From IMG/VR virus record IMGVR_UViG_3300035204_001773, positions 32,001-96,000 of that record: a DNA stretch of 64,000 bases, one strand, 5' to 3'. This document shows positions 1 to 64,000 of this stretch, piece after piece (positions within the stretch are counted from its first letter, which is position 1; the number at the start of each line of letters is the position of its first letter). The position numbers and the translations under genes were made by a program. A model generated the notes under the pieces. It was not told the DNA's origin. It did not search any database and saw only the letters and a list, made by a program, of their open reading frames with translations. Source of the stretch: a virus.

Positions 1-1
1 G

Positions 2-511
2 AATCATGAAGCGTGGGACGACACATTCTTAGAATACGATTACGTAGGGGCTCCTTGGTTCGATGGGGTAGTCGGCAATGGCGGGTTCTCTTTGCGTTCT
101 ACGAAGCTCATGGACCTCGCTTCTAAAATAGATTTTCCATCAGCCCAAGAATTCCTCACGACACATGCCGGGGGGATTTTTGAGGAAGCTGGAACATTAT
201 CACAAAACGGATCTTTCACCCCAAGGGAAGATGCTACGCCTCCAGAATTAGTAGCGGAAGATCATTTAATTTGTAGAACTTATGCGGAGTATTTAAAAGA
301 AAGGGGTATGAAATTTGCGCCTGAAAAATTAGCAATGAAGTTTTCTCTAGAGCACAACTGGGGTCACCCATATATATGGGAAGGGCAATTTGGTTTTCAT
401 AACGATAAGATAACAGACATCTCTAATTGGGAAGAATATAAAAGGTTTAAAGAAATCGGGGACAATACAACGAACGAGCACCAGAAGCCTTCTTCTTTTA
501 TTCTGCCTTAA
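2..511 (+). CDS. DUF5672-family putative glycosyltransferase (5'-truncated by window edge)
   Basis: Frame is open from nt 2 (NHEAWDDTFLEYDYVGAPWFDGVVGNGGFSLRS), upstream of the tracked start at 92. YDYxGAPW, GNGGFSLRS, EDxxIC and FGFH motifs are typical of DUF5672. Confidence 0.75.
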   Translation, partial: NHEAWDDTFLEYDYVGAPWFDGVVGNGGFSLRSTKLMDLASKIDFPSAQEFLTTHAGGIFEEAGTLSQNGSFTPREDATPPELVAEDHLICRTYAEYLKERGMKFAPEKLAMKFSLEHNWGHPYIWEGQFGFHNDKITDISNWEEYKRFKEIGDNTTNEHQKPSSFILP

Positions 512-1037
512 ACAGGTAGATTGGCCCTATATTAGTAGTCTTACCGTACCATTTTTTTATAGTTTCTACATCATAATAAGGAAAGCATATCCAATGGAAC
601 TCTCCCTCTAATGCTTTGCCTCTCACCAAAATTATAGCTATATCCCCTTCTTTTAATTCATTAATATCTTTTAAAGATACCGGAACAAACCCATAGTCTT
701 TTGCCATGCTTCTAATTTCAGATGGCCAAGTTATACATACAGCATTCCTGTTTAGTATAGATAACCCAGTTCTGCTGCTGTTACCTTTCTTTTGTATAGC
801 TCGACTTATCTCTTCGGAAGAAATTCCTCTTACAAAAGCTATTCCATTTTCTCTATAAAATATTTCGAAAGCCCTCTTAAGAGACTTGGGGCCACAACCA
901 TCAAAATGCTTAATATAAAAACCATCTACTGTTTTGGCTGGGGGATTCAGTATACCACAACTAGAAAACAGAGACAAAGGAAGCAACGCAAAGGAGATAG
1001 AGAAAACTTTAGAAATGTTTTTTACACACTTCATCAT
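498..1037 (-). CDS. Predicted lipoprotein with papain-like (C39-like) peptidase domain
   Basis: Basic N-terminus, hydrophobic stretch and lipobox-like LFSS|C; catalytic-type motifs GCGPxSL and FHWIC. Confidence 0.55.
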   Translation of the reverse strand: MMKCVKNISKVFSISFALLPLSLFSSCGILNPPAKTVDGFYIKHFDGCGPKSLKRAFEIFYRENGIAFVRGISSEEISRAIQKKGNSSRTGLSILNRNAVCITWPSEIRSMAKDYGFVPVSLKDINELKEGDIAIILVRGKALEGEFHWICFPYYDVETIKKWYGKTTNIGPIYLFKAE

Positions 1038-1291
1038 AGCAACAAAAGCCTAGCGATTAAAAAAGCTAAAAGGACCCCTATCGCGCTGGATAAGCATATC
1101 GCTAAATAGAACCTAACACTATGCGGCGAAGATTTTTCTTTAAGGCGCTTATTGGGTATTTTCATATCCGCTTTTTTCTTTGGGTCTCTGTCTTTAATTA
1201 TCCAGACTACGTCATCTTCGTCTTGATACCACCATGTTGTACGAGTCCCTTTCCACCAGTATGCATTTTTATCTAGTTTAGTTAGCTTCAT
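1034..1291 (-). CDS. Small Trp-rich protein with C-terminal transmembrane helix
   Basis: Likely start is ATG 1291 (MKLTKLDKNAYWW), overlapping the end of the upstream gene; C-terminal FYLAICLSSAIGVLLAFLIARLLLL. Confidence 0.55.
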   Translation of the reverse strand: MKLTKLDKNAYWWKGTRTTWWYQDEDDVVWIIKDRDPKKKADMKIPNKRLKEKSSPHSVRFYLAICLSSAIGVLLAFLIARLLLL

Positions 1292-1724
1292 ATATAGCCC
1301 ATTTTCTTGGGTCCACTGGGGTGGGAGGGATCCATTTCTGGAGCTTCTCAAGCAAATCTTTTATAGCCTTGTCTTGTAGATAGATAATTTCCTTAGCTCT
1401 ATCTAACACCTTGCGCTGTTCAATAATCATCTGTCCCTGAGAACTTATGATTTCTTCTCGTTGCCTTAGAGCCTCTCCTTGTAAAGTTATTATTTCTGTT
1501 GCCACTTTTAAGTCTTGTTCTAAAAGAGCTTTTTCTTTGCTCCATTGTTTTAAATCTGCATTATGCTGGCTAGCTTGATAAGCTAAAACAGACAAGAAAA
1601 GTAGAAAAGAAATTAGGAATATATATATACATTTCTCATGTTTTATAACGATAAGGCCGAGATTATCACGAATTTTTCCACAACCTGTTTTTATTTTGCT
1701 CCACACATTATACTTCATGAACAC
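1278..1724 (-). CDS. Membrane-anchored coiled-coil protein (i-spanin-like architecture)
   Basis: One TM helix (IYIFLISFLLFLSVLAY), long heptad region and Pro-rich end (WIPPTPVDP). Confidence 0.55.
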   Translation of the reverse strand: MFMKYNVWSKIKTGCGKIRDNLGLIVIKHEKCIYIFLISFLLFLSVLAYQASQHNADLKQWSKEKALLEQDLKVATEIITLQGEALRQREEIISSQGQMIIEQRKVLDRAKEIIYLQDKAIKDLLEKLQKWIPPTPVDPRKWAIYEAN

Positions 1725-1969
1725 CTTTCTAAAGTAGCCATGCCGATGAAGAATACAAGTATCAAACCGAATGAGATACTTAAGTATACTATCTTAAATA
1801 TTCTTTCAAACTTCCTCGCCTCGACCAACTTCGATATTCCCGACTTTTTACTCATCGTTTTAAACGCTTCGTCTACCTGACCCCTTGTCGGGAGATGTAA
1901 GTCAGGCGGCGTTGGGTTAGGGCTCCCACTTGAGGGTTTCAGCTTCACCTTTGGTTTTTTGTGCCTCAT
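1715..1969 (-). CDS. Small membrane protein; start uncertain (ATG 1969 or ATG 1855)
   Basis: C-terminal TM (IVYLSISFGLILVFFIGM); overlaps the start of the next gene. Confidence 0.45.
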   Translation of the reverse strand: MRHKKPKVKLKPSSGSPNPTPPDLHLPTRGQVDEAFKTMSKKSGISKLVEARKFERIFKIVYLSISFGLILVFFIGMATLERCS

Positions 1970-2069
1970 GATCTTCAACCTTCAATTTACAGAGGTGCAA
2001 TACGCATACAACAATAGAAATAATTACTAAAACGAATATATCATTATCTGAATTATGGCTTTTGTTCAC
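1917..2069 (-). CDS. Possible 50-aa membrane peptide (not in ORF track)
   Basis: GTG start at 2069; translates as MNKSHNSDNDIFVLVIISIVVCVLHLCKLKVEDHEAQKTKGEAETLKWEP*; lies directly downstream of the GTGTAAT motif. Confidence 0.4.
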   Translation of the reverse strand: MNKSHNSDNDIFVLVIISIVVCVLHLCKLKVEDHEAQKTKGEAETLKWEP

Positions 2070-2091
2070 TCCTTTATCACAACCCTTTCAC

Positions 2092-2107
2092 TAATTATTA
2101 CACTTTT
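2092..2107 (-). promoter_or_regulatory. Candidate phage late-promoter motif (AAAAGTGTAATAATTA)
   Basis: Shares the GTGTAATAWT core with the intergenic site upstream of the giant tape-measure gene; lies in a divergent intergenic gap. Confidence 0.4.
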
Positions 2108-2139
2108 CTAAATATTTTTTCCGTTTTACTGTCTGATTA

Positions 2140-3114
2140 ATGATGACTAATGCGGATGAAATTGTTGATTTTTACAAAAATAACGAAGAATTACTAAATA
2201 CCCAAAAGGAAAAGGTGCCAGATGGAGTTGCCCTCTTCGTCCCTGATAATTGTGCTTTTATAAACTCGAACACGGGCCTAGGAGATATCCTATCTGTTTT
2301 TCACTTACCTAAATTTTTCAAAGAACACGGTTTCAACTCCTGTATACATAGCCCCAACACGGAATACTTCGATCTGCTTAGTAAGTATAATAAAGATGTA
2401 GAACTTCTTGATGAGGACTTAGCATGCATTAGGGTTGAAAATTTTCAATCTTTTTTCAACTTCGGCAGTGGTCATTTCTTTCAAAGGATACAAAAGGCTT
2501 GCGGATTTGAAATAGATATTAAACCTAAGCCAGATCTCTCGTTTGATACTGGACCTAGAGACGAGGGGCGCAAGCTTAAAGTAGCTATCAACTTCGAACC
2601 CGGAGCCTGCGTTGCTGAGCAAAAAGCGAAAATACATCCAAGGGCTAGGGAATTATATCCAGAACACAAAGACACAATTCAAAAATTCATTAACGATAAA
2701 ACGAACGAGTACGAATTTGTTGAGATAGGAAGAGTTTCATGTGAGTTCGAAAATGTTGAAAGTAAATGCGGCTTACCCATAGATAAATCTTTAGAAGAAA
2801 TGGCGTCTTGCGATTACTTCTTGGGAATGCATAGCGGCGTAATGCATCTCGCCGCAGCTTTAAATGTAAAATCTATAATTATATTAAATTTCCCCCCTGC
2901 TAACCAGATATACCTTCCCTGCTTAAGAGATTATAATTTACCGGATATTGATTGGTTGTACCCACAAAACGTTCATCTCCATGAAGATGACGAGGGAGAA
3001 CTCGTCAAACAATTATCTTACGACAACTTAGAAAGAGCTTTTCAGGGGGAGATATACCCACATTGGTCTGAAAAATATTTAGAATTAGTTAACGATAAAC
3101 AATTTGCCATATGA
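2140..3114 (+). CDS. GT9 (heptosyltransferase-like) glycosyltransferase
   Basis: GLGDIL N-terminal motif and FLGMHSGVMHLAAAL C-terminal motif. Confidence 0.7.
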   Translation: MMTNADEIVDFYKNNEELLNTQKEKVPDGVALFVPDNCAFINSNTGLGDILSVFHLPKFFKEHGFNSCIHSPNTEYFDLLSKYNKDVELLDEDLACIRVENFQSFFNFGSGHFFQRIQKACGFEIDIKPKPDLSFDTGPRDEGRKLKVAINFEPGACVAEQKAKIHPRARELYPEHKDTIQKFINDKTNEYEFVEIGRVSCEFENVESKCGLPIDKSLEEMASCDYFLGMHSGVMHLAAALNVKSIIILNFPPANQIYLPCLRDYNLPDIDWLYPQNVHLHEDDEGELVKQLSYDNLERAFQGEIYPHWSEKYLELVNDKQFAI

Positions 3115-4211
3115 AAAAAGTTTTGATAACCGGTATCCTTGGTCAAGACGGCGCAAACATGGCCGAGTTTCTACTTAAAGAAACTAATGACATTAAAGTT
3201 TACGGAATGATGCGGAGAAGTTCGAATCCTAATTTCGTAAATGCTACAAAATTTAAAGATCACCCTAGGTTTAAATTCGTTTACGGAGATCTAACTGACG
3301 ACGTAAGTATTGATTTACTCGTCGATAATATTCTCCCAGATTATCTAATTAATTTTGGAGCAAATTCCTTCGTCGGATGTTCATGGGACATGCCAGAACA
3401 AGTTATGGAAGTTAATACCCTTGGGGTTCTTCGTTGCTTAGAGTCCCTAAGAAAGTTTGCTCCATTTTGTCGATTTTATAGCGCGGGCAGTAGCGAAGAA
3501 TGGGGGAATGTAGATTATTCACCGCAAGATATAGAGCATCCAATTAAACCAAGGAGCCCATATGGGGCATCGAAAGCGGCTGCTCGTCACCTAGTTAAGG
3601 TATACAGGGAGTCTCATGATTTGTTTGCTGTTCATGGAATATTATTTAATCATGAAGGGACTAAAAGGGGAGAGGAATTTGTTACTAGAAAAATCACCAA
3701 GGGAGTAGCCAGAGTAAAGAGGGAAATAACAACTCATATTGAATCTGGACACCAAAGCAAAATAAATCCGATAGAGTTAGGAAATTTAGATTCAAAAAGA
3801 GATTGGAGCGACAGTGAAGACTTTGTGAAGGGCGTATGGCTCATGGTTAACCAAGAGAAACCAAAGGATTACATATTAGCCAGCGGAGAAACTCATTCTA
3901 TAAGAGAGTTCGTGGAATTAGCTTTTAAATATGCAGGTATCCGTGGATTCTGGAAAGGGCAAGGGTTAGAAGAAACCTACGGTTATGAAGACAAAAGCAA
4001 ATGGGTGACTCTGGTTAAAATAAACCCAGAGTTTTTTCGTCCAGCCGAAGTAAGCTTGTTACTGGGTGATTCTACCCCTATCAGAGAAGAATTGGGTTGG
4101 GTCCCTGATATTTCGTTTGACAATTTAGTAAAAAAGATGGTACAATGTGATATTGAATATGAAAACGCTAAATGTATTAACTCGCACCTCGGGTCGTCCA
4201 AAATTTTTTAA
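3111..4211 (+). CDS. gmd: GDP-mannose 4,6-dehydratase
   Basis: ITGILGQDG, GDLTD, ANSFV, SSE, PRSPYGASK, GILFNHE, FVTRKIT, LGNLDSKRDW, FRPAEV. Confidence 0.93.
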   Translation: MKKVLITGILGQDGANMAEFLLKETNDIKVYGMMRRSSNPNFVNATKFKDHPRFKFVYGDLTDDVSIDLLVDNILPDYLINFGANSFVGCSWDMPEQVMEVNTLGVLRCLESLRKFAPFCRFYSAGSSEEWGNVDYSPQDIEHPIKPRSPYGASKAAARHLVKVYRESHDLFAVHGILFNHEGTKRGEEFVTRKITKGVARVKREITTHIESGHQSKINPIELGNLDSKRDWSDSEDFVKGVWLMVNQEKPKDYILASGETHSIREFVELAFKYAGIRGFWKGQGLEETYGYEDKSKWVTLVKINPEFFRPAEVSLLLGDSTPIREELGWVPDISFDNLVKKMVQCDIEYENAKCINSHLGSSKIF

Positions 4212-4845
4212 ATTATGCAGGCAAAGCGTTGAGTCTCAGGATTACCCCAATTTAAAACATATACTTTTAGTAGACGATAAGCATCAAAACAATTACGTCT
4301 ATGATTACGAAGGTATAGATAAAATAATATCGATAGACTCTAGCAGCTTCGAACATTACGATCAGTATTTGAACGAAGCGCTAAAACAGCTTCCCAAAGG
4401 AGAACTATTTTGCGTAATGGATGACGATGATTTTTATACAAGATACGACTCTCTTTCTCGTGCCGTAAAGGCCTTGGGGGATAAGGACTTGGTCCTTTTC
4501 AGGGTAAAGGCTGCCTGCGCCACGGTGCCTTCTACAAATAGAATGACAGGAGAAAATAAATATTTAGAAGCGGGTGATTTTTCAATGCTTGGTTTCGTAA
4601 TGAAAACTGATTTTGCTCGCAATAAAAATGGTGCTTTAATAGAGTTTCCTGCTAGGCACGGGGGAGATTATGGCTTTATAAATCGCTGCGCGCAATCGAA
4701 TTTCGAAGGGAAACTAACAGAACGTAACTATTGGAACAATCCCAAGATATCTTGGCTCACAGAAGTCCTTGCGTCCACTCACCCTACTCAATCAATTGGA
4801 AATGGGGAATGCGAAGACCTGCGTCTTTCTCTAGATGGGCGATGA
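4159..4845 (+). CDS. GT2-family (GT-A fold) glycosyltransferase
   Basis: LNVLTRTSGRP...SVESQDY...ILLVDD N-terminus and MDDDD DxD motif; ATG at 4159 chosen as start. Confidence 0.75.
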   Translation: MKTLNVLTRTSGRPKFFKLCRQSVESQDYPNLKHILLVDDKHQNNYVYDYEGIDKIISIDSSSFEHYDQYLNEALKQLPKGELFCVMDDDDFYTRYDSLSRAVKALGDKDLVLFRVKAACATVPSTNRMTGENKYLEAGDFSMLGFVMKTDFARNKNGALIEFPARHGGDYGFINRCAQSNFEGKLTERNYWNNPKISWLTEVLASTHPTQSIGNGECEDLRLSLDGR

Positions 4846-5267
4846 ACATTATGACTGAGCACTTTGATCATAGAAACCACGAGTTCTTTAAAAAGAACGG
4901 TTACAAGGCTAATATAAAATCAAAGCAGCAATATTTAGTGTGGTGTGTTATTGATAATCCGGAAAAGTGCTCTTGGCCCAAAGAAATAAAGATGGCCTCG
5001 AAACTTCTAAAAGACTATCCCGATTTAGCGTTTTGGAAAGCTGCGCCATCCTATTTTGAGTTTAAGCCTGCAAGCTTGGCTTATTGCCTGTCTATTATGG
5101 GGAATGCTATAGTGAAAAATTCTTACCCCATATTTCAAAGGCTAAAGAAAGTAAAACTTAAAGAAAAGAAGCGGGCAAGACTAACTGACGATACTATCGG
5201 TGAAGATATAAAAATAAATAAAAAACCAAAAAATGTTTTCGAATTTATAAGGAATAAAAATGGCTAG
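4842..5267 (+). CDS. Hypothetical basic phage protein
   Basis: ATG at 4842 overlaps the upstream stop (ATGA); 3' end overlaps the recA start. Confidence 0.6.
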   Translation: MNIMTEHFDHRNHEFFKKNGYKANIKSKQQYLVWCVIDNPEKCSWPKEIKMASKLLKDYPDLAFWKAAPSYFEFKPASLAYCLSIMGNAIVKNSYPIFQRLKKVKLKEKKRARLTDDTIGEDIKINKKPKNVFEFIRNKNG

Positions 5268-6390
5268 AAAGAAAAAGGTAAAAGAAGAAGTAGGTACAAA
5301 TGAAAATTTAAAGTCTTTTCTAAAGCAAAGAAAGGAAGAGCACTATAATTTTTGCGAAGAAGTTTATTACAGAATATCCACGGGCAGTTTATTGCTTGAT
5401 ATTCATACTGGTGGAGGACTTATGCCGGGTCTCCATCGTTTTTGCGGTATGAACGAAGGGGGCAAAACATCAGAAGCATTCCAGATAATGAAACACTTTC
5501 TGACAGACGCCCCCAATTCAAGAGCGGTATATTTTCAAGCGGAAGGAAGACTTACGCCAGACATGAAGGAGCGCACAGGGGTTGACTTCGTATACGACGC
5601 GGAAGAGTGGAGCGATGGATCGTGCTTCGTTTATGAATCTAACATTTATGAGTCGGTGTTTGATCTCATGAAAATGCTCATTAAAGAGAACAAGGAAGGG
5701 AAGCGGTACCTGTTTCTAATCGATTCCATGGACGCTTTAATTTTGAAAGCTGATATGGAAAAAGATCTAAGCGAAGCTGCAAAGGTGTCAGGAGGAGCAA
5801 CAATTAGTTCGACTTTTATGAAAAAAGTAGCACTAGCTTTGACGAAGTTTGGTCATACGGCTATATTAATTTCTCAAGTAAGGGAAGCAATCACAATTGA
5901 TCCTTACGCAAAACGCCCAGTAAGACAAACTTCTGCTAGCGGCGGTAACGCGCTACTCCACTATGCTAATTTTATCTTTGAATTCGAAGCTAGGTTTCAA
6001 AAGGATTTGATCCTAGAAAAACCAGATCAACGACCAGATATAAGTTCGAATAAAATATTAGGCCACTACGCTAAGGTGACTATAAAGAAATCACCTAATG
6101 AAAAAACTAATTTATCAATCTCTTACCCCGTGAGATACGGTCGAAAAGGAGGCAAGAGTATATGGAGGGAATACGAAGTGCTAGACCTTTTACTTGAAAA
6201 TGGTATACTAGAAAAGAAAGGGGCATGGGTCAAAGTCAATGAGGACGTGCGTCAAGAAATGGAACAAGAAGGCATAGAGTGCCCTGAGACTTTTCAAGGC
6301 AGGCAAAAAGTTTTCGAATTTTTAGAGGAGAACACTAAGTTTACAGACCTGTGGTTTAATAGGTTTAAAGAGGTCTACAGCAACGCATGA
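5260..6390 (+). CDS. recA: RecA/UvsX-like recombinase
   Basis: ISTGSLLLD, Walker A GMNEGGKTS, Walker B LIDSM, ISQVRE, SGGNALLHYA, KKGAW. Confidence 0.88.
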   Translation: MARKKKVKEEVGTNENLKSFLKQRKEEHYNFCEEVYYRISTGSLLLDIHTGGGLMPGLHRFCGMNEGGKTSEAFQIMKHFLTDAPNSRAVYFQAEGRLTPDMKERTGVDFVYDAEEWSDGSCFVYESNIYESVFDLMKMLIKENKEGKRYLFLIDSMDALILKADMEKDLSEAAKVSGGATISSTFMKKVALALTKFGHTAILISQVREAITIDPYAKRPVRQTSASGGNALLHYANFIFEFEARFQKDLILEKPDQRPDISSNKILGHYAKVTIKKSPNEKTNLSISYPVRYGRKGGKSIWREYEVLDLLLENGILEKKGAWVKVNEDVRQEMEQEGIECPETFQGRQKVFEFLEENTKFTDLWFNRFKEVYSNA

Positions 6391-6809
6391 AATTAAGACT
6401 TAAAAATATTAATGGTAGAGAGGTAAACAAAATAGTAACCCCCTATTTAATAAAGTGGAAAGCTAAATCCAGATCGAAATTCCAATTTAGCGTAAAGCAA
6501 TTTCTAGAACCCCTCTGGCGTCATCAAATTTGCTTCGAAGAGTTTCCGGTTTACGGAACCCTACAAAGAGTAGACTTCTTAAACGCAACAAAGAAAATAG
6601 CCATAGAAGTTAACGGTAGACAGCATACAGAATACGTAGAACACTTTCACAAAAACAGGGCTAATTACCTAAGGTCTATAAAAAGAGATTGGGTGAAAAC
6701 CGAATGGTTAGAAAGTAATGATTTTCAATTAGTAGAAATCGAGATACAAGACCTCCCCCATTTATCACCTGAATGGATAGACGAAAAATTTGGAATAGAA
6801 ATAGATTGA
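6387..6809 (+). CDS. DUF559/Vsr-like PD-(D/E)XK endonuclease
   Basis: EEFPV...RVDF...IAIEVNGRQH...RDxxKxxWL pattern. Confidence 0.75.
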   Translation: MKLRLKNINGREVNKIVTPYLIKWKAKSRSKFQFSVKQFLEPLWRHQICFEEFPVYGTLQRVDFLNATKKIAIEVNGRQHTEYVEHFHKNRANYLRSIKRDWVKTEWLESNDFQLVEIEIQDLPHLSPEWIDEKFGIEID

Positions 6810-6835
6810 CATTCATTGTAATTTTATGCTATAAT
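6806..6835 (+). promoter_or_regulatory. Sigma70-type promoter upstream of dnaB
   Basis: TTGACA (6806-6811), 18-bp spacer, extended TGcTATAAT (-10 at 6830-6835); ATG at 6844. Confidence 0.8.
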
Positions 6836-6843
6836 GATTTATC

Positions 6844-8358
6844 ATGTCAGTTTACGACCTACGCACAGAAAAACACGTCTTAGGCGGGATCATAAAATCC
6901 CCATCATGCTTTGCTGATCTAGAAAGATTCATTAGCGAAAAAGATTTCTACTCAGAAGTCCACTCCACGATCTTCTCAATCATGAAGACCATGTTACTGA
7001 ACGGAGAAGAAGTGGACAAAACCGTCTTAGCTTTAAGAATTAAAAATTTAGGTATCTCATTTAAAGATGAGATAAATATACACGATTATATCGACTCCAT
7101 AAGCTTCACTCAGATAACTCAAAAAGCTACAATCGAGGCCGCTCAAGAACTGGCTAAATTGCGTATTGTTAGAGAAATTGTAGAATCATGTAAAGAAACA
7201 GCTACTTGGGCTAAGAAAAACATGGACAAGCCTTTGGATGATATTGTTAGCGGTAGTGATGCGATTTTTAACGAGCAGATGAGGTCGTACGAATTTGATG
7301 ATGAACCAGAAAACCTATTCGACGACATCGAAAACCTCATAGAAGAAAGAGGGAACAACCCTCAAGAAGACTACGGCTTCATTACCCCATACTCGGAATG
7401 GAACCGCTTGTATGGCGGGTTTAGAGTGGGAAATATTTACGCTATAGCTTCGAGACCGGGGCAAGGTAAAACTACATGGTTAAATTATACCGCTTATAGA
7501 GCGGCAGAATTAAATGATACGAAGGTCTTAATCTTAGACACGGAAATGTCCCCACAAGAAATGAAGTTCAGAATGGTAGCGGCCATGAGCAAAGTTTCAG
7601 TATGGCATTTAGAGACAGGAAACTGGAGGAAAAATCCAGACATGATAGAAAAAGTAAGGTCGGCTCTCAAGGTTCTGAAAGAAAAAGAATACTCTTTCAT
7701 GCACGTCGGAAACAAAAGCACTGATCAAGTTTGCTCTCTAATAAGAAGATGGCATTTAAATAAAGTGGGTAGAGCAAACAAGTGCATAATTGTCTATGAT
7801 TACCTCAAATTAACAGGAGATAAGGTGGGAAACAATTGGGCAGAACACCAAGTGCTAGGCGAAAAAGTTGACAAATTAAAAAAGATTTCCGAAGAATGTA
7901 ACGCGGCTCTACTCACAGCCATTCAAATGAATAGGTCTGGAGAAAACTTCAATAGGAATAGCGGCTCAGTGGTCTACGATAGCTCAGCAATAGCTCAGTC
8001 AGACAGGCTGCAATGGTTCGCTTCCTTTGTGGGGCTCTTTTGCAGGAAGACGCTGGATGAAATAGCCATGGATAATGTGTACGATGATAACGGCGTATTA
8101 CTACACGACTTTGGCACGCATAAGTTAGTACCCTTGAAGACTAGGTTCCAAGGTAAGGATGCGGCGGGTCATCATGATATAATTCGTCGTCCTGACCCGA
8201 ACGGTAATGGGCCCGGAACTTGGTCTAACAACTACTTAAGTTTTAATGTCGATAACTTTGAAGTGGAAGAAACTGGGTCTTTAGCCAACATCGTTGATAG
8301 ACAAAATAACGTTTTTGATTTAGATGATAGAAGAGAAAACGATGGAGAGCGGCTGTAG
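6844..8358 (+). CDS. dnaB: Replicative DNA helicase
   Basis: DnaB N-terminal domain (EKHVLGGII...DFYSEVH), Walker A SRPGQGKTT, LDTEMS, VYDYLKL, AIQMNR. Confidence 0.92.
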   Translation: MSVYDLRTEKHVLGGIIKSPSCFADLERFISEKDFYSEVHSTIFSIMKTMLLNGEEVDKTVLALRIKNLGISFKDEINIHDYIDSISFTQITQKATIEAAQELAKLRIVREIVESCKETATWAKKNMDKPLDDIVSGSDAIFNEQMRSYEFDDEPENLFDDIENLIEERGNNPQEDYGFITPYSEWNRLYGGFRVGNIYAIASRPGQGKTTWLNYTAYRAAELNDTKVLILDTEMSPQEMKFRMVAAMSKVSVWHLETGNWRKNPDMIEKVRSALKVLKEKEYSFMHVGNKSTDQVCSLIRRWHLNKVGRANKCIIVYDYLKLTGDKVGNNWAEHQVLGEKVDKLKKISEECNAALLTAIQMNRSGENFNRNSGSVVYDSSAIAQSDRLQWFASFVGLFCRKTLDEIAMDNVYDDNGVLLHDFGTHKLVPLKTRFQGKDAAGHHDIIRRPDPNGNGPGTWSNNYLSFNVDNFEVEETGSLANIVDRQNNVFDLDDRRENDGERL

Positions 8359-8362
8359 CAAG

Positions 8363-9316
8363 ATGAAAGACTTTGCAGAAATATTAACCGACTTAGGGTA
8401 CACCTTAAGGGACTATGGTAAAGAGTATAGAACTAGACCTCTTTATAGAGAATCAGACAACGATACAATTCTAACAATAGAAAAATCTACCGGTAAATGG
8501 TATGACTTCAAAGAGCTCAGGGGTGGCGCGTTCGAAGAATTAGTAAGAAGAACTTTAAAATTACCATCCACAGATGAGGCTAGTGAGTGGCTAAAAAAGA
8601 AAGATTTTACCAGCGAAGGTAGCGATGCAGAAGAAAAGCCCTTAATAAAAGACAAGAAAATATTTTCTAAAGAGGTTCTTAGTAGAATTTTTTCAGAACA
8701 CGAATACTGGAATAAGCGCGGTATATCGACAACCACACTGAAGATATTTGAGGGCGGAGTAGTTAGAAGCGGCCGAATGAAAGATAGATATGTTTTCCCT
8801 ATCCTTGACGGTCGAAATAATTTAGTAGGCTTTAGTGGGAGAGATTTACTAAATCTAGAAAACTCAAAAAGACCCAAGTGGAAACACATAGGAGACAAAA
8901 GTAATTGGAAATATCCTCTTCAAGCGAATTATAAAACTTTAAAATCAATAAGGGAAATAATTCTGGTAGAAAGCATTGGAGATATGTTAGCTTTATGGGA
9001 GAACGAAATACAAAATATAATAGTCACCTTTGGGTTGGACGTTAGCACATCAGTAGTTAACCTATTGCTAAAGCTTGACCCGAATAAAATTTACATAAGT
9101 TTTAATAATGATTCGTCAAACAACAACGCAGGGAATGTTGCTGCGGAAAAAGCTAAGCGAAAATTATTAAAGTATTTTGATCGTTATCAAATACAAATAG
9201 CTCTCCCCGACAAAAAAGACTTCGGTGAAATGGACAAGGAGGAAATTGACCGATGGGGAGAAAATAATATAGAAGATTTTGAAAACAAAAAAAGAAAAAT
9301 ATCTATCAGCCTCTAG
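8363..9316 (+). CDS. dnaG: DNA primase (DnaG-like TOPRIM)
   Basis: RGI...DRYVFPI...VGFSGR...PKW, LVESIGDMLAL, NND, KDFGE; ATG at 8363 just after the dnaB stop. Confidence 0.85.
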   Translation: MKDFAEILTDLGYTLRDYGKEYRTRPLYRESDNDTILTIEKSTGKWYDFKELRGGAFEELVRRTLKLPSTDEASEWLKKKDFTSEGSDAEEKPLIKDKKIFSKEVLSRIFSEHEYWNKRGISTTTLKIFEGGVVRSGRMKDRYVFPILDGRNNLVGFSGRDLLNLENSKRPKWKHIGDKSNWKYPLQANYKTLKSIREIILVESIGDMLALWENEIQNIIVTFGLDVSTSVVNLLLKLDPNKIYISFNNDSSNNNAGNVAAEKAKRKLLKYFDRYQIQIALPDKKDFGEMDKEEIDRWGENNIEDFENKKRKISISL

Positions 9317-10274
9317 AATCAAAACTTTAGAAACGTGCAGCTGGGTTTACTGGTGCAAGTATCATTTGCATCTACCAGACGCGCCTAATGACGGAGCACT
9401 AAGGGGAACCGTGTGTCACGCTGTCTTCGAATTGCTTCTAAACAAAAAGCACAAGAAACATTATGACTCAATAATGAAAGAGTCCTCTATTGAAGCGAGT
9501 CCCCCGATCCGAAGACTCGTCACCGCCTTTCTTAAGAAGCATAAAATTTTTGAAGACAGACCGGATGACAACTATCAACTTATAGACGAGATGATCTTAG
9601 TAGGACTTCATAATGATTTTTTCGGAAAAGGCGGTAAACTAGAGGACCCAGAAACAGCTTTTAAGTTTGAGAATAAAAGACCGGTTTACAATATAATGGG
9701 CTTTATAGACAAGACTATAAAATACACGAAAGAAAAGAGGGTTAAAATTGTAGATTATAAGTCTTCTAAATATAAATTTAGGGGAGATGATCTTGAATCA
9801 AACATTCAAGCACTAATGTATTCGCTAGCTGCGAAAAAAATATGGAAAGGCTACAAGCCTGTTGTTGAATTCCTTTTCCTCAGGCACCCCAAAAGCCCAT
9901 TACAAACATTAGAATTCTCAGATGAAGAAATTAAAGGTTTCGAAAGGTATTTGGTACACATGCATAAAGTTATCAATAATTTCTCAGAGAAAGACTCTCG
10001 CTGCAACTGGGCCATAGATGATCCGAAGTCCAAGTGGATGTGCGGAATAGGAAAATGGGTGTGCCCACACAAGAAACCCTTTGATTACTATGTCTTACTT
10101 GATAAGGATAAAAAAGTTTTAATATCTTCTTTCACAGAGGTTTTTGTAAATAGGGATGGGCTCGTAGTAGAACCTGCTCCAGATCAAGTTATAGAGAAAA
10201 GAAAATACGACGGGTGTCCGCGCTTTAAAGATTACAATCAAGCCTCTAAAGATGACCCCTTCGATTTAGGTTGA
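9279..10274 (+). CDS. PD-(D/E)XK exonuclease (RecB/AddB/Cas4-like)
   Basis: LSASRIKTLETC, GTVCHAVFE, GFIDK, VDYKS, QALMYSLA and C-terminal Cys residues. Confidence 0.85.
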   Translation: MKTKKEKYLSASRIKTLETCSWVYWCKYHLHLPDAPNDGALRGTVCHAVFELLLNKKHKKHYDSIMKESSIEASPPIRRLVTAFLKKHKIFEDRPDDNYQLIDEMILVGLHNDFFGKGGKLEDPETAFKFENKRPVYNIMGFIDKTIKYTKEKRVKIVDYKSSKYKFRGDDLESNIQALMYSLAAKKIWKGYKPVVEFLFLRHPKSPLQTLEFSDEEIKGFERYLVHMHKVINNFSEKDSRCNWAIDDPKSKWMCGIGKWVCPHKKPFDYYVLLDKDKKVLISSFTEVFVNRDGLVVEPAPDQVIEKRKYDGCPRFKDYNQASKDDPFDLG

Positions 10275-10300
10275 CAAATAATATAAAACCATGTTAATAT
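10271..10300 (+). promoter_or_regulatory. Sigma70-type promoter upstream of the PHP gene
   Basis: TTGACA (10271-10276), 18 bp, TGtTAATAT (-10 at 10295-10300); ATG at 10308. Confidence 0.7.
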
Positions 10301-10307
10301 AGGGTAT

Positions 10308-11063
10308 ATGGTGCAGCCTTTCTTTAAATCTCATTACAGTATAGGAAGAAGCATTTTAACCTTGGACAGTGACCCCGTTGAGGATGGCCCAGACTCTATT
10401 ATCGATATAGCTAAAGACAATTCTTTTTCAGAAATCGTACTAATAGAAGATAACATGGGAGGCTTCCTTCAGGCTTTTCAAAATTTAAAAGAAATTAATG
10501 TAAAGCTGATCTACGGACTCAGGTTAACCATATGCCCCAACATGGAAACGAAAGATGATGAGTCACGCCTGAATAGTTCTAAAATTATTGTACTCGCCAA
10601 TAATTATAATGGATACAAATCCCTCATCAAAATTTATACTAAGGCCGCGAAAGACGGGTTCTATTATGAACCAAGAATAGATTGCGAAAATTTAAAATCT
10701 TTGTGGAACAACAAAGAGCTAACTTTAGTTATTCCTTTTTATGATTCTTTTATTTTTAAAAATTTAATGACCTATGCGTCTTGCACTCCAGACCTTTCCT
10801 TTACAAGCCCGATCTTCGCGCTAGAAGATAACAATATACCATTCGACGACCTAGTAAGAGCACAAGTAAAAGACTACGTAAAAGACAAGCACGAATTGAT
10901 GGAAGTTAAAAGTATTTTTTACAAAAACAGGGAGGACTTTAAAGCTTACCTAACATTTCGATGCATTAACAACAGAAGTTCTCTAGACAAGCCTAATCTA
11001 GAACATATGACGAGTAGGGAATTTAGCCTAGAAAGCTGGAAAGAAAAAAATGGTACCGTTTAA
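10308..11063 (+). CDS. Stand-alone PHP domain of DNA polymerase III alpha (N-terminal part of split DnaE)
   Basis: KSHYSIGRSIL, IEDNMGGF, KLIYG and LANNYNGYKSLIKI...GFYYEPRID match the DnaE PHP region. Confidence 0.82.
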   Translation: MVQPFFKSHYSIGRSILTLDSDPVEDGPDSIIDIAKDNSFSEIVLIEDNMGGFLQAFQNLKEINVKLIYGLRLTICPNMETKDDESRLNSSKIIVLANNYNGYKSLIKIYTKAAKDGFYYEPRIDCENLKSLWNNKELTLVIPFYDSFIFKNLMTYASCTPDLSFTSPIFALEDNNIPFDDLVRAQVKDYVKDKHELMEVKSIFYKNREDFKAYLTFRCINNRSSLDKPNLEHMTSREFSLESWKEKNGTV

Positions 11064-11412
11064 TCCTAAAAAAGTAAAAAAAGATTGGGGCCACGAATTA
11101 TGGCTAGCCAATAATGAAGAAGAGGATTACTGCGCCAAAATTCTTTTCATAGAGAAAGATAAAAGTACATCAATGCATTATCACATTGAGAAACATGAGA
11201 CAATGTACGTGCTAGAAGGAACGTTAATGGTAGATGGTCTAGGGGACAGGCATAACTTTGGACATAAGTTCTCCATGACAGCTAAGAAAGGTCAGTCAAT
11301 GGAAATAGAAAGAGGAAGACCGCACAAGTTGATAGCGCATCATGAAGACCTCACCCTCATAGAGGCTAGCACTTTCCACAAAGACGAAGACAGTTACAGA
11401 CTTTACAAATAA
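11050..11412 (+). CDS. Cupin (mannose-6-phosphate isomerase-like) protein
   Basis: KDWGHELW, SMHYHIEKHETMYVLEG, PH, EAST...DSYR. Confidence 0.78.
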   Translation: MVPFNPKKVKKDWGHELWLANNEEEDYCAKILFIEKDKSTSMHYHIEKHETMYVLEGTLMVDGLGDRHNFGHKFSMTAKKGQSMEIERGRPHKLIAHHEDLTLIEASTFHKDEDSYRLYK

Positions 11413-12050
11413 TGGACGAGCACTTACTTAGATTCGACAAGGATAAGACTTACGTTTTTATCGACTGCGAGACAGAGAACTTATGCCTAAATTCTAGCCA
11501 CAATTTGCCTTGGCAAATAGCAATGATTAAATCAATGGGTGACGAAATTATAGATAGCAAAGATTATCACGTACACTGGGATAGAGAAATAAACATCGGA
11601 AAAGAAGCCGCCAGAATAACCAGATTTGATCCAGTAAAATACAAAAAACTATCCCTACACGCCAAAGAAATATTTCCAACAATTAAAGACTGGCTGGAGA
11701 CATCTGACTACATCGTGGGACATAATATCTTGGGATTTGACATCTATTTAATTAAAGATTTGTACGAATACATGGAGGACGATTGGCGACCGCTAATGAA
11801 CAAGATTATCGACACTAATTGCATCGCTAGAGGCATCAAAATGAGCCTCAGATTCGATCAGGACGAGAGTTTCTTGGCTTGGCAGTACAAGATGGTACAT
11901 ACTAGGAAAAAGGGCGTTAGAACGAGTATGGGGGCCTTAGGGAAGGAGCTCAAGATAGACCACGACTATGATAAGCTGCATGATGCTTTGGTAGATTTAG
12001 AACTTAATTTAAAAATCTGGAATAAAATGAAATGGCAAATCGAAATTTAA
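11412..12050 (+). CDS. DEDDh 3'-5' exonuclease (DnaQ/epsilon-like)
   Basis: FIDCETE, VGHNILGFD, IDT, LHDALVD. Confidence 0.85.
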   Translation: MDEHLLRFDKDKTYVFIDCETENLCLNSSHNLPWQIAMIKSMGDEIIDSKDYHVHWDREINIGKEAARITRFDPVKYKKLSLHAKEIFPTIKDWLETSDYIVGHNILGFDIYLIKDLYEYMEDDWRPLMNKIIDTNCIARGIKMSLRFDQDESFLAWQYKMVHTRKKGVRTSMGALGKELKIDHDYDKLHDALVDLELNLKIWNKMKWQIEI

Positions 12051-12054
12051 TATT

Positions 12055-12324
12055 ATGGCAAGTAAAGATTTTATATACGATCTCTTAGGCAAGCTGGAAG
12101 AAGAAAAAATGGAGTATTTAGTTGTATTCCCCACTTCCACAAAGAAAGACGTAGTTATAGACATACACTACAGCTTGGAGACTGAAGACTCTGTATTAGC
12201 GACATCTAAGACGCTAGAAAGATTGATTCAAAAATTAAACGAAGATCATCCAGAAGCATTCTCTGATGACGACGAGTGGAAGCTAAACGAAGAACTAGAT
12301 TCTTGGGAGGAAGAGGGGGAATGA
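12055..12324 (+). CDS. Small acidic hypothetical protein
   Basis: Fills the gap between the exonuclease and dnaE; stop overlaps the dnaE ATG (ATGA). Confidence 0.65.
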   Translation: MASKDFIYDLLGKLEEEKMEYLVVFPTSTKKDVVIDIHYSLETEDSVLATSKTLERLIQKLNEDHPEAFSDDDEWKLNEELDSWEEEGE

Positions 12325-14876
12325 AAAGTTTTATAAAAAGATTTAAAGACCTTGAAGTGCCAGTACACGGAGTAAGACTACCTTCGTTCGATATAGCGAA
12401 CAAACACAAGCGCGACAACGGCTTAAGCGAGTCCGTCGATAACTATGACTTTCTTAGAGGCATGTGTCTACAGGGCTTTAATAACTTGGGGCTAAAGAAG
12501 AACTCCAAGAAATATAAAATGTACGTAGATAGAGTAAAAAAAGAATTAGAAATTTTACAAGAGCTCGAATTTGTTGATTATATTTTATTAGTTTGGACGG
12601 TTGTTAACTTTTGTAAGGAAAAAAATATTCCGACAGGGCTAGGTCGCGGATCGGCGGCTGGTAGCTTAGTATTATTTTTAATTGGAGTTACCGGAATTGA
12701 CCCTATAAGATACGAACTTTACTTCGAGAGATTTATTTCCAAAATTCGAGCCAAGAAACAAGTGATAGATGGTGTTACTTACTTAGACGGCTCTCTAATG
12801 TGTGATGTAGATTTGGATATTTGCTATTACAATAGGGGTGAAGTTATAAAATTTTTAGAAGAAAAATTTGAAGGTAGAACTAGTAAAATTTTAACTCTAA
12901 ACACCCTAAGTACAAAACTTCTCGTCAAAGAGTGTGGCAAAATTATAGCCATGGAATCTGAGGAGAACATGAATAGAGTATCCGCAATGATACCTAAAAC
13001 ATTTGGTCAAGTAAAAGAGTTAAAAGAGTCGTATGAGGAAGTTAAAGAATTTCAAGAGTGGTGCGACAAACATAAAGAGACATATCAAATAGCCCTAAAA
13101 CTAAGGGGCTTAATTAAGAACAAAGGAGTACACCCATCTGCCATTTCTTTATCTTATGACCCCATGATTGAATCTTGCCCGACAGAGCTATCTTCTGATA
13201 AAAATTCTGTTTCTGCATTTGATATGAATTGGGTTTCCCTGTTTAATGTCAAGCTTGATATCCTTGGTTTAAGAAGCGTTTCTGTTGTGCATGATGCGTG
13301 TGAATCAGTTGGTATTGATATTAAAGATATTAATTTAAACGATGAAATCATTTATCAAAATTTATACGATTTAAAAACTCCCCACGGATTATTCCAAATA
13401 GAAGCTGACACTAACTTTAGTGTTTGCAAGAAGGTTAAACCAAAGAACCTAGAAGAATTAAGTGGGGTACTAGCTCTAGCTAGACCGGGGGCCTTAGCTT
13501 TTGCGGATCAATACGCCAACTTCACAAACACTGGAACAATTGAAACCATTCACCCGTTCTTCGATGACATCTTATCTTCTACTGGAGGAGTGGCCCTGTA
13601 TCAAGAACAATTAATGCAAATGGCGCACAAAGTTGGCTTCACATTAGATGAGGCGGAAATTCTTCGCCGCATCGTGGGGAAAAAGAAAATCACAGAAGTT
13701 CGCAAATGGAAGAAGAAAATTAGAGACAAAATCAAAGAGAATAATTTAGATAAAAAGATAGGGGATGTACTGTGGAGTGTGCTAGAAGATTCGGCCAATT
13801 ATTCTTTTAACAAGTCTCACTCTATAGCGTATGCCGCTCTAGCAGCTATCACCACATACTTAAAATTTAAATATCCCCAACAATTCTTCTTAAGTCTTTT
13901 AAAAATGACAAGACATGAGCCAGACCCTATCGCAGAAATCTCTAAGATTCATCAAGAGTTAGACTTGTTTGGTATAAAATTATTGCCTCCCCATATAACG
14001 AAATCAGCATTAGACTTTTCAACAGAGGGGGAAGACATTAGGTTTGGTTTGCTATCCATTAAAGGTATTAGCGATAAGAGCATAGAAAAATTAAATAATT
14101 TTAGAAATAAATACTCAAATAAATTTGAAATTTTTCAAGCAGCCAACGAAGCTAATCTCAATATAGGTACTTTATCCGCCTTAATTCAAGCTGGCGCATT
14201 AGAAGGCTTCAAACAGAGTAGGAGCAAGGTTGTCTTGGAGGCTCAACTTTGGAATATCCTTACTCAAAGAGAAAAGAAATACTGCATGTTATTAGCTGAA
14301 GAAAATGACTACGATTTAATAAAGGTCATGAAAAAGTTAGCTACCTTCAAAGATGACAAAAGTAAGGTGGTAATCAAAGAGTCTAGGATGGCGACAATAA
14401 AGAAGAAATATACTCCTTATGTTAAAATTTACGAACAGAATAGTAGCTCAGAAAGTTTCGCTAATTGGTTTTACGAAAAGAGTCTATTGGGGTACACATA
14501 TAATAAGACATTAAAAAATATTTTTGAAGATAAAAGACCCAATCTTCTCTACATAAGAGATATTCTAAACATAGAAGGAGATAGCAACGTAGCGTTTATA
14601 GGGCAAGTGGAGGATGCGTGGTCAGGAGTTTCCCGCACAGCCAAAAAAACCCCGTATCATAAAATGATAATCTCCGATGAAACAGGGACCACGAAAAGTA
14701 TGATATTCTCATTCAAGAAAGATGAATGCGAGAAAGCAAATGGCTGTCTACCCAAAAAGAAAAGCATCGTAATCGTTACAGGAAAGAAAATGGAAGACGA
14801 CATGGTATTTGCTAATAAAGTTGGAGTGCAAGAAAACAAAATTTATACCAAACTCTCAGAAATTAAAAATCTATGA
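12321..14876 (+). CDS. dnaE: DNA polymerase III alpha catalytic core lacking the PHP domain
   Basis: GLGRGSAAGSLV, FERF, DVDLD, KLDILGL, LYQEQLM, YSFNKSH, IRFGLLSIKG and C-terminal OB fold; ATG at 12321 chosen as start. Confidence 0.93.
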   Translation: MKSFIKRFKDLEVPVHGVRLPSFDIANKHKRDNGLSESVDNYDFLRGMCLQGFNNLGLKKNSKKYKMYVDRVKKELEILQELEFVDYILLVWTVVNFCKEKNIPTGLGRGSAAGSLVLFLIGVTGIDPIRYELYFERFISKIRAKKQVIDGVTYLDGSLMCDVDLDICYYNRGEVIKFLEEKFEGRTSKILTLNTLSTKLLVKECGKIIAMESEENMNRVSAMIPKTFGQVKELKESYEEVKEFQEWCDKHKETYQIALKLRGLIKNKGVHPSAISLSYDPMIESCPTELSSDKNSVSAFDMNWVSLFNVKLDILGLRSVSVVHDACESVGIDIKDINLNDEIIYQNLYDLKTPHGLFQIEADTNFSVCKKVKPKNLEELSGVLALARPGALAFADQYANFTNTGTIETIHPFFDDILSSTGGVALYQEQLMQMAHKVGFTLDEAEILRRIVGKKKITEVRKWKKKIRDKIKENNLDKKIGDVLWSVLEDSANYSFNKSHSIAYAALAAITTYLKFKYPQQFFLSLLKMTRHEPDPIAEISKIHQELDLFGIKLLPPHITKSALDFSTEGEDIRFGLLSIKGISDKSIEKLNNFRNKYSNKFEIFQAANEANLNIGTLSALIQAGALEGFKQSRSKVVLEAQLWNILTQREKKYCMLLAEENDYDLIKVMKKLATFKDDKSKVVIKESRMATIKKKYTPYVKIYEQNSSSESFANWFYEKSLLGYTYNKTLKNIFEDKRPNLLYIRDILNIEGDSNVAFIGQVEDAWSGVSRTAKKTPYHKMIISDETGTTKSMIFSFKKDECEKANGCLPKKKSIVIVTGKKMEDDMVFANKVGVQENKIYTKLSEIKNL

Positions 14877-15805
14877 AAGCTATAGTTACAGGCGGCTCCG
14901 GATTTATCGGGGGGCACATAGTAGACGAATTAATTAGTAAAAATTACGAAGTGATCGTTATAGATAATGAGTCTTCTCCGTTTCACGATAAATTTTACCA
15001 TAATGATGCTGCGCGATATTACAAGCTAAATATCCTCGACGAAAAAATTGAAGAATTATTTCGTGGCGTAGATCACGTCTTTCATTTAGCTGCAGAATCC
15101 CGCATCCAACCCACTATAGAAAACCCATGTCTTGCGGCGGCGACGAACTACTTAGGAACTTGTAAAATATTAAAATTAAGTTATGAAAACGGAATCGAAA
15201 GAGTATTATATTCATCAACGAGCTCCGCCTATGGGCTCCAGCCTGCTCCCCATACAGAGGATTTAAAAGTGGATTGTTTAAATCCATATTCTTATACCAA
15301 AGTTGCTGGGGAGCAGCTTTGTAAAATGTACCATAAGATGTTTGGCCTAAATACCGTTATCTTTAGGTACTTTAATGTTTATGGCCCTAGAGAACCCGTT
15401 AAAGGTCAGTACGCCCCCGTTGTAGGCAGATTCCTTAAGCAATATAGGTCACATAACAAAATGACAGTAGTAAAACCCGGCACCCAAAGTAGAGATTACA
15501 TACATGTCAGCGATATAGTAAAAGCAAATATATTAGCAGCAGAATGTACGAATAAAGGAGCCTTTGGGCAAGTCTTTAATATAGGCACCGGAAAAACTTG
15601 GAGCGTCCTAGGGTTGGCTGGGATGATAGCGGATCAATCTTTGTTGGACTACGAGTCCATAGAAGAGCATATAGAATGGCTACCCGAAAGACAGGGAGAA
15701 GCCGAAGAGACTCTTGCTCATACTTATAAAGCGGAAACATATTTAAATTTTAGAGCGGAAAAAAAATTAGAAGATTACATAAAAGAAGAGTTGACAAAAC
15801 TATAA
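14873..15805 (+). CDS. NAD-dependent nucleotide-sugar epimerase/dehydratase (GalE/WbpP-like SDR)
   Basis: VTGGSGFIG, FHLAA, SSTSSAYG, YxxxK (YSYTK), RYFNVYGP, RDYIHV. Confidence 0.88.
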   Translation: MKAIVTGGSGFIGGHIVDELISKNYEVIVIDNESSPFHDKFYHNDAARYYKLNILDEKIEELFRGVDHVFHLAAESRIQPTIENPCLAAATNYLGTCKILKLSYENGIERVLYSSTSSAYGLQPAPHTEDLKVDCLNPYSYTKVAGEQLCKMYHKMFGLNTVIFRYFNVYGPREPVKGQYAPVVGRFLKQYRSHNKMTVVKPGTQSRDYIHVSDIVKANILAAECTNKGAFGQVFNIGTGKTWSVLGLAGMIADQSLLDYESIEEHIEWLPERQGEAEETLAHTYKAETYLNFRAEKKLEDYIKEELTKL

Positions 15806-15820
15806 AAACTATATTATAAT
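15791..15820 (+). promoter_or_regulatory. Sigma70-type promoter upstream of the putative SSB
   Basis: TTGACA (15791-15796), 18 bp, TATAAT (15815-15820); ATG at 15830. Confidence 0.8.
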
Positions 15821-15829
15821 AATTATATC

Positions 15830-16408
15830 ATGTTACAATTTTACAAACCAAACGCTAAATGCTCAGGATCGTCTTGCACATTCTCCTTTAAGCATGAAGA
15901 TAAAGCTATGTTCGCCTCCTTAATGAAGCAGCACTCTTGGGACGCTGCGAAGCGCAGGGGGTCTTTCGCGGGTAATAAAAATAATCCTAAAGCCCAAGTA
16001 TCTATTAAATTCAGCCTCACTGAGGCAGCTGGCATCTTAGATAGCATCGACACCAATAGGAGTTTATCAGCTTATCACTCTAACGCAAAGCAGGTAACCA
16101 AAATCAACTTTACTCCTTACGTCCCGAAAGGAAAAGATCAACAACTAGGATTTACCTTATCAGTAAACAAGGAAGCTAAGGAAGACTCAACAGACAAGTC
16201 TGTATTTTTGATTGGATTTAATTTTCACGAAGCACGCCTCTTAAAAGAATATATTATTCATCACCTTGGGCAATGTTTTCAATTAGATTTTGATAATTAT
16301 TCTAATCATAACACTCGCCAAACTGATCAGATAAAAATTAAAGAACACAATTTAGAAAGCAATAGTTTTGCGCCTCTGAACGAGGAGGAGGAAGACGATA
16401 TTTGGTAA
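15830..16408 (+). CDS. Putative ssDNA-binding protein, Whirly/PC4-like fold
   Basis: Twice-repeated beta-strand/helix pattern (KFSLTE...YH...GFTLSV...FNFHEARLL); acidic tail ending EEEEDDIW; replication context. Confidence 0.5.
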   Translation: MLQFYKPNAKCSGSSCTFSFKHEDKAMFASLMKQHSWDAAKRRGSFAGNKNNPKAQVSIKFSLTEAAGILDSIDTNRSLSAYHSNAKQVTKINFTPYVPKGKDQQLGFTLSVNKEAKEDSTDKSVFLIGFNFHEARLLKEYIIHHLGQCFQLDFDNYSNHNTRQTDQIKIKEHNLESNSFAPLNEEEEDDIW

Positions 16409-18334
16409 ATGAGAAAGAAGAGAGTTTTATTTCAAACTGACGCAGCATTAGCGAAAACGGGCTTTGGCAGAACCGCCAAGGCTTTGATTACGTACCTGCA
16501 TAGCACGGGCAAATATGATATAACTCATTACTGCTTAGGTATTAATTATAGTCATCCTTCGAGGTATCGCACCCCTTGGAAAACTATAGGGTGCTTGCCC
16601 GATAACCCCGCCATTCAGAAGCAGATAGAACAAGACCCGGGGTACGCTAGGCAGGTTAATTATGGAGCCTATCACTTGGACAAGGTAATGAATGATGTAA
16701 AACCTGACGTATATTTTGCCATTCAAGATATATGGGGCGTTGATTATGCGGTAGACAAATCTTGGTTTAAAGAAACGACGTCCGTGATTTGGACCACGTT
16801 AGATTCTTTACCTATTTTACCCACAGCAATTAACAAAGCCCCCAAGATAGACAACTATTGGATATGGAGCGATTTTGCTACAAAAGCTCTTCACAAGTTG
16901 GGGCACAAACATGTAAAGACAGTGCACGGACCGGTCGAAAGTAAATATTTTAAGAAACTTCCTGACGAAGATAAGGCGCAGCTTCGCATGAGGTGGGAAG
17001 CCTACCTCCCAATGGATGCTTTCGTTGTCGGTTTCGTTTTTAGAAATCAACTTAGGAAATCTGTTCCAAATCTTTTAGAGGGATATTCTCTTTTTAAAAA
17101 GAAGTTGAAAAAAGACAAGCCGACCAGACTACTTCTGCACACATCTTGGAGCGAGGGCTGGGATATAGCCTCTTTAGCTAAAGAATATGATATCCCTCAA
17201 GAGGAAATCCTAACTACATATGTTTGTGAAAATTGCAGACAATACGCAATAGTCCCCTTTCATGGAGAAGGCAAACAGTGCCCTTGGTGTCACTCAGAGA
17301 AGTCTCTTCGGACAACGAATACGGCAGGTGGAGTTTCAGAGCCCCAACTGAACGAGGTGTACAACTTAATGGACGTGTACTGTCACCCATTTACCTCTGG
17401 GGGACAAGAGATTCCCATCCAAGAAGCTAAGCTCGCAGAGCTAATAACTCTAGTAACAAACTACAGCTGCGGAGAGGAAATGTGCGACCCCAAAGCGGCT
17501 TCGCTACCATTAGAATGGTCAGAATACAGAGAACACAATACTCAATTTATCAAAGCATCAACGTGTCCGAAATCAATAGCGAAACAATTGTACAAAGTTT
17601 TCAAAATGAGCCCGGAGAAAAGAGACAAGATGGGGAGTCAAGCTCGCCAGTTTGCGTTAGATGGGTATTCCGCAGAAAAGATAGGCGCTTTCATTGGTAA
17701 TTTTATAGATGAAGCTCCCTATTGTGATTTTGATTTCAGCAAAAAGGAGGAGAAAGAACCATTTGCTACTATTCCAGATGAACCTGATAACGCTAAATGG
17801 GTTTTGTCTTTGTATAATAACATACTTAAGATGAGGCACGTAGACCAAAATGACGAAGGGTTTAAGTATTGGATGTCAGAACTGTCGAAAGGCAAGCCGA
17901 GAGACGGAATACTCCAGTACTTTAGAAAAACTGCGCATCTTGAATCTGCCAAAGGTGTGGAAGATATCTTTAATGATTTTCTATCTGAAGAAGATGAAGG
18001 AAAAAGAATCTTATATGTTATGCCTGAGGCAATTGGCGACATATTTATGTCTACAAGCCTGTTTCGATCCATTAAAGATACTTATCCCGAGCATAATCTA
18101 TACGTAGCCACGAAAGAAGAACACTTGGAGATACTAGATGGAAACGAATATGTTCACAACACGCTACCTTACATGAAAGAAATGGATAATATATTTTTCT
18201 TAGAAGGAAACGGCAAGCACAAAGGTTGGTTCGATATAGCGTTCTTACCATTTGTAAACACTCAAAGACATATAACATATACCCACAACGGTAATGACGT
18301 TGTAACATATGATAATTTAAAATATGAAAACTAA
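16409..18334 (+). CDS. GT4 glycosyltransferase with zinc-ribbon insert and C-terminal GT9-like N-domain
   Basis: TGFG, FRNQLRK, YNLMDVYCHPFTSGGQEIPIQEA; CENC...CPWC insert; C-terminal AIGDIFMSTSLFRSIKDTYP. Confidence 0.78.
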   Translation: MRKKRVLFQTDAALAKTGFGRTAKALITYLHSTGKYDITHYCLGINYSHPSRYRTPWKTIGCLPDNPAIQKQIEQDPGYARQVNYGAYHLDKVMNDVKPDVYFAIQDIWGVDYAVDKSWFKETTSVIWTTLDSLPILPTAINKAPKIDNYWIWSDFATKALHKLGHKHVKTVHGPVESKYFKKLPDEDKAQLRMRWEAYLPMDAFVVGFVFRNQLRKSVPNLLEGYSLFKKKLKKDKPTRLLLHTSWSEGWDIASLAKEYDIPQEEILTTYVCENCRQYAIVPFHGEGKQCPWCHSEKSLRTTNTAGGVSEPQLNEVYNLMDVYCHPFTSGGQEIPIQEAKLAELITLVTNYSCGEEMCDPKAASLPLEWSEYREHNTQFIKASTCPKSIAKQLYKVFKMSPEKRDKMGSQARQFALDGYSAEKIGAFIGNFIDEAPYCDFDFSKKEEKEPFATIPDEPDNAKWVLSLYNNILKMRHVDQNDEGFKYWMSELSKGKPRDGILQYFRKTAHLESAKGVEDIFNDFLSEEDEGKRILYVMPEAIGDIFMSTSLFRSIKDTYPEHNLYVATKEEHLEILDGNEYVHNTLPYMKEMDNIFFLEGNGKHKGWFDIAFLPFVNTQRHITYTHNGNDVVTYDNLKYEN

Positions 18335-19352
18335 AGTATTAATTACAGGCGGCGCGGGATTCATTGGTTCTCACCTAATCGAACACACGCTCCTCACGAC
18401 AGACTGGGACATAGTAGTTCTTGATGGACTTACTTATGCGGGTGACGTAGCAAGAATGACCGACTCAATTTATTACGAACCAGATAGAGTCAACGTCCAT
18501 TGGCATGACTTAAGATCACCAATAGGCAAAGCTTTAAGAGACCGAATTGGTCACATAGATTATATCATCAACATGGCTTCTAATTCTCACGTGGAAAATT
18601 CCTTAGTTGATCCAGTGCCATTCATTCATAGTAATGTAATGCTCGTTTCTCATATGCTTGAATACGCAAGAGATATTAAAGTTAAAAAATTCATACAAGT
18701 TTCAACCGATGAAGTTTATGGCTGTGCACCAGAGGGGTACTCTCATAAAGAATGGGATGTAATTGCCCCGTCTAACCCTTACGCTGGCTCAAAAGCCGCA
18801 CAGGAAGCGATTGCGTACTCTTACTGGCGTTCCTATGGAGTACCCGTAGCAATCACAAACACCATGAACAACTTCGGGGAGCGGCAAGATTGTGAGAAAT
18901 TTGTACCAATGGTTGTAAAAAAATTACTAGCCGGAGAAACGGTTCAAGTTCACGCGGAACCTATCCGTGACAATCTCGGAGCAATTGAAAGCTGGAAATC
19001 GGGAAGTAGAGTGTGGCTCCACGCCCGAAATCATGCAGACGCATTAATATGGATGCTTAAAAATGTAAACTTCAACGATCACCCATATAACGAAAGACTT
19101 ACTAGATTTAACGTGGCTGGAGAAAAGGAAATCGGAAATGATGAAATAGTTAGGATGGTAGCTGAGATATTAGATGTCAAACCTAGATTTGAATATTTAG
19201 ATTTTCATTCCTCTAGACCCGGTCACGACTTAAGGTACAGCCTTGACGGAACGAAACTCAAAGAGGCGGGGTGGAGTGCCCCAATCTCAATAGCAGAAAG
19301 TTTTGAGAAAGCCGTTCTATGGACAGTAGAAAATCAACATTGGCTAGAATAA
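18324..19352 (+). CDS. rfbB: dTDP-glucose 4,6-dehydratase (RmlB/RfbB-like)
   Basis: ITGGAGFIG, LDGLTYAG, SHV, STDEVYG, PSNPYAGSKA, RPGHDLRY. Confidence 0.85.
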   Translation: MKTKVLITGGAGFIGSHLIEHTLLTTDWDIVVLDGLTYAGDVARMTDSIYYEPDRVNVHWHDLRSPIGKALRDRIGHIDYIINMASNSHVENSLVDPVPFIHSNVMLVSHMLEYARDIKVKKFIQVSTDEVYGCAPEGYSHKEWDVIAPSNPYAGSKAAQEAIAYSYWRSYGVPVAITNTMNNFGERQDCEKFVPMVVKKLLAGETVQVHAEPIRDNLGAIESWKSGSRVWLHARNHADALIWMLKNVNFNDHPYNERLTRFNVAGEKEIGNDEIVRMVAEILDVKPRFEYLDFHSSRPGHDLRYSLDGTKLKEAGWSAPISIAESFEKAVLWTVENQHWLE

Positions 19353-19353
19353 T

Positions 19354-20535
19354 ATGAACTTAGTAGAAACATACGCAACACACACTGGGCTAAGGATAGA
19401 TAAGCCTTTTATCTTGGAAAAGTATTATCCATTAGATATAGAAAAATATGTGACTCTTCACGTACAAACCAAATCTTATAAATCTTATGACCATTGGCAG
19501 GCGGTAGTCGATCTCATCCTCCCTCTTCTAGAGGAACAAAATATCCACATTGTACAGATAGGTGGGGTTAATGAAAAGAAAATCAAAGGCTGCACGTATC
19601 ATTTACTAGGGTCCACAACCATTAATCAATCTGCATATTTAATTAATAACGCGATGATGCACATTGGGTGCGATAGCTACCCAGCGCATATGGCTGGAGC
19701 ATTTAACAAAAAATCTGTCATTGCCTACCCCAACTGTAACATAGAAAATGTAAGACCCTACTGGGGAAGCGATATGGATTTAGTGCTGCCGCCCAATAAG
19801 GACGGAGTCAAACCCCTTTACGCCTTTGAAGAGTTTCCGAAAACAATAAACACTATACCACCAGAAAGGATAGCTAGATCAATTTGTGATAAATTAAATC
19901 TTGTTTTCGATTTCCCTTATGAGACATTAAAGATCGGGGAGAATTTCCACCTAAAGACCATTGAAGTGGTAACCGACAGGCTTGTTGACCCAGCAGATTT
20001 CGATCTGGATAATTTAATTGTGAGAAACGATATCTGGCCATATGAACAAGGGTTAGCTAATCAATTAAGTGTTTGTAAATGCTCTATTGTAACAGCAACG
20101 CCCATAAGTCCGTCCATAATTCAACGATACGCGGATAGGATTTTAACAATCGTTTACTATATAGACGAGGATGATGATCCGAAGTTTGCCGAATTCCTAG
20201 AGAAGAGCGGCCTAAATTATTCGCTAAGCTCTAGACTTCCCGAAGAAGAATTAAATAAGAAAAAATTAGATTACATTAATTTAGAAAAGGCTGCAATAAT
20301 ACCTTCCCCCATTGTAGATAAAAATGATATAGAAGAAATAAAAGATGTAGATATTGATAAATTATATTATATGTCTGGAAATACCATTCTTTCTAGGTCA
20401 AAAGCTTACGCTAGCAAAGCGGACGTTATTCTTGATGATGAAGTAGAAAATTTCGGTGACGTTAAAAAAGTTAAAGATCATCCAGCGTTTTGGGAGTACG
20501 TAGATAATTATTTACTACTCAAAATGCTTGACTAG
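19354..20535 (+). CDS. GT9-like glycosyltransferase C-terminal domain plus unknown domain
   Basis: KSYDHW, VQIGG, LLGSTTINQSAYLI, HIGCDSYPAHMAGA. Confidence 0.7.
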   Translation: MNLVETYATHTGLRIDKPFILEKYYPLDIEKYVTLHVQTKSYKSYDHWQAVVDLILPLLEEQNIHIVQIGGVNEKKIKGCTYHLLGSTTINQSAYLINNAMMHIGCDSYPAHMAGAFNKKSVIAYPNCNIENVRPYWGSDMDLVLPPNKDGVKPLYAFEEFPKTINTIPPERIARSICDKLNLVFDFPYETLKIGENFHLKTIEVVTDRLVDPADFDLDNLIVRNDIWPYEQGLANQLSVCKCSIVTATPISPSIIQRYADRILTIVYYIDEDDDPKFAEFLEKSGLNYSLSSRLPEEELNKKKLDYINLEKAAIIPSPIVDKNDIEEIKDVDIDKLYYMSGNTILSRSKAYASKADVILDDEVENFGDVKKVKDHPAFWEYVDNYLLLKMLD

Positions 20536-20556
20536 TTTTTAAATCTGTGTTATCAT
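20528..20556 (+). promoter_or_regulatory. Sigma70-type promoter upstream of the annealing protein gene
   Basis: TTGACT (20528-20533), 17 bp, TGtTATCAT (-10 at 20551-20556); ATG at 20562. Confidence 0.7.
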
Positions 20557-20561
20557 TAGGT

Positions 20562-21299
20562 ATGAGCTTGAAAAGAATCTCCAGAGATGAAGATGGGTTA
20601 ATCACTGACCTCGATAATTATATATATACCGACGAAGGTCTTATTGATTGGCGCAAAATGATTGACGCAAAGCACCTCGTCCCGAACAAGCAGAGAACAA
20701 AAGAAAAAGATGTTACCAAGCTAAAAGATTACGAATTAATAATCCTTCTGGGGGGCATAAAAGAATTAGCTCAAATTCGGGGTTACACAGATGTAAAATA
20801 CGAGGTTGTTTCTCCTTCTCCAGATTATGTCGTGGCTACATGCAGCATTACTTGGATTCCCAATTACGAAACAGAAGGGAGAGAGGTAACTTTCTCCGCC
20901 ATAGGAGACGCCACACCGCAAAACACACAAAGCTTCGCTAGATTTTTCTTAGGACCCATTGCGGAGAATAGATCTTTTGTGCGATGCGTTAGAAATTTTC
21001 TCAAAATCAACATTGTCGCTCAAGACGAAATGGGGGACGTGAAACTTGTTACGGATACCCCTTCGGATCAACAAGAAGAATCCTCAGATAACTTAACAGA
21101 CCCCAGATTCGTTTTAGAGAAACTTATGAAAACCAAAGGGATTACCTTTGAGGTTTTAAAAAAGAGATTACAAAAAGAAGTAGAGGACGGAAAGTGGGAA
21201 TATAAAAAAATAGACTCCTTAGACGAGATAACGGATATACCAAAAATCAAAACCTTCGAACTAATAGAACGACTTCAAAAATACAAGGGCAAAAAATAA
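20562..21299 (+). CDS. Rad52/Sak-like single-strand annealing protein (putative)
   Basis: LLGGIKELA...AIGDA..N...IAENRSFVRCVRNFLKI...DEM resembles the Rad52-superfamily core; ATG 20562 preferred over the tracked GTG at 20547. Confidence 0.55.
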   Translation: MSLKRISRDEDGLITDLDNYIYTDEGLIDWRKMIDAKHLVPNKQRTKEKDVTKLKDYELIILLGGIKELAQIRGYTDVKYEVVSPSPDYVVATCSITWIPNYETEGREVTFSAIGDATPQNTQSFARFFLGPIAENRSFVRCVRNFLKINIVAQDEMGDVKLVTDTPSDQQEESSDNLTDPRFVLEKLMKTKGITFEVLKKRLQKEVEDGKWEYKKIDSLDEITDIPKIKTFELIERLQKYKGKK

Positions 21300-21305
21300 A
21301 CCGAA

Positions 21306-24300
21306 TCACTTTCTTTGGACGTGAGAAGTCGCGTGTTCAATATACTGTTGACCAGCGCTAGCTATTCTACAAATTTGAGGTATCACAAAATAAGTAACCA
21401 CTGGATAAGAACCGGTATTTCTTCCCGCCCCTAGCGTTGTATCTTGTATAATTTCTGTTGGGTCCATGCCAGAAGGTTCTTGAAAATACAACCATATATA
21501 ATCGCTAGTACAAGGAGACGGGCCAACACCTCCTTGGGAATCTATTGATACTTTGGTAGACGTAAAGGGAACTCTCAAATATATCTTCTGTGGATCATTT
21601 GTTCTACTGCCCATGTCTTTGCCAACTATAGTAAAAGCAGATTGCCCGTTTCTTCCCCAAGTCGCTCCTATACAGTTTTGGAGGAACGAACCCTCAAAAG
21701 CGGGGTGATCTAACCCCCCCTTTACGCTGTATCCTTTGTGCCACGCGGAAATATCCGCCTTTGCATGTTGTTCCAGCATGCTGGTATCAATAACTTCTCC
21801 TAAGGAGATTCCCCAAGCTTGGTAAGTCGGTTTTGGATTCTTCTCGTCAATTTGATTTAGTTTGTCGAAAGGTCCAGCCGCCCCCCACCGTAAAATTTTT
21901 TGATTTTCCTTGCCCACGTGATTTGACACGCTCGAAAAAGATGTGTTTGTTCTAGTACTGGAGCACATTAATAAACCAGCTACGCCTATAACAGATGAAG
22001 CTGGGTGAACCTTATCTTTGCCAACGAGGCCTAGCGGTAAATCCGCCGACAACCGCCCACCTCTTCCTTGTGGGGTTGGTTTCATACTGCGTTCAGTCAG
22101 ATGTTTCATGGTCCACATTCCCTGTCTAGACTTAATATATGACCCATTATTAAATTCTGCATTACCATCTACTATTCTGTTTTCATTTGCCACTGAATTT
22201 CCGTAATCTTTATATTTTCTTACCAAGCAGGATTGCTTTGGAACAGTTGTGCTAGTTGTAGTGGGATACATTCTTAGTTCTATTATGTCACCGGGAGAAA
22301 ATTGATAATGCTCAGGGTCTACAAGCACGGTCCTCTGGTTAGCCATCGTGAAGTTCTCAACTTTGCCTACAATAGTTATTTGGTCGATTCTTTCTGTTAT
22401 AATTAGCCTCCCGTTATTGCGCATCTTATTTATTTTATTGAGGTTACCATAATATATATCCATTGCGCTAACATCGTTCTTCGCGAAAGTGGGGATGACT
22501 CCTGCGTCCCAATATTCATACCCATGCCCCTTAATATCATAACCATCGCCGGGGGCTTCTATCCCCTCGGTTGGGTAAACTTCACTCTTACAATTTCCTC
22601 CGGGCTGCCTTTCGTAAGCGCCTGCCGAAAGCATAATATTTTCTGGAATACCCCCATAATGAGAACCAGCTGTCGCTTTACTTTGGTCATGCCTGTCTAC
22701 ATCTCTTTGTTTGAAATATCCCCTCAATTCTTCTAGTTGCTTTTCGTTATTCTTATCATAAGGGGTAAAAGACGAAACCCTATTAGGAAAAGCTGTGAAA
22801 GCCGTAGTGCTAGAATGTAAATTTTTACCACCCAACCAAAAACTCGGGTCAGATTTCAACCCTAAAGTCCACCCACCGTATCCCAAGGGGTTATCATTGG
22901 ACATACAATATCTGGCATCTCTCCCCCATGCTGTAGCGCTACAGGACAAACATTTCATATCCTCAGAGTAAATCCTAGAAGAGACGGTTGTTAACTGACC
23001 CTTACCTATTGCAGTTGCCCACCACCACGGCCAAAATAATGTACCCCCGCAACCAAGACCCTCTGATCTAAATAAATCGAAATTAGAATGATCCTTCCAC
23101 CCCGGCCTTTGCCTGTATCCACCAGCAACTATTGAGGTAGATTCGTAAGCTATACACCTGAATGGCGGCGGCGACATTAAAGGGGTCATTCCGCCCACGA
23201 ATCTTTTTTTAGCCTCTGTATCATTCGGATTGTCGGGATCGGGTCTCTGATGAGGTAGAACCCAATTATTCCCATTGTCGGTAAATGTGTATCTGTTCTT
23301 TGGGGTAGAGCCATCCGCGCATTTCCATTTATCATTACCATCGGCATCCCAACCATCATGAGTTGGATGCTTGTCGTCATCACATATGTTAACAGCCTTT
23401 TTATGAACAGCGGGAGTGCTTGGCATATTATGTTGCCAGTATCCGTCGTAATCAGCCTGTCTACATTCTTGATTCCCTTCTCCCGGCTCGCAAGGCCAAC
23501 TCGGATGCGTTTGATTACAAACCATCATAGTCTTCCATTTATCTCCATCCCTATCAACCACGGTAATTTCTTTTCCGCAATTCAATATGTCCGAAGACAC
23601 ATTCATTGCGATAGACTCATGGAGTTTATTATGACAGCCAAATCTCATACGGGACCAATCCAAAATCATAGAAGCACTTACTGCTGACCCACGATTTTTA
23701 GAGGAGACTACCATGTTATGAGTAATGTTTGTTATGGTATCTGCTTGTGTTATGTCCTCGGCACCATCCCCTCTATAATTGCTGCCTCCGATACTAATCC
23801 ACGTGCTTTCTCTCCGATGAATTCTAATTACCGAAGAGCCCCCTGAGGCTTTTCCAAGTTCATGCAAAATCATCCCTCCTACGACGCTTAGAGTCCCAAC
23901 AGCTATGGGGCCCAAGGTTAATCCTAGGGCGGGGGTCATAGATGACATTTGTAACATGTACTGTATCATCGTTAATGTACTGTTATAATTTGCTGCGTTG
24001 GCGAGCATACTCACCCTAAATCTCATCTCCTTTACAAACGCACACATGTGATGAACGCCTGCTGGCGTAAAACCCATGGGATAATAACTACCCGCTCTCA
24101 TATATTGACCATCCCGGTAGGTCGGTCCGTAATTAAGGCACGAAGCTCCTATTAAAGAGCTATCCCCCTTTTGGGTTAAAGCTGCGTGTGGATTAATCAT
24201 TGATTCTAGATTACCCTGAACCGGATCGTTATCTGGATTCGATAATCCAAATTGAAAAGCCTCTACACAAACAGGGGAAACGTCTCCGGCCACCATTATA

Positions 24301-25037
24301 GGAATAGCTAGGTCCTCCTCTACCCTTTCGTGACCCCCGAAAGTAGGGTTAAGCTTGCCCGTTCTTCTCCCCGCCATTGTGAGCGTCCCCTTCCTCGTTA
24401 GTACGGAGAAAAAGCCAGTTTTAGCACCATATGGCACACGTATGTAAGTTGTATTTATCTCACCGTCATCCATTTTTACAATTACATTATTCAACAGAAA
24501 TGAATTCCCACATCTATAAGAACCGAATTTTATACAAGTTAACATATGACCAGAACTTGAACCAGTACCTATCCACATACCATATCCAGCGTGAGACTTT
24601 TTAGTTTTTAATTCTAGCCAATCGCCACGACGCACGGTCATAATTTTACTAGGAGTAAAGACGCCATTACGCATTACGTCAGTCTCGTATTTATAATTGT
24701 AATTAAGATTATCCCCTACCGAATCCTTATCATCACCAAAAAACGTATTAGGATTTTTTTCTTCTGGCCTAGCCCATATATCCCACTCATAACCGTTGCA
24801 AGAATCTAATGTTCCCGTCCCGCTCACAGAACCACCAGATGAGCTACCGCTCCATATCTCATGCGACGTAGAATCCTCGTCTATACCTTCTACGTTATAA
24901 TTAGCAAACCATGCACCCCCCGCGCCTCTCCTGACTTGGTTTAATGGCGTATTATTAGAGAAGAACCTGTCTGCTCCCGAAAGCTTATCGGAAGCATTTT
25001 TTAGACTTACAAGTTCTATTTGGTTTCTAATCCCCAT
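21306..25037 (-). CDS. Large Gly/Cys/Trp-rich probable virion (tail tip/fibre) protein
   Basis: 1243-aa ORF ending the late operon; beta-rich composition; no enzyme motif recognised. Confidence 0.6.
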   Translation of the reverse strand: MGIRNQIELVSLKNASDKLSGADRFFSNNTPLNQVRRGAGGAWFANYNVEGIDEDSTSHEIWSGSSSGGSVSGTGTLDSCNGYEWDIWARPEEKNPNTFFGDDKDSVGDNLNYNYKYETDVMRNGVFTPSKIMTVRRGDWLELKTKKSHAGYGMWIGTGSSSGHMLTCIKFGSYRCGNSFLLNNVIVKMDDGEINTTYIRVPYGAKTGFFSVLTRKGTLTMAGRRTGKLNPTFGGHERVEEDLAIPIMVAGDVSPVCVEAFQFGLSNPDNDPVQGNLESMINPHAALTQKGDSSLIGASCLNYGPTYRDGQYMRAGSYYPMGFTPAGVHHMCAFVKEMRFRVSMLANAANYNSTLTMIQYMLQMSSMTPALGLTLGPIAVGTLSVVGGMILHELGKASGGSSVIRIHRRESTWISIGGSNYRGDGAEDITQADTITNITHNMVVSSKNRGSAVSASMILDWSRMRFGCHNKLHESIAMNVSSDILNCGKEITVVDRDGDKWKTMMVCNQTHPSWPCEPGEGNQECRQADYDGYWQHNMPSTPAVHKKAVNICDDDKHPTHDGWDADGNDKWKCADGSTPKNRYTFTDNGNNWVLPHQRPDPDNPNDTEAKKRFVGGMTPLMSPPPFRCIAYESTSIVAGGYRQRPGWKDHSNFDLFRSEGLGCGGTLFWPWWWATAIGKGQLTTVSSRIYSEDMKCLSCSATAWGRDARYCMSNDNPLGYGGWTLGLKSDPSFWLGGKNLHSSTTAFTAFPNRVSSFTPYDKNNEKQLEELRGYFKQRDVDRHDQSKATAGSHYGGIPENIMLSAGAYERQPGGNCKSEVYPTEGIEAPGDGYDIKGHGYEYWDAGVIPTFAKNDVSAMDIYYGNLNKINKMRNNGRLIITERIDQITIVGKVENFTMANQRTVLVDPEHYQFSPGDIIELRMYPTTTSTTVPKQSCLVRKYKDYGNSVANENRIVDGNAEFNNGSYIKSRQGMWTMKHLTERSMKPTPQGRGGRLSADLPLGLVGKDKVHPASSVIGVAGLLMCSSTRTNTSFSSVSNHVGKENQKILRWGAAGPFDKLNQIDEKNPKPTYQAWGISLGEVIDTSMLEQHAKADISAWHKGYSVKGGLDHPAFEGSFLQNCIGATWGRNGQSAFTIVGKDMGSRTNDPQKIYLRVPFTSTKVSIDSQGGVGPSPCTSDYIWLYFQEPSGMDPTEIIQDTTLGAGRNTGSYPVVTYFVIPQICRIASAGQQYIEHATSHVQRK

Positions 25038-25058
25038 CTTCTTGGTTGTCGGTTGTGT

Positions 25059-26372
25059 TTAAGATAATGGTATTTCTTTTCCGCCTGTTGTTACATAATA
25101 AAACTTTTTAGTATTAGTACCAGACCCGTCATCTTTGTAATTTATTTTAATCATTGGGCTATCTAACATTCCCTCTGCGGTTGCCCAAAAATTAGCCGAA
25201 CTAAATTCGCTGAAAGCAACATCCAAGTAAGCGTGCGTGTCTGAGTGTTTTGGCCTAACCTCTGTGCCAGTAAAGTTTCTTGGCCCCCCGTAAAGTTGAT
25301 AAGCGATTCTGGCCTTGGAAGAACCAATGGGCCCAGCGGCCTGCTTAGTGACTTGAGCATTTTCCCCGGGTAAAGGAACCCTGACTTTAACATTTGCAGT
25401 GCTAAGCCAAGGTTTATTAACTCCGTGAGACACCTCCTGCCCTTCGTAATCAGCATGATTAACTACAGCCGCAGGCAAGGTTCCCTCTACACCATTAGAG
25501 GGTTTAACACTGATACCCCATTGCTTGCCATCAGCCCCTACATCTACAAAAACTTGTGGGTGTGGGCACGCCTCCATGTATGGAGGAAAAGATGGAACTA
25601 ATTGAACCGATCTGACGCCCGCAGCATTAGCCTCTTGAAGCATAAGATGATCAGTGCACGCTTGCCTATAATACCAACTGATAGTTTTGCCTCCGATTTC
25701 CCTGCTTAAGGGTACGTTGGGATATGGATATTGCGCGTCGGGGGCAACCGAAGTGCAATACCCCAAAAGAGTGTAACTCGCCCATTGCTTAACTTGTATA
25801 GGGTCTCCAACAAAGTAAGTTAACTCAGAAGCCATAGCCTTCTTAAACACATCCATGGCGTTATTGGCTACTTGACCCCTTGGGTCGTATAAAAAACCCT
25901 TTGGAGATAACCATTCAACCTCTTTTTCTATTTCGTAATCTAAATATTCTATCTCTGGTCCTCTTATATCGGGTAAAACATACCCCTTTGCGTCAGGAAC
26001 CCCCACATCTGTTCCTATATGATCTCTTCTAACGGTTTTGATTGATCTTGGGAACCCACCAATGCTAACCCCACCATACTCATACCACCTTGAAAACTTG
26101 GAGCCCTTTTGTATGCCTGCATGTATAGGTCTAAGGTTAGTATCGAAATATACAGCCAACCATACAAAATCTAATTCATTTAATTCGAATGGAATACCTA
26201 ATCCACACACTGGAAATCTAGCCGTAAGATCAAGCCCCGCCATAACGCAAGAAGACGGGGTTATATACAATTGATTTTGCTTAGTGCCCTCTACTACCTT
26301 TATACCTCGCCAAGGCATGTCTTGTTTCGGAGACTCGCTCCCTGTGTCTAATGATGCTTTAATAAATCCCAT
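25059..26372 (-). CDS. Probable virion protein, paralog of 26381-27631
   Basis: Shares ASLDxG, GLGxPFxxNE, PxHAxI and QACxxHL with its neighbour. Confidence 0.6.
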   Translation of the reverse strand: MGFIKASLDTGSESPKQDMPWRGIKVVEGTKQNQLYITPSSCVMAGLDLTARFPVCGLGIPFELNELDFVWLAVYFDTNLRPIHAGIQKGSKFSRWYEYGGVSIGGFPRSIKTVRRDHIGTDVGVPDAKGYVLPDIRGPEIEYLDYEIEKEVEWLSPKGFLYDPRGQVANNAMDVFKKAMASELTYFVGDPIQVKQWASYTLLGYCTSVAPDAQYPYPNVPLSREIGGKTISWYYRQACTDHLMLQEANAAGVRSVQLVPSFPPYMEACPHPQVFVDVGADGKQWGISVKPSNGVEGTLPAAVVNHADYEGQEVSHGVNKPWLSTANVKVRVPLPGENAQVTKQAAGPIGSSKARIAYQLYGGPRNFTGTEVRPKHSDTHAYLDVAFSEFSSANFWATAEGMLDSPMIKINYKDDGSGTNTKKFYYVTTGGKEIPLS

Positions 26373-26380
26373 TTTTTTCC

Positions 26381-27631
26381 TTATAAATCTATTGCGTCAG
26401 CTGGTCTTTTGTTGTATACTGATTGCATATACAGCGGCGGGTAAGGCCACGCAGCAGTATTATACAAATCTGTTCTATCGTACCATGGGTATACTTGACC
26501 CCAGTCTAAAACATCCAAGGTCCCCCTTCCATCTGATTTTGTCCGCACCACGTTGTCAAAACCTTGGTATGGCAAAAGCATTTTCAATTTTAAATCCCCC
26601 TCCAGAACAGTAACCATTTGTAAATGAGTCTTGCACGCCTGCATTAATTGATATGCCGGTCTTTTTTGAGAGTCATCAGCTGGAATTTTTATCCCTGTAA
26701 CATGACCCTCTACAGGTCTACTATCTCCAGTCGCATAAGCAATAGGGTAGTAACAAGCTACTTGATCATACCGAACTCTCTTAAGTTTAACGGTCTCTTT
26801 TAACCAAGATTGAGTAAGGTATTTATGAAGCTCTGAAAACTCTTTCGATTGATGAATTACTCCCGCTCCTCCATGAGCAACGGGATACCTGCTTCCCCCT
26901 ACTTCGTAATATCCCCTATCTGGATAACCACCAGCAGCAGAGATATACCCCTTTCTTTGTCTTCTTGTATTGTATGGAGGGTTTTGTCTTAAAGTTCTAC
27001 TAGCATAAGTCCCGACGTCTTTCTGAGTACAAATGCTTTTTCTCAATTCCCTGTCTATGCCTCTGTATCTATTACCAACCTTATGACTTTTGGTAAATAC
27101 ATTCCAGCTATTAGCGGGATCAGCGAAACCGTTATCTCCCCCTCCGCCAAAACTACCCGGCTCCCATACTTGCCCGTCGACTTGTCTCCAATTTACGCCT
27201 CGATGCGCAGGATTCCAGCTTTGTTTATGATGCATAACTCCTCTAGAATTCTGCTCGTTAGTATTTTCTATTCCATAATACGGGAGAGACTCCATTGGGT
27301 CTGATACAGAAAACATCTTTGGCCATCCTAGCCACCTTTCTCCATGAGCCAACCACGGTAAATGATTTCCTGTGTGACAAATTTCAGCGTGCATGGGTCT
27401 GCCCGACATATCCAAGAAGACCTGTAAATAAATGTGACTTTTTTCATTGATTTTAAAAGGCAAACCCAGCCCATGAATATCTAAAATCTCTCCGCTTATC
27501 TTGGGGTCATAAAACGCCTCGCCTTTTAAAACCCGAAACCACTCGTCTTGAACTTGTTCTACACGAAAAGGGTGATAAACGGCTGACACATCTGACGTTC
27601 CCGGGTCTAAGCTGGCTCTTCTAAAAGGCAT
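26381..27631 (-). CDS. Probable virion protein, paralog of 25059-26372
   Basis: Same shared motifs; tightly packed in the late operon. Confidence 0.6.
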   Translation of the reverse strand: MPFRRASLDPGTSDVSAVYHPFRVEQVQDEWFRVLKGEAFYDPKISGEILDIHGLGLPFKINEKSHIYLQVFLDMSGRPMHAEICHTGNHLPWLAHGERWLGWPKMFSVSDPMESLPYYGIENTNEQNSRGVMHHKQSWNPAHRGVNWRQVDGQVWEPGSFGGGGDNGFADPANSWNVFTKSHKVGNRYRGIDRELRKSICTQKDVGTYASRTLRQNPPYNTRRQRKGYISAAGGYPDRGYYEVGGSRYPVAHGGAGVIHQSKEFSELHKYLTQSWLKETVKLKRVRYDQVACYYPIAYATGDSRPVEGHVTGIKIPADDSQKRPAYQLMQACKTHLQMVTVLEGDLKLKMLLPYQGFDNVVRTKSDGRGTLDVLDWGQVYPWYDRTDLYNTAAWPYPPLYMQSVYNKRPADAIDL

Positions 27632-27632
27632 A

Positions 27633-28298
27633 TTAATCTGTAAGTTTAACTACAAAGTCAGTTTTTATATCTCCGACGGAAGTTTTAAAAGTTAATTCGT
27701 CAGAATAATCTCCCGTAGTAATATTTTCTCTACCCGAGACAATTATGTTCGCGTTGTTCTCTATTTTAATGGGCAGATTTGTGGTTGAAAAATTATCCCC
27801 GCCCGAAAAGACCCCACTAAAAACGACGAAGGGCAAATTTGCATTATTATTAGCTACATTTATATTAAGCGTACCTGTTTTGGAAAAGGAATCGCCCTTC
27901 AATATTGTGTAGCTTGGCTTGTCCGAAGCAACATAGAAACTAGTAGTAGCTGTACATCCGCTAGTATTTATATAAAAATTGTCAATAACATTCTTTTCTT
28001 TTACTCCCACGTAGCATATAGGTACGCCGTCAATAAAATATTGATAATTTGAATCGTAAATATCTCCAGAAAGAGAAAAAGATTGACTAGGTAAATAAGA
28101 ATATATATATCTATTTTCTGGATCTATAATTTTCCCCTTATCAAATGAAAATTCTAACGATCTTCCCGTGCCCTCCCATTCACCAGAAAACCCCAGAGCC
28201 CCAGTACCCTCTATATTGTCAAAAGTAAGGCCTGACGCATAAAAAGATAACCGCTTTGCGCTACCAATTTTTCTATTGTTATTTCCAGAGAATTCCAT
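27633..28298 (-). CDS. Small beta-rich probable virion protein
   Basis: 221-aa ORF with SG-rich beta strands; 1-bp spacing from both neighbours. Confidence 0.6.
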   Translation of the reverse strand: MEFSGNNNRKIGSAKRLSFYASGLTFDNIEGTGALGFSGEWEGTGRSLEFSFDKGKIIDPENRYIYSYLPSQSFSLSGDIYDSNYQYFIDGVPICYVGVKEKNVIDNFYINTSGCTATTSFYVASDKPSYTILKGDSFSKTGTLNINVANNNANLPFVVFSGVFSGGDNFSTTNLPIKIENNANIIVSGRENITTGDYSDELTFKTSVGDIKTDFVVKLTD

Positions 28299-28299
28299 A

Positions 28300-31200
28300 T
28301 TATCTTATAACGTTCATATTCATTGATGGCCCCACCTTTCTCGACCATACATCCGGCTTAGGAAGCTCAGATGGCCTAGTAGAAAAAGACCAATCTATAT
28401 AAGCTCCATCTTGATCTAAAACTATATTAAAACCATCTAGTCCTGCAGCGGGATTTAAATATGCACTTAGGGCCGGATCTGCGCCGATTTGCCTAAAAGA
28501 TAATGTCTCTCTGGGTAATTGTATCGTAATACTATCAACTGCGTTTCGCATGGAATTATAATAATCATCTATCCCCACTTGAGAAAACCCAAAAGCAGAA
28601 CTAGAAGCGGAGCCATTTGGAATTGGCACTTGCACGATAGTATCGCCCTCTGGATTAGATAGAGATTCTAAATCACTTGTTATATCCATGGAGTTTACAT
28701 CGATAGCTTGAGAATATCCAGCGTTCATAATTCGTCCTCTTACTTGCTTTTGTCCCCTTTCTGTTTTTGTGTAGCTTGCTTGGGTATGCTTTACTCCTTC
28801 GTACCAGTTTTGGCTTGGATAAATAATATCTACAGTCACTTGCGGCCCCATAAATCCAGACCCAGTTGGATCATAAAAAGATTGGGTTGTATTAGCTCCG
28901 ACGGGAGCAGTTGAAAATGGATTAGAATTATTAGGATTTGCGTAAGTGGGCCCACTAAGGCTACGTGTCACCGCCGAATAGCCCGGTGCATAAGATTTTA
29001 TTCTAAACCCTGCGGATAAATGTAATTGGTATCTAGATTCCACTGAAGGAGGCTGATAAACACCATTTACCCATCGAGCAGCATCAGACAACGGCCAATC
29101 AATGGTTCCGTATTGAGATTTTAACTCTTCTTGTCTTTCATTTCTAAGAAATGGCTTCATTAAGTCTGCTTGTGCGTTCGACCAAGCAGTAGTGCCCGCA
29201 ATACTCCAATTTCTTGCGCCCCAATCTGCCCAAGGATAAATATGAGGGTTACCCATATACCATCCTCTCGCATTACCCGCTGCTTCGCTTGTGGCCATAT
29301 GCACCCCCGGTCTAGGAGCCAATCCTTGACCAAGGGTTACTTCTTCGTCTTGAGTAACTATTGGAACAACTCCATACGGATTACTCGGGGAAACATCTGC
29401 GCCTGAAACCGCCCAACCATATAAAGTGGGACACTTACATCCGTCTTTCTTAATGTCTTTCTCGTAATAAGTTTCCGAACAGGGGGCGAGTTTAGCTCTA
29501 TCATCTTTATCTTTATATTCATTAGGATTAACCCACCCCCCATATGTTGATATGGCGGGAGGCACATTTGACGCTGTGGAAATGGTGTCATACAAATGAG
29601 GGGGTTTCGACCAATTTGAAATAATAAAATTATTACCCAAAAAATTTGCAGGAGGAGCAAGCATCAGCACTACCTGAGCATCTCTTCCAGCAGAACTTAC
29701 TTTCCCTTCTATCCGCGCTGCTTGAACCTGACTAGCTAGAGTGTCTTTTATTCTATCAAAAAAGCGTAATTTACTTTTACCATTTAAAGGTATATATGTA
29801 GGCACCAGCTTTTCTAAAAAGTCTACCCCGCTATGCACAAAAGCGCTTTCAAATTCGCTAGCATCAGTTCCCCATGGAGCATTCCTTTGAAAAACTGTAA
29901 ACATTCTATCTGCCTGATTAGTCACATTGAAATAATTATTAGAGAAACTACCGTAAGCTTTACTCAAAATAGATCTTCCCTTAGGGTGACTCCTTATCAA
30001 GCTGTTAAAAGGTAAATCTCCGAAATCATTTCCCTTTATTTTTATTCCTTGTGGTTCATGCTGTGTTTCTAGCTCCCACTTTTCAGTCACCCCACAAAAA
30101 TTCATGTAATCATTTTGTTCCTCGTGAATGTAATATTTTCCATACATATCCGCCACCCGAGCTTCCCACGACTCCCATTTAGATTCTTCTTGTCGACTAT
30201 ATACGGCTACATAGCCCTTACACGCAGCAAGAGATACCGCGTCCGTGGCGTATCTATCAAAAATTTGCTCCCATTGTTGACAGCTAAAGTCTTCATTTAA
30301 CATTTCCTGCATCTCTGGCCCACTAATTTCCTCCAAAATCCTTATGCCCAAATGATTTGTGTCTTTATTAGCAACGGCGTTTGTAAAATAAAAATTATAT
30401 ATAGTTCTCGCGTTTTTATTAAATTTAGCTAAGGCGCAAGATATATCGAACTGTGTTCTGTTTCTTCCGCCGTTAATGCTTGCGGGAAAAATTTCGTACG
30501 GATCCATCACTTGGTAAACTTGCCTATATTGAATCCTTCTTTGAAAGGATTTAGGTCTGGCTGGTTTTTTATAATAAACTTGAAAATTCGTAGTCTTTGT
30601 GGCGGACATATCTAAAGACTCGTTTACATTATCAAAACCTAACCCATCAACAGGATTAAAGACGATTGCTTTAACAGAGTTCATTGCCACCGTCGCAGAA
30701 CTAGTAGCTGAAGTTAAGTATATACATTTTAAGGCAGCGATATCAGAACTAGATTTTAAGAAATCCCAAAAATGCATAAAACCAAAATCAGCAGCCCAAG
30801 CATCAAGAACCTCCCTTAGCGTGCCCGTGTAATCTTTTCTATAGGCTGGATTGATATCCACAAACCCAGCCCAATCTATACCCGCTTCTTTAATCGCCAA
30901 AAGAAGTTCTGAAAAATTATAGTCTACATTAGCTAAATCCCCGTTTGACTCTGTAAATTGTTCTTGTCCTAAGATTATCTTTCCGCCATATCGATGATCT
31001 ACATCTACAATTCTTCCGTAATCAACTACCCGTAATGCGCCATACACCGCTGTCCTGAAAGATGGAAATCTTCCAGCGCCCGCTAACCCATTCAGAGAAT
31101 TTACAACTTGGTCGTAACAAGGTTCACAATTTAAAGCTATATCGAAATTAACCAACCTCGAACGAATAGGTATCCCTCTTGATGGGAGAGGATCTGTCGG

Positions 31201-31722
31201 TCCAGCTGGTGCTGCCGCTGTCCACCCTCCAACAGAAAAGTTCGACGAATTTTGCCTTAGCGAAGAATACACAGAAGATAGAAGAGCGTAATTTGTTGGT
31301 GTTGTATCAAATATCTCTGCATCATTATTGCTGGCGTGTTGATTAATCAATCCGACATAAATTTTATCTAATAATATAGAGGCGTCAACGAAGGTTAATG
31401 TAAGGGTTTTCTGAGATACTGCGGTATTTTTTTCTATTTTCTGCAAGAATAACTGCGGCAATATAGTGCCAGCGATAGAAACTTCATAGTATCTATCAGA
31501 TACATTCACAGCCAAGCTGTTTATAGCGGCCGGAAAAGTGGTTTTTGGAATAGTTCCATCCTCCACGCAGCGGACCACTACCTTGGTAATTTCCCCCGGA
31601 GTATGATTAAGGCTAACCCCATATATTTTCATACCAGCGAAGGTATTTTTTGGGTAACTTACCGATCCTCCACTAAATACTATATCATCAAATGAATAAA
31701 AATTGTCTCCGTCGTGTGGCAT
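28300..31722 (-). CDS. Large tail tip/baseplate-hub-like protein
   Basis: 1140 aa, downstream of the TMP; hub-like N-terminal pattern (LTLTFVDAS...GTLREVLDAWAADFG). Confidence 0.55.
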   Translation of the reverse strand: MPHDGDNFYSFDDIVFSGGSVSYPKNTFAGMKIYGVSLNHTPGEITKVVVRCVEDGTIPKTTFPAAINSLAVNVSDRYYEVSIAGTILPQLFLQKIEKNTAVSQKTLTLTFVDASILLDKIYVGLINQHASNNDAEIFDTTPTNYALLSSVYSSLRQNSSNFSVGGWTAAAPAGPTDPLPSRGIPIRSRLVNFDIALNCEPCYDQVVNSLNGLAGAGRFPSFRTAVYGALRVVDYGRIVDVDHRYGGKIILGQEQFTESNGDLANVDYNFSELLLAIKEAGIDWAGFVDINPAYRKDYTGTLREVLDAWAADFGFMHFWDFLKSSSDIAALKCIYLTSATSSATVAMNSVKAIVFNPVDGLGFDNVNESLDMSATKTTNFQVYYKKPARPKSFQRRIQYRQVYQVMDPYEIFPASINGGRNRTQFDISCALAKFNKNARTIYNFYFTNAVANKDTNHLGIRILEEISGPEMQEMLNEDFSCQQWEQIFDRYATDAVSLAACKGYVAVYSRQEESKWESWEARVADMYGKYYIHEEQNDYMNFCGVTEKWELETQHEPQGIKIKGNDFGDLPFNSLIRSHPKGRSILSKAYGSFSNNYFNVTNQADRMFTVFQRNAPWGTDASEFESAFVHSGVDFLEKLVPTYIPLNGKSKLRFFDRIKDTLASQVQAARIEGKVSSAGRDAQVVLMLAPPANFLGNNFIISNWSKPPHLYDTISTASNVPPAISTYGGWVNPNEYKDKDDRAKLAPCSETYYEKDIKKDGCKCPTLYGWAVSGADVSPSNPYGVVPIVTQDEEVTLGQGLAPRPGVHMATSEAAGNARGWYMGNPHIYPWADWGARNWSIAGTTAWSNAQADLMKPFLRNERQEELKSQYGTIDWPLSDAARWVNGVYQPPSVESRYQLHLSAGFRIKSYAPGYSAVTRSLSGPTYANPNNSNPFSTAPVGANTTQSFYDPTGSGFMGPQVTVDIIYPSQNWYEGVKHTQASYTKTERGQKQVRGRIMNAGYSQAIDVNSMDITSDLESLSNPEGDTIVQVPIPNGSASSSAFGFSQVGIDDYYNSMRNAVDSITIQLPRETLSFRQIGADPALSAYLNPAAGLDGFNIVLDQDGAYIDWSFSTRPSELPKPDVWSRKVGPSMNMNVIR

Positions 31723-31744
31723 TATTCCTTTTTCCTAGAGCTCT

Positions 31745-33523
31745 TTAAATCGTTATATTAAAGTAGTTCTCATCATTATTATACATTATATGGCTTTTCT
31801 TCTCTAATCTTAAGTCACTGTTTAATAAGCTTTGCTGGCTTGTTTTTATATAATCTGTATTTTCTATTTGACGCCAACCATTCAGCCATACTTTTTCATT
31901 TCTTAAATTAAAATTCAATCTATCATAAGCATCCACAGAACCGCTATATAAGGTTTCGAATTTACTACTCCTCGACACAAACGAATAAATTCCAGATATA
32001 CCCTTGTCATCCCCAGTATTCAAAGGCGTTATTTGGACCCCGGTGGGAGAAGATATTTCTTGATAGTTTTGGTCCACTCCTGAAATTAGTTTTTGGCCGT
32101 GGAAATATATATCCTTATTAATATATTTTTCCCCAGTTATTTCAAGAACCGGATAATCTTCCCCATCATAATTGTAATACTCTATGTCTGTTTCTAGCAC
32201 GTCGTACAACATAGTATCAAACTTATCGAATTGAAAATCTGTCCCCGAGTAAACGAGAAAATCTTCTGCTGGCAAATTATATCCTGTATTTTTTAATTGG
32301 TTGGAGCCGTTAATGAATACGCCTATTTTTTTTCCTATATCTGCATCTTTTATCATGAAGGCGCTGAAGCCCTCTTCGAAGTTGGCTGTTTTATTCAGAT
32401 TGGCATCATACCCACTATTAGAATGTATTTCATAATGGTCTTTGTAATCTATATCTTTTAAGAATACTACATTTTTCTCTGCATATTTAGAAGTATATAA
32501 TTCGTTATATAATTTCTCTTCAGGAACAATCTCTATTATTTCTTCTTCTATATCCACCTTTGGAAATTCTAGTACTTGCGTATAACCGCTTCCGGTAAGA
32601 TCTACCTTTTTGCAAACCGTCACAGATGTATCGCACACAGTTTTAATATTATTTAAAGCCTGCATCTCAAATCCAACGATCGCCGTCGAAGAAGCTTTGC
32701 TTACTACAGTGGGCGCGCCAGAAATAGTACTAACTGTTTGAGTGGTTGTTTTTTCGTAAGAAGGATTGATTCCAGTATAATACAGAGCTTCAGAAATCGT
32801 ATTTCTTTCCGTGTCCCCATAGAAAGTATCAAATACTATAAAATCATCTACCCATCCCCTGAACCCCTTGTGTCTTTCATATGTTCCTGTTTGGTAAAAG
32901 CCACCCAATGTCCATATCCAAGAATCTACAAAATCGTCAGCATAGTAGGAGGTTGTATAATTTTTTCTAGTAAATGGATCGTGGTTAGATATCGCTATCT
33001 GACTTTTGCTTTTTGATATTGATACTAAATTGTAAAGCTCTAATTCTCTAGGAAGAACTATGTTTTTAAGTTTTCCATTCGTATTAACATATTCTAAATA
33101 AGCCCTATTAGAACCATTGATTCCAAAATTAAAGCCAGAAAGCGCAGTGGGACTATTCATAGAAGACAAAATTACCTCAGCCTTAGTTCTGTCTCTTTCT
33201 ACATTGTTATTGTAATTTATAAAAACTGTCCAATTGTCCGGAGGAATTTGATTACCAACTCGCACCACGGTATTAGAGTCAAAATAAGCCATACTGCAAC
33301 ACGTTTTAAAAGATTCGAAACCAGTATGATTAACGCAGCTAACTAAAATACCGGGGCTAACACTAGCGTTCAAACAGCCAGCCGAAGGAAAATGATCTGC
33401 GTCACTATATATTTCATTAAATACCGCCCCTCCTTGAATTTTTTCAAAAGAATAGTTTATTCTCAAATTCCCTGTGTCCAGAGAATTATTACTTAAATAA
33501 TCATATAAAATTCCACTATCCAT
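31745..33523 (-). CDS. Virion protein with LamG/concanavalin-A-like domain
   Basis: WTVFI...GFNFGING...WTLGG...FRGWVDDFIVFD resembles a LamG jelly roll; C-terminal VFING/IYFHGQ/VWLNG repeats. Confidence 0.6.
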   Translation of the reverse strand: MDSGILYDYLSNNSLDTGNLRINYSFEKIQGGAVFNEIYSDADHFPSAGCLNASVSPGILVSCVNHTGFESFKTCCSMAYFDSNTVVRVGNQIPPDNWTVFINYNNNVERDRTKAEVILSSMNSPTALSGFNFGINGSNRAYLEYVNTNGKLKNIVLPRELELYNLVSISKSKSQIAISNHDPFTRKNYTTSYYADDFVDSWIWTLGGFYQTGTYERHKGFRGWVDDFIVFDTFYGDTERNTISEALYYTGINPSYEKTTTQTVSTISGAPTVVSKASSTAIVGFEMQALNNIKTVCDTSVTVCKKVDLTGSGYTQVLEFPKVDIEEEIIEIVPEEKLYNELYTSKYAEKNVVFLKDIDYKDHYEIHSNSGYDANLNKTANFEEGFSAFMIKDADIGKKIGVFINGSNQLKNTGYNLPAEDFLVYSGTDFQFDKFDTMLYDVLETDIEYYNYDGEDYPVLEITGEKYINKDIYFHGQKLISGVDQNYQEISSPTGVQITPLNTGDDKGISGIYSFVSRSSKFETLYSGSVDAYDRLNFNLRNEKVWLNGWRQIENTDYIKTSQQSLLNSDLRLEKKSHIMYNNDENYFNITI

Positions 33524-33524
33524 T

Positions 33525-35393
33525 TTACCAACTTATTCCTGCTCCCGCGCTCAAACTAGCTGTTAAGGCTGGTTCTATTTGCTGACTAATGCTCCACCCG
33601 CCAATGCTCAAATTACCCGTTCCCCCCACAGCTTTAAAAGAAAATCCAATGCTAGAATTCCTAGCGTTGGCGACATTATAAACCTTTGTTGCTGTATCCT
33701 CAATTTTGACTACATCCGTACCTGAGCCATTCATTGCAACACGAATTCTTTCTTCTAGAGTTTTAAAAACGCTAGCAGAAACAGGAGCGTCTTTAGTACC
33801 TTCCATGGTCACGTTAGCTCTCCACTCCGCTCTTCTTTTACCATTGGGATTAAATACGATATAATGAGCATCTTTCATTATAGAAGGTTTTGGGGTATAA
33901 GGTACCATAGCGGGCTGTACGTTTATCGAATAATTACTCAGATGTACCCCGTTGGTAAAGTGCTTATCTGTAAAAGTCGCGTTAATAGTAGCTTCACCCT
34001 GTGTCTTATTGAGGTTTATAGACAGGGTTTCTGGTGATGGATTGATTGTGCCCCCAATAGAAAGACTACTGTAATCACTTTGAACCAACCCCTTCAAGTA
34101 AGTATGAAGCGCTGACCCTGCGTATGTTGTATTTATCCAATTTTCTAAATTAGTTATCTTATCATTTATGTCCAAGGTGGGATCCGGAAGTAGAGTTCCG
34201 CTTATGCTTATGGTCGTTATACCCGTAACATGATCCATCGCTAAATCTACGGTGTAATCTAGTACGCAATCGTTAGTACCAGCGATAGAAACGAATCTGT
34301 AATCATTGTCCCATTGCCAAGAATACGAAAGGATTCCTGCTTCGACTTCCAAATTTGAAGACCGCAAAGGTTTGGAATAATCGTTTAGAACACGAATAGT
34401 TTGCGTCCCTGTTGACGTCTTCATGGGCGCAACCATTTGCATATCTTTAGCTAACTGAAACACGGCGTCATCCATGCTCCCTGCGCCGTCTTTGATTTGA
34501 TTTTGTATATCTGTTACAAGTGTCGCACTTGAGTTTCCGACAAGGAAGGTGGGAGAAGCTATCGCTTCAACCTGTACGGCTACGGATTGCGCGTCTGCAT
34601 CTACAGAATCAGTTATATCAAAACTATATTTTAGAAGAGCAGCCGGATTTGTTCCTACAAGATCTGGATCGAAACTATATTCTTCAGTGATCTCATAAGT
34701 TCCGCTCATTCTATTTATATTTTCCGTCTCTTTGGTCTTAAAAAAATCAGGAGTAGTATTTATAGTAGAGCTAATGAATTCCCATATGGGCATATTAGTT
34801 AGACCCTTACGTGCTTCAACCCAAGTTTTGGCATTTTTTAGAGCATCAGACTTATTACTACCCGATCCACCTTTTTGCCTATCATCTATCCCTTGAGCGG
34901 CTACCCTATGGGATAATGTACCAAATCCAGACTGACTTTCAGTAAAAGAAAATTCATCAACTACCGATTTTACTGTTTGAGTAGAGTACGTGCTGCTTCC
35001 AAGCTTTACTGGCGCTGGGCCGTCCAAGGTCACCGAGTATTCCAATATACTCGAATAGTTTGAGTCTTCAAACGATATATTTCTAACTCTTGCGGTATCT
35101 ATGTTTCCTAATTCAGTCTCTAACTTTTTATAATTTTGACTAAAAAATTGTATAATTTGATTTCTGCCCTCAATTATCTTCGTGCTCGCTGCGGTTCCAT
35201 TTGGAACATTTCCATTAACATCAGGATCTAAATAAAGAGATCCATTAATCACATATCTATCAATATCAACTTGCCATTCGCTAGAATAATCTATCTCACG
35301 TTCTCTAGACACATATGGAGTAAGAAATGCAATGCCCGCTATCGACGTTCCCGGGAACACCGTGCTATTATATTTTAAAACAGGATTTGCCAT
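33525..35393 (-). CDS. Beta-rich tail-tip/baseplate protein, related to 35400-37160
   Basis: DEFSFTES..G..TLSH and ENINRMSGTY patterns; located just after the TMP. Confidence 0.55.
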   Translation of the reverse strand: MANPVLKYNSTVFPGTSIAGIAFLTPYVSREREIDYSSEWQVDIDRYVINGSLYLDPDVNGNVPNGTAASTKIIEGRNQIIQFFSQNYKKLETELGNIDTARVRNISFEDSNYSSILEYSVTLDGPAPVKLGSSTYSTQTVKSVVDEFSFTESQSGFGTLSHRVAAQGIDDRQKGGSGSNKSDALKNAKTWVEARKGLTNMPIWEFISSTINTTPDFFKTKETENINRMSGTYEITEEYSFDPDLVGTNPAALLKYSFDITDSVDADAQSVAVQVEAIASPTFLVGNSSATLVTDIQNQIKDGAGSMDDAVFQLAKDMQMVAPMKTSTGTQTIRVLNDYSKPLRSSNLEVEAGILSYSWQWDNDYRFVSIAGTNDCVLDYTVDLAMDHVTGITTISISGTLLPDPTLDINDKITNLENWINTTYAGSALHTYLKGLVQSDYSSLSIGGTINPSPETLSINLNKTQGEATINATFTDKHFTNGVHLSNYSINVQPAMVPYTPKPSIMKDAHYIVFNPNGKRRAEWRANVTMEGTKDAPVSASVFKTLEERIRVAMNGSGTDVVKIEDTATKVYNVANARNSSIGFSFKAVGGTGNLSIGGWSISQQIEPALTASLSAGAGISW

Positions 35394-35399
35394 TTGTTT

Positions 35400-37160
35400 C
35401 TAAGTTCGTGTTTCTAAAAGTCTAGTGAGAGATGGTTTCGTATATTGTAATTCTACGTCCAGAGATATATCGCCCCCGGAGGTTATGGAATAATTAGTAT
35501 CTGTTATAAATAATTGTTTTGGGCTCAATACGGTTCCAAAATAAGCCATGCATGTATTAGCAGCTTCATTTATTAGAGCATCCTGATTATAAATCTTTCC
35601 ATTAGTAAAAGGGTTATAAGTCTTACTTCTTTTAGCTTGTCCTTGAAAAGATATATTTAATGTACCCACTTCTGATTGAGGGGATACGTGAATTATCTCT
35701 CCAAATTGAGAAATAGTATATGTCTCCGTCATTCTCACTGGCGAAGAATTATCTACATTTATTTCTTTTTTAGCGAAGAAAGAGCTACTATCATCTATAT
35801 ATATAGTTGTATCATCTGTATTAATATATTTAATACTATACCTAGAACCATATTTACTTCTATTATGAGATTCTTGAACAGTTTTTAACGTTCCTCCATA
35901 ATTATAAATTATTGAATTATTTACCCCAGCCTCTATACTTGTCTTTACTAGTGCTAAGTCCGCTGAACTCGACAATTTTCCAGTTAATGGTTTGCCTACG
36001 TGCTCTGAGGTTACCGTTATTACCCCAGCGGCATCACGAGACACATCGTATTTTCTATCTATGGTCATTCCGGTTGAAGAAAGTTTTGGGTCAGATGAGA
36101 ATTTAACTTCGTATCCTGCTCTGTTATCTATTTTAGACTTATACCTAGTTATCTCCATTGTTACATTAATAAGAGTAGACCCCGCGTATCCCAATTCATC
36201 AATTTTGCTCTGGCAATTAGAATAAGCGTTAGCTAATTGATTTTTTAATCCAATGTCTATAGCTCCGGTACTGTTTGCCCAATCTGCATCCGCATTAAGA
36301 ACATCGCATTTTTCAACCACCTCCAAAAAACCAGTGGCTACTTTGTTTAAGGTATAAGATTTTTTAAATCTATTTTTATCCCCAGCAGCGCCTGTCCCGA
36401 GAGGGAATCTGGTGAATGTTCTCGTGAAATTGCATTTACCACTAACTTTATCATATGTTTCAGAAAATACGTCATTGCCTCTTATATCCGTATCAGTGGC
36501 ATCATCTAGATTTATAAGATTTTTTACATAAGGAAAATGCGGTCGTTGATTTTCGTATATATCTCTAGCTATACTTTTTGAAATAGCCATCGGATCTTGT
36601 CCTTGCGCTGGCCTATATTGAATTTGCAACGAATGACTACAATCTTCTGTACCGTCGGAATTTTTATTAAAGGTAAAATTTTCTACAAATTGGTCAAGTC
36701 TGTGAGCGTAAGGTTTTAAAGTGTCTTCTAAATTTTTATATGGATCCCCTACTCCGCCATCGTCTCCTTCGATGGAGAAATTAACACTACTTATCGCCTC
36801 CACGAATTCTATATCCATTTGGTATCGACCGACATGAACCTTGGCTTCCATTCCGTCTGGGGAAGAAGTAGATGATATAGAGTTAATCCTTCCTTTGCCG
36901 TAATTTATATCATTAATTATAATATCACCAGCCAATACTCCGGCCATGGCATTATATGATTCACCTTGAGATTCTGAAAGTCTATCTTTTGTTTTGCTTA
37001 AAATAGACGAAGATAAAGAGTCAGTTACGTTTGATAAGTCTTTTATATAACCCTCTACACGCATGCTTACAGCATCGCCCCTAGCGAACACGTCGCCATC
37101 AAAGTAATGCCTCGTTCTATCGAAGCCCAATAGAAGAGCATCTGTTATTTCTATATCCAT
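35400..37160 (-). CDS. Beta-rich tail-tip/baseplate protein immediately downstream of the TMP
   Basis: ENFTFNKN.DG...CSH and ETYDKVSGKC patterns, similar to its neighbour. Confidence 0.55.
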   Translation of the reverse strand: MDIEITDALLLGFDRTRHYFDGDVFARGDAVSMRVEGYIKDLSNVTDSLSSSILSKTKDRLSESQGESYNAMAGVLAGDIIINDINYGKGRINSISSTSSPDGMEAKVHVGRYQMDIEFVEAISSVNFSIEGDDGGVGDPYKNLEDTLKPYAHRLDQFVENFTFNKNSDGTEDCSHSLQIQYRPAQGQDPMAISKSIARDIYENQRPHFPYVKNLINLDDATDTDIRGNDVFSETYDKVSGKCNFTRTFTRFPLGTGAAGDKNRFKKSYTLNKVATGFLEVVEKCDVLNADADWANSTGAIDIGLKNQLANAYSNCQSKIDELGYAGSTLINVTMEITRYKSKIDNRAGYEVKFSSDPKLSSTGMTIDRKYDVSRDAAGVITVTSEHVGKPLTGKLSSSADLALVKTSIEAGVNNSIIYNYGGTLKTVQESHNRSKYGSRYSIKYINTDDTTIYIDDSSSFFAKKEINVDNSSPVRMTETYTISQFGEIIHVSPQSEVGTLNISFQGQAKRSKTYNPFTNGKIYNQDALINEAANTCMAYFGTVLSPKQLFITDTNYSITSGGDISLDVELQYTKPSLTRLLETRT

Positions 37161-37166
37161 ATGTGA

Positions 37167-40100
37167 TTACGATGTCCTATTTGGCGGAAAATAACCGCCT
37201 CCCTTTAAAATATTACCCTTACTCCAGTCTATAACCGCTTGCGCAATTGCATTCGGAATAGCTTGTACCGTACCGTCAATGTTTACATTTATATTAGCTG
37301 TTTGATTGCTATCTCCTCCAATGTTTCTAATCTGCTCTATCTCGTCCTTCCGACTTCTTCCTTCTAGGTTTGCGGAAAGACTCTCTGCTGCCTTGGATAT
37401 TTCTTCTCCGAATGATGTTGCGGCCATGTTTATTTGTTGTGTCGCAGCTTCAAAATTCGGAACGAAGCCTGCTGCTCTACCACTTGAGAAGTTGGGAACT
37501 CCTCCTGTTCTTGACCCATAAGTATTTACATTTGCGCCTTCTGATCTTGCTCTACTGATTCCTTGATCCGGCCCCTGTGGTTCGTCAATTCTATTAAAGA
37601 CGCCTACTCCGAAGTTGGGGACATACCCCTTGGCTGCGATACCTTGGATTCTTAAATTATTACTCTTAATAGCGGGGTGCTCTGCTACGTATACTGAGCC
37701 TTCCGCGTCTGATTTAGAATACCCTCTACCCATGAGAGCGGTAATCTCTCTATCTTTTGCTTCTTCTAATTGGCTAGAGAAATTTGGTATAAACCCTCTA
37801 TGTTTTCCAGCGCTACCAGAGCCACGGGCAAAATTAGGGATAAATCCTTTAGCTAAATTTTGTCCTCCCTTTACTCCCCTTCTTCTTCTCTCTTCATCTA
37901 AAACGGTTTTGGCCATTTTTAGATTTGCCAATTGTTCTAATTCTGCATTAGACATTCTCGCTAGCGCATCATCTAGAACTTGACCCGACTTGCCCGCCGT
38001 TGGATCCATTTGAGCTATCTCACCATAAACCTGACCCTGAAATTCGCTAACTTCTGACGGGTCCACATATCTCCACTGCTTCTCTTCCTTACCCGGAATC
38101 GTCAGAAGCTTCATCCATTCGCCCGTTTCCGGATCTAGCTTCCATTCGGACGCTTGGTCTCCCTTCCCGACCTTTACTGTTCCTCCATCCCTAAAGAAGC
38201 TATTCTTTCTTGTTCCTCCCAATTCGCCTTTGCTATCTCTACCCTTCACGCCCACACCCCTAGACCCAACTCCTTCGCGAACAACGTAACCTTCAATTCT
38301 GTCCCTTGCATTCCCCACGGCTTTATTAAAACCGCTCTGACTAAATCCCTTGGTGCCCACTCCAGTTGCCGTTTCTTGTCTCTGCCATTCTTCCGCGTAG
38401 GCTGAAGAAGTAGTATTCAACCACTTTCTAAACGCCGGTGTTTGCATATCTTCTTCGGACATACCAGTTTGCTTTGCCATATTAAAAAGGAAATCTTTAG
38501 GCGGTATATTAGCGTCCTTCATCAACTGGAACATCTTCATCGCTGCTAGGTTATCTGGATCGTCTTCGTATCCCACCGAGGTTCCCCCCGCGAGCTTCTC
38601 CATCTCCATGCCTGTTCCGACCATTAGTTGGCCAAATAATTTAGTATCATCAGCCCTCTTCTTCTGTCCAACGGTTTTACCTTGATTACCGAAGGCTTGA
38701 GTGTTTTCGTATTGATTAAAATAGTCGCCTACCCGTTTTTGGGTAATCTGGTCCCTAATTTCTCCCGCTATTCTTTGCGCTTGAGCTATGCCTTCCGGGC
38801 CAGTGTTGAATAATGCTCCGGCCGCTTGGGTTTTTTGCTCGGGTGTTAAATCTTTACCAAATCTTGTAACTGCATCTGCTAAAAATGCTTTATCAGGGCC
38901 CGCTCCCGGGCCAACGGTCAAGTCGCTGACCAACGTCTTTTGCCAATATTGTTTAGATGCTTCAAGAGCAGCTTTTAATTTTTGATTTTTTAGCTTAATT
39001 TTTTCAAGTTCTTTTGCGTAACGCTTTTGCATCGCAGGATCATTAGTTGATTTCATAGCTTGCTGTAATTGAGCCGCCTCTTGCCCACCAGCAAGCATTT
39101 GCAAAGCAACCCCTTTGAATCGTTGTCCGTATGGACTAGCCGCCATAAGGGGATCTATACCCGCTGCTTCAAACAAGGTTGAAGGTTTCCCGGGTTGCCC
39201 CGTTAGGGGATCAACGCTTTGGCCGCCTCCAAGGCCGAATTCGGTCATTAATTGCGGATTTTCTAAAAGCGTGCCTCCAGCAAAACCACCTGCGCCCGCC
39301 ATAGACAGATCGGCCAAACTTACATCAACCCCCGAACGATCTATAGAAGCTTTGCCCCCACGAACAGATTCTGCTTGGACCATGTCACTATGACGATTTC
39401 TTTCCGCTCGCAATGCGCTTTTAACCTTGGCCATTGACATTTTTTGGCCAGCATATTGGCTCAATCCCAAGCTTTGTAAAAGAGTATCTGGAACTGCCTG
39501 TGAGGAATCAAGCCCTTGACCTCTAATCTCTAAAGCTCTTAATTTTTGCTGCGCAACCTGTTGACGAGCGAAAGATTTAGCCATATTGTCGCTAGCTCTT
39601 TTCTTCTGATCCTCTAGCATGTCTCTGTATTTTTCTTTTTTCTCTCCTCTAGCGCTTTGATATTTACCCCGCACGTAATCTAATGCGTGACCACTCGCTT
39701 TACCATACGTAAATCCTTGTTGAGATATTCCCAGTGAATGCTCTAAAGCTTCTTCTGTATTAATCCAGTTCTCTGCGGTAATAGCATTTCTGTCTCCACC
39801 TCCCCAGTCATCAATCATCATTTGCTTCATGTTACCAATTTTGAAGTCTATGCCGAATCTCTGAGCGAAGGCCACCTGATTACCTGCTATTTTTGCGAAC
39901 CTAGCAGCGGCTGCCTGTTTTACCCATGGCGGATTATTTGGAGCTTCTTTAAATTCTTGGGCTGCGTTTTGTATGGACCACAACATTTTCTTCCTCATTG
40001 TTTTCCTCTGTGAGTCTTGCAGTTTACGCTTTAATATGGGATCTTTTGTTCTCCGTATCATCTCTGCATTACCTTGGATATCCATAGACAACATTTGCCC

Positions 40101-43100
40101 CATGTCTTTTGTTTGGCCTGCTCTAGAAATTACGCCAAGCCTTTGGTTTCCTTGGGTTCCGTATTTTTTGGCATCCATTTTGCGCTCGATTTCTACTTCT
40201 GACAGTTCTTTCCTTGTTAATCTAGAATCGCCTTTGCCCTCTTTGCCTGTAAAAATATTCTTATGGAGTTGGTCCATTAATTTTGCTCCCGAACCTCTTG
40301 CTAATATATTGCCACGATGATCTCTTACAATAGACTCTCCATCATCGCCTTCTTCTACTTTAATTGCTCCCGTGGCCGACAGGTCTTGCACAAAGCTTCC
40401 TCGGGTTATAGCCTCCACTCTTCTGCCTCCAGACATATAATATGTTTTCCCATCAGCTGCTTTGTATAATTGGGTTTTTTTAATGGTCTTACCAGTATTT
40501 TTGTCGACATATTGCTGAGATACTAATTGTGTTTCTCTAGCCTCGATTTTCTCTTTCATAGCAGGCATCTTCTTCATCTTCTCTCGCCACGCTTTGATGG
40601 CAGCTTCATTTGCTCCACCCCTTTTAAGCATCTCTTCTGCATCAACGAGGTTACCCTCCTGCATGGCCTTGTGATATTTACCACCCATTCTACCTGCTCT
40701 AGATTGTTCTGCTATCGCTTTTAAATCTCGTTTCCTCCCCGCTACTTCATTTTGAGCATCAATATTTGATTGCATTCGGCCGGGCATCATTGTCTTATCA
40801 ATACCTTCATACCAAGATTGCCCCATTTGTTCTCTTTCTAAATGTTTGAATTGCGCTTTAGTAGCCTCTTCTCTCATGTCTAATTTGTTCATTTCTTCCC
40901 CTACTTTAAACATCATCTTTACTTCGTCAGGTAAACCGGGAATATCTTTCATCTCCGACAAAATTTTATTACGCTTGGCTGTAGCTTCAGGAAGCTTTCC
41001 AGAGTCAAGTTCTTCTAAAGAAGCAAACCTCCCGCTCGCTTTTCTCATTTCCGCTTGCTGCGCGAACAATGCGGCTGTTCTTTGCGCAAATCCCTCTGGG
41101 TCATCTCCCATTCCTAGAGAGGATAGTTTGTCATACCAAGCCAAGTCGGCATTATTTTTAATGTATTCGGCTCGTTCAGATGGTTCCATCGCTGCGAGCT
41201 CTTTTCCTGACTTGCCAGTATAATGCTCAAGCCTATCGCTCATGTTTCGCATTTCTTCGGGGGATATACGAAGCAACTCTTTCTCCATATCAATCAGTGC
41301 GCTACTATCTGCACTCGCTGTTGTCCCAGTTTGTATTAAGTTGCTCATTAATTTTTGAGTTGATGCAGCTTTCTCTGCGTCGTAAATCAAAGCGGCGTTT
41401 TCTCCTTCTCCAAAGTTTAAAGATAAACCAAATCTATTTTGAGAACCGGGTTGAGTTAGTACTTCATCCCATAGTGCGCTAGCTAATTGTTGTCTTATTC
41501 CGTGATCTTTTTCTCCCGCTCTAGCTATTGCAGCATTTATTTTAGCGCCAGCCTCATCGGCTTTCATGTCTTTTTGACGTCTGAAATGATCAGCTAAAGT
41601 GGCCGCTGTCATTGCGACCCATATTGCCGCACCAACTGGACCACCAGCCAACAATGCTGGTCCCATAGCTAAAATATCTATACCCAATCGGGTTCCAGTA
41701 GCAACGCGATCTTTTTGTAATTGGAGTTGGTGCATTTCCACAGTAGCATCAGCCCCATCAACCCCGCCTTTTTCCATGCGCCCCTGAAGACCTTCCATTT
41801 CTTTTGCGTAAGCTTTATTTACAAAATGAGAACCAATCATTTGTCCAACTATACCAACTCCAAGACCACGTATTGCTGATGATCCTCCAAATTTCTTTGC
41901 CATCCCCTTGGTCCACTGGCCAGACTTACTTGCTTTCACTGATTTCCATATGCCGCCTTTTTTCGCTACCTTGTCTAATCCCTCTCCCGCTTTTTTGTAC
42001 GCGGCACCTCTTAACCCCTTATCGCTCGCATCTGTGAAAAAGTCTGCAGCTTTCTTGACGGCGCTTTTCTTTGACCCGCTCTTTACGCTTTGTTCTATTG
42101 CGCCTTCGGCCAATTCTTTAGCCGCTCTTTGCTGAGCTTCTTTTTCCAAGCCCCGCATAATCATATACGTGCCTACCCCATAACCTCCATACGTAGCTAT
42201 TCCTTCTCCTATTTTAGCTATGGTTTTATTCTCGTTTTGCATAAGGTATTTACCAATCCAACCAGTAGCTAAACCAGCGCCAATACCCACAGCACCGCCC
42301 CTAAGATCTCTACCTATAGTGCCTCCACCGAATTTTCCTCCTCCAAAGCCCCATTTTTGTTTACCCATCTGCCACATCTGTTTATAATTGTTGCCGAATA
42401 ACGTGCGGGACATTAGCCCTCCTTGCTCTGGGCGATAAAGACCGATCTTATGGGAAAGTTTTCCTATGGTTTTCATGGCAGTCTTAACCTTGCCATCTCT
42501 TCGACCTTCTATACCTTTTGCTAAATCCTTGGAAGCTGCATCTAATCGCCGGGCGAGGAGTTCCTGATCTGCTTTCACCTTCATGTTTTGCTCTGTTTTC
42601 AACGCATCAGCTTGCAACCTTCCTAGCTGCGCATTCCGCTGTTTCGTGGCGTCCGCAGACCGCCGCCCCGGATCCTTCTCTATCGCTTGTAATTGCTTTT
42701 CTAGCAACCCTGAGTCCGGCCCCGCCTTTGCCATCATCAAGCGTCCCAGTTTTTGTGCTCCGCTGCGTCCGGATTTGTCAGGCGGTAAAGCGGCCACCTT
42801 ATCCAGCGGGGTATTTTTTCCGCCCTCAACGTGTTTGGTCCAAGCCGCTTTAAGCATGTTCTGCCCCTTACTATAAGACATTGAGCCATTACCGACTTTT
42901 TTCTCAATCCTCGCTCTTGTTTTTTCAAACTGTGCTACGGCCTTTCTAATGTTAACATCGTGCGGATTACCAAAACCCATTGCCCCCTTTCCAACGCCCT
43001 TAAGGCCCATTGCGCCTGCTTTATATCCTCTATTAGCTAATGCAAATTTAGCCTTCCCAGCGACCTTAGGATCACTGGATCGGGCATTGGTTTCTAATTT

Positions 43101-46100
43101 AGCGCGGGCCTTACCTCCTTCTTGCTTGAAATCCGGATCTAGTGCCTTCATTCTTTCAACGTTTTGTTGAGACAGTTCAACAACGTTCCCTCTTGCGCTG
43201 GGTCCCCCGCCCGCACGGCTCATGGAACGGTCCGTGAGTATAGCTGCTAACGAACTCACCCGACTGGAAGGCGCTCTCACACTACCAGACCACTTGCCAC
43301 CAGCCCCATCATTTGCTGATCGACCAACAGAGAAATTAGCCGCTTTATTCATTGCTGAAAGCTCTCGAATCCTCAGTCTATTCTTTCCGTGACCTTTTTT
43401 CGCACTCTTAGTTTGCTCAGCCAAACTCGCTATTACTTTGTCGAAACTCCTTGCGGACCCCAGTTTCTTCAGCAGCCCCTTTTTCTGAAGCAACTTTATT
43501 TGATCGTCAGTAAGACCTAATTGATCTTTTAAAACATTTGGATCCTGAAGAGCTCTTCTAGCAAGCCTTCTGTCTTTGGCGGCTTCTTTCCGCTCATGAG
43601 CTTTTCTTTCCTTGGGGGTCATCGCCTGCTCCCTCGCACCCTCAGTAATCCAAGAAGGTACCAAGCTTCGTTTTCCTGTCCAGAAATTTTCTCCCTTTGC
43701 AACCAATGGTAATTGAGATGCAAATCTGCCCGTCATTCTTCCTAGCGCTCCAAACATTCCCTCTCGCTTACCTCCGGGTAATCCCGTTCTTGCATCTGGG
43801 AAAAGACGCCTCATCTCTTCTCCTCTACCACCTTGTCTGCCTATTTTAAATCCTTCCATGACAGGGCTTTTCTGAAGGTGCTTGTTCATTAATCCGCCGA
43901 ATCTGGAAGGTAAATTTTTCAACCATTCCTTGGTAACTCCAGCACCTATTCTAGCGCGCCTTGCGAGCCACTCAGATCTAGACATGTTATTAGCAGCAGG
44001 GCCCTTTTTCAATTGTTCCATTGGAATAGTGTTTCGCACCAATCGGCCACGGTATCCAGAGCCTTCTTTTGAAAATTTCATGCGCTCGGGCTTATCAAGA
44101 TTTAATGCTCCAGCCTTCCACCCCTTCTTAATGTCTGCGAATGATTTACCGCCCGCTTCTTTTAATCTACCCGGAATACTACCCAATTTCTTCTTCAGGT
44201 TTTTCATGTAATCCATCGCCAAAACACTTTTCATGCCCGCTTTTGTATATGCATCGCGGGTTTTCATTTGGGCTCTTTGATTCTGTCTCTCTTCTGGAGA
44301 GATTTTTTGCATAAATCTCCGGCCACGTTTAAAATTATCGTATGGTTTTCTTAATCTTTCTGCTAAAGTGGGTTTCTTTTTATCTAATCCACTAGTATCA
44401 ATCTTAGTGCCTGATGTAGCTGCTTGTAATTGTGCGGCTTGCTTTGGGGTACCAAATAAGTTCTTCAAGAAGTCCCCGGCCTGAATAGTTTTTATTCCTA
44501 ATTTAGTAGCAAGACTTCTAGATTTAAATTCCGGCATAGCCATCAACGAATTTCTCTGGGGGCCGGATAATTTACCGAAAAATCTCCTAGCTCTGCTGAA
44601 GTCACCACGGAATTTTTTGCCCTTAGAAACCAGTGGGGATCTATTAAAATCAAAGAAAGATGCAGCAGCTTTATGTACGCTACCCACGGCTTTACCAACT
44701 GGCGAAGATTTTACAGTCTCTCCCGCATCAACTAATCCAGTGGCGATTTGATGCTGTAATTTTTTAACTAGATCTTGTCCACCCTTTATGCCTGCTCCGA
44801 ATTTCCGCATTCGGGAATGTTCTACTTTACCTTGGAATCCGCCGTGCTGCCTTCCAGTAGGTTGGCCAGCACCAAATCTATATCCCTTCACAAGCTCAGT
44901 CTGATTAAACCTAGCCTTCATAGAATTAAGTTTACTCTTCGACCATGTCTTAAAATTATCCTTACCTCTGCCAATTCCGTCTACTAAACTGGTGCTTAAA
45001 TTTTTGAAAGTTGCACCAAGTTTTTGCGCCCCACTAGCTTTAACCTCTGGGGCACCGGGCATGGCAATGTTAAATTTTCTCAAATTCCCGCTCTTGAACC
45101 CATGCTTAAAGTCTCCCAACATCCCCTTAGCGCCCGCATGACCCTCTATAATTTTATTTAAGATGGGGGACTTTTGCATGTTTACTAAGTTCTTGGCAAA
45201 CTGTTGTCCTTGACCTAATGCAGATTTAAGATGTTGCACTGAAGCTGCTGCACCCTTACCGAGACCCTCTGTTCTTAAAGCTGAGTCAGTTGCTACAAAG
45301 GCTCCCTTTGCTCCTCCGGTATATCCATGCTTAAAGGCTCCCACTTGATTCCAGAAGTTCGTCTTTACGGAACCGGTAGCTTTACTAACTTGAGACTTTA
45401 TTGATTTAGCTAAGGACTCTGCAGATCCCACGCTCGCTCCGATTCTTGTCATTCTATTTCTAGATTTTATTTGTTCCTTTTGATTCTTTATCTCATCGAA
45501 CTTCATCTTTCCAGTAAATCTTTTACCTCTTGAAAAGTCTTGCTTGTACCCCCTTAATGCTTTAAGAATTGGGGATCTGCTTAAATTAGTAAACTTTTTA
45601 CTTAAGTCTGATATCTGTCCTCCTGTAAATTTCACGCCTCTATACAATGGAGATTTCCTCAAATCAGCAAGGCCAGTTAACATTCTTCCTGCTCGAGAAT
45701 TAAAAAATTTCTCGCTCATTTTTAAAGCCGGTTTGTTTGAATCAGCTTGGATTGTACCCATGTTTTTCTCGCCATGAATACTTAGCGCGGTGGTTTTCGG
45801 AACTCTACCAAATTTCTCTCTCGCAAAATTCATAAACCTTTCTTTAAGTTGAGAAGGATGTACATTCTTTTCTCTAAGCAGGTGAGGAACGGCGACCTTC
45901 AAAAAGTCTTTCGCCATAACCCAATTACCTTTTGCGCCCATTCTTTCGGCCATTCTTTGAGTACTATATGTTTTATACTCTTCATCAATAGAACCAAGTT
46001 GAACCCTGTTTCCTATTTCTTTTATCATGCGCTGATAACCGGCCTGACCCTTAACCATTTTAAATAGCTTTTGACGACTGAAGCTTCCATCTTTATTTAA

Positions 46101-49100
46101 GAAGCGCTTATCACCCGGTTTAATTTCTATATCATTCATCTGTTGAGACAACATTTTGGAAAATTGATCAGCCATCTCGGGCGGCAAACCACTAAACGCA
46201 TTCATTGCGAGGCGACTTGGGCTAACGGTTACGCTTTTGCCCGTTGCAAGAGCCTTATTGTAAGCCTCTCCCAGACCACCCATAACCTGCCTATGTGTCC
46301 GCTTCATCCATGCCCTTTTCGAGAATCCGCCCTTCGTTGACGTTTTTGCCTGATCCATCAAGCTTTTGTCAGGAGCAGTATCGCCCAGTCTCTGCCTCAT
46401 GAATTCATCAGGAGACATAGTACCCATTCTATGCTCTGCTGCGCCACCCTTTTGGCCGACGCCTGCTTGTTGTTGAGACAACTCCACTTGCGCACCCATG
46501 CTTTTCAATAAGTATTGACTCGCTGCATTCTTTGATGCTTCACCACCCAAGTTTTGCGCTGCCTTGCCACTCTCTAATGCGTGAGTCATTTCATGAACTA
46601 TTAAACCTCTTTGCACATTTCGTGCCATTTGACCAGCGCCACCTTTTTGTTTTCCTGCTTTTACAATTTCATCATCAACCACCACCTGATTCTTCGTGGC
46701 ATCCCACCAGCCACCCCAGCGTGCTCCACTTGCACCACCGGGTTTGTTAGTCGTATTTTGCTTAGTTATATCCCAATTTTGTTTAACTGCATTAGCGTAA
46801 TCTTTTTTGATACTTTCCCCAAGAACCCCAGTGGGAGATCCAGTTTTCTTGGCCATATTTTGCTCGTATAGATTACTTAATTTTATTGATTCGAACATGG
46901 CGTATCTTTTAGACATACCACCGACAAGTTTTCCTATCTTACCTTCTGCAAAATAATTAGTAAATAGCTTTCCGTGAAGTTTATTCAAAGCGCCTGCGCC
47001 CATACCTTTCACCTTGTCTACGATAGGCCCGCCAATTTTTCTAGCACCTTCCGCCATTGACGACTTCCAACTTCTCCACGTATCTTTTATATTAAAGGGC
47101 ATTTTATACCTAGAAGCCATGTTCATGGCTTCTTTAATGCTCATGCCAACGCCGCCAAGTCCCGCAGATGTTTTCTTTCCTAAATTAGTAAACCACTTAG
47201 CCGTGTTCCTGACCCAATTATTTTTAGAATCCTTCTTTACTTGTGCGGCTTTCTTCGGTTTTTTCTGCTTCACCTTTTCTGGTGCGTCTGTTAAAGCGCT
47301 CCCCATAAAATAAGGAGACAAGCCTGCGTAAAATGCGTTCATAGCTCTCCAACTATGCTCTTCTTCTCCTGCTAGATTAATCGCTTGTCCCCCCATGGGA
47401 GTATCCAATACCATTTGTTTTCGCGAACCACCAGTGCCAAGGGGTCCACCGCGTGCGCCAAACCATGTACTATGATGACCACTTCTTCTATCTAGAACAT
47501 TAGCTACGCCGCCTCGCACGCTTGTGCCACCGGGCAAACTATCAATGAGGCCCCTAGATCTCCCTTTTAATAGATCGTCGTAAAGATCTAGCATGTCAAG
47601 TTTTTCTTGGTTTGTGAATTTGGTACCACCCATTCCAAGCTTGTTCCATATATCCGCTTGGTATACTTGCCCGAAGCTACCCGTGCCCGGAACAAATCCA
47701 CCCGCTGCGAACGACATGGGAACCATTCCCTGCGCGTAAGTTTTTCTTCCGTGGTCTACGCGCAATTTACCTCTATCTTGTAACCATTTTCGTTGATCTT
47801 CATGAAGAAATCTTCCTGTAGCGGGATCAAACCCAACAGGACGACCTCTTCCAGCGGGCATTAGGCTTGCTCCGCTAAGATTAGAGGGGTCTCCAAGAGT
47901 TCCATCAATTTTAGGGTCACGCCCACCGGTTTGGCCAAACGCCCATATCGCCGTCCTTTCGTCTAGCCCGCCACTGTCACCAAGAGCACCCAACTGGTAG
48001 GCAGGTATACCTGTTTCTAACGAATACAGATAACGATACGCTCTTTTCCAATCCTTGGGGCCATAATATTGTTGTATATATCTTCTAGTTAATTCTCTCT
48101 GCGCCCTTGGATCTCTTCCTGTTTCTGGATCATTCCTTAAACTTGTAAGATATTCTCTTATTGGGGATAAATTAGCATAAGTATTCCCATCCGAACCCTT
48201 GACAGGTTTATGAGCACCACCACGACCCATCATTTCTTGCTTTGTCCTAGCTTTAGAAGCGGCGGCTATACCCCCCAATGAGCCAGCGTTGATTCCCCAT
48301 TTATTTGCTTCTTCTGACCATTTTTCTTTTGGGTTATTTTTTTGAATGAAAGAGTACATCAAGCGTGTCCACTCTCCGGAGTTTTTAGCTATTCCATTAC
48401 TCTGTAGCATGCCATGAAACTCATTAATGGAAGTTCCAGAAGAAACAGATACGCTTGGCTGCGAGGGTGTTCTCAAATGGTATACCTGATTTCCCATTTT
48501 TCTAGCTCCTCGAACAAATTCGCTTCTAGTTCTTCCTCCTTGTTCGGGGATATGCAAAAAGCCGGGGAGATTTTCTTTTGGCTGCCCTAATGTAAAAAAT
48601 TCGTTTTGCCCTCGAAACAAACTAAAGTTGCTAAGATTACCTTTTCTGATTTCTTCTTGTTCTGATTTAACTCTGTCAATAAAATCCTTTGTGTTATTCA
48701 TGCCTACAGCGCCCATAGGCATGTTCAGAGCGATCTGAGGAGTTAAATTTATACCAGTACTACTTTTGATCCTCTGTTTAACGTTATCATATTTTTGCCA
48801 ATCGAGGACATTGTCTGATGTGAGCTCGGTGTGATTAACAATATCTGGATTTCTAGCAATAGCATCATGCCATTCAGAGTACCACTTTTCTAATTTGTCA
48901 TATTTTACTTCTACTTTTCTAAGCCCATCTGTTGAAGGAAGCAAATCAGGAGATGGAGCAAAAACCTCAATTGGAGAGGGGGATCCTCCAGCAGCCAAGC
49001 TAGGAACCTTATATGTAATTTTTTCTCCGGGGGTATACCCATCAGAAGCTACCGTGTAAGGATTAATTCCCCAAGCCGCTTTTGATCTTTGCTTGTGTGC

Positions 49101-52100
49101 CTTGCCAGCTTTACTAAATTCAGGAGGATTAATAAAAGGTTGACTTATTCCGGGAACACTAACAACGCTTTCAGCTGAGTTATAAGTAACATTCCCAACT
49201 CCAGAGATTTTCATATTTTTTATAGCGCCAGCCCTATATCCCCCCTCTAAAGCTTGCGATCTTTCTATGCTTGCGCTCAGTCCGCCACCACCGGGGACAA
49301 ATCCATGAGCGGCTCGCGATTGCTTTTCTCTCAAAGCCTCTATTTCGCTTTCTGTTTGTCTTAGTCTTGCTCTTATTGGCCCCCTGTCTCGTTCATCCGC
49401 TGCTTGAAGTTCATTTTCTATTCGTCTTTTTTGTGCTTGTAATTGACCAAGCTTTTGGTGGGCTTGTAAATTTTCGTCCAATGTTTTAGCGGTTTGAGTG
49501 GCAACTCTAGGTTTTTTAACTCTTTGCCCTATTGAAAATGGAGAATCCTCTCCGTCTCTTTGTTCTCTTGCCGCTTGATCGAATACTCCTTGTAATCCAC
49601 GAGCATGTGTTGAGGATATTCCAAATTTTCGCCCCGCGCCGGGTGCTTTAAGCATGTTAGCTATATCTGCTGCACTACCAGCGCCCTCGGTTTCAAAAAT
49701 ATTTTTTAACGTTCTCTTTCTCTGTTTAGCATCCATTCCTCCCATGGCGGCCATCATCTGTGGATCCATTGCGAGTTGACCTACTTGCATATCTGCATCT
49801 CGTTTTGCATCTTTCAGTTTCTTTTTGTTCGCCTCTCTATCGCCTTCTCTTTCGAATTGATCATACGCATCTTGCGCCCCTTGAACGCCTCTTCTTGCTG
49901 CTCCCATATCAGTAGAAGCGCTCGTTAACGCGGCTTGTGGATCGAAGTTAATTGCAGAAGCTAAATCTTTAGGTAATGACCCTAATCTTCCATCAATAGA
50001 TTTTAATTGCTGCAACTGTTGCTTGTCTATAGCACCAGTCATGAATTCTTCATCGAATACATTAGCGACACTTTCTTCTGCTCTCCCAGCTTCACGTCTC
50101 ATACCAGCGACAACTCCGCGTGGAGCCCCTGCGGCTTCCGCTTGATCAGCCATCATGTTAAGCTGATTTGATCTGTCCTTACCCATTTGTTTAATGAAAT
50201 CTCCTCTAAATTTCATCAGATCCGGGAACTCTATCTGTAGTCTTCTTTGTACTTCTTCGGCGGTTTCAACTCCACCCCCTGCTTTCACCTGAGCCTCTTC
50301 TCTTCCTCCAAACAAACTTCCACCCATCAGTCCCTTCAATCCTCTGAGCATTTCCGCAGTACCTTTTGCTTGTTGCCCTTTAAAATCAGCCCCAGCTTCT
50401 TGGGTTTTTTGCATACGTATTAATCCCTCTAGAAACCCTTCTATATCAGCGGTTTGCTTATCTGGATCTAAAAGTCCATCCATTCCTCCAAGCATCGAAA
50501 CGTCACGCTTTCTTTGTCTTTCTTGTTTCTCAAATTCGAAAGCTTGTTTTGCTATATCAATCTGTGCTTGAGTATTTATACTTAATTCTTTAAGTTGTCT
50601 TAATACCTTCTGCCCCTCTTCTCTACTGCTTCTTACTAATCTATTTATTAATTTGGGCCCCAACGCGCTAGTGACGTCAGATCTTTCTGTAAATTTCTTT
50701 ATAGCATCTGCGGTTTCTGTTGCGCTTAAATCTTTATTTTTTTCCATCATAGCAGTGAACTCTTGAGAAATTCTTCCTATGTCATCTGCCTGTGATCCCT
50801 TTTTCTTTTCTTGAAGTTTGGTTAGCTCACTTTGAAATTCGGAAAGCTGCTTGCCTCTTGCTCCTCTGGTTGCGTCTTGAGCCTTCGTAAACTGATCATT
50901 GCGAATTCCTGCCGTTTTAACTTGTAAACCAAAAGCGGACGCACCCATGGTGCCCCTTCTCATCATGCCCATGCCGCCCTTTAATCCTTCTATGTCGACC
51001 CTTCTTCTCGCGCCACCTTCAATATCTTTGATTTTTGTAACGAACATTAATGCGTCATTAAAATTTCGTTGAGCTTCCACGAACCCTTGTTTGGCTTGAT
51101 CAAGAGCTTCTTTTAATTTTTCTGATTGTTTTCGAGCTTTCTCTCTCGCTGCATTACTTTCGTCATGTTTATCACTATTTTCTTTTTGCGCTTGAATTAA
51201 TTTATCCATTTCTTTTGCGAGAATGGTTAACCCGCCCTTGCCTTCTAAATTCTGTATACCTTGCTGCGCGTTCGCATTAAGACTTAGGCCTGCATTTTCC
51301 AATATTGATATGATTGCACTAGCATCATCGCCAGCGCTTTTAAGGCCCGGGCCTCCGGCTAATTTTGTCATGGCATCTCTATTTGAAAATGCACCTATCG
51401 AACTCAATACCTCCTTTGCATCTTCTTCAGCAGCCTTATTGTCTATCTTTGATCGTTTTGTACCAAAAGTTCCACCAGTTTCATATGGGTTGCCGAAATC
51501 CATCATGCCTAAAGTAAGACCTTCGGCAAGGGTCTTAAGGACTCCCGCATTGCCTTGCTGCTGTCTTTTGGTAAGATTGTCCCCGGCTACTTTCTGATTT
51601 CTATCTTCCTCTAGTCGCTGGCGAGCCTTTTCATAAGCTTCTTTTAATTGGTTTGCGCTTACAGCCATGCCCATGGCCATTCCTGCTTCTTCATCAATAG
51701 CGGTAATAGAACCCATTAAGTCTAATAATTTCTTATCCAATCTTCGCATCGTTTCGAATGGGGCAGCGCCGTCTTGTTTAGCGGAGTTTAACTGGTCCCA
51801 CGTAGACATATATTGAGACATGGCGTCATTTATTTCTGTATATTTTTCTTTAGCCGTCTCTGCGTCTTTAGCCATATCTTTCGCGTTCATCGCGATGTCT
51901 CGAATCCACGCGGTTGCTTTGTCTATACCAACGGCTAGAGCAGCCGCTCCGCCGACGACTCTTCCAAAAGTTCCCGGAAGGACAGCAACAATAGCAGAGA
52001 AAGAGTTCTGCATCCCAACTAATGTATCTGTAACGCCCTTAGCTTCGGGCACAATTTCTCCCAAACTCATTCCTATCTGGGACATCATAAAGGATCTAGA

Positions 52101-55100
52101 TAACTGATCCGAAGAAATATCAGAGTCTACCCTTTCTCTTCTAACGTCGGATAAACCCGCCGCTCCTATACCCACTTCTTCTCCAGCACTTCTCATACTT
52201 GAGGCGGTCACCGTGGTTTTACCAGAAAGATTCGCTTTATCGCCTTCTACTTTTACTAATTCGCTTTCTACCTGCTCTAGTTGTGCCAACGTAACATTAT
52301 ATTCGTCAGAACCTTTCTTCATTGTTTTCAAGGTTTTAACTAGAGCCTTCACCTCTTTTTCCATCGTTTTAACAGCTGGTTCTAAACCGCTCAACGGCGA
52401 ACCGAGAACACCTTTAGTTAGGTGTCCTCCGGCACGCACAGCTGCACCCATTTTACCCGACGTAAGAGTGGTTTCTTTTTCTTTTAACCAACGAGCGAAT
52501 CCACCTTCTTCGTCATCATCAAGGAAATTTGGAATATAACCAGCCGCAGCTATTCCATAAGTGTTGGGATTTTTGCCTTCTTTTAGAGCTCGACTAACGC
52601 CTTGTCCAAGTCCTTTCTTTTCGTCAATATCGTTACCAACACCAAGGTTCAATGGGTTTGCGGTAATTCTTTTATCTTGCCCCAAGAAAATATGACTCTT
52701 CGCTTCTTGTCTGGAGATGTCTTCTCTAACTGATAAGGCATTTATTTCCCTTTCTTCTGCCTTTGCAACTTGCTCTTTTATACCCGGTGTCCATGCACTT
52801 CTTGTAAAATGTCCATCTGCAAAATTAGGAACATAACCTCGTGCGCCGTGTATTCCTCCAATTCTTTTTACTTCTTGTTCGCTTCTTGGAGAATGATGTT
52901 GCCATCCTCCCGCTGAAATTTTTTGTAATTCTTGGTCCGGACCATTCCAATGTTGTACATCGAAATAGATTGCTTTTTTCATTGCAAGATCTATAAGTCT
53001 AGCAACCGCTTCTTGTCCATTTCTGCCAGCGCCCAACTGCAAGCCAAGCCACCTCCGAGTCTTTTCTCGATTCATTAGGCGTTTCGTGCCATGTTTGGTT
53101 TCTCTTAAACCGCTCGACGCCTCACTTCTACGAGCAAGTTCACCTGCTGTGCCGGGGCTACCATCTGCAGGAGGAATCTCCGGCGCAGAACCGACCTCTT
53201 CGTCACCGGGTGTTAATTCTAACATGGCTCCGCGATGTTCTCCCCATCGTTGTGCGACACCCTCACTTCTACTTAATGAAGCAACTCCGGGTTGAGACTT
53301 TGTTCTAACGCTTTGATCAGCGAGCCACCCCTCAAAAGATCTTAGTGATTCTTCGGGAGTATTTCCTTCTCCGGCTTGTCTAGTTGTTGTTACGGTCTCT
53401 TGTTTCCAATCTGACCAACCCACGTTAGTGTAGGACATATCGGGTCTGCCATCTTCACCATATTGATATTCTCCTTCTTTGTATCCCCGAAAAAGATTTA
53501 GGAAGTTTGGTATGAATCCTAAGCTCTTCATATTAGCTAAATTTTCTGGCTTAGCTAATTGTAAAATTCTTTCTACATCATTTATATTTGTAATTTTATC
53601 AAAGCCCTCATCTAAAGTAGGAGCTTCAAAACGATTAAACATACCTTCAATAGCTGCATCTGGTATAGTTTTGCTACCGCCCTTGGCTTTTGTTAGTTCG
53701 GCTCTCCTCGCTGTAATCGCCTTAACAGCTGATATAACTTGCTGTTGTTTTTCGTCTGGTAATTGAGATATATCACTAAAGACTACCGCCTGTTTTTCGT
53801 ACCCTTTAATATCATTCTCATCGAACATATTTAAAGACATTGATCGTTCTCTTGCGGACATGTTTGTCATATCTACAGAAATATCTTTACCTGACTTACC
53901 AGCTTCCGCAACCCTTTTGTCAAATTTATTTTGAATCTCGCTTCTAACTTGGCCTATTTTATCCCAAATTAATTTAGGTATCCAAGGCTGTTGTTCAGCT
54001 TTCTCTTCATCGTATTCTGGATTTATAACTGCTTTGCCATATTTAGGATGAGTTTGACCTAATCTAGTTCCCGCTGCGGGTGTCTCAAATGAGTCGTCAT
54101 AAGTCAGTCCCATGTCTTTAGTTACTTGATTGACTATGTCATCTCTACTTACGATGAAATCTTTCGGCGCGTTCTCTTTGAGCCAAGTTGATTTACCAAC
54201 CCCCGGAGCACCGACAAGTGTTCTTAATTTTCTCGCAAAGCTCGGGACATGTCCCCTACCAAATCCCATACCGCCCATGTCACCCGCTAATGCGCCCATT
54301 AATTCTCTATGAGCTTCTTGAGAAGACTCGCTTCGCCCATCATTAACGTCTCTCCCGTTAAATTTACTGCCCGGTCCCGCATTTATAAATCCACCTTCCC
54401 CAGCATGAGATTCTCTTCTTCCTTTCAAATAAGCAGCGGCTTGAAAATGAAATCGCGTCCCGGCCCTTGGATCATAGGTTGCGGTCTTGCCTCCATCAGC
54501 ACTAAAGGCAACCGAATCATTTTTCAAATCTTGTCCTCTTGCCCACTTTTCAAAATTTGGGACAAAACCTCCTGCGCGACCCTTGCCCGTGCCCCCGGCT
54601 CGTTTGTCCACGCCCCCCATCTGTAAATATTCCGCCTGTTCAGCCTCTGATAGATCACGCATTACTTGCTTCCGAATCGCCGCTTCTTCGTCTTGCTGGC
54701 TCATTCCATAAAGATTCACGCCTTTCCGTCTTAACGTCTGGCGTGCTTTTATCTCAAGTTGGTGAAAATGCTCCCTTCTATTCTTCCTATTTTTCTCGGT
54801 TTCTTCTCTTGTTGGCTGGATATTACCTTGTTCATCTATCGCGCCCAAACTCCTAAACTCAGGTTCATTACCCGTAAAGACAGCCTCTATAAAGCTGTGC
54901 CCCTTTGCTCCTATGCCAAAAATATTATCCCCACTAATTTTTGGACTATATTCATTAAAGAATTCTTTAAGGCTGTTAATAGAATTCTTGATCTCGTCTT
55001 CGTTCAACAAGTTGCCAAGGTTTCTTGCGCTCATCTTTTGGCTTGAGGGACGCTTGTTATCTTGTTTCGGAATAAATGATTTAATGGTTCTTTTAAGTCT

Positions 55101-58100
55101 TGCCCATAGAGTTTCTTCTTTTCTTATGAGATCTTTGTCAACCTCATTGCCCGTTGGCGTTGTGCCTTTAAATCTTTCAAAGAAATTCGGAATATTACCG
55201 GCATATTTCGCTACTAATTTTTTCTTTCCAATCCGCGCGATATGATCTTTATGCAGATTATTCGCTCGCACAAGAGCTTGATCATATGCGGGATCCCCTG
55301 ATTTACCCGTTTGTAAAGCACTGATTTCAGACGAATTCAAACCCATTTCATAAAGATAATGAGGCTCTTTCGATTTAAGGTCATCTGAATCAAAATCAGT
55401 AGCTTTGATCTCTAGCCCCTGCATAGGCATCCCCGGGGTAAACATACCTCCAAATTCTTCTTGTATCCTTTCGTTAGATATATCTATTGGTTCTTCGCCA
55501 GCTGTATAAGGTTTTCCCGAGACTGTATCTTGTGGTGGCGTTCTTCCTCCTACCGTCGTCTTTTGCGCGGTAGTCATTCCATGTATCATGCCTTCCCATA
55601 ATGCTCCAGCAAGATCCCGTTTTGTCCCAACTGGTAACTTCATGCCGCCTACAGCGAATTTGCTTTGCAACTTGCCAGTTACTTGTGCTAACTGATTCTT
55701 AAAGTCTGGATCTTGAAGAGCAGCCTCTTCATCACCTCCGTATGATTGCTTAACCGTCATCCCGGGTCCAGCTTCGTCTATAAACCAAGTTCCCATATTT
55801 GGTAGGACGGTCCCAGAAACTTGTTGCTCTACTTTATCATAGAACCTATCTCTTATTCCTGAATCAAATACTTTCGGATCAAGTCCATAACGCTGAACTC
55901 TCGATGATTTGTGTCTAGAAGATATTTCCGAAGGCTCTTCTGCTGATCCACCAGACTGTCCCGGCGCTCTTGTGCCCATCGTGAGAACTGGGGTATAATG
56001 AGGCGCGCGTTCTCCTTTAGATAAATTTATTACCGTGCCATCTGCTAACGTAATTGTTTTGTCAGCAGCAAAATTAGGCACGTTCCCCCACGCGGCCATA
56101 GCTTGTTTATCTCCCATTGCGCCGAGTGCCGAGCCCTGAGCGCCACTCTTGTCAATATGATCTCTAACCCAACTAAGTTTTCTTTTTGGTCCCGTTCCCC
56201 TATTATCGCTTTCGTGAACGTAAGTTCCTAAGCTCGGCGCGTACCTCCATAAGGCGTTTGCGTCGTAATGATCTATTTGGCTTTCCTTCTTCTGCGCAGA
56301 CCTTAAAGAAGTCGATAGCCCCTTAGTAGTACGCATTGAGCTAGCGAAACTTGGAACAAATCCTCCAGCAACGCGTTGACCAGTTGTTGTGTCGATCATG
56401 TCAGGATCAGTAACCACATGCCCCTTACCCATCTCTCGAGCTTTCTTTAATAATCTTACGTGCTCTTGGGATACGCTTTTCCCCTCGCGGCTACGATCTA
56501 TTACTTTCTTATCTGGCCCGAGGAGAAGATGATAGTTTCCTTCTGTTCTATCTTCGAAGTTGGGAACAAAACCTCCTGCTACTCTTAAACGAAGCCCTCT
56601 GGCGTGACTAATAGCATCCTCGGGGCTCTTAAAAGTTTGACCTGTCGGGTTGTATTTCCATCCTCGAGTTGTTAAAGGGCTATCATAAAGAGACTGAACA
56701 TCATTCATTTCAGTCATTCCCTCAAATGGCTCCTGTCCTTTAGGCCAATGAGGCTTGGGATGTCCTGCGTCCATCAAATCTCGAACCGTTAGCCTTGACA
56801 ACCGAGAAACTTCCTCATCGTACTCGGGGTCGCCGGGATTCGCCGGTAACATAAGATAGCTAGGTCCACCATCGAATCCTCCATCCGGCTTATGATGTTT
56901 TTTCCATCCTGATGGTCGTGCAAAATTTGGAATAAAACCTGAAGCCCTCTTACTCCTTTCTATTCCGCCGGGATTTGCTCCACGGTTAGCGAAAGGAGTT
57001 TCAAAAGTCTGCACTCCCCGAACCCCAGTCATATTTAATCTTTCAATTTCTTCTATATTAGCCTTGGCGTCATCATACAAAACTAACTCGGGACTTTTTC
57101 CTGCTTCTTTGGCCTTTTTGCTCATTCTAGCCATTAGCAAGGTTTTCTTTTGAGCAGCATTTAAATAACGCCATTGCCTACTTCCTTGCCCCTCTGGCCA
57201 TCCATCTTCGCCTAATTTTTCAAACTGGCCATGAAATCTACCGCCTTGAATAAAATCTTTTTTTCTAACAAGGCCTACTTCAAGACCTGTCTCAGGATCA
57301 ATTGTACTAAAGTCTGGATTATCCATAACCTTCATGTCGTTGAACATGGATCCGCTAGTTATAACCCTATCAACATTTACCCCTTGACTTTCGAGTTGTC
57401 TCCTGATTACCGCGTTTGTTCCCTCTCCTTGAGTAATGGCTTGACGTGACCCTGCTCCTCTAGCAGTCGCTACAGTGACTGGTGCTTGTGATGCCTTATA
57501 ATCTTCTCCTCTACTTGTCAGGGTTGACTTCTTTACCGACCAAGGGAATGCAAAAGATCTACTTGGCATATCGGCGGGATATGTGCCAAGATTTTCATCA
57601 TAGTCTTCGAGATTAACTACTTCACCGTCTTCTAAATCTCTGGGCCTTACATAGTTAGGAACAACACGTCTTCCTCTATTTGAGGAAAGAAAATTAGGTA
57701 CGTTACCGCGGAAAACATTATACGTTTTTCCCTTGTGTCTTTTTAAATCCGGTCTTGCTTTTTCTACTTCATCATAGAAAGCGGTATAATCTATGGGCGC
57801 ATCTAACGTTCCCGCTAATTGCTCATGGCTTCTTGCGTCATCCCTGTGAGATGTTGATAGTCTAGATTCCCGTTGACCTCGCACTTCTTCTTGAGATTTG
57901 TCAAGACCAATTAGCCTCTTGCTCATTCCAAGCACGTTACCGAAGAAATCATTATTAAGACTTTCCCCTCCATGAATTATTGCGAACTTATCCATCGCGT
58001 CGAATTGACTCTGGTTAGTTACCAGAACCCCTTTTCCTACGTTGGGTATTTTCTTATCAAGAGCTTTGTTGCCTGATTTCAAACCGGCGAAAGTAGATTT

Positions 58101-61100
58101 CCCTGAGCCAGCTGGCCCCATGACAGTACTCACGGGCTTGCCAGTTTGAAAAGCGTCATAAACCAATTCTTCCCACGAATCTCTGTCCATTTTTGATCTA
58201 TCGAAATCGAGAACACCTCTAGCAAAATTTGGAATCATTCCTGAAGCTTTCAACGCCATACTGCTCGAATCAAACGCTGGAACATGCCCCATGTACTTCG
58301 GTAGAGCATTTATGGAACTAGCTGTTGTCGCTAGTGCTTTTCTAGACTTTCGCTTTTCCTCTTCCTGTCTTCTTGTAAATAAAGCGTGAGAATGCTCCCA
58401 TTGCTCTTTAAATTGCCCCTCGTTAATAAATGAATTTATAGTATCTTTACTTATTTCGCCCCCCTCGTCTCCTGCTGTTCGAGAAAATTCGGAACCATGC
58501 AATAAAGCACCGATAGTTTTATCTACCCTTTCTTTATCCGCTGCCCCCATGTCCCCAGAGAAATACGAGTCTGGATCTAAGCCTTCTAATTCTAACCCAG
58601 CGACTTTTGCTATTGGATTATTTTTTCTTTTAATATTCTCTTTAGATGATAAACCAAGACCTCCGTGTTTCGGGTCTCCACGCCTTATGCCAAACCAATC
58701 TTTAGACCCAGCGGTTTGAACTGTATTAACTATTCTAGAACCAAACTCGGTTGCTTCAAATAATTTATCAGCCATACTATTCATATTACCCTGACTCGTA
58801 CTATTTTTGGCATCTGCTAAAGGAGTTTTCACACCAAAGGTATCAGGGTGCCTAAGCTTGTGATATCCCCCATCTCGCCCTTCCATATAGTCCCATCTAG
58901 TAGAACTAGATTTAGCAAAATCAGTATCATCATAAACTAAAGCATCCACAGACCCCTCGAACGCTCTACCAACTGCTTGAGCCATTTGCCCTGTTCCAAC
59001 AACTTTATTTACATATTTTTTGATATCAGCCTCGTCAGCTGGCGGTTTAAAATATTGATTTGCATATCTTGATACTTCTGCTCCAATTTGATTATTGATT
59101 GACTCTTGCGCCTCAGAACTATCCGGTGCTCTTTTCGCTGACAAAGCAGGAAAAGAAGCCTTTAAAGAAACCCCATAAGCTCCGAAGGTCTGTTGTGCTT
59201 TATCATTAAATTTTACATTATAAACCCCCGGAGTTGGTGTGCGCTTACCCCCACCTTTATCAGGCAAGAGTATGGAAGCCATGTGATGAGCATTGACTAC
59301 TCCTCCGGGTAAAATATCTGCTTGACCGCTTGCTCTTTTGAGTTGCTTTTTAATTGGGTCTAATTTTTCATTAGTTAAATCTAAATAAGTTCTTGGAATT
59401 TTTAATTTCTCTTTCTCTGCTGCCATAAAATTAGGCACACTGCCAACTGCTGTAAATTTATTAAACTCACTCTTCTTAACTTTCTCAATTGTTTTTTCTA
59501 AAACTTTTTGTACCTGCGGTTTATACTTTGGTAAAATAGCTGAATCTCCACCCTTAAGCCCCTTGGGTTTAACGCCGTATCTCTGAAACAGTTCTTTAGC
59601 AGTAAACTCCTGCTCACTAGAATTCATTATTACGCGTTTACCATCGATCGTGCCCCTAGACATATGCGCTCTAGTTCCAGAGGCTGCCCCCATAGCTCTG
59701 GCCATCTTTGTTTCTTCTTTATATGGGTCATAAAAGAAGTTAGGAATATTGCCCGAGGCATTCCCGCCGCCGCCTTTCTTCCCGGGGACATCCCAACCAC
59801 CGCCCTTCATAGGGAACATAACTCCTCCGCCAAAACTTCCAGTAGAATGCATTGTCTTAGCTAACATAGCAACAATTTTAGCTTGATTCGTCATTTCTCT
59901 ATTCTCTGCTCTTATTTTTTCTAAAAGATCTCTATGAACATCTGCAAGAGATTTTGTACCTCGCATAATTTCTTTTAACATCCTCGGCTCTTCAGCAAGC
60001 AGTGAATTCAATTGGGTTTGAATCCTCTGTTGGTCCGCCATGTGCTTACCTCCCCCGCTAATCGTTTTAAAAGCGTCTACGGCATAAATCCTAAGTTTAT
60101 CAAATAATTTAAACAAAGCCATAATACCCACGGCAAGACCCGGACCTTTTAAAAATTCTCCGAGACCTTTCGACATTCCAGAAGAAAGCTTAGATCCCAG
60201 ACTCTCTCCCGAAGCCCCAAGGTCGGTTGATTCTAAAACTGTATTTATGCCCGAAAGAACTCTTTTTATAGCGGGGGCAAGAGCATCTTCTCCCAGCTTA
60301 GAACCGGCTTGTTTTAAATTAGCCATGGTTCTATTAATTAAAGTGCTAAAGCTTTGGTTCAATTTTTCATTTCTCGCAATAGCTTCATCGGTAGCAGAGG
60401 TGGCAATACCTAAAGCGTTTTCATATATTGAAAATTCTTTTGTTAAATCACTCAAAGAAGCTTTTAAAATATTAATTTGGAATACGCCACCAACTAATTC
60501 AGCAATCTGAGCTTGTTGCGATTGCGCTAGGCTATCGTACTGCCTCGCTAAATTTTGCAGCACTTGCATAAGAGGCATCATTTGCCCGCTTTGCTTTTTG
60601 GTTTGCACGCCAATTTCTTCAAGTGCCTCTAAGACTCTAGGCCTTTGTATTCTTGTGAAAATAGTTTTGAACGCGTTACCAATAACATTACCACCACGAG
60701 CAGTAACTTGTTGAGTGGCCGTTATAACTGCAAGTAGTTCTTCAAATTTTACTCCCGCTCCAGCAGCCGTGCTTCCTACTCTTCGGATTGCTTCAGCAAG
60801 GTCACCAGAACTCACGGCAAAAGCCTGATCAACCTGAGCCATCTTACTAATTATTTCTGTAGAATTTAGAGCCGCCCTTGAATAGCCGTTCATAGCAGCA
60901 GTAATCGCGTTTACAGCAGCGGCGGCATCTAATCCAGAAATTCTTGTTAGTATAAGAGCGTCTTGGGTCCTTTTAAGGGTTTCTTGCATCCCAAGACCTT
61001 GTCTTGCGAATTCTCCAGCAGCAGTAGCCACTGTTTGGAAACTTTGCGCTGTGTTTCTGGCTACATCAAATAATGAATTTCCAAATTTAGTAAGTTGGTT

Positions 61101-61400
61101 TTGGCTAGTATTTAAAATTGTATTAATTTCTGTTAAAGATTTTTCAACCTCCACAGCGGAACTTACCATTTGTCTAAACGCATCTTGAACACCCATAATA
61201 AGACCAGCGGATGCGCCAAAGGCAAGTACACGAGCATTAGAAGCGGCGAGAGATTTTTCAAATTCACCCAGATCCCCCTTGATGCGACCAAGAGGAGCGC
61301 CATCGAAATTTACAGACACAGGTACGCGACTTAGCTTCTTAAGCCTCTTTTCGAGAGGGCTTAAATCACCATGTACCTTGACTGTTACTGATCCGGGCAT
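37167..61400 (-). CDS. Giant (8077 aa) tail tape-measure-like polyprotein with multiple embedded enzyme domains
   Basis: Uninterrupted 24.2-kb ORF. The first ~500 aa match a TP901-type TMP core (VEKSLTEINTIL...GEFARQG...ALILTRISGL...GNAFKTIFTRI). Has coiled-coil/TM blocks, a TMP-like C-terminus (NINVNIDG) and internal enzyme motifs. Confidence 0.85.
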   Translation of the reverse strand: MPGSVTVKVHGDLSPLEKRLKKLSRVPVSVNFDGAPLGRIKGDLGEFEKSLAASNARVLAFGASAGLIMGVQDAFRQMVSSAVEVEKSLTEINTILNTSQNQLTKFGNSLFDVARNTAQSFQTVATAAGEFARQGLGMQETLKRTQDALILTRISGLDAAAAVNAITAAMNGYSRAALNSTEIISKMAQVDQAFAVSSGDLAEAIRRVGSTAAGAGVKFEELLAVITATQQVTARGGNVIGNAFKTIFTRIQRPRVLEALEEIGVQTKKQSGQMMPLMQVLQNLARQYDSLAQSQQAQIAELVGGVFQINILKASLSDLTKEFSIYENALGIATSATDEAIARNEKLNQSFSTLINRTMANLKQAGSKLGEDALAPAIKRVLSGINTVLESTDLGASGESLGSKLSSGMSKGLGEFLKGPGLAVGIMALFKLFDKLRIYAVDAFKTISGGGKHMADQQRIQTQLNSLLAEEPRMLKEIMRGTKSLADVHRDLLEKIRAENREMTNQAKIVAMLAKTMHSTGSFGGGVMFPMKGGGWDVPGKKGGGGNASGNIPNFFYDPYKEETKMARAMGAASGTRAHMSRGTIDGKRVIMNSSEQEFTAKELFQRYGVKPKGLKGGDSAILPKYKPQVQKVLEKTIEKVKKSEFNKFTAVGSVPNFMAAEKEKLKIPRTYLDLTNEKLDPIKKQLKRASGQADILPGGVVNAHHMASILLPDKGGGKRTPTPGVYNVKFNDKAQQTFGAYGVSLKASFPALSAKRAPDSSEAQESINNQIGAEVSRYANQYFKPPADEADIKKYVNKVVGTGQMAQAVGRAFEGSVDALVYDDTDFAKSSSTRWDYMEGRDGGYHKLRHPDTFGVKTPLADAKNSTSQGNMNSMADKLFEATEFGSRIVNTVQTAGSKDWFGIRRGDPKHGGLGLSSKENIKRKNNPIAKVAGLELEGLDPDSYFSGDMGAADKERVDKTIGALLHGSEFSRTAGDEGGEISKDTINSFINEGQFKEQWEHSHALFTRRQEEEKRKSRKALATTASSINALPKYMGHVPAFDSSSMALKASGMIPNFARGVLDFDRSKMDRDSWEELVYDAFQTGKPVSTVMGPAGSGKSTFAGLKSGNKALDKKIPNVGKGVLVTNQSQFDAMDKFAIIHGGESLNNDFFGNVLGMSKRLIGLDKSQEEVRGQRESRLSTSHRDDARSHEQLAGTLDAPIDYTAFYDEVEKARPDLKRHKGKTYNVFRGNVPNFLSSNRGRRVVPNYVRPRDLEDGEVVNLEDYDENLGTYPADMPSRSFAFPWSVKKSTLTSRGEDYKASQAPVTVATARGAGSRQAITQGEGTNAVIRRQLESQGVNVDRVITSGSMFNDMKVMDNPDFSTIDPETGLEVGLVRKKDFIQGGRFHGQFEKLGEDGWPEGQGSRQWRYLNAAQKKTLLMARMSKKAKEAGKSPELVLYDDAKANIEEIERLNMTGVRGVQTFETPFANRGANPGGIERSKRASGFIPNFARPSGWKKHHKPDGGFDGGPSYLMLPANPGDPEYDEEVSRLSRLTVRDLMDAGHPKPHWPKGQEPFEGMTEMNDVQSLYDSPLTTRGWKYNPTGQTFKSPEDAISHARGLRLRVAGGFVPNFEDRTEGNYHLLLGPDKKVIDRSREGKSVSQEHVRLLKKAREMGKGHVVTDPDMIDTTTGQRVAGGFVPSFASSMRTTKGLSTSLRSAQKKESQIDHYDANALWRYAPSLGTYVHESDNRGTGPKRKLSWVRDHIDKSGAQGSALGAMGDKQAMAAWGNVPNFAADKTITLADGTVINLSKGERAPHYTPVLTMGTRAPGQSGGSAEEPSEISSRHKSSRVQRYGLDPKVFDSGIRDRFYDKVEQQVSGTVLPNMGTWFIDEAGPGMTVKQSYGGDEEAALQDPDFKNQLAQVTGKLQSKFAVGGMKLPVGTKRDLAGALWEGMIHGMTTAQKTTVGGRTPPQDTVSGKPYTAGEEPIDISNERIQEEFGGMFTPGMPMQGLEIKATDFDSDDLKSKEPHYLYEMGLNSSEISALQTGKSGDPAYDQALVRANNLHKDHIARIGKKKLVAKYAGNIPNFFERFKGTTPTGNEVDKDLIRKEETLWARLKRTIKSFIPKQDNKRPSSQKMSARNLGNLLNEDEIKNSINSLKEFFNEYSPKISGDNIFGIGAKGHSFIEAVFTGNEPEFRSLGAIDEQGNIQPTREETEKNRKNRREHFHQLEIKARQTLRRKGVNLYGMSQQDEEAAIRKQVMRDLSEAEQAEYLQMGGVDKRAGGTGKGRAGGFVPNFEKWARGQDLKNDSVAFSADGGKTATYDPRAGTRFHFQAAAYLKGRRESHAGEGGFINAGPGSKFNGRDVNDGRSESSQEAHRELMGALAGDMGGMGFGRGHVPSFARKLRTLVGAPGVGKSTWLKENAPKDFIVSRDDIVNQVTKDMGLTYDDSFETPAAGTRLGQTHPKYGKAVINPEYDEEKAEQQPWIPKLIWDKIGQVRSEIQNKFDKRVAEAGKSGKDISVDMTNMSARERSMSLNMFDENDIKGYEKQAVVFSDISQLPDEKQQQVISAVKAITARRAELTKAKGGSKTIPDAAIEGMFNRFEAPTLDEGFDKITNINDVERILQLAKPENLANMKSLGFIPNFLNLFRGYKEGEYQYGEDGRPDMSYTNVGWSDWKQETVTTTRQAGEGNTPEESLRSFEGWLADQSVRTKSQPGVASLSRSEGVAQRWGEHRGAMLELTPGDEEVGSAPEIPPADGSPGTAGELARRSEASSGLRETKHGTKRLMNREKTRRWLGLQLGAGRNGQEAVARLIDLAMKKAIYFDVQHWNGPDQELQKISAGGWQHHSPRSEQEVKRIGGIHGARGYVPNFADGHFTRSAWTPGIKEQVAKAEEREINALSVREDISRQEAKSHIFLGQDKRITANPLNLGVGNDIDEKKGLGQGVSRALKEGKNPNTYGIAAAGYIPNFLDDDEEGGFARWLKEKETTLTSGKMGAAVRAGGHLTKGVLGSPLSGLEPAVKTMEKEVKALVKTLKTMKKGSDEYNVTLAQLEQVESELVKVEGDKANLSGKTTVTASSMRSAGEEVGIGAAGLSDVRRERVDSDISSDQLSRSFMMSQIGMSLGEIVPEAKGVTDTLVGMQNSFSAIVAVLPGTFGRVVGGAAALAVGIDKATAWIRDIAMNAKDMAKDAETAKEKYTEINDAMSQYMSTWDQLNSAKQDGAAPFETMRRLDKKLLDLMGSITAIDEEAGMAMGMAVSANQLKEAYEKARQRLEEDRNQKVAGDNLTKRQQQGNAGVLKTLAEGLTLGMMDFGNPYETGGTFGTKRSKIDNKAAEEDAKEVLSSIGAFSNRDAMTKLAGGPGLKSAGDDASAIISILENAGLSLNANAQQGIQNLEGKGGLTILAKEMDKLIQAQKENSDKHDESNAAREKARKQSEKLKEALDQAKQGFVEAQRNFNDALMFVTKIKDIEGGARRRVDIEGLKGGMGMMRRGTMGASAFGLQVKTAGIRNDQFTKAQDATRGARGKQLSEFQSELTKLQEKKKGSQADDIGRISQEFTAMMEKNKDLSATETADAIKKFTERSDVTSALGPKLINRLVRSSREEGQKVLRQLKELSINTQAQIDIAKQAFEFEKQERQRKRDVSMLGGMDGLLDPDKQTADIEGFLEGLIRMQKTQEAGADFKGQQAKGTAEMLRGLKGLMGGSLFGGREEAQVKAGGGVETAEEVQRRLQIEFPDLMKFRGDFIKQMGKDRSNQLNMMADQAEAAGAPRGVVAGMRREAGRAEESVANVFDEEFMTGAIDKQQLQQLKSIDGRLGSLPKDLASAINFDPQAALTSASTDMGAARRGVQGAQDAYDQFEREGDREANKKKLKDAKRDADMQVGQLAMDPQMMAAMGGMDAKQRKRTLKNIFETEGAGSAADIANMLKAPGAGRKFGISSTHARGLQGVFDQAAREQRDGEDSPFSIGQRVKKPRVATQTAKTLDENLQAHQKLGQLQAQKRRIENELQAADERDRGPIRARLRQTESEIEALREKQSRAAHGFVPGGGGLSASIERSQALEGGYRAGAIKNMKISGVGNVTYNSAESVVSVPGISQPFINPPEFSKAGKAHKQRSKAAWGINPYTVASDGYTPGEKITYKVPSLAAGGSPSPIEVFAPSPDLLPSTDGLRKVEVKYDKLEKWYSEWHDAIARNPDIVNHTELTSDNVLDWQKYDNVKQRIKSSTGINLTPQIALNMPMGAVGMNNTKDFIDRVKSEQEEIRKGNLSNFSLFRGQNEFFTLGQPKENLPGFLHIPEQGGRTRSEFVRGARKMGNQVYHLRTPSQPSVSVSSGTSINEFHGMLQSNGIAKNSGEWTRLMYSFIQKNNPKEKWSEEANKWGINAGSLGGIAAASKARTKQEMMGRGGAHKPVKGSDGNTYANLSPIREYLTSLRNDPETGRDPRAQRELTRRYIQQYYGPKDWKRAYRYLYSLETGIPAYQLGALGDSGGLDERTAIWAFGQTGGRDPKIDGTLGDPSNLSGASLMPAGRGRPVGFDPATGRFLHEDQRKWLQDRGKLRVDHGRKTYAQGMVPMSFAAGGFVPGTGSFGQVYQADIWNKLGMGGTKFTNQEKLDMLDLYDDLLKGRSRGLIDSLPGGTSVRGGVANVLDRRSGHHSTWFGARGGPLGTGGSRKQMVLDTPMGGQAINLAGEEEHSWRAMNAFYAGLSPYFMGSALTDAPEKVKQKKPKKAAQVKKDSKNNWVRNTAKWFTNLGKKTSAGLGGVGMSIKEAMNMASRYKMPFNIKDTWRSWKSSMAEGARKIGGPIVDKVKGMGAGALNKLHGKLFTNYFAEGKIGKLVGGMSKRYAMFESIKLSNLYEQNMAKKTGSPTGVLGESIKKDYANAVKQNWDITKQNTTNKPGGASGARWGGWWDATKNQVVVDDEIVKAGKQKGGAGQMARNVQRGLIVHEMTHALESGKAAQNLGGEASKNAASQYLLKSMGAQVELSQQQAGVGQKGGAAEHRMGTMSPDEFMRQRLGDTAPDKSLMDQAKTSTKGGFSKRAWMKRTHRQVMGGLGEAYNKALATGKSVTVSPSRLAMNAFSGLPPEMADQFSKMLSQQMNDIEIKPGDKRFLNKDGSFSRQKLFKMVKGQAGYQRMIKEIGNRVQLGSIDEEYKTYSTQRMAERMGAKGNWVMAKDFLKVAVPHLLREKNVHPSQLKERFMNFAREKFGRVPKTTALSIHGEKNMGTIQADSNKPALKMSEKFFNSRAGRMLTGLADLRKSPLYRGVKFTGGQISDLSKKFTNLSRSPILKALRGYKQDFSRGKRFTGKMKFDEIKNQKEQIKSRNRMTRIGASVGSAESLAKSIKSQVSKATGSVKTNFWNQVGAFKHGYTGGAKGAFVATDSALRTEGLGKGAAASVQHLKSALGQGQQFAKNLVNMQKSPILNKIIEGHAGAKGMLGDFKHGFKSGNLRKFNIAMPGAPEVKASGAQKLGATFKNLSTSLVDGIGRGKDNFKTWSKSKLNSMKARFNQTELVKGYRFGAGQPTGRQHGGFQGKVEHSRMRKFGAGIKGGQDLVKKLQHQIATGLVDAGETVKSSPVGKAVGSVHKAAASFFDFNRSPLVSKGKKFRGDFSRARRFFGKLSGPQRNSLMAMPEFKSRSLATKLGIKTIQAGDFLKNLFGTPKQAAQLQAATSGTKIDTSGLDKKKPTLAERLRKPYDNFKRGRRFMQKISPEERQNQRAQMKTRDAYTKAGMKSVLAMDYMKNLKKKLGSIPGRLKEAGGKSFADIKKGWKAGALNLDKPERMKFSKEGSGYRGRLVRNTIPMEQLKKGPAANNMSRSEWLARRARIGAGVTKEWLKNLPSRFGGLMNKHLQKSPVMEGFKIGRQGGRGEEMRRLFPDARTGLPGGKREGMFGALGRMTGRFASQLPLVAKGENFWTGKRSLVPSWITEGAREQAMTPKERKAHERKEAAKDRRLARRALQDPNVLKDQLGLTDDQIKLLQKKGLLKKLGSARSFDKVIASLAEQTKSAKKGHGKNRLRIRELSAMNKAANFSVGRSANDGAGGKWSGSVRAPSSRVSSLAAILTDRSMSRAGGGPSARGNVVELSQQNVERMKALDPDFKQEGGKARAKLETNARSSDPKVAGKAKFALANRGYKAGAMGLKGVGKGAMGFGNPHDVNIRKAVAQFEKTRARIEKKVGNGSMSYSKGQNMLKAAWTKHVEGGKNTPLDKVAALPPDKSGRSGAQKLGRLMMAKAGPDSGLLEKQLQAIEKDPGRRSADATKQRNAQLGRLQADALKTEQNMKVKADQELLARRLDAASKDLAKGIEGRRDGKVKTAMKTIGKLSHKIGLYRPEQGGLMSRTLFGNNYKQMWQMGKQKWGFGGGKFGGGTIGRDLRGGAVGIGAGLATGWIGKYLMQNENKTIAKIGEGIATYGGYGVGTYMIMRGLEKEAQQRAAKELAEGAIEQSVKSGSKKSAVKKAADFFTDASDKGLRGAAYKKAGEGLDKVAKKGGIWKSVKASKSGQWTKGMAKKFGGSSAIRGLGVGIVGQMIGSHFVNKAYAKEMEGLQGRMEKGGVDGADATVEMHQLQLQKDRVATGTRLGIDILAMGPALLAGGPVGAAIWVAMTAATLADHFRRQKDMKADEAGAKINAAIARAGEKDHGIRQQLASALWDEVLTQPGSQNRFGLSLNFGEGENAALIYDAEKAASTQKLMSNLIQTGTTASADSSALIDMEKELLRISPEEMRNMSDRLEHYTGKSGKELAAMEPSERAEYIKNNADLAWYDKLSSLGMGDDPEGFAQRTAALFAQQAEMRKASGRFASLEELDSGKLPEATAKRNKILSEMKDIPGLPDEVKMMFKVGEEMNKLDMREEATKAQFKHLEREQMGQSWYEGIDKTMMPGRMQSNIDAQNEVAGRKRDLKAIAEQSRAGRMGGKYHKAMQEGNLVDAEEMLKRGGANEAAIKAWREKMKKMPAMKEKIEARETQLVSQQYVDKNTGKTIKKTQLYKAADGKTYYMSGGRRVEAITRGSFVQDLSATGAIKVEEGDDGESIVRDHRGNILARGSGAKLMDQLHKNIFTGKEGKGDSRLTRKELSEVEIERKMDAKKYGTQGNQRLGVISRAGQTKDMGQMLSMDIQGNAEMIRRTKDPILKRKLQDSQRKTMRKKMLWSIQNAAQEFKEAPNNPPWVKQAAAARFAKIAGNQVAFAQRFGIDFKIGNMKQMMIDDWGGGDRNAITAENWINTEEALEHSLGISQQGFTYGKASGHALDYVRGKYQSARGEKKEKYRDMLEDQKKRASDNMAKSFARQQVAQQKLRALEIRGQGLDSSQAVPDTLLQSLGLSQYAGQKMSMAKVKSALRAERNRHSDMVQAESVRGGKASIDRSGVDVSLADLSMAGAGGFAGGTLLENPQLMTEFGLGGGQSVDPLTGQPGKPSTLFEAAGIDPLMAASPYGQRFKGVALQMLAGGQEAAQLQQAMKSTNDPAMQKRYAKELEKIKLKNQKLKAALEASKQYWQKTLVSDLTVGPGAGPDKAFLADAVTRFGKDLTPEQKTQAAGALFNTGPEGIAQAQRIAGEIRDQITQKRVGDYFNQYENTQAFGNQGKTVGQKKRADDTKLFGQLMVGTGMEMEKLAGGTSVGYEDDPDNLAAMKMFQLMKDANIPPKDFLFNMAKQTGMSEEDMQTPAFRKWLNTTSSAYAEEWQRQETATGVGTKGFSQSGFNKAVGNARDRIEGYVVREGVGSRGVGVKGRDSKGELGGTRKNSFFRDGGTVKVGKGDQASEWKLDPETGEWMKLLTIPGKEEKQWRYVDPSEVSEFQGQVYGEIAQMDPTAGKSGQVLDDALARMSNAELEQLANLKMAKTVLDEERRRRGVKGGQNLAKGFIPNFARGSGSAGKHRGFIPNFSSQLEEAKDREITALMGRGYSKSDAEGSVYVAEHPAIKSNNLRIQGIAAKGYVPNFGVGVFNRIDEPQGPDQGISRARSEGANVNTYGSRTGGVPNFSSGRAAGFVPNFEAATQQINMAATSFGEEISKAAESLSANLEGRSRKDEIEQIRNIGGDSNQTANINVNIDGTVQAIPNAIAQAVIDWSKGNILKGGGYFPPNRTS
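37452..37847 (-). repeat. C-terminal cluster of five G-x-[VI]-P-N-F repeats
   Basis: GFIPNF 37830, GFIPNF 37779, GYVPNF 37611, GGVPNF 37488, GFVPNF 37452. Confidence 0.92.
52524..59753 (-). repeat. Dispersed peptide repeat G-x-[VI]-P-[NSA]-F: 15 copies plus 1 degenerate copy
   Basis: Copies (lowest coordinate) at 59736, 59427, 58272, 58224, 57690, 56922, 56556, 56346, 56070, 55182, 54552, 54237, 53502, 52821, 52524; VVPNY at 57651. Codons vary between copies, so conservation is at the protein level. Confidence 0.92.
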
Positions 61401-61439
61401 TTTTCCTAAAAATCCTAATAAAACGTGGGTGTTCTATTG

Positions 61440-61460
61440 TATAATATTACACACATTTTC
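61440..61460 (-). promoter_or_regulatory. Candidate late-promoter motif (GAAAATGTGTGTAATATTATA) upstream of the TMP gene
   Basis: In the 61-bp intergenic gap; shares GTGTAATAWT with 2092-2107; AGGAAAA immediately precedes the ATG. Confidence 0.4.
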
Positions 61461-61461
61461 T

Positions 61462-62691
61462 TTAAGAAATTGCCTTATTCTTTTCGTGATTTTCGAGAAT
61501 CTCTGCTTCTTCTTCGGTAATATCGCCCGATTCTTTGAACTCTTTTAATTTCTTTAAGGATTCATGATCCCCTTCTTTTGCGGATTGTAAAGTAAATTTT
61601 CTATTATGCGCCAGTATTTCTTGGTGTTTCTTTTCTTTTTCGACTGGATCGATATTAGAACAGTCTACGTTATGAATTCTCAATAGATCATAAATGTCAA
61701 AGTCGCCCTTTTCATCTTTGACCTTCTCAAGCTCACTAGCGAGATCTACTATATCTTCTCCGCCCTCACGCCTAGATTCCATTTCTTTCTTATCTAACCC
61801 GGGCTGAGAAGTTCCCCCTACCCATTCATCATTTTCCGCTTTGTCAGCGGTGCTCTTAGCTCCTCCCGGCTGCCCCATTTTCGCTTGGGAATAGTACCAA
61901 TTTACTAACTTATCAGGATCATCGTACCAAGTAGCGGGTGGAGTTATTCCGTCTTTGCTATTCTCTAAAAGATTTTTGTACATTTTTCCTTGACTTAATA
62001 ATTCTGATTGAAATATGGTTAGTTCAAGAACTGTCTTGTCGAAGAATATTCTTGGGTCGCCGGTGGACAAAAAATATTTATTTAGAAAATAAGGTTGAGT
62101 AGCTATTCTCTGAATGTTCCTACTATCGAAATTTTGAAAAACCAAATTATACTCTGCAATTAAATTATTTAGATCTACTTGGTCTATGTATTCGAAGGTT
62201 TCTTCGGTAAAGTATTGCTCTTTACATTCTGTGTCTGTATAAAAAGAATGATATATATTTAAATCACTATGTTTTCTTATTAAGTGATCCTCTAAAGTTA
62301 CGCCTAATATCGATTTTCTTCTATTTTCAATTTTTGATAACTTCGCATGCGCTTCATCAATATTTTTTTCATAGACGTGTTTTTCTAGATTCCCCACTTT
62401 TTCTTTAAGGGCGCTTTGATTATCTATGAATTTTTTAGTTGATTTGAACTCGGCCTCTTCCTCCGGTGTCCAATTTTTGTTTTTTATACACTCTTGTATT
62501 TTTTCAGCTTCCACAAGGAGCCCGTTCGCTCTAGCTTTTTCTGAGTATTCATCTAGCTCATATTCGACAATAGATATGTCATTATCATTAAAATGTTTAA
62601 TGTATAGATCGAACTCTTTAGAGTAAGAATACCCTCTTATTATATCAGAGTAATATACCCTTAGCTTTCTTCTGAGCTCTGCGAGGTCCAC
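61462..62691 (-). CDS. Probable tail assembly chaperone-like helical protein
   Basis: Directly upstream of the TMP; charged coiled-coil; weak similarity to 62695-63819. Confidence 0.5.
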   Translation of the reverse strand: MDLAELRRKLRVYYSDIIRGYSYSKEFDLYIKHFNDNDISIVEYELDEYSEKARANGLLVEAEKIQECIKNKNWTPEEEAEFKSTKKFIDNQSALKEKVGNLEKHVYEKNIDEAHAKLSKIENRRKSILGVTLEDHLIRKHSDLNIYHSFYTDTECKEQYFTEETFEYIDQVDLNNLIAEYNLVFQNFDSRNIQRIATQPYFLNKYFLSTGDPRIFFDKTVLELTIFQSELLSQGKMYKNLLENSKDGITPPATWYDDPDKLVNWYYSQAKMGQPGGAKSTADKAENDEWVGGTSQPGLDKKEMESRREGGEDIVDLASELEKVKDEKGDFDIYDLLRIHNVDCSNIDPVEKEKKHQEILAHNRKFTLQSAKEGDHESLKKLKEFKESGDITEEEAEILENHEKNKAIS

Positions 62692-62694
62692 GCA

Positions 62695-63819
62695 TTAACC
62701 CTCTTCCTTGTTTTCGTTAGGCTTGTTATCCGCTTTCGGCTTGCCTTTTCTAGGCTTTCTTTTTTTTGTTGATTTTTTAAGTGGTTCTTTATCGGCAGGC
62801 TTCTCTTCAACGACTTCTTTTTTTACCACTTCTTCCTCAACCGTTTCTTCTTCAACCGTTTCTTCTTCAACCGCGCCCTTTACAACTGTAGGGGGGTCTT
62901 TGCTTAGCTCTTCCTCAACCGCCTCTTCTAATACTGATTCTGCAGCTTTATCAGCAGCGTCTTGTTCCTCTTGTAGATCTCTAATTTCTCTTTCCTCCTC
63001 TTCAACATCTTCTAATGACTCCATGTCTTCTGTGTCCTCCCCCATAGATGAATCAGATTCTTTATAGATGTCCATGGCTCTATCGAAGTCTTCTTTATCT
63101 GTCGCTTGGCCCGAATACCAAAAACTTATAAAGTAGGCCAGCTTTTTTATAATCTCATCCCAAAAGGGTTCTTCTTTACTTTCAATTTCGTCATAAATGT
63201 CAGCCTTTTCATCAAACGAATCACCCGGGAAAATAGCTTGTCCATTCATATACCCCAACTGAAGAACCCACCACATAAGAACTTGGTTCCTCGCTCTATT
63301 CTCTGCGGTTTGATTAAACAGAGACGCTTGAGCTTCTTCAATATCTCTTAAATTTTTTCTTAATTCCAGAATATCATACAAAGACTCTACTAGTTTAGAT
63401 TCTTTTTCTTCGGGGTCTAAATTATCCAAGTTGAGTTGGACTCTTTGATATTCGTTTTCTTTATCTAAAAGGGCGTAATAAATTTGAAAATATTCCTCCT
63501 TCTCTCTTTCGCTCATTGAGCCGCCGTCATCTTCGTACCTCTTAGCGAGCAAGGCTTTCGTAAGGAGCCCAGCTTTTATACCTTCTGATAATTTTACTCC
63601 ATAAAATAACTCCGCGTCATCATACTGTCTTCTGCTTGGTCTTTTAATAGCGACTTTTTCCGAAATGACTTCTGACACCGTTTTTGTAGTAACTACCTTT
63701 TCTCCGTCTTCGTTCTGTGATTCTACTTTCTGCTCTGAATCAATCGATCTCTTAACGTCGAAAGTGTACATGTATTTACTCTTTACCTGCGGCCTTTTTC
63801 CCTTACGTTTTTTGCTCAT
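62695..63819 (-). CDS. Probable tail assembly chaperone-like protein with acidic then basic low-complexity tail
   Basis: Two genes upstream of the TMP; helical core and E/K-rich C-terminus. Confidence 0.5.
   Translation of the reverse strand: MSKKRKGKRPQVKSKYMYTFDVKRSIDSEQKVESQNEDGEKVVTTKTVSEVISEKVAIKRPSRRQYDDAELFYGVKLSEGIKAGLLTKALLAKRYEDDGGSMSEREKEEYFQIYYALLDKENEYQRVQLNLDNLDPEEKESKLVESLYDILELRKNLRDIEEAQASLFNQTAENRARNQVLMWWVLQLGYMNGQAIFPGDSFDEKADIYDEIESKEEPFWDEIIKKLAYFISFWYSGQATDKEDFDRAMDIYKESDSSMGEDTEDMESLEDVEEEEREIRDLQEEQDAADKAAESVLEEAVEEELSKDPPTVVKGAVEEETVEEETVEEEVVKKEVVEEKPADKEPLKKSTKKRKPRKGKPKADNKPNENKEEG
62829..62873. repeat. Short 15-bp tandem repeat (~3 copies) encoding VEEET
   Basis: tcaaccgtttcttct repeated within the acidic tail coding region. 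Confidence 0.7.
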
Positions 63820-63998
63820 TCTTTTTCCTTGTTCTTTTGTTCTTTGAAATCTACTTCAATCAAATCCATAAATTTCTCTATGTCTCTAATGCCTTCGTTT
63901 CCAAGATCTAAAATCTTTTTCCTTATATAATTATATTTGTCAGGAGTGAAATAATCAATCTTTTCTACGAACTCTTTAGAAGTTTCTTCTTCGACTTT
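63816..63998 (-). CDS. 3' end of a hypothetical protein (truncated by window edge)
   Basis: Open frame KVEEETSKEFVEKIDYFTPDKYNYIRKKILDLGNEGIRDIEKFMDLIEVDFKEQKNKEKE*; stop overlaps the next ATG. Confidence 0.65.
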   Translation of the reverse strand, partial: KVEEETSKEFVEKIDYFTPDKYNYIRKKILDLGNEGIRDIEKFMDLIEVDFKEQKNKEKE

Positions 63999-64000
63999 TT

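Follow-up and report, generated by a model that had tools for sequence, protein, structure and literature searches.

To our knowledge, tape measure proteins (TMPs) are usually regarded as rulers and channel formers with a wall-degrading domain at most, and the domains known to be embedded in them are one or two cell wall hydrolases. The polyvalent proteins of phages and conjugative elements, reportedly described by Iyer, Burroughs, Anand, de Souza, and Aravind in 2017, are giant chains of unrelated, often exchanged domains that are thought to enter the recipient with the DNA; they are head- or DNA-associated and have MuF, ART, zincin-like, methylase, and helicase hallmark domains. Viral polyproteins are served by one site-specific protease (e.g., at picornavirus 3C and potyvirus NIa sites), with the same short peptide at all junctions, whatever the neighboring domains. 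Among TMPs, the pb2 protein of phage T5 undergoes cleavage after R1127, which separates the ruler from the enzyme domain and leaves both parts in the tail (PMC10038345). In lambda gpH, an unknown protease cuts close to the Gly-rich region at the C terminus (PMC12617516). Payloads of contractile injection systems (PVC/eCIS) have N-terminal loading signals, in which a short disordered tag precedes each tube-borne payload, and they are separate proteins loaded by an AAA ATPase (PMC11495950).

We analyzed a window of 64,000 nucleotides from an uncultured virus (IMG/VR record IMGVR_UViG_3300035204_001773, positions 32,001 to 96,000). All of the features described below lie on the (-) strand, and their coordinates are those of the window. 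The window encodes an 8,077-aa TMP that resembles TP901-1/SPbeta-type TMPs in its PF10145 N terminus, its proline-poor stretches with hydrophobic segments, and its lack of cysteine. It differs from known TMPs of this type in having up to 13 or more unrelated modules, predicted cytoplasm-type enzymes among them, and in the single invariant peptide that fences each of these modules. Like pb2, it is a TMP with an embedded enzyme domain, and it may likewise be cut between ruler and enzyme. The architecture recalls the polyvalent proteins, but a universal junction peptide and residence in a TMP are outside their description, and MuF, ART, zincin-like, methylase, and SNF2 helicase domains gave no Pfam match (whole protein at E<=0.05, ten cassettes at E<=1), a result compatible with divergent members of these families. 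Viral polyproteins offer a parallel to the repeated peptide; in contrast to them, the TMP is a structural ruler, and a cognate protease was not found. Unlike the PVC/eCIS payloads, the modules lie covalently within the ruler. A literature search found nothing describing peptide-fenced TMPs or the motif.

A giant tape measure protein with a cargo region

The TMP open reading frame (ORF) (37167..61400) has no stop within its 8,077-aa translation. Residues 114 to 301 match PF10145 (PhageMin_Tail) with 103.6 bits against a Pfam cutoff of 33.2, and 19 PHROG tape measure families match the ORF (best, 3.7e-54). The N terminus had been called TMP-like, and the whole protein a TMP, in a preliminary description made by reading the sequence; both assignments held. 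The ORF is thus a genuine, very large TP901-1-type TMP of an uncultured marine phage.

An ORF of this size could be an assembly chimera of several phages' TMPs joined via shared conserved modules, and a second, partial TMP unit within the protein (aa 3822 to 4124, with a module B' at aa 7869) would fit such an origin. In Logan, however, a 49-kb contig from one seawater run covers positions 41401 to 60105, spans both units, and shows zero differences and a flat depth (~10.6). A second run, from another study, contains the same sequence over the same interval in contigs of 13.3 and 14.1 kb with even depth; both runs are short-read assemblies and possibly the source of this DNA. The Logan contigs end at 60.1 to 60.7 kb, within the conserved N domain, which again would suit a chimera. 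Yet 14 homologs of 4,567 to 7,702 aa occur on separate contigs, and the frame is open throughout the 24 kb, so that we give a chimeric origin almost no credence. A third run (X3) contains a relative at 90 to 95% identity, with joints at repeats whose sides of 20 to 25 letters are too short for interpretation.

The conserved N-terminal TMP region (aa 1 to 549; 59754..61400) is followed by module A with both of its flanking motifs (aa 550 to 658; 59427..59753), which is conserved across the family. The cargo region (aa 659 to 2854; 52839..59426) consists of 13 motif-fenced segments (11 modules of 64 to 379 aa and 2 short ones), most of which were found in this phage alone. It includes the family-conserved module X (aa 659 to 1037; 58290..59426), with a G-x-x-F-E / D / D-A-K pattern, and an AAA_33/PNK-like P-loop kinase module (aa 2389 to 2627; 53520..54236) recognized by Pfam and PHROG. 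Module B with both flanking motifs (aa 2855 to 2959; 52524..52838) is the hallmark domain of the family. Downstream of B, a proline-poor, Ala/Lys/Glu-rich stretch (49938..52523) with a hydrophobic segment (aa 3134 to 3167) is probably a ruler or membrane part. The expected tail length would be about 450 nm with the ~3,000 proline-poor residues alone as ruler and about 1.2 um with the entire chain. The second unit (49029..49937) is similar to aa ~317 to 644 of relatives and comprises the end of the N domain and a module A', beside which the motifs have decayed to GFVPGG and GYTPGE. A motif-free stretch of 3,727 aa (aa 4125 to 7851; 37848..49028) contains an HExxH at 4936, a Lys-rich region at 5000 to 6300, and a hydrophobic segment at 6572 to 6604. 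The C-terminal cluster has five motifs around module B' (aa 7852 to 7983; 37452..37847), and the conserved C-terminal 94 aa (37170..37451) are, by analogy with T5 and lambda, probably a tail-tip anchor.

Cysteine is absent from all 8,077 residues and nearly so from the family (21 of 456,561 residues), compared with 0.7 to 1.4% in the neighboring ORFs. This near-absence, which extends to the enzyme modules, is compatible with a chain that is threaded unfolded. The nearest cultured TMPs, those of Bacillus phages 2S-4 and BUCT082 (3,081 and 2,297 aa), lack the motif and are also Cys free; the feature is therefore not motif specific.

The junction peptide and the exchange of modules

The TMP contains 20 copies of the motif G.[VI]P[NSA]F, whereas 300 shuffles gave a mean of 0.03 copies and a maximum of 1. 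Before and around module A, the copies are GNIPNF (aa 550; 59736..59753) and GSVPNF (aa 653; 59427..59444). They continue through the cargo region with GHVPAF (aa 1038; 58272..58289), GMIPNF (aa 1054; 58224..58241), GNVPNF (aa 1232; 57690..57707), GFIPNF (aa 1488; 56922..56939), GFVPNF (aa 1610; 56556..56573), GFVPSF (aa 1680; 56346..56363), GNVPNF (aa 1772; 56070..56087), GNIPNF (aa 2068; 55182..55199), GFVPNF (aa 2278; 54552..54569), GHVPSF (aa 2383; 54237..54254), and GFIPNF (aa 2628; 53502..53519). Module B is flanked by GYVPNF (aa 2855; 52821..52838) and GYIPNF (aa 2954; 52524..52541), and the C-terminal cluster contains GFIPNF (aa 7852; 37830..37847), GFIPNF (aa 7869; 37779..37796), GYVPNF (aa 7925; 37611..37628), GGVPNF (aa 7966; 37488..37505), and GFVPNF (aa 7978; 37452..37469). 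All of the G positions agree exactly with those given in the preliminary description, as do the spacing of 12 to 385 aa within clusters and three truncated copies with G-x-V-P only (4033, 4558, and 4568). The proposal that every cassette is delimited by the motif stands for the first cargo region and fails for ~3,700 residues without any copy; linker-delimited cassettes are confined to the first cargo region because aa 4125 to 7851 are motif free.

We identified 156 relatives of the TMP in IMG/VR, which belong to uncultured aquatic phages. In the 15 giant homologs, 158 copies of the motif show nearly invariant G, P, N, and F and variable flanks, and 110 further matches hold 405 copies. Over 159 TMPs, G-hydrophobic-[VI]-P occurs 902 times (versus 25 by shuffling), and 778 of these occurrences continue with NF or NY. 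The extended family consensus is [AS]-x-G-(F/L/Y/H/M)-[IV]-P-N-[FY]. The upstream flanks are basic or Gly rich, and the residue following the motif F is weakly conserved (Ala in 40%). Other proteins of the family lineages share only 20 to 45% identity, and the peptide is near-invariant. It was found in no other ORF of the 109-kb genome and in none of the neighbors across 77 related loci.

The basal members of the family, of ~2,000 aa, have four motif copies that fence modules A, X, and B. Expanded members have extra modules inserted between A and B, and the 8,077-aa TMP has 13 there, followed by the second unit with decayed motifs. In family TMPs, the cargo region is thus bounded by two small modules that are conserved. 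Alignments between relatives end within 10 residues of a motif in 35% of internal cases, versus 3.7% at random, with left ends falling at the motif G and right ends at F. The 726 intermotif segments fall into 186 families, of which 122 are singletons. As had been anticipated for TMP homologs, the number and identity of modules vary among relatives and the peptide persists, which establishes it as a real intermodule junction conserved familywide. Judged from these alignments, relatives gain, lose, and replace modules at the junction peptide. We hold with high confidence, as a joint description, that the protein is a TMP with an A-to-B cargo region whose modules are fenced by the peptide and exchanged at it.

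Since homology breaks exactly at the motif, the peptide might be an evolutionary scar, kept by recombination-driven module exchange and functionless in the protein. Its 18 nucleotides, however, are only 68% identical between copies, which is too little for homologous recombination, and all four Gly codons and all four Pro codons occur. Because the synonymous sites vary freely while the peptide is constant, codon comparison indicates that selection acts plainly at the protein level, and we consider a functionless scar very improbable.

Several searches reached beyond these relatives. An IMG/VR single-protein search with the N-terminal 660 aa returned one weak locus, and a tblastn search of 50,697 phage records with the last 277 aa of the TMP returned no match. 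A 256-aa ORF on a 191-kb contig (P0064), which begins with M-A-D-G-Y-V-P-N-F, was considered as a natural split at the motif and rejected; it is uninformative because, in a relative with 76% identity, this stretch is part of an uninterrupted ORF of 4,445 aa.

Module identities and a possible cleavage site

The preliminary description held that recognizable enzyme folds begin soon after a linker. This is the case for the kinase, which starts 2 to 7 residues past a motif (phrog_6931 from 2390 and AAA_33 from 2395; the preceding motif ends at 2388) and fits exactly between two motifs. This predicted AAA_33 kinase is the sole module of the 8,077-aa TMP with a family assignment. The other enzymes proposed at the same time (ART, HAD, REase, and zincin) found no HMM support and are motif-level guesses; in particular, the reading of the cassette that begins PNF|LNLFRG as an ART had no Pfam support at E<=1, and Pfam searches of ten cassettes at that threshold gave only noise-level P-loop matches. 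Relatives encode GNAT and PolyA_pol/tRNA nucleotidyltransferase modules, and all of these enzyme modules fall entirely within single cassettes. By profile assignment, the modules thus include whole cytoplasm-type enzymes, namely, AAA_33 here and GNAT and tRNA nucleotidyltransferase in relatives.

These assignments suggest that, throughout the family, the ruler serves to carry modules that change quickly, among them enzymes of the tRNA repair and acetyl transfer types. As related phages exchange modules at the peptide, the tail probably carries ready-made enzymes into the host. Cell-interior enzymes as cargo would fit counterdefense or takeover proteins that are delivered ahead of phage gene expression.

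In AlphaFold models, six motif copies (four of a basal relative and the two flanking module B of the 8,077-aa TMP) all lie in low-confidence linkers outside the folds, with a pLDDT below 50 in five copies and about 50 in the sixth, versus 79 to 93 in the folds. No predicted fold spans a linker among these six copies, in agreement with the earlier claim that linkers coincide with domain boundaries. The motif sits 2 to 5 residues ahead of the next fold, behind a longer flexible linker. Comparison of the A-X-B and module B models with the PDB (Foldseek, VIA-align) gave only noise (best Z, 5.7 over 57 residues, and Z 3.1), and a PDB sequence profile search gave no match.

Consistent placement at domain boundaries, just ahead of the next fold, would suit a passive joint without a reader. 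As a hinge in the structure or an insulator of folding, the peptide would allow neighboring modules to fold or unfold independently within the narrow tail lumen. Ordinary linkers drift, however, whereas six to eight positions are near-invariant here in >900 copies, and the second unit of the TMP works with decayed copies. We therefore regard a joint of this kind as improbable.

The reading that we prefer, tentatively and at somewhat short of an even chance, is that the junction peptide is a cleavage site. Endoproteolysis would take place at the peptide once the tail is assembled or upon ejection, and a single conserved factor would read the peptide at each junction. The TMP would then be a polyprotein, with modules that are transported in the tail lumen and freed inside the host as infection begins. 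The second unit lends some weight to cleavage, as it has no fenced cassettes and its motifs beside A' have lost N-F while the domain is kept. Several observations count against it. If all copies were cut, A and B would come loose as peptides of ~80 residues, and the ruler would lose the N-terminal domain. The residue past the motif F is weakly conserved, and near-invariance across diverged lineages is equally what would be expected of a site bound by a partner that evolves slowly.

The cutting could be done by an enzyme of the host or by a conserved module of the TMP, or the chain could cleave itself in an Asn-dependent manner. The 10% of copies with S or A instead of N argue against an Asn chemistry that is obligatory at all sites. 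The internal HExxH domain, suggested earlier as a protease, cannot be the general one: of 159 family TMPs, only 16 have an HExxH, and these include none of the 44 basal members with three to four motifs. A prohead protease, also suggested, is unlikely in the form of an enzyme that acts at the motif in head proteins as well, since the motif was seen in no other gene of the genome or of the 77 related loci.

Should the cleavage reading prove right, the peptide would be relevant to TMP processing (e.g., that of lambda gpH), a question that has stood for 40 years. A bolder version, which we think unlikely on present evidence, makes the peptide a portable signal for cut-and-release or for loading. 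Any domain between two cargo-region copies would be carried in the tail lumen and set loose in the host within seconds of adsorption; the cut would be made by a conserved enzyme of the host or through Asn-dependent self-cleavage, the latter triggered by assembly or ejection. If this were true, these TMPs would be a natural, programmable protein injection system, and the peptide would be the first defined processing site in any TMP.

Neighboring genes and possible binding partners

Gene order around the TMP is conserved in 55 to 66 related loci. Directly upstream lies a conserved acidic 409-aa gene (61462..62691; 66 related loci), and next to it is a conserved acidic 374-aa gene (62695..63819; 64 loci). 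The lambda chaperones G and GT are encoded at the same position, upstream of the TMP. From position, the 409-aa product is a candidate tail assembly chaperone and the 374-aa product is a candidate chaperone. Pfam and PHROG searches of the neighboring genes gave no family match and no protease, tube, or chaperone, so that no cognate protease co-occurring with the motif was seen among the conserved neighbors. A search of the ESM Atlas placed the 409-aa protein in unnamed viral clusters only, and a complex prediction of the two upstream proteins with TMP residues 541 to 665 scored 0.23 against a mark of 0.32 in a run without controls, a score that counts neither for nor against binding.

A serious rival to cleavage, which we regard as possible if rather doubtful, is that the copies are docking peptides bound uncut by a repeated or multivalent partner. 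The partner could be the phage tail assembly chaperones or the tail tube lumen, keeping the globular modules assembly competent. Disordered, invariant, multicopy peptides with basic or Gly-rich upstream flanks would suit such a role, as would the two acidic genes conserved beside the TMP. The motif is nevertheless missing from ~1,000 to 5,000 residues of ruler-like sequence in family TMPs, and it is therefore not a general tube or chaperone contact. Alternatively, the host could supply the partner, in the form of a periplasmic chaperone or prolyl isomerase that takes up the unfolded chain after ejection; phage HK97 depends on FkpA. A conserved protein of the host would go well with near-invariance in a phage family that evolves fast, and a scan of genome bin contigs gave only two metagenome-assembled genome (MAG) matches, one Flavobacteriales and one Proteobacteria, both Gram negative. 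The heptapeptide WEYIPNV binds the first PPIase domain of Escherichia coli SurA with a Kd of 1 to 14 uM (PMC7195389). The motif core [FY]-I-P-N is similar to this ligand, but the likeness is one of four residues and was noted post hoc. Furthermore, an aromatic residue at the first peptide position is important for SurA binding, and it has no counterpart in the motif. Docking also leaves unexplained why cargo enzymes that need ATP, acetyl coenzyme A, or tRNA should be present. If the peptide is a docking site, it identifies the handler of unfolded ejected proteins, and either reading points to a simple rule by which payloads could be engineered into phage tails.

We also considered modules A and B and the C terminus of lambda gpH as kin, a relationship that hhalign did not support. 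Module A matched the gpH C terminus with a probability of 0.2 and so is not homologous to it by profile, and it aligned with module B over the motif and eight upstream residues only. Lambda gpH carries two [FY]ATGG copies, at 733 and 778, in agreement with the preliminary description, so that an aromatic/Gly motif stands twice near its removed part. Similar lambda-like sequences occur in this family: basal members have G-G-Y-V-P-G-Y-A-[AT]-G-G in their last third, and the 8,077-aa TMP has S-F-A-A-G-G-F-V-P-G at 4564.

Recurrence of one peptide in a giant tape measure protein

A single stop-free open reading frame (ORF) on the minus strand (37167-61400) encodes 8,077 residues in the translation of the window. 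Its identity as a tape measure protein (TMP) spans the first 550 residues, including PF10145 at 114-301 (103.6 bits versus a Pfam cut-off of 33.2) and matches of nineteen PHROG tape measure families to residues ~40-410. A preliminary description had claimed 20 copies of the peptide G-x-[VI]-P-[NSA]-F and truncated copies at residues 4033, 4558, and 4568; all 20 were found at exactly the residues claimed, and all three truncated copies were confirmed. Shuffled versions of the protein contained a mean of 0.03 copies and never more than one. The 18 coding bases show just 68% identity among the 20 copies, which use every one of the four Gly and four Pro codons and both codons each for Asn and Phe, at frequencies close to those in the rest of the gene. 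This low nucleotide identity and free synonymous codon use indicate that selection acts on the peptide and not on a DNA repeat. When the whole contig was scanned in six frames, the full motif turned up in no other real gene.

Relatives were recovered by a word-indexed search (14 giant homologues of 4,567 to 7,702 aa, with 3 to 17 motif copies apiece), an exhaustive HMMER search that used the 287 C-terminal residues as the query (110 further proteins, 405 copies), and an IMG/VR scan using a profile built from a single conserved module (156 relatives, from which 80 loci were fetched). The window protein is one of the largest family members. The consensus of the 158 copies that the 15 largest proteins contain is [AS]-x-G-(F/L/Y/H/M)-[IV]-P-N-F-(A), with G in 149, N in 142, and P and F in all 158 (P and F being fixed by the search pattern); the upstream flank is rich in Gly, Lys, Arg, and Ala, the downstream flank is variable, and Y replaces the last F in some lineages. 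A set of 159 non-identical TMPs contains 902 occurrences of G-hydrophobic-[VI]-P versus 25 in shuffles, followed by NF (687), NY (91), or SF (23). The motif lies within the TMP ORF in 77 loci, and a second ORF carries a single copy in only three loci. Bacillus phages have the nearest cultured TMPs, and these contain zero copies; a literature search returned no paper containing the motif strings. One called protein of 256 aa (P0064, from a 191-kb ENA contig) begins M-A-D-G-Y-V-P-N-F and stops 20 residues past another copy; the same stretch sits inside a 4,445-aa ORF of a 76%-identity relative (L091:4904-18241). P0064 represents a split TMP or else an effect of gene calling.

Module layout and motif boundaries

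The commonest family layout is a protein of ~2,000 aa with four motif copies at about 540, 622, 880 to 910, and 955 to 985, which delimit three modules: A (82 aa, with Y-N-S-A-E and P-G-M-S-Q-P-A-I-M-P-P conserved), X (250 to 290 aa; G-x-x-G-x-x-F-E, F-D-F-E, and D-A-K), and B (73 to 78 aa; N-P-x-G-L-G-V-Y-N-T-x-D-E-P-x-G-L-x-Q-G). About 1,000 to 1,500 motif-free residues follow B in these basal members. In larger members, A stays first and B last, with extra fenced modules in between and more motif copies (10 in the relative L029; 14 to 15 in L007 and L045). The window protein is an extreme form of this A-to-B plan, with A at residues 550-653, a cargo region of thirteen fenced segments, and B at 2855-2954, followed by a stretch poor in proline and rich in Ala, Lys, and Glu that includes a hydrophobic segment (3134-3167). 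A second, partial unit (3822-4124) aligns with ~317-644 of relatives, that is, with the end of the N domain plus module A; its A module is still 40 to 48% identical to other A modules despite flanking motifs decayed to G-F-V-P-G-G and G-Y-T-P-G-E. Between this second A and a second B (7852-7983; five motif copies in 132 residues) lie 3,727 residues with zero copies, and a conserved 94-residue C terminus closes the protein. Residues 5000-6300 (window ~42500-46400, minus strand) are strongly basic (Lys plus Arg, 18 to 22%; Asp plus Glu, 5 to 10%); strings like K-S-P-[ILV]-x-x-G and R-F-x-G-K recur there, and BLAST at an E value of ≤1e-3 listed no internal repeat. Since only ~3,000 proline-poor residues (1-500, 3001-4000, and about 6000-7250) look ruler-like by composition, the expected tail would be roughly 0.45 μm, not 1.2 μm, at 0.15 nm per residue.

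When split at the motif, the 159 TMPs yielded 726 segments of at least 40 aa, which fell into 186 families, including 122 singletons; cassette number and identity vary widely while the linker persists, the second point that the preliminary description had proposed to check. In an all-against-all BLAST of these TMPs, 35 to 36% of internal alignment ends lay within 10 residues of a motif versus 3.6 to 3.7% for random positions, a pattern rather than a probability, given that the alignments are non-independent and the motif itself lengthens each alignment. Left ends cluster on the motif G; right ends cluster at F or up to three residues beyond it. Homology between cassette 1488-1615 and cassette 1252-1383 of a 3,673-aa relative (47% identity) ends at both motifs, and the match of the kinase cassette to a cassette of the relative P0002 begins three residues ahead of the motif. 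HMM envelopes for AAA_33 and phrog_6931 start at 2395 and 2390, respectively, the preceding motif ending at 2388. In an AlphaFold model of the basal A-X-B region (25-sequence alignment), all four motifs had pLDDT values of <50 and X had values of 70 to 90; in that of module B of the window protein (residues 2850-2965; 63-sequence alignment), a compact alpha/beta core (79 to 93) was flanked by motifs at about 30 and about 50. Both models place the start of the next fold 3 to 5 residues past F and a longer loose stretch ahead of G. No predicted fold crosses a copy, so the first refuting outcome named in the preliminary description did not occur. Fold searches with modules A, X, and B found no match among solved structures, nor did a sequence search find a PDB match. 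There is good support for a cargo region built of modules that are fenced by, and exchanged at, a single invariant and unstructured peptide specific to the TMP.

Cargo and possible roles of the peptide

Few functions could be assigned. An AAA_33/PNK-like kinase is the sole functional assignment that Pfam and PHROG support in the window protein; readings of cassettes as ART, HAD, REase, and zincin folds had no match even at an E value of ≤1, and a second P-loop gave a noise-level match. Among 79 cassettes of relatives, five are GNAT acetyltransferases and one is an entire poly(A) polymerase/tRNA nucleotidyltransferase, including the head, second, and RNA-binding domains. These enzymes need ATP, acetyl coenzyme A, or RNA and would therefore act in the cytoplasm. 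Cysteine is absent from all 8,077 residues and occurs 21 times in 456,561 residues of the family (versus 0.7 to 1.4% in neighboring ORFs), a near-absence that reaches the captured enzyme domains. Because TMPs of cultured Bacillus phages (2,297 and 3,081 aa) are also Cys free, this is a general TMP trait; a Cys-poor chain fits unfolded passage through tube and periplasm.

The peptide had been proposed as a protease or autocleavage site or a loading tag. We tentatively prefer to regard it as a candidate proteolytic processing site, because every junction has the same peptide regardless of its neighbors, release would benefit cargo that looks cytoplasmic, cleavage is known for two TMPs, and copies have decayed exactly where the window protein has no fenced modules. 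The only TMPs shown to be cut are those of T5 and lambda (PMC12617516). T5 pb2 is cut after R1127, between a hydrophobic segment and a metallopeptidase motif, and both parts remain in the tail (PMC10038345); in lambda gpH, a C-terminal fragment of ~14 kDa is removed from a Gly-rich region, the site and protease being unknown (PMC12617516). Lambda gpH carries F-H-F-A-T-G-G-F at 733 and R-G-Y-A-T-G-G-Y at 778, and the last third of basal members contains the lambda-like G-G-Y-V-P-G-Y-A-[AT]-G-G, extended to G-G-Y-V-P-G-Y-A-[AT]-G-G-L-V-T-G-G about 400 residues before the C terminus. The window protein has S-F-A-A-G-G-F-V-P-G at 4564, within residues 4558-4575 (window 47670-47730, minus strand), where G-M-V-P-M-S-F-A-A-G-G-F-V-P-G-T-G joins the start of the family motif to an F-A-x-G-G string like that of lambda gpH. 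A profile comparison of module A with the gpH C terminus detected no homology.

As to a processing enzyme, the internal HExxH domain (4936), suggested previously, cannot be the general protease, since only 16 of the 159 family TMPs, and not one of the 44 basal members, contain HExxH. The prohead protease is also an unlikely cutter, because no other gene of the contig carries the site and phage tails assemble apart from heads. Pfam and PHROG found no protease family among the conserved neighbor genes.

A less probable reading, nearly as good as processing, is that the peptide is a noncleaving docking site for a chaperone or the tube, which would suit its extreme invariance. HK97 infection depends on its TMP and the periplasmic chaperone FkpA. 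The motif has the core [FY]-I-P-N in common with W-E-Y-I-P-N-V, a heptapeptide ligand of the first PPIase domain in Escherichia coli SurA (Kd, 1 to 14 μM; PMC7195389), but this likeness is short and was spotted after the fact. Directly upstream of the TMP gene, two acidic genes (409 and 374 aa; window 61462-63819, minus strand), conserved in 64 to 66 loci, occupy the position of lambda chaperones G and GT. Prediction of a three-chain complex (both upstream proteins plus TMP residues 541-665) gave no verdict. The two genes share one reading frame, separated by a TAA stop plus one codon (62692-62697), and lack the -1 overlap of the lambda chaperone genes; read-through of this TAA may conceivably yield a fused chaperone.

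Contig continuity and gene content

The window comprises bases 32001-96000 of one 109,211-base contig. Its sequence is present in Logan contigs from two seawater metagenome runs of different studies: one 49-kb contig covers 41401-60105 with zero differences and even depth, and 13.3-kb and 14.1-kb contigs cover it likewise in the second run. This coverage argues against a chimeric assembly; both runs are short-read assemblies, possibly the window's own source, and are no substitute for long reads. A third marine run contains a relative at 90 to 95% identity, in which 170 bases of the cassette after motif 13 (window 53282-53453) are swapped for 143 others and 54 bases near the HExxH region (window 45341-45396) are swapped for 21.

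The plus-strand half encodes a replication module (DNA polymerase III alpha, DnaB, primase, RecA, and a PD-(D/E)XK nuclease) and sugar-nucleotide and glycosyltransferase genes. The latter, amid the replication genes at 3111-4211 and 16409-20535 (plus strand), comprise a GDP-mannose 4,6-dehydratase, a second NAD-dependent epimerase/dehydratase, and two glycosyltransferases, which could form a sugar modification set for DNA or the host surface. The large structural-looking genes of the minus-strand half matched no Pfam or PHROG family. Beyond the window, between presumed head genes and tail genes, lies the gene for a protein of 2,104 aa that bears three Calx-beta repeats and, at its C terminus, an Ig/Hoc-like domain (L003:2289-8603, minus strand; genome 97289-103603), a predicted giant decoration or fiber protein. 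At the contig end, which cuts it off, a collagen-repeat tail-fiber-like protein (L003:13400-14209, minus strand) matches PHROG tail fiber families (best E value, 9e-30).
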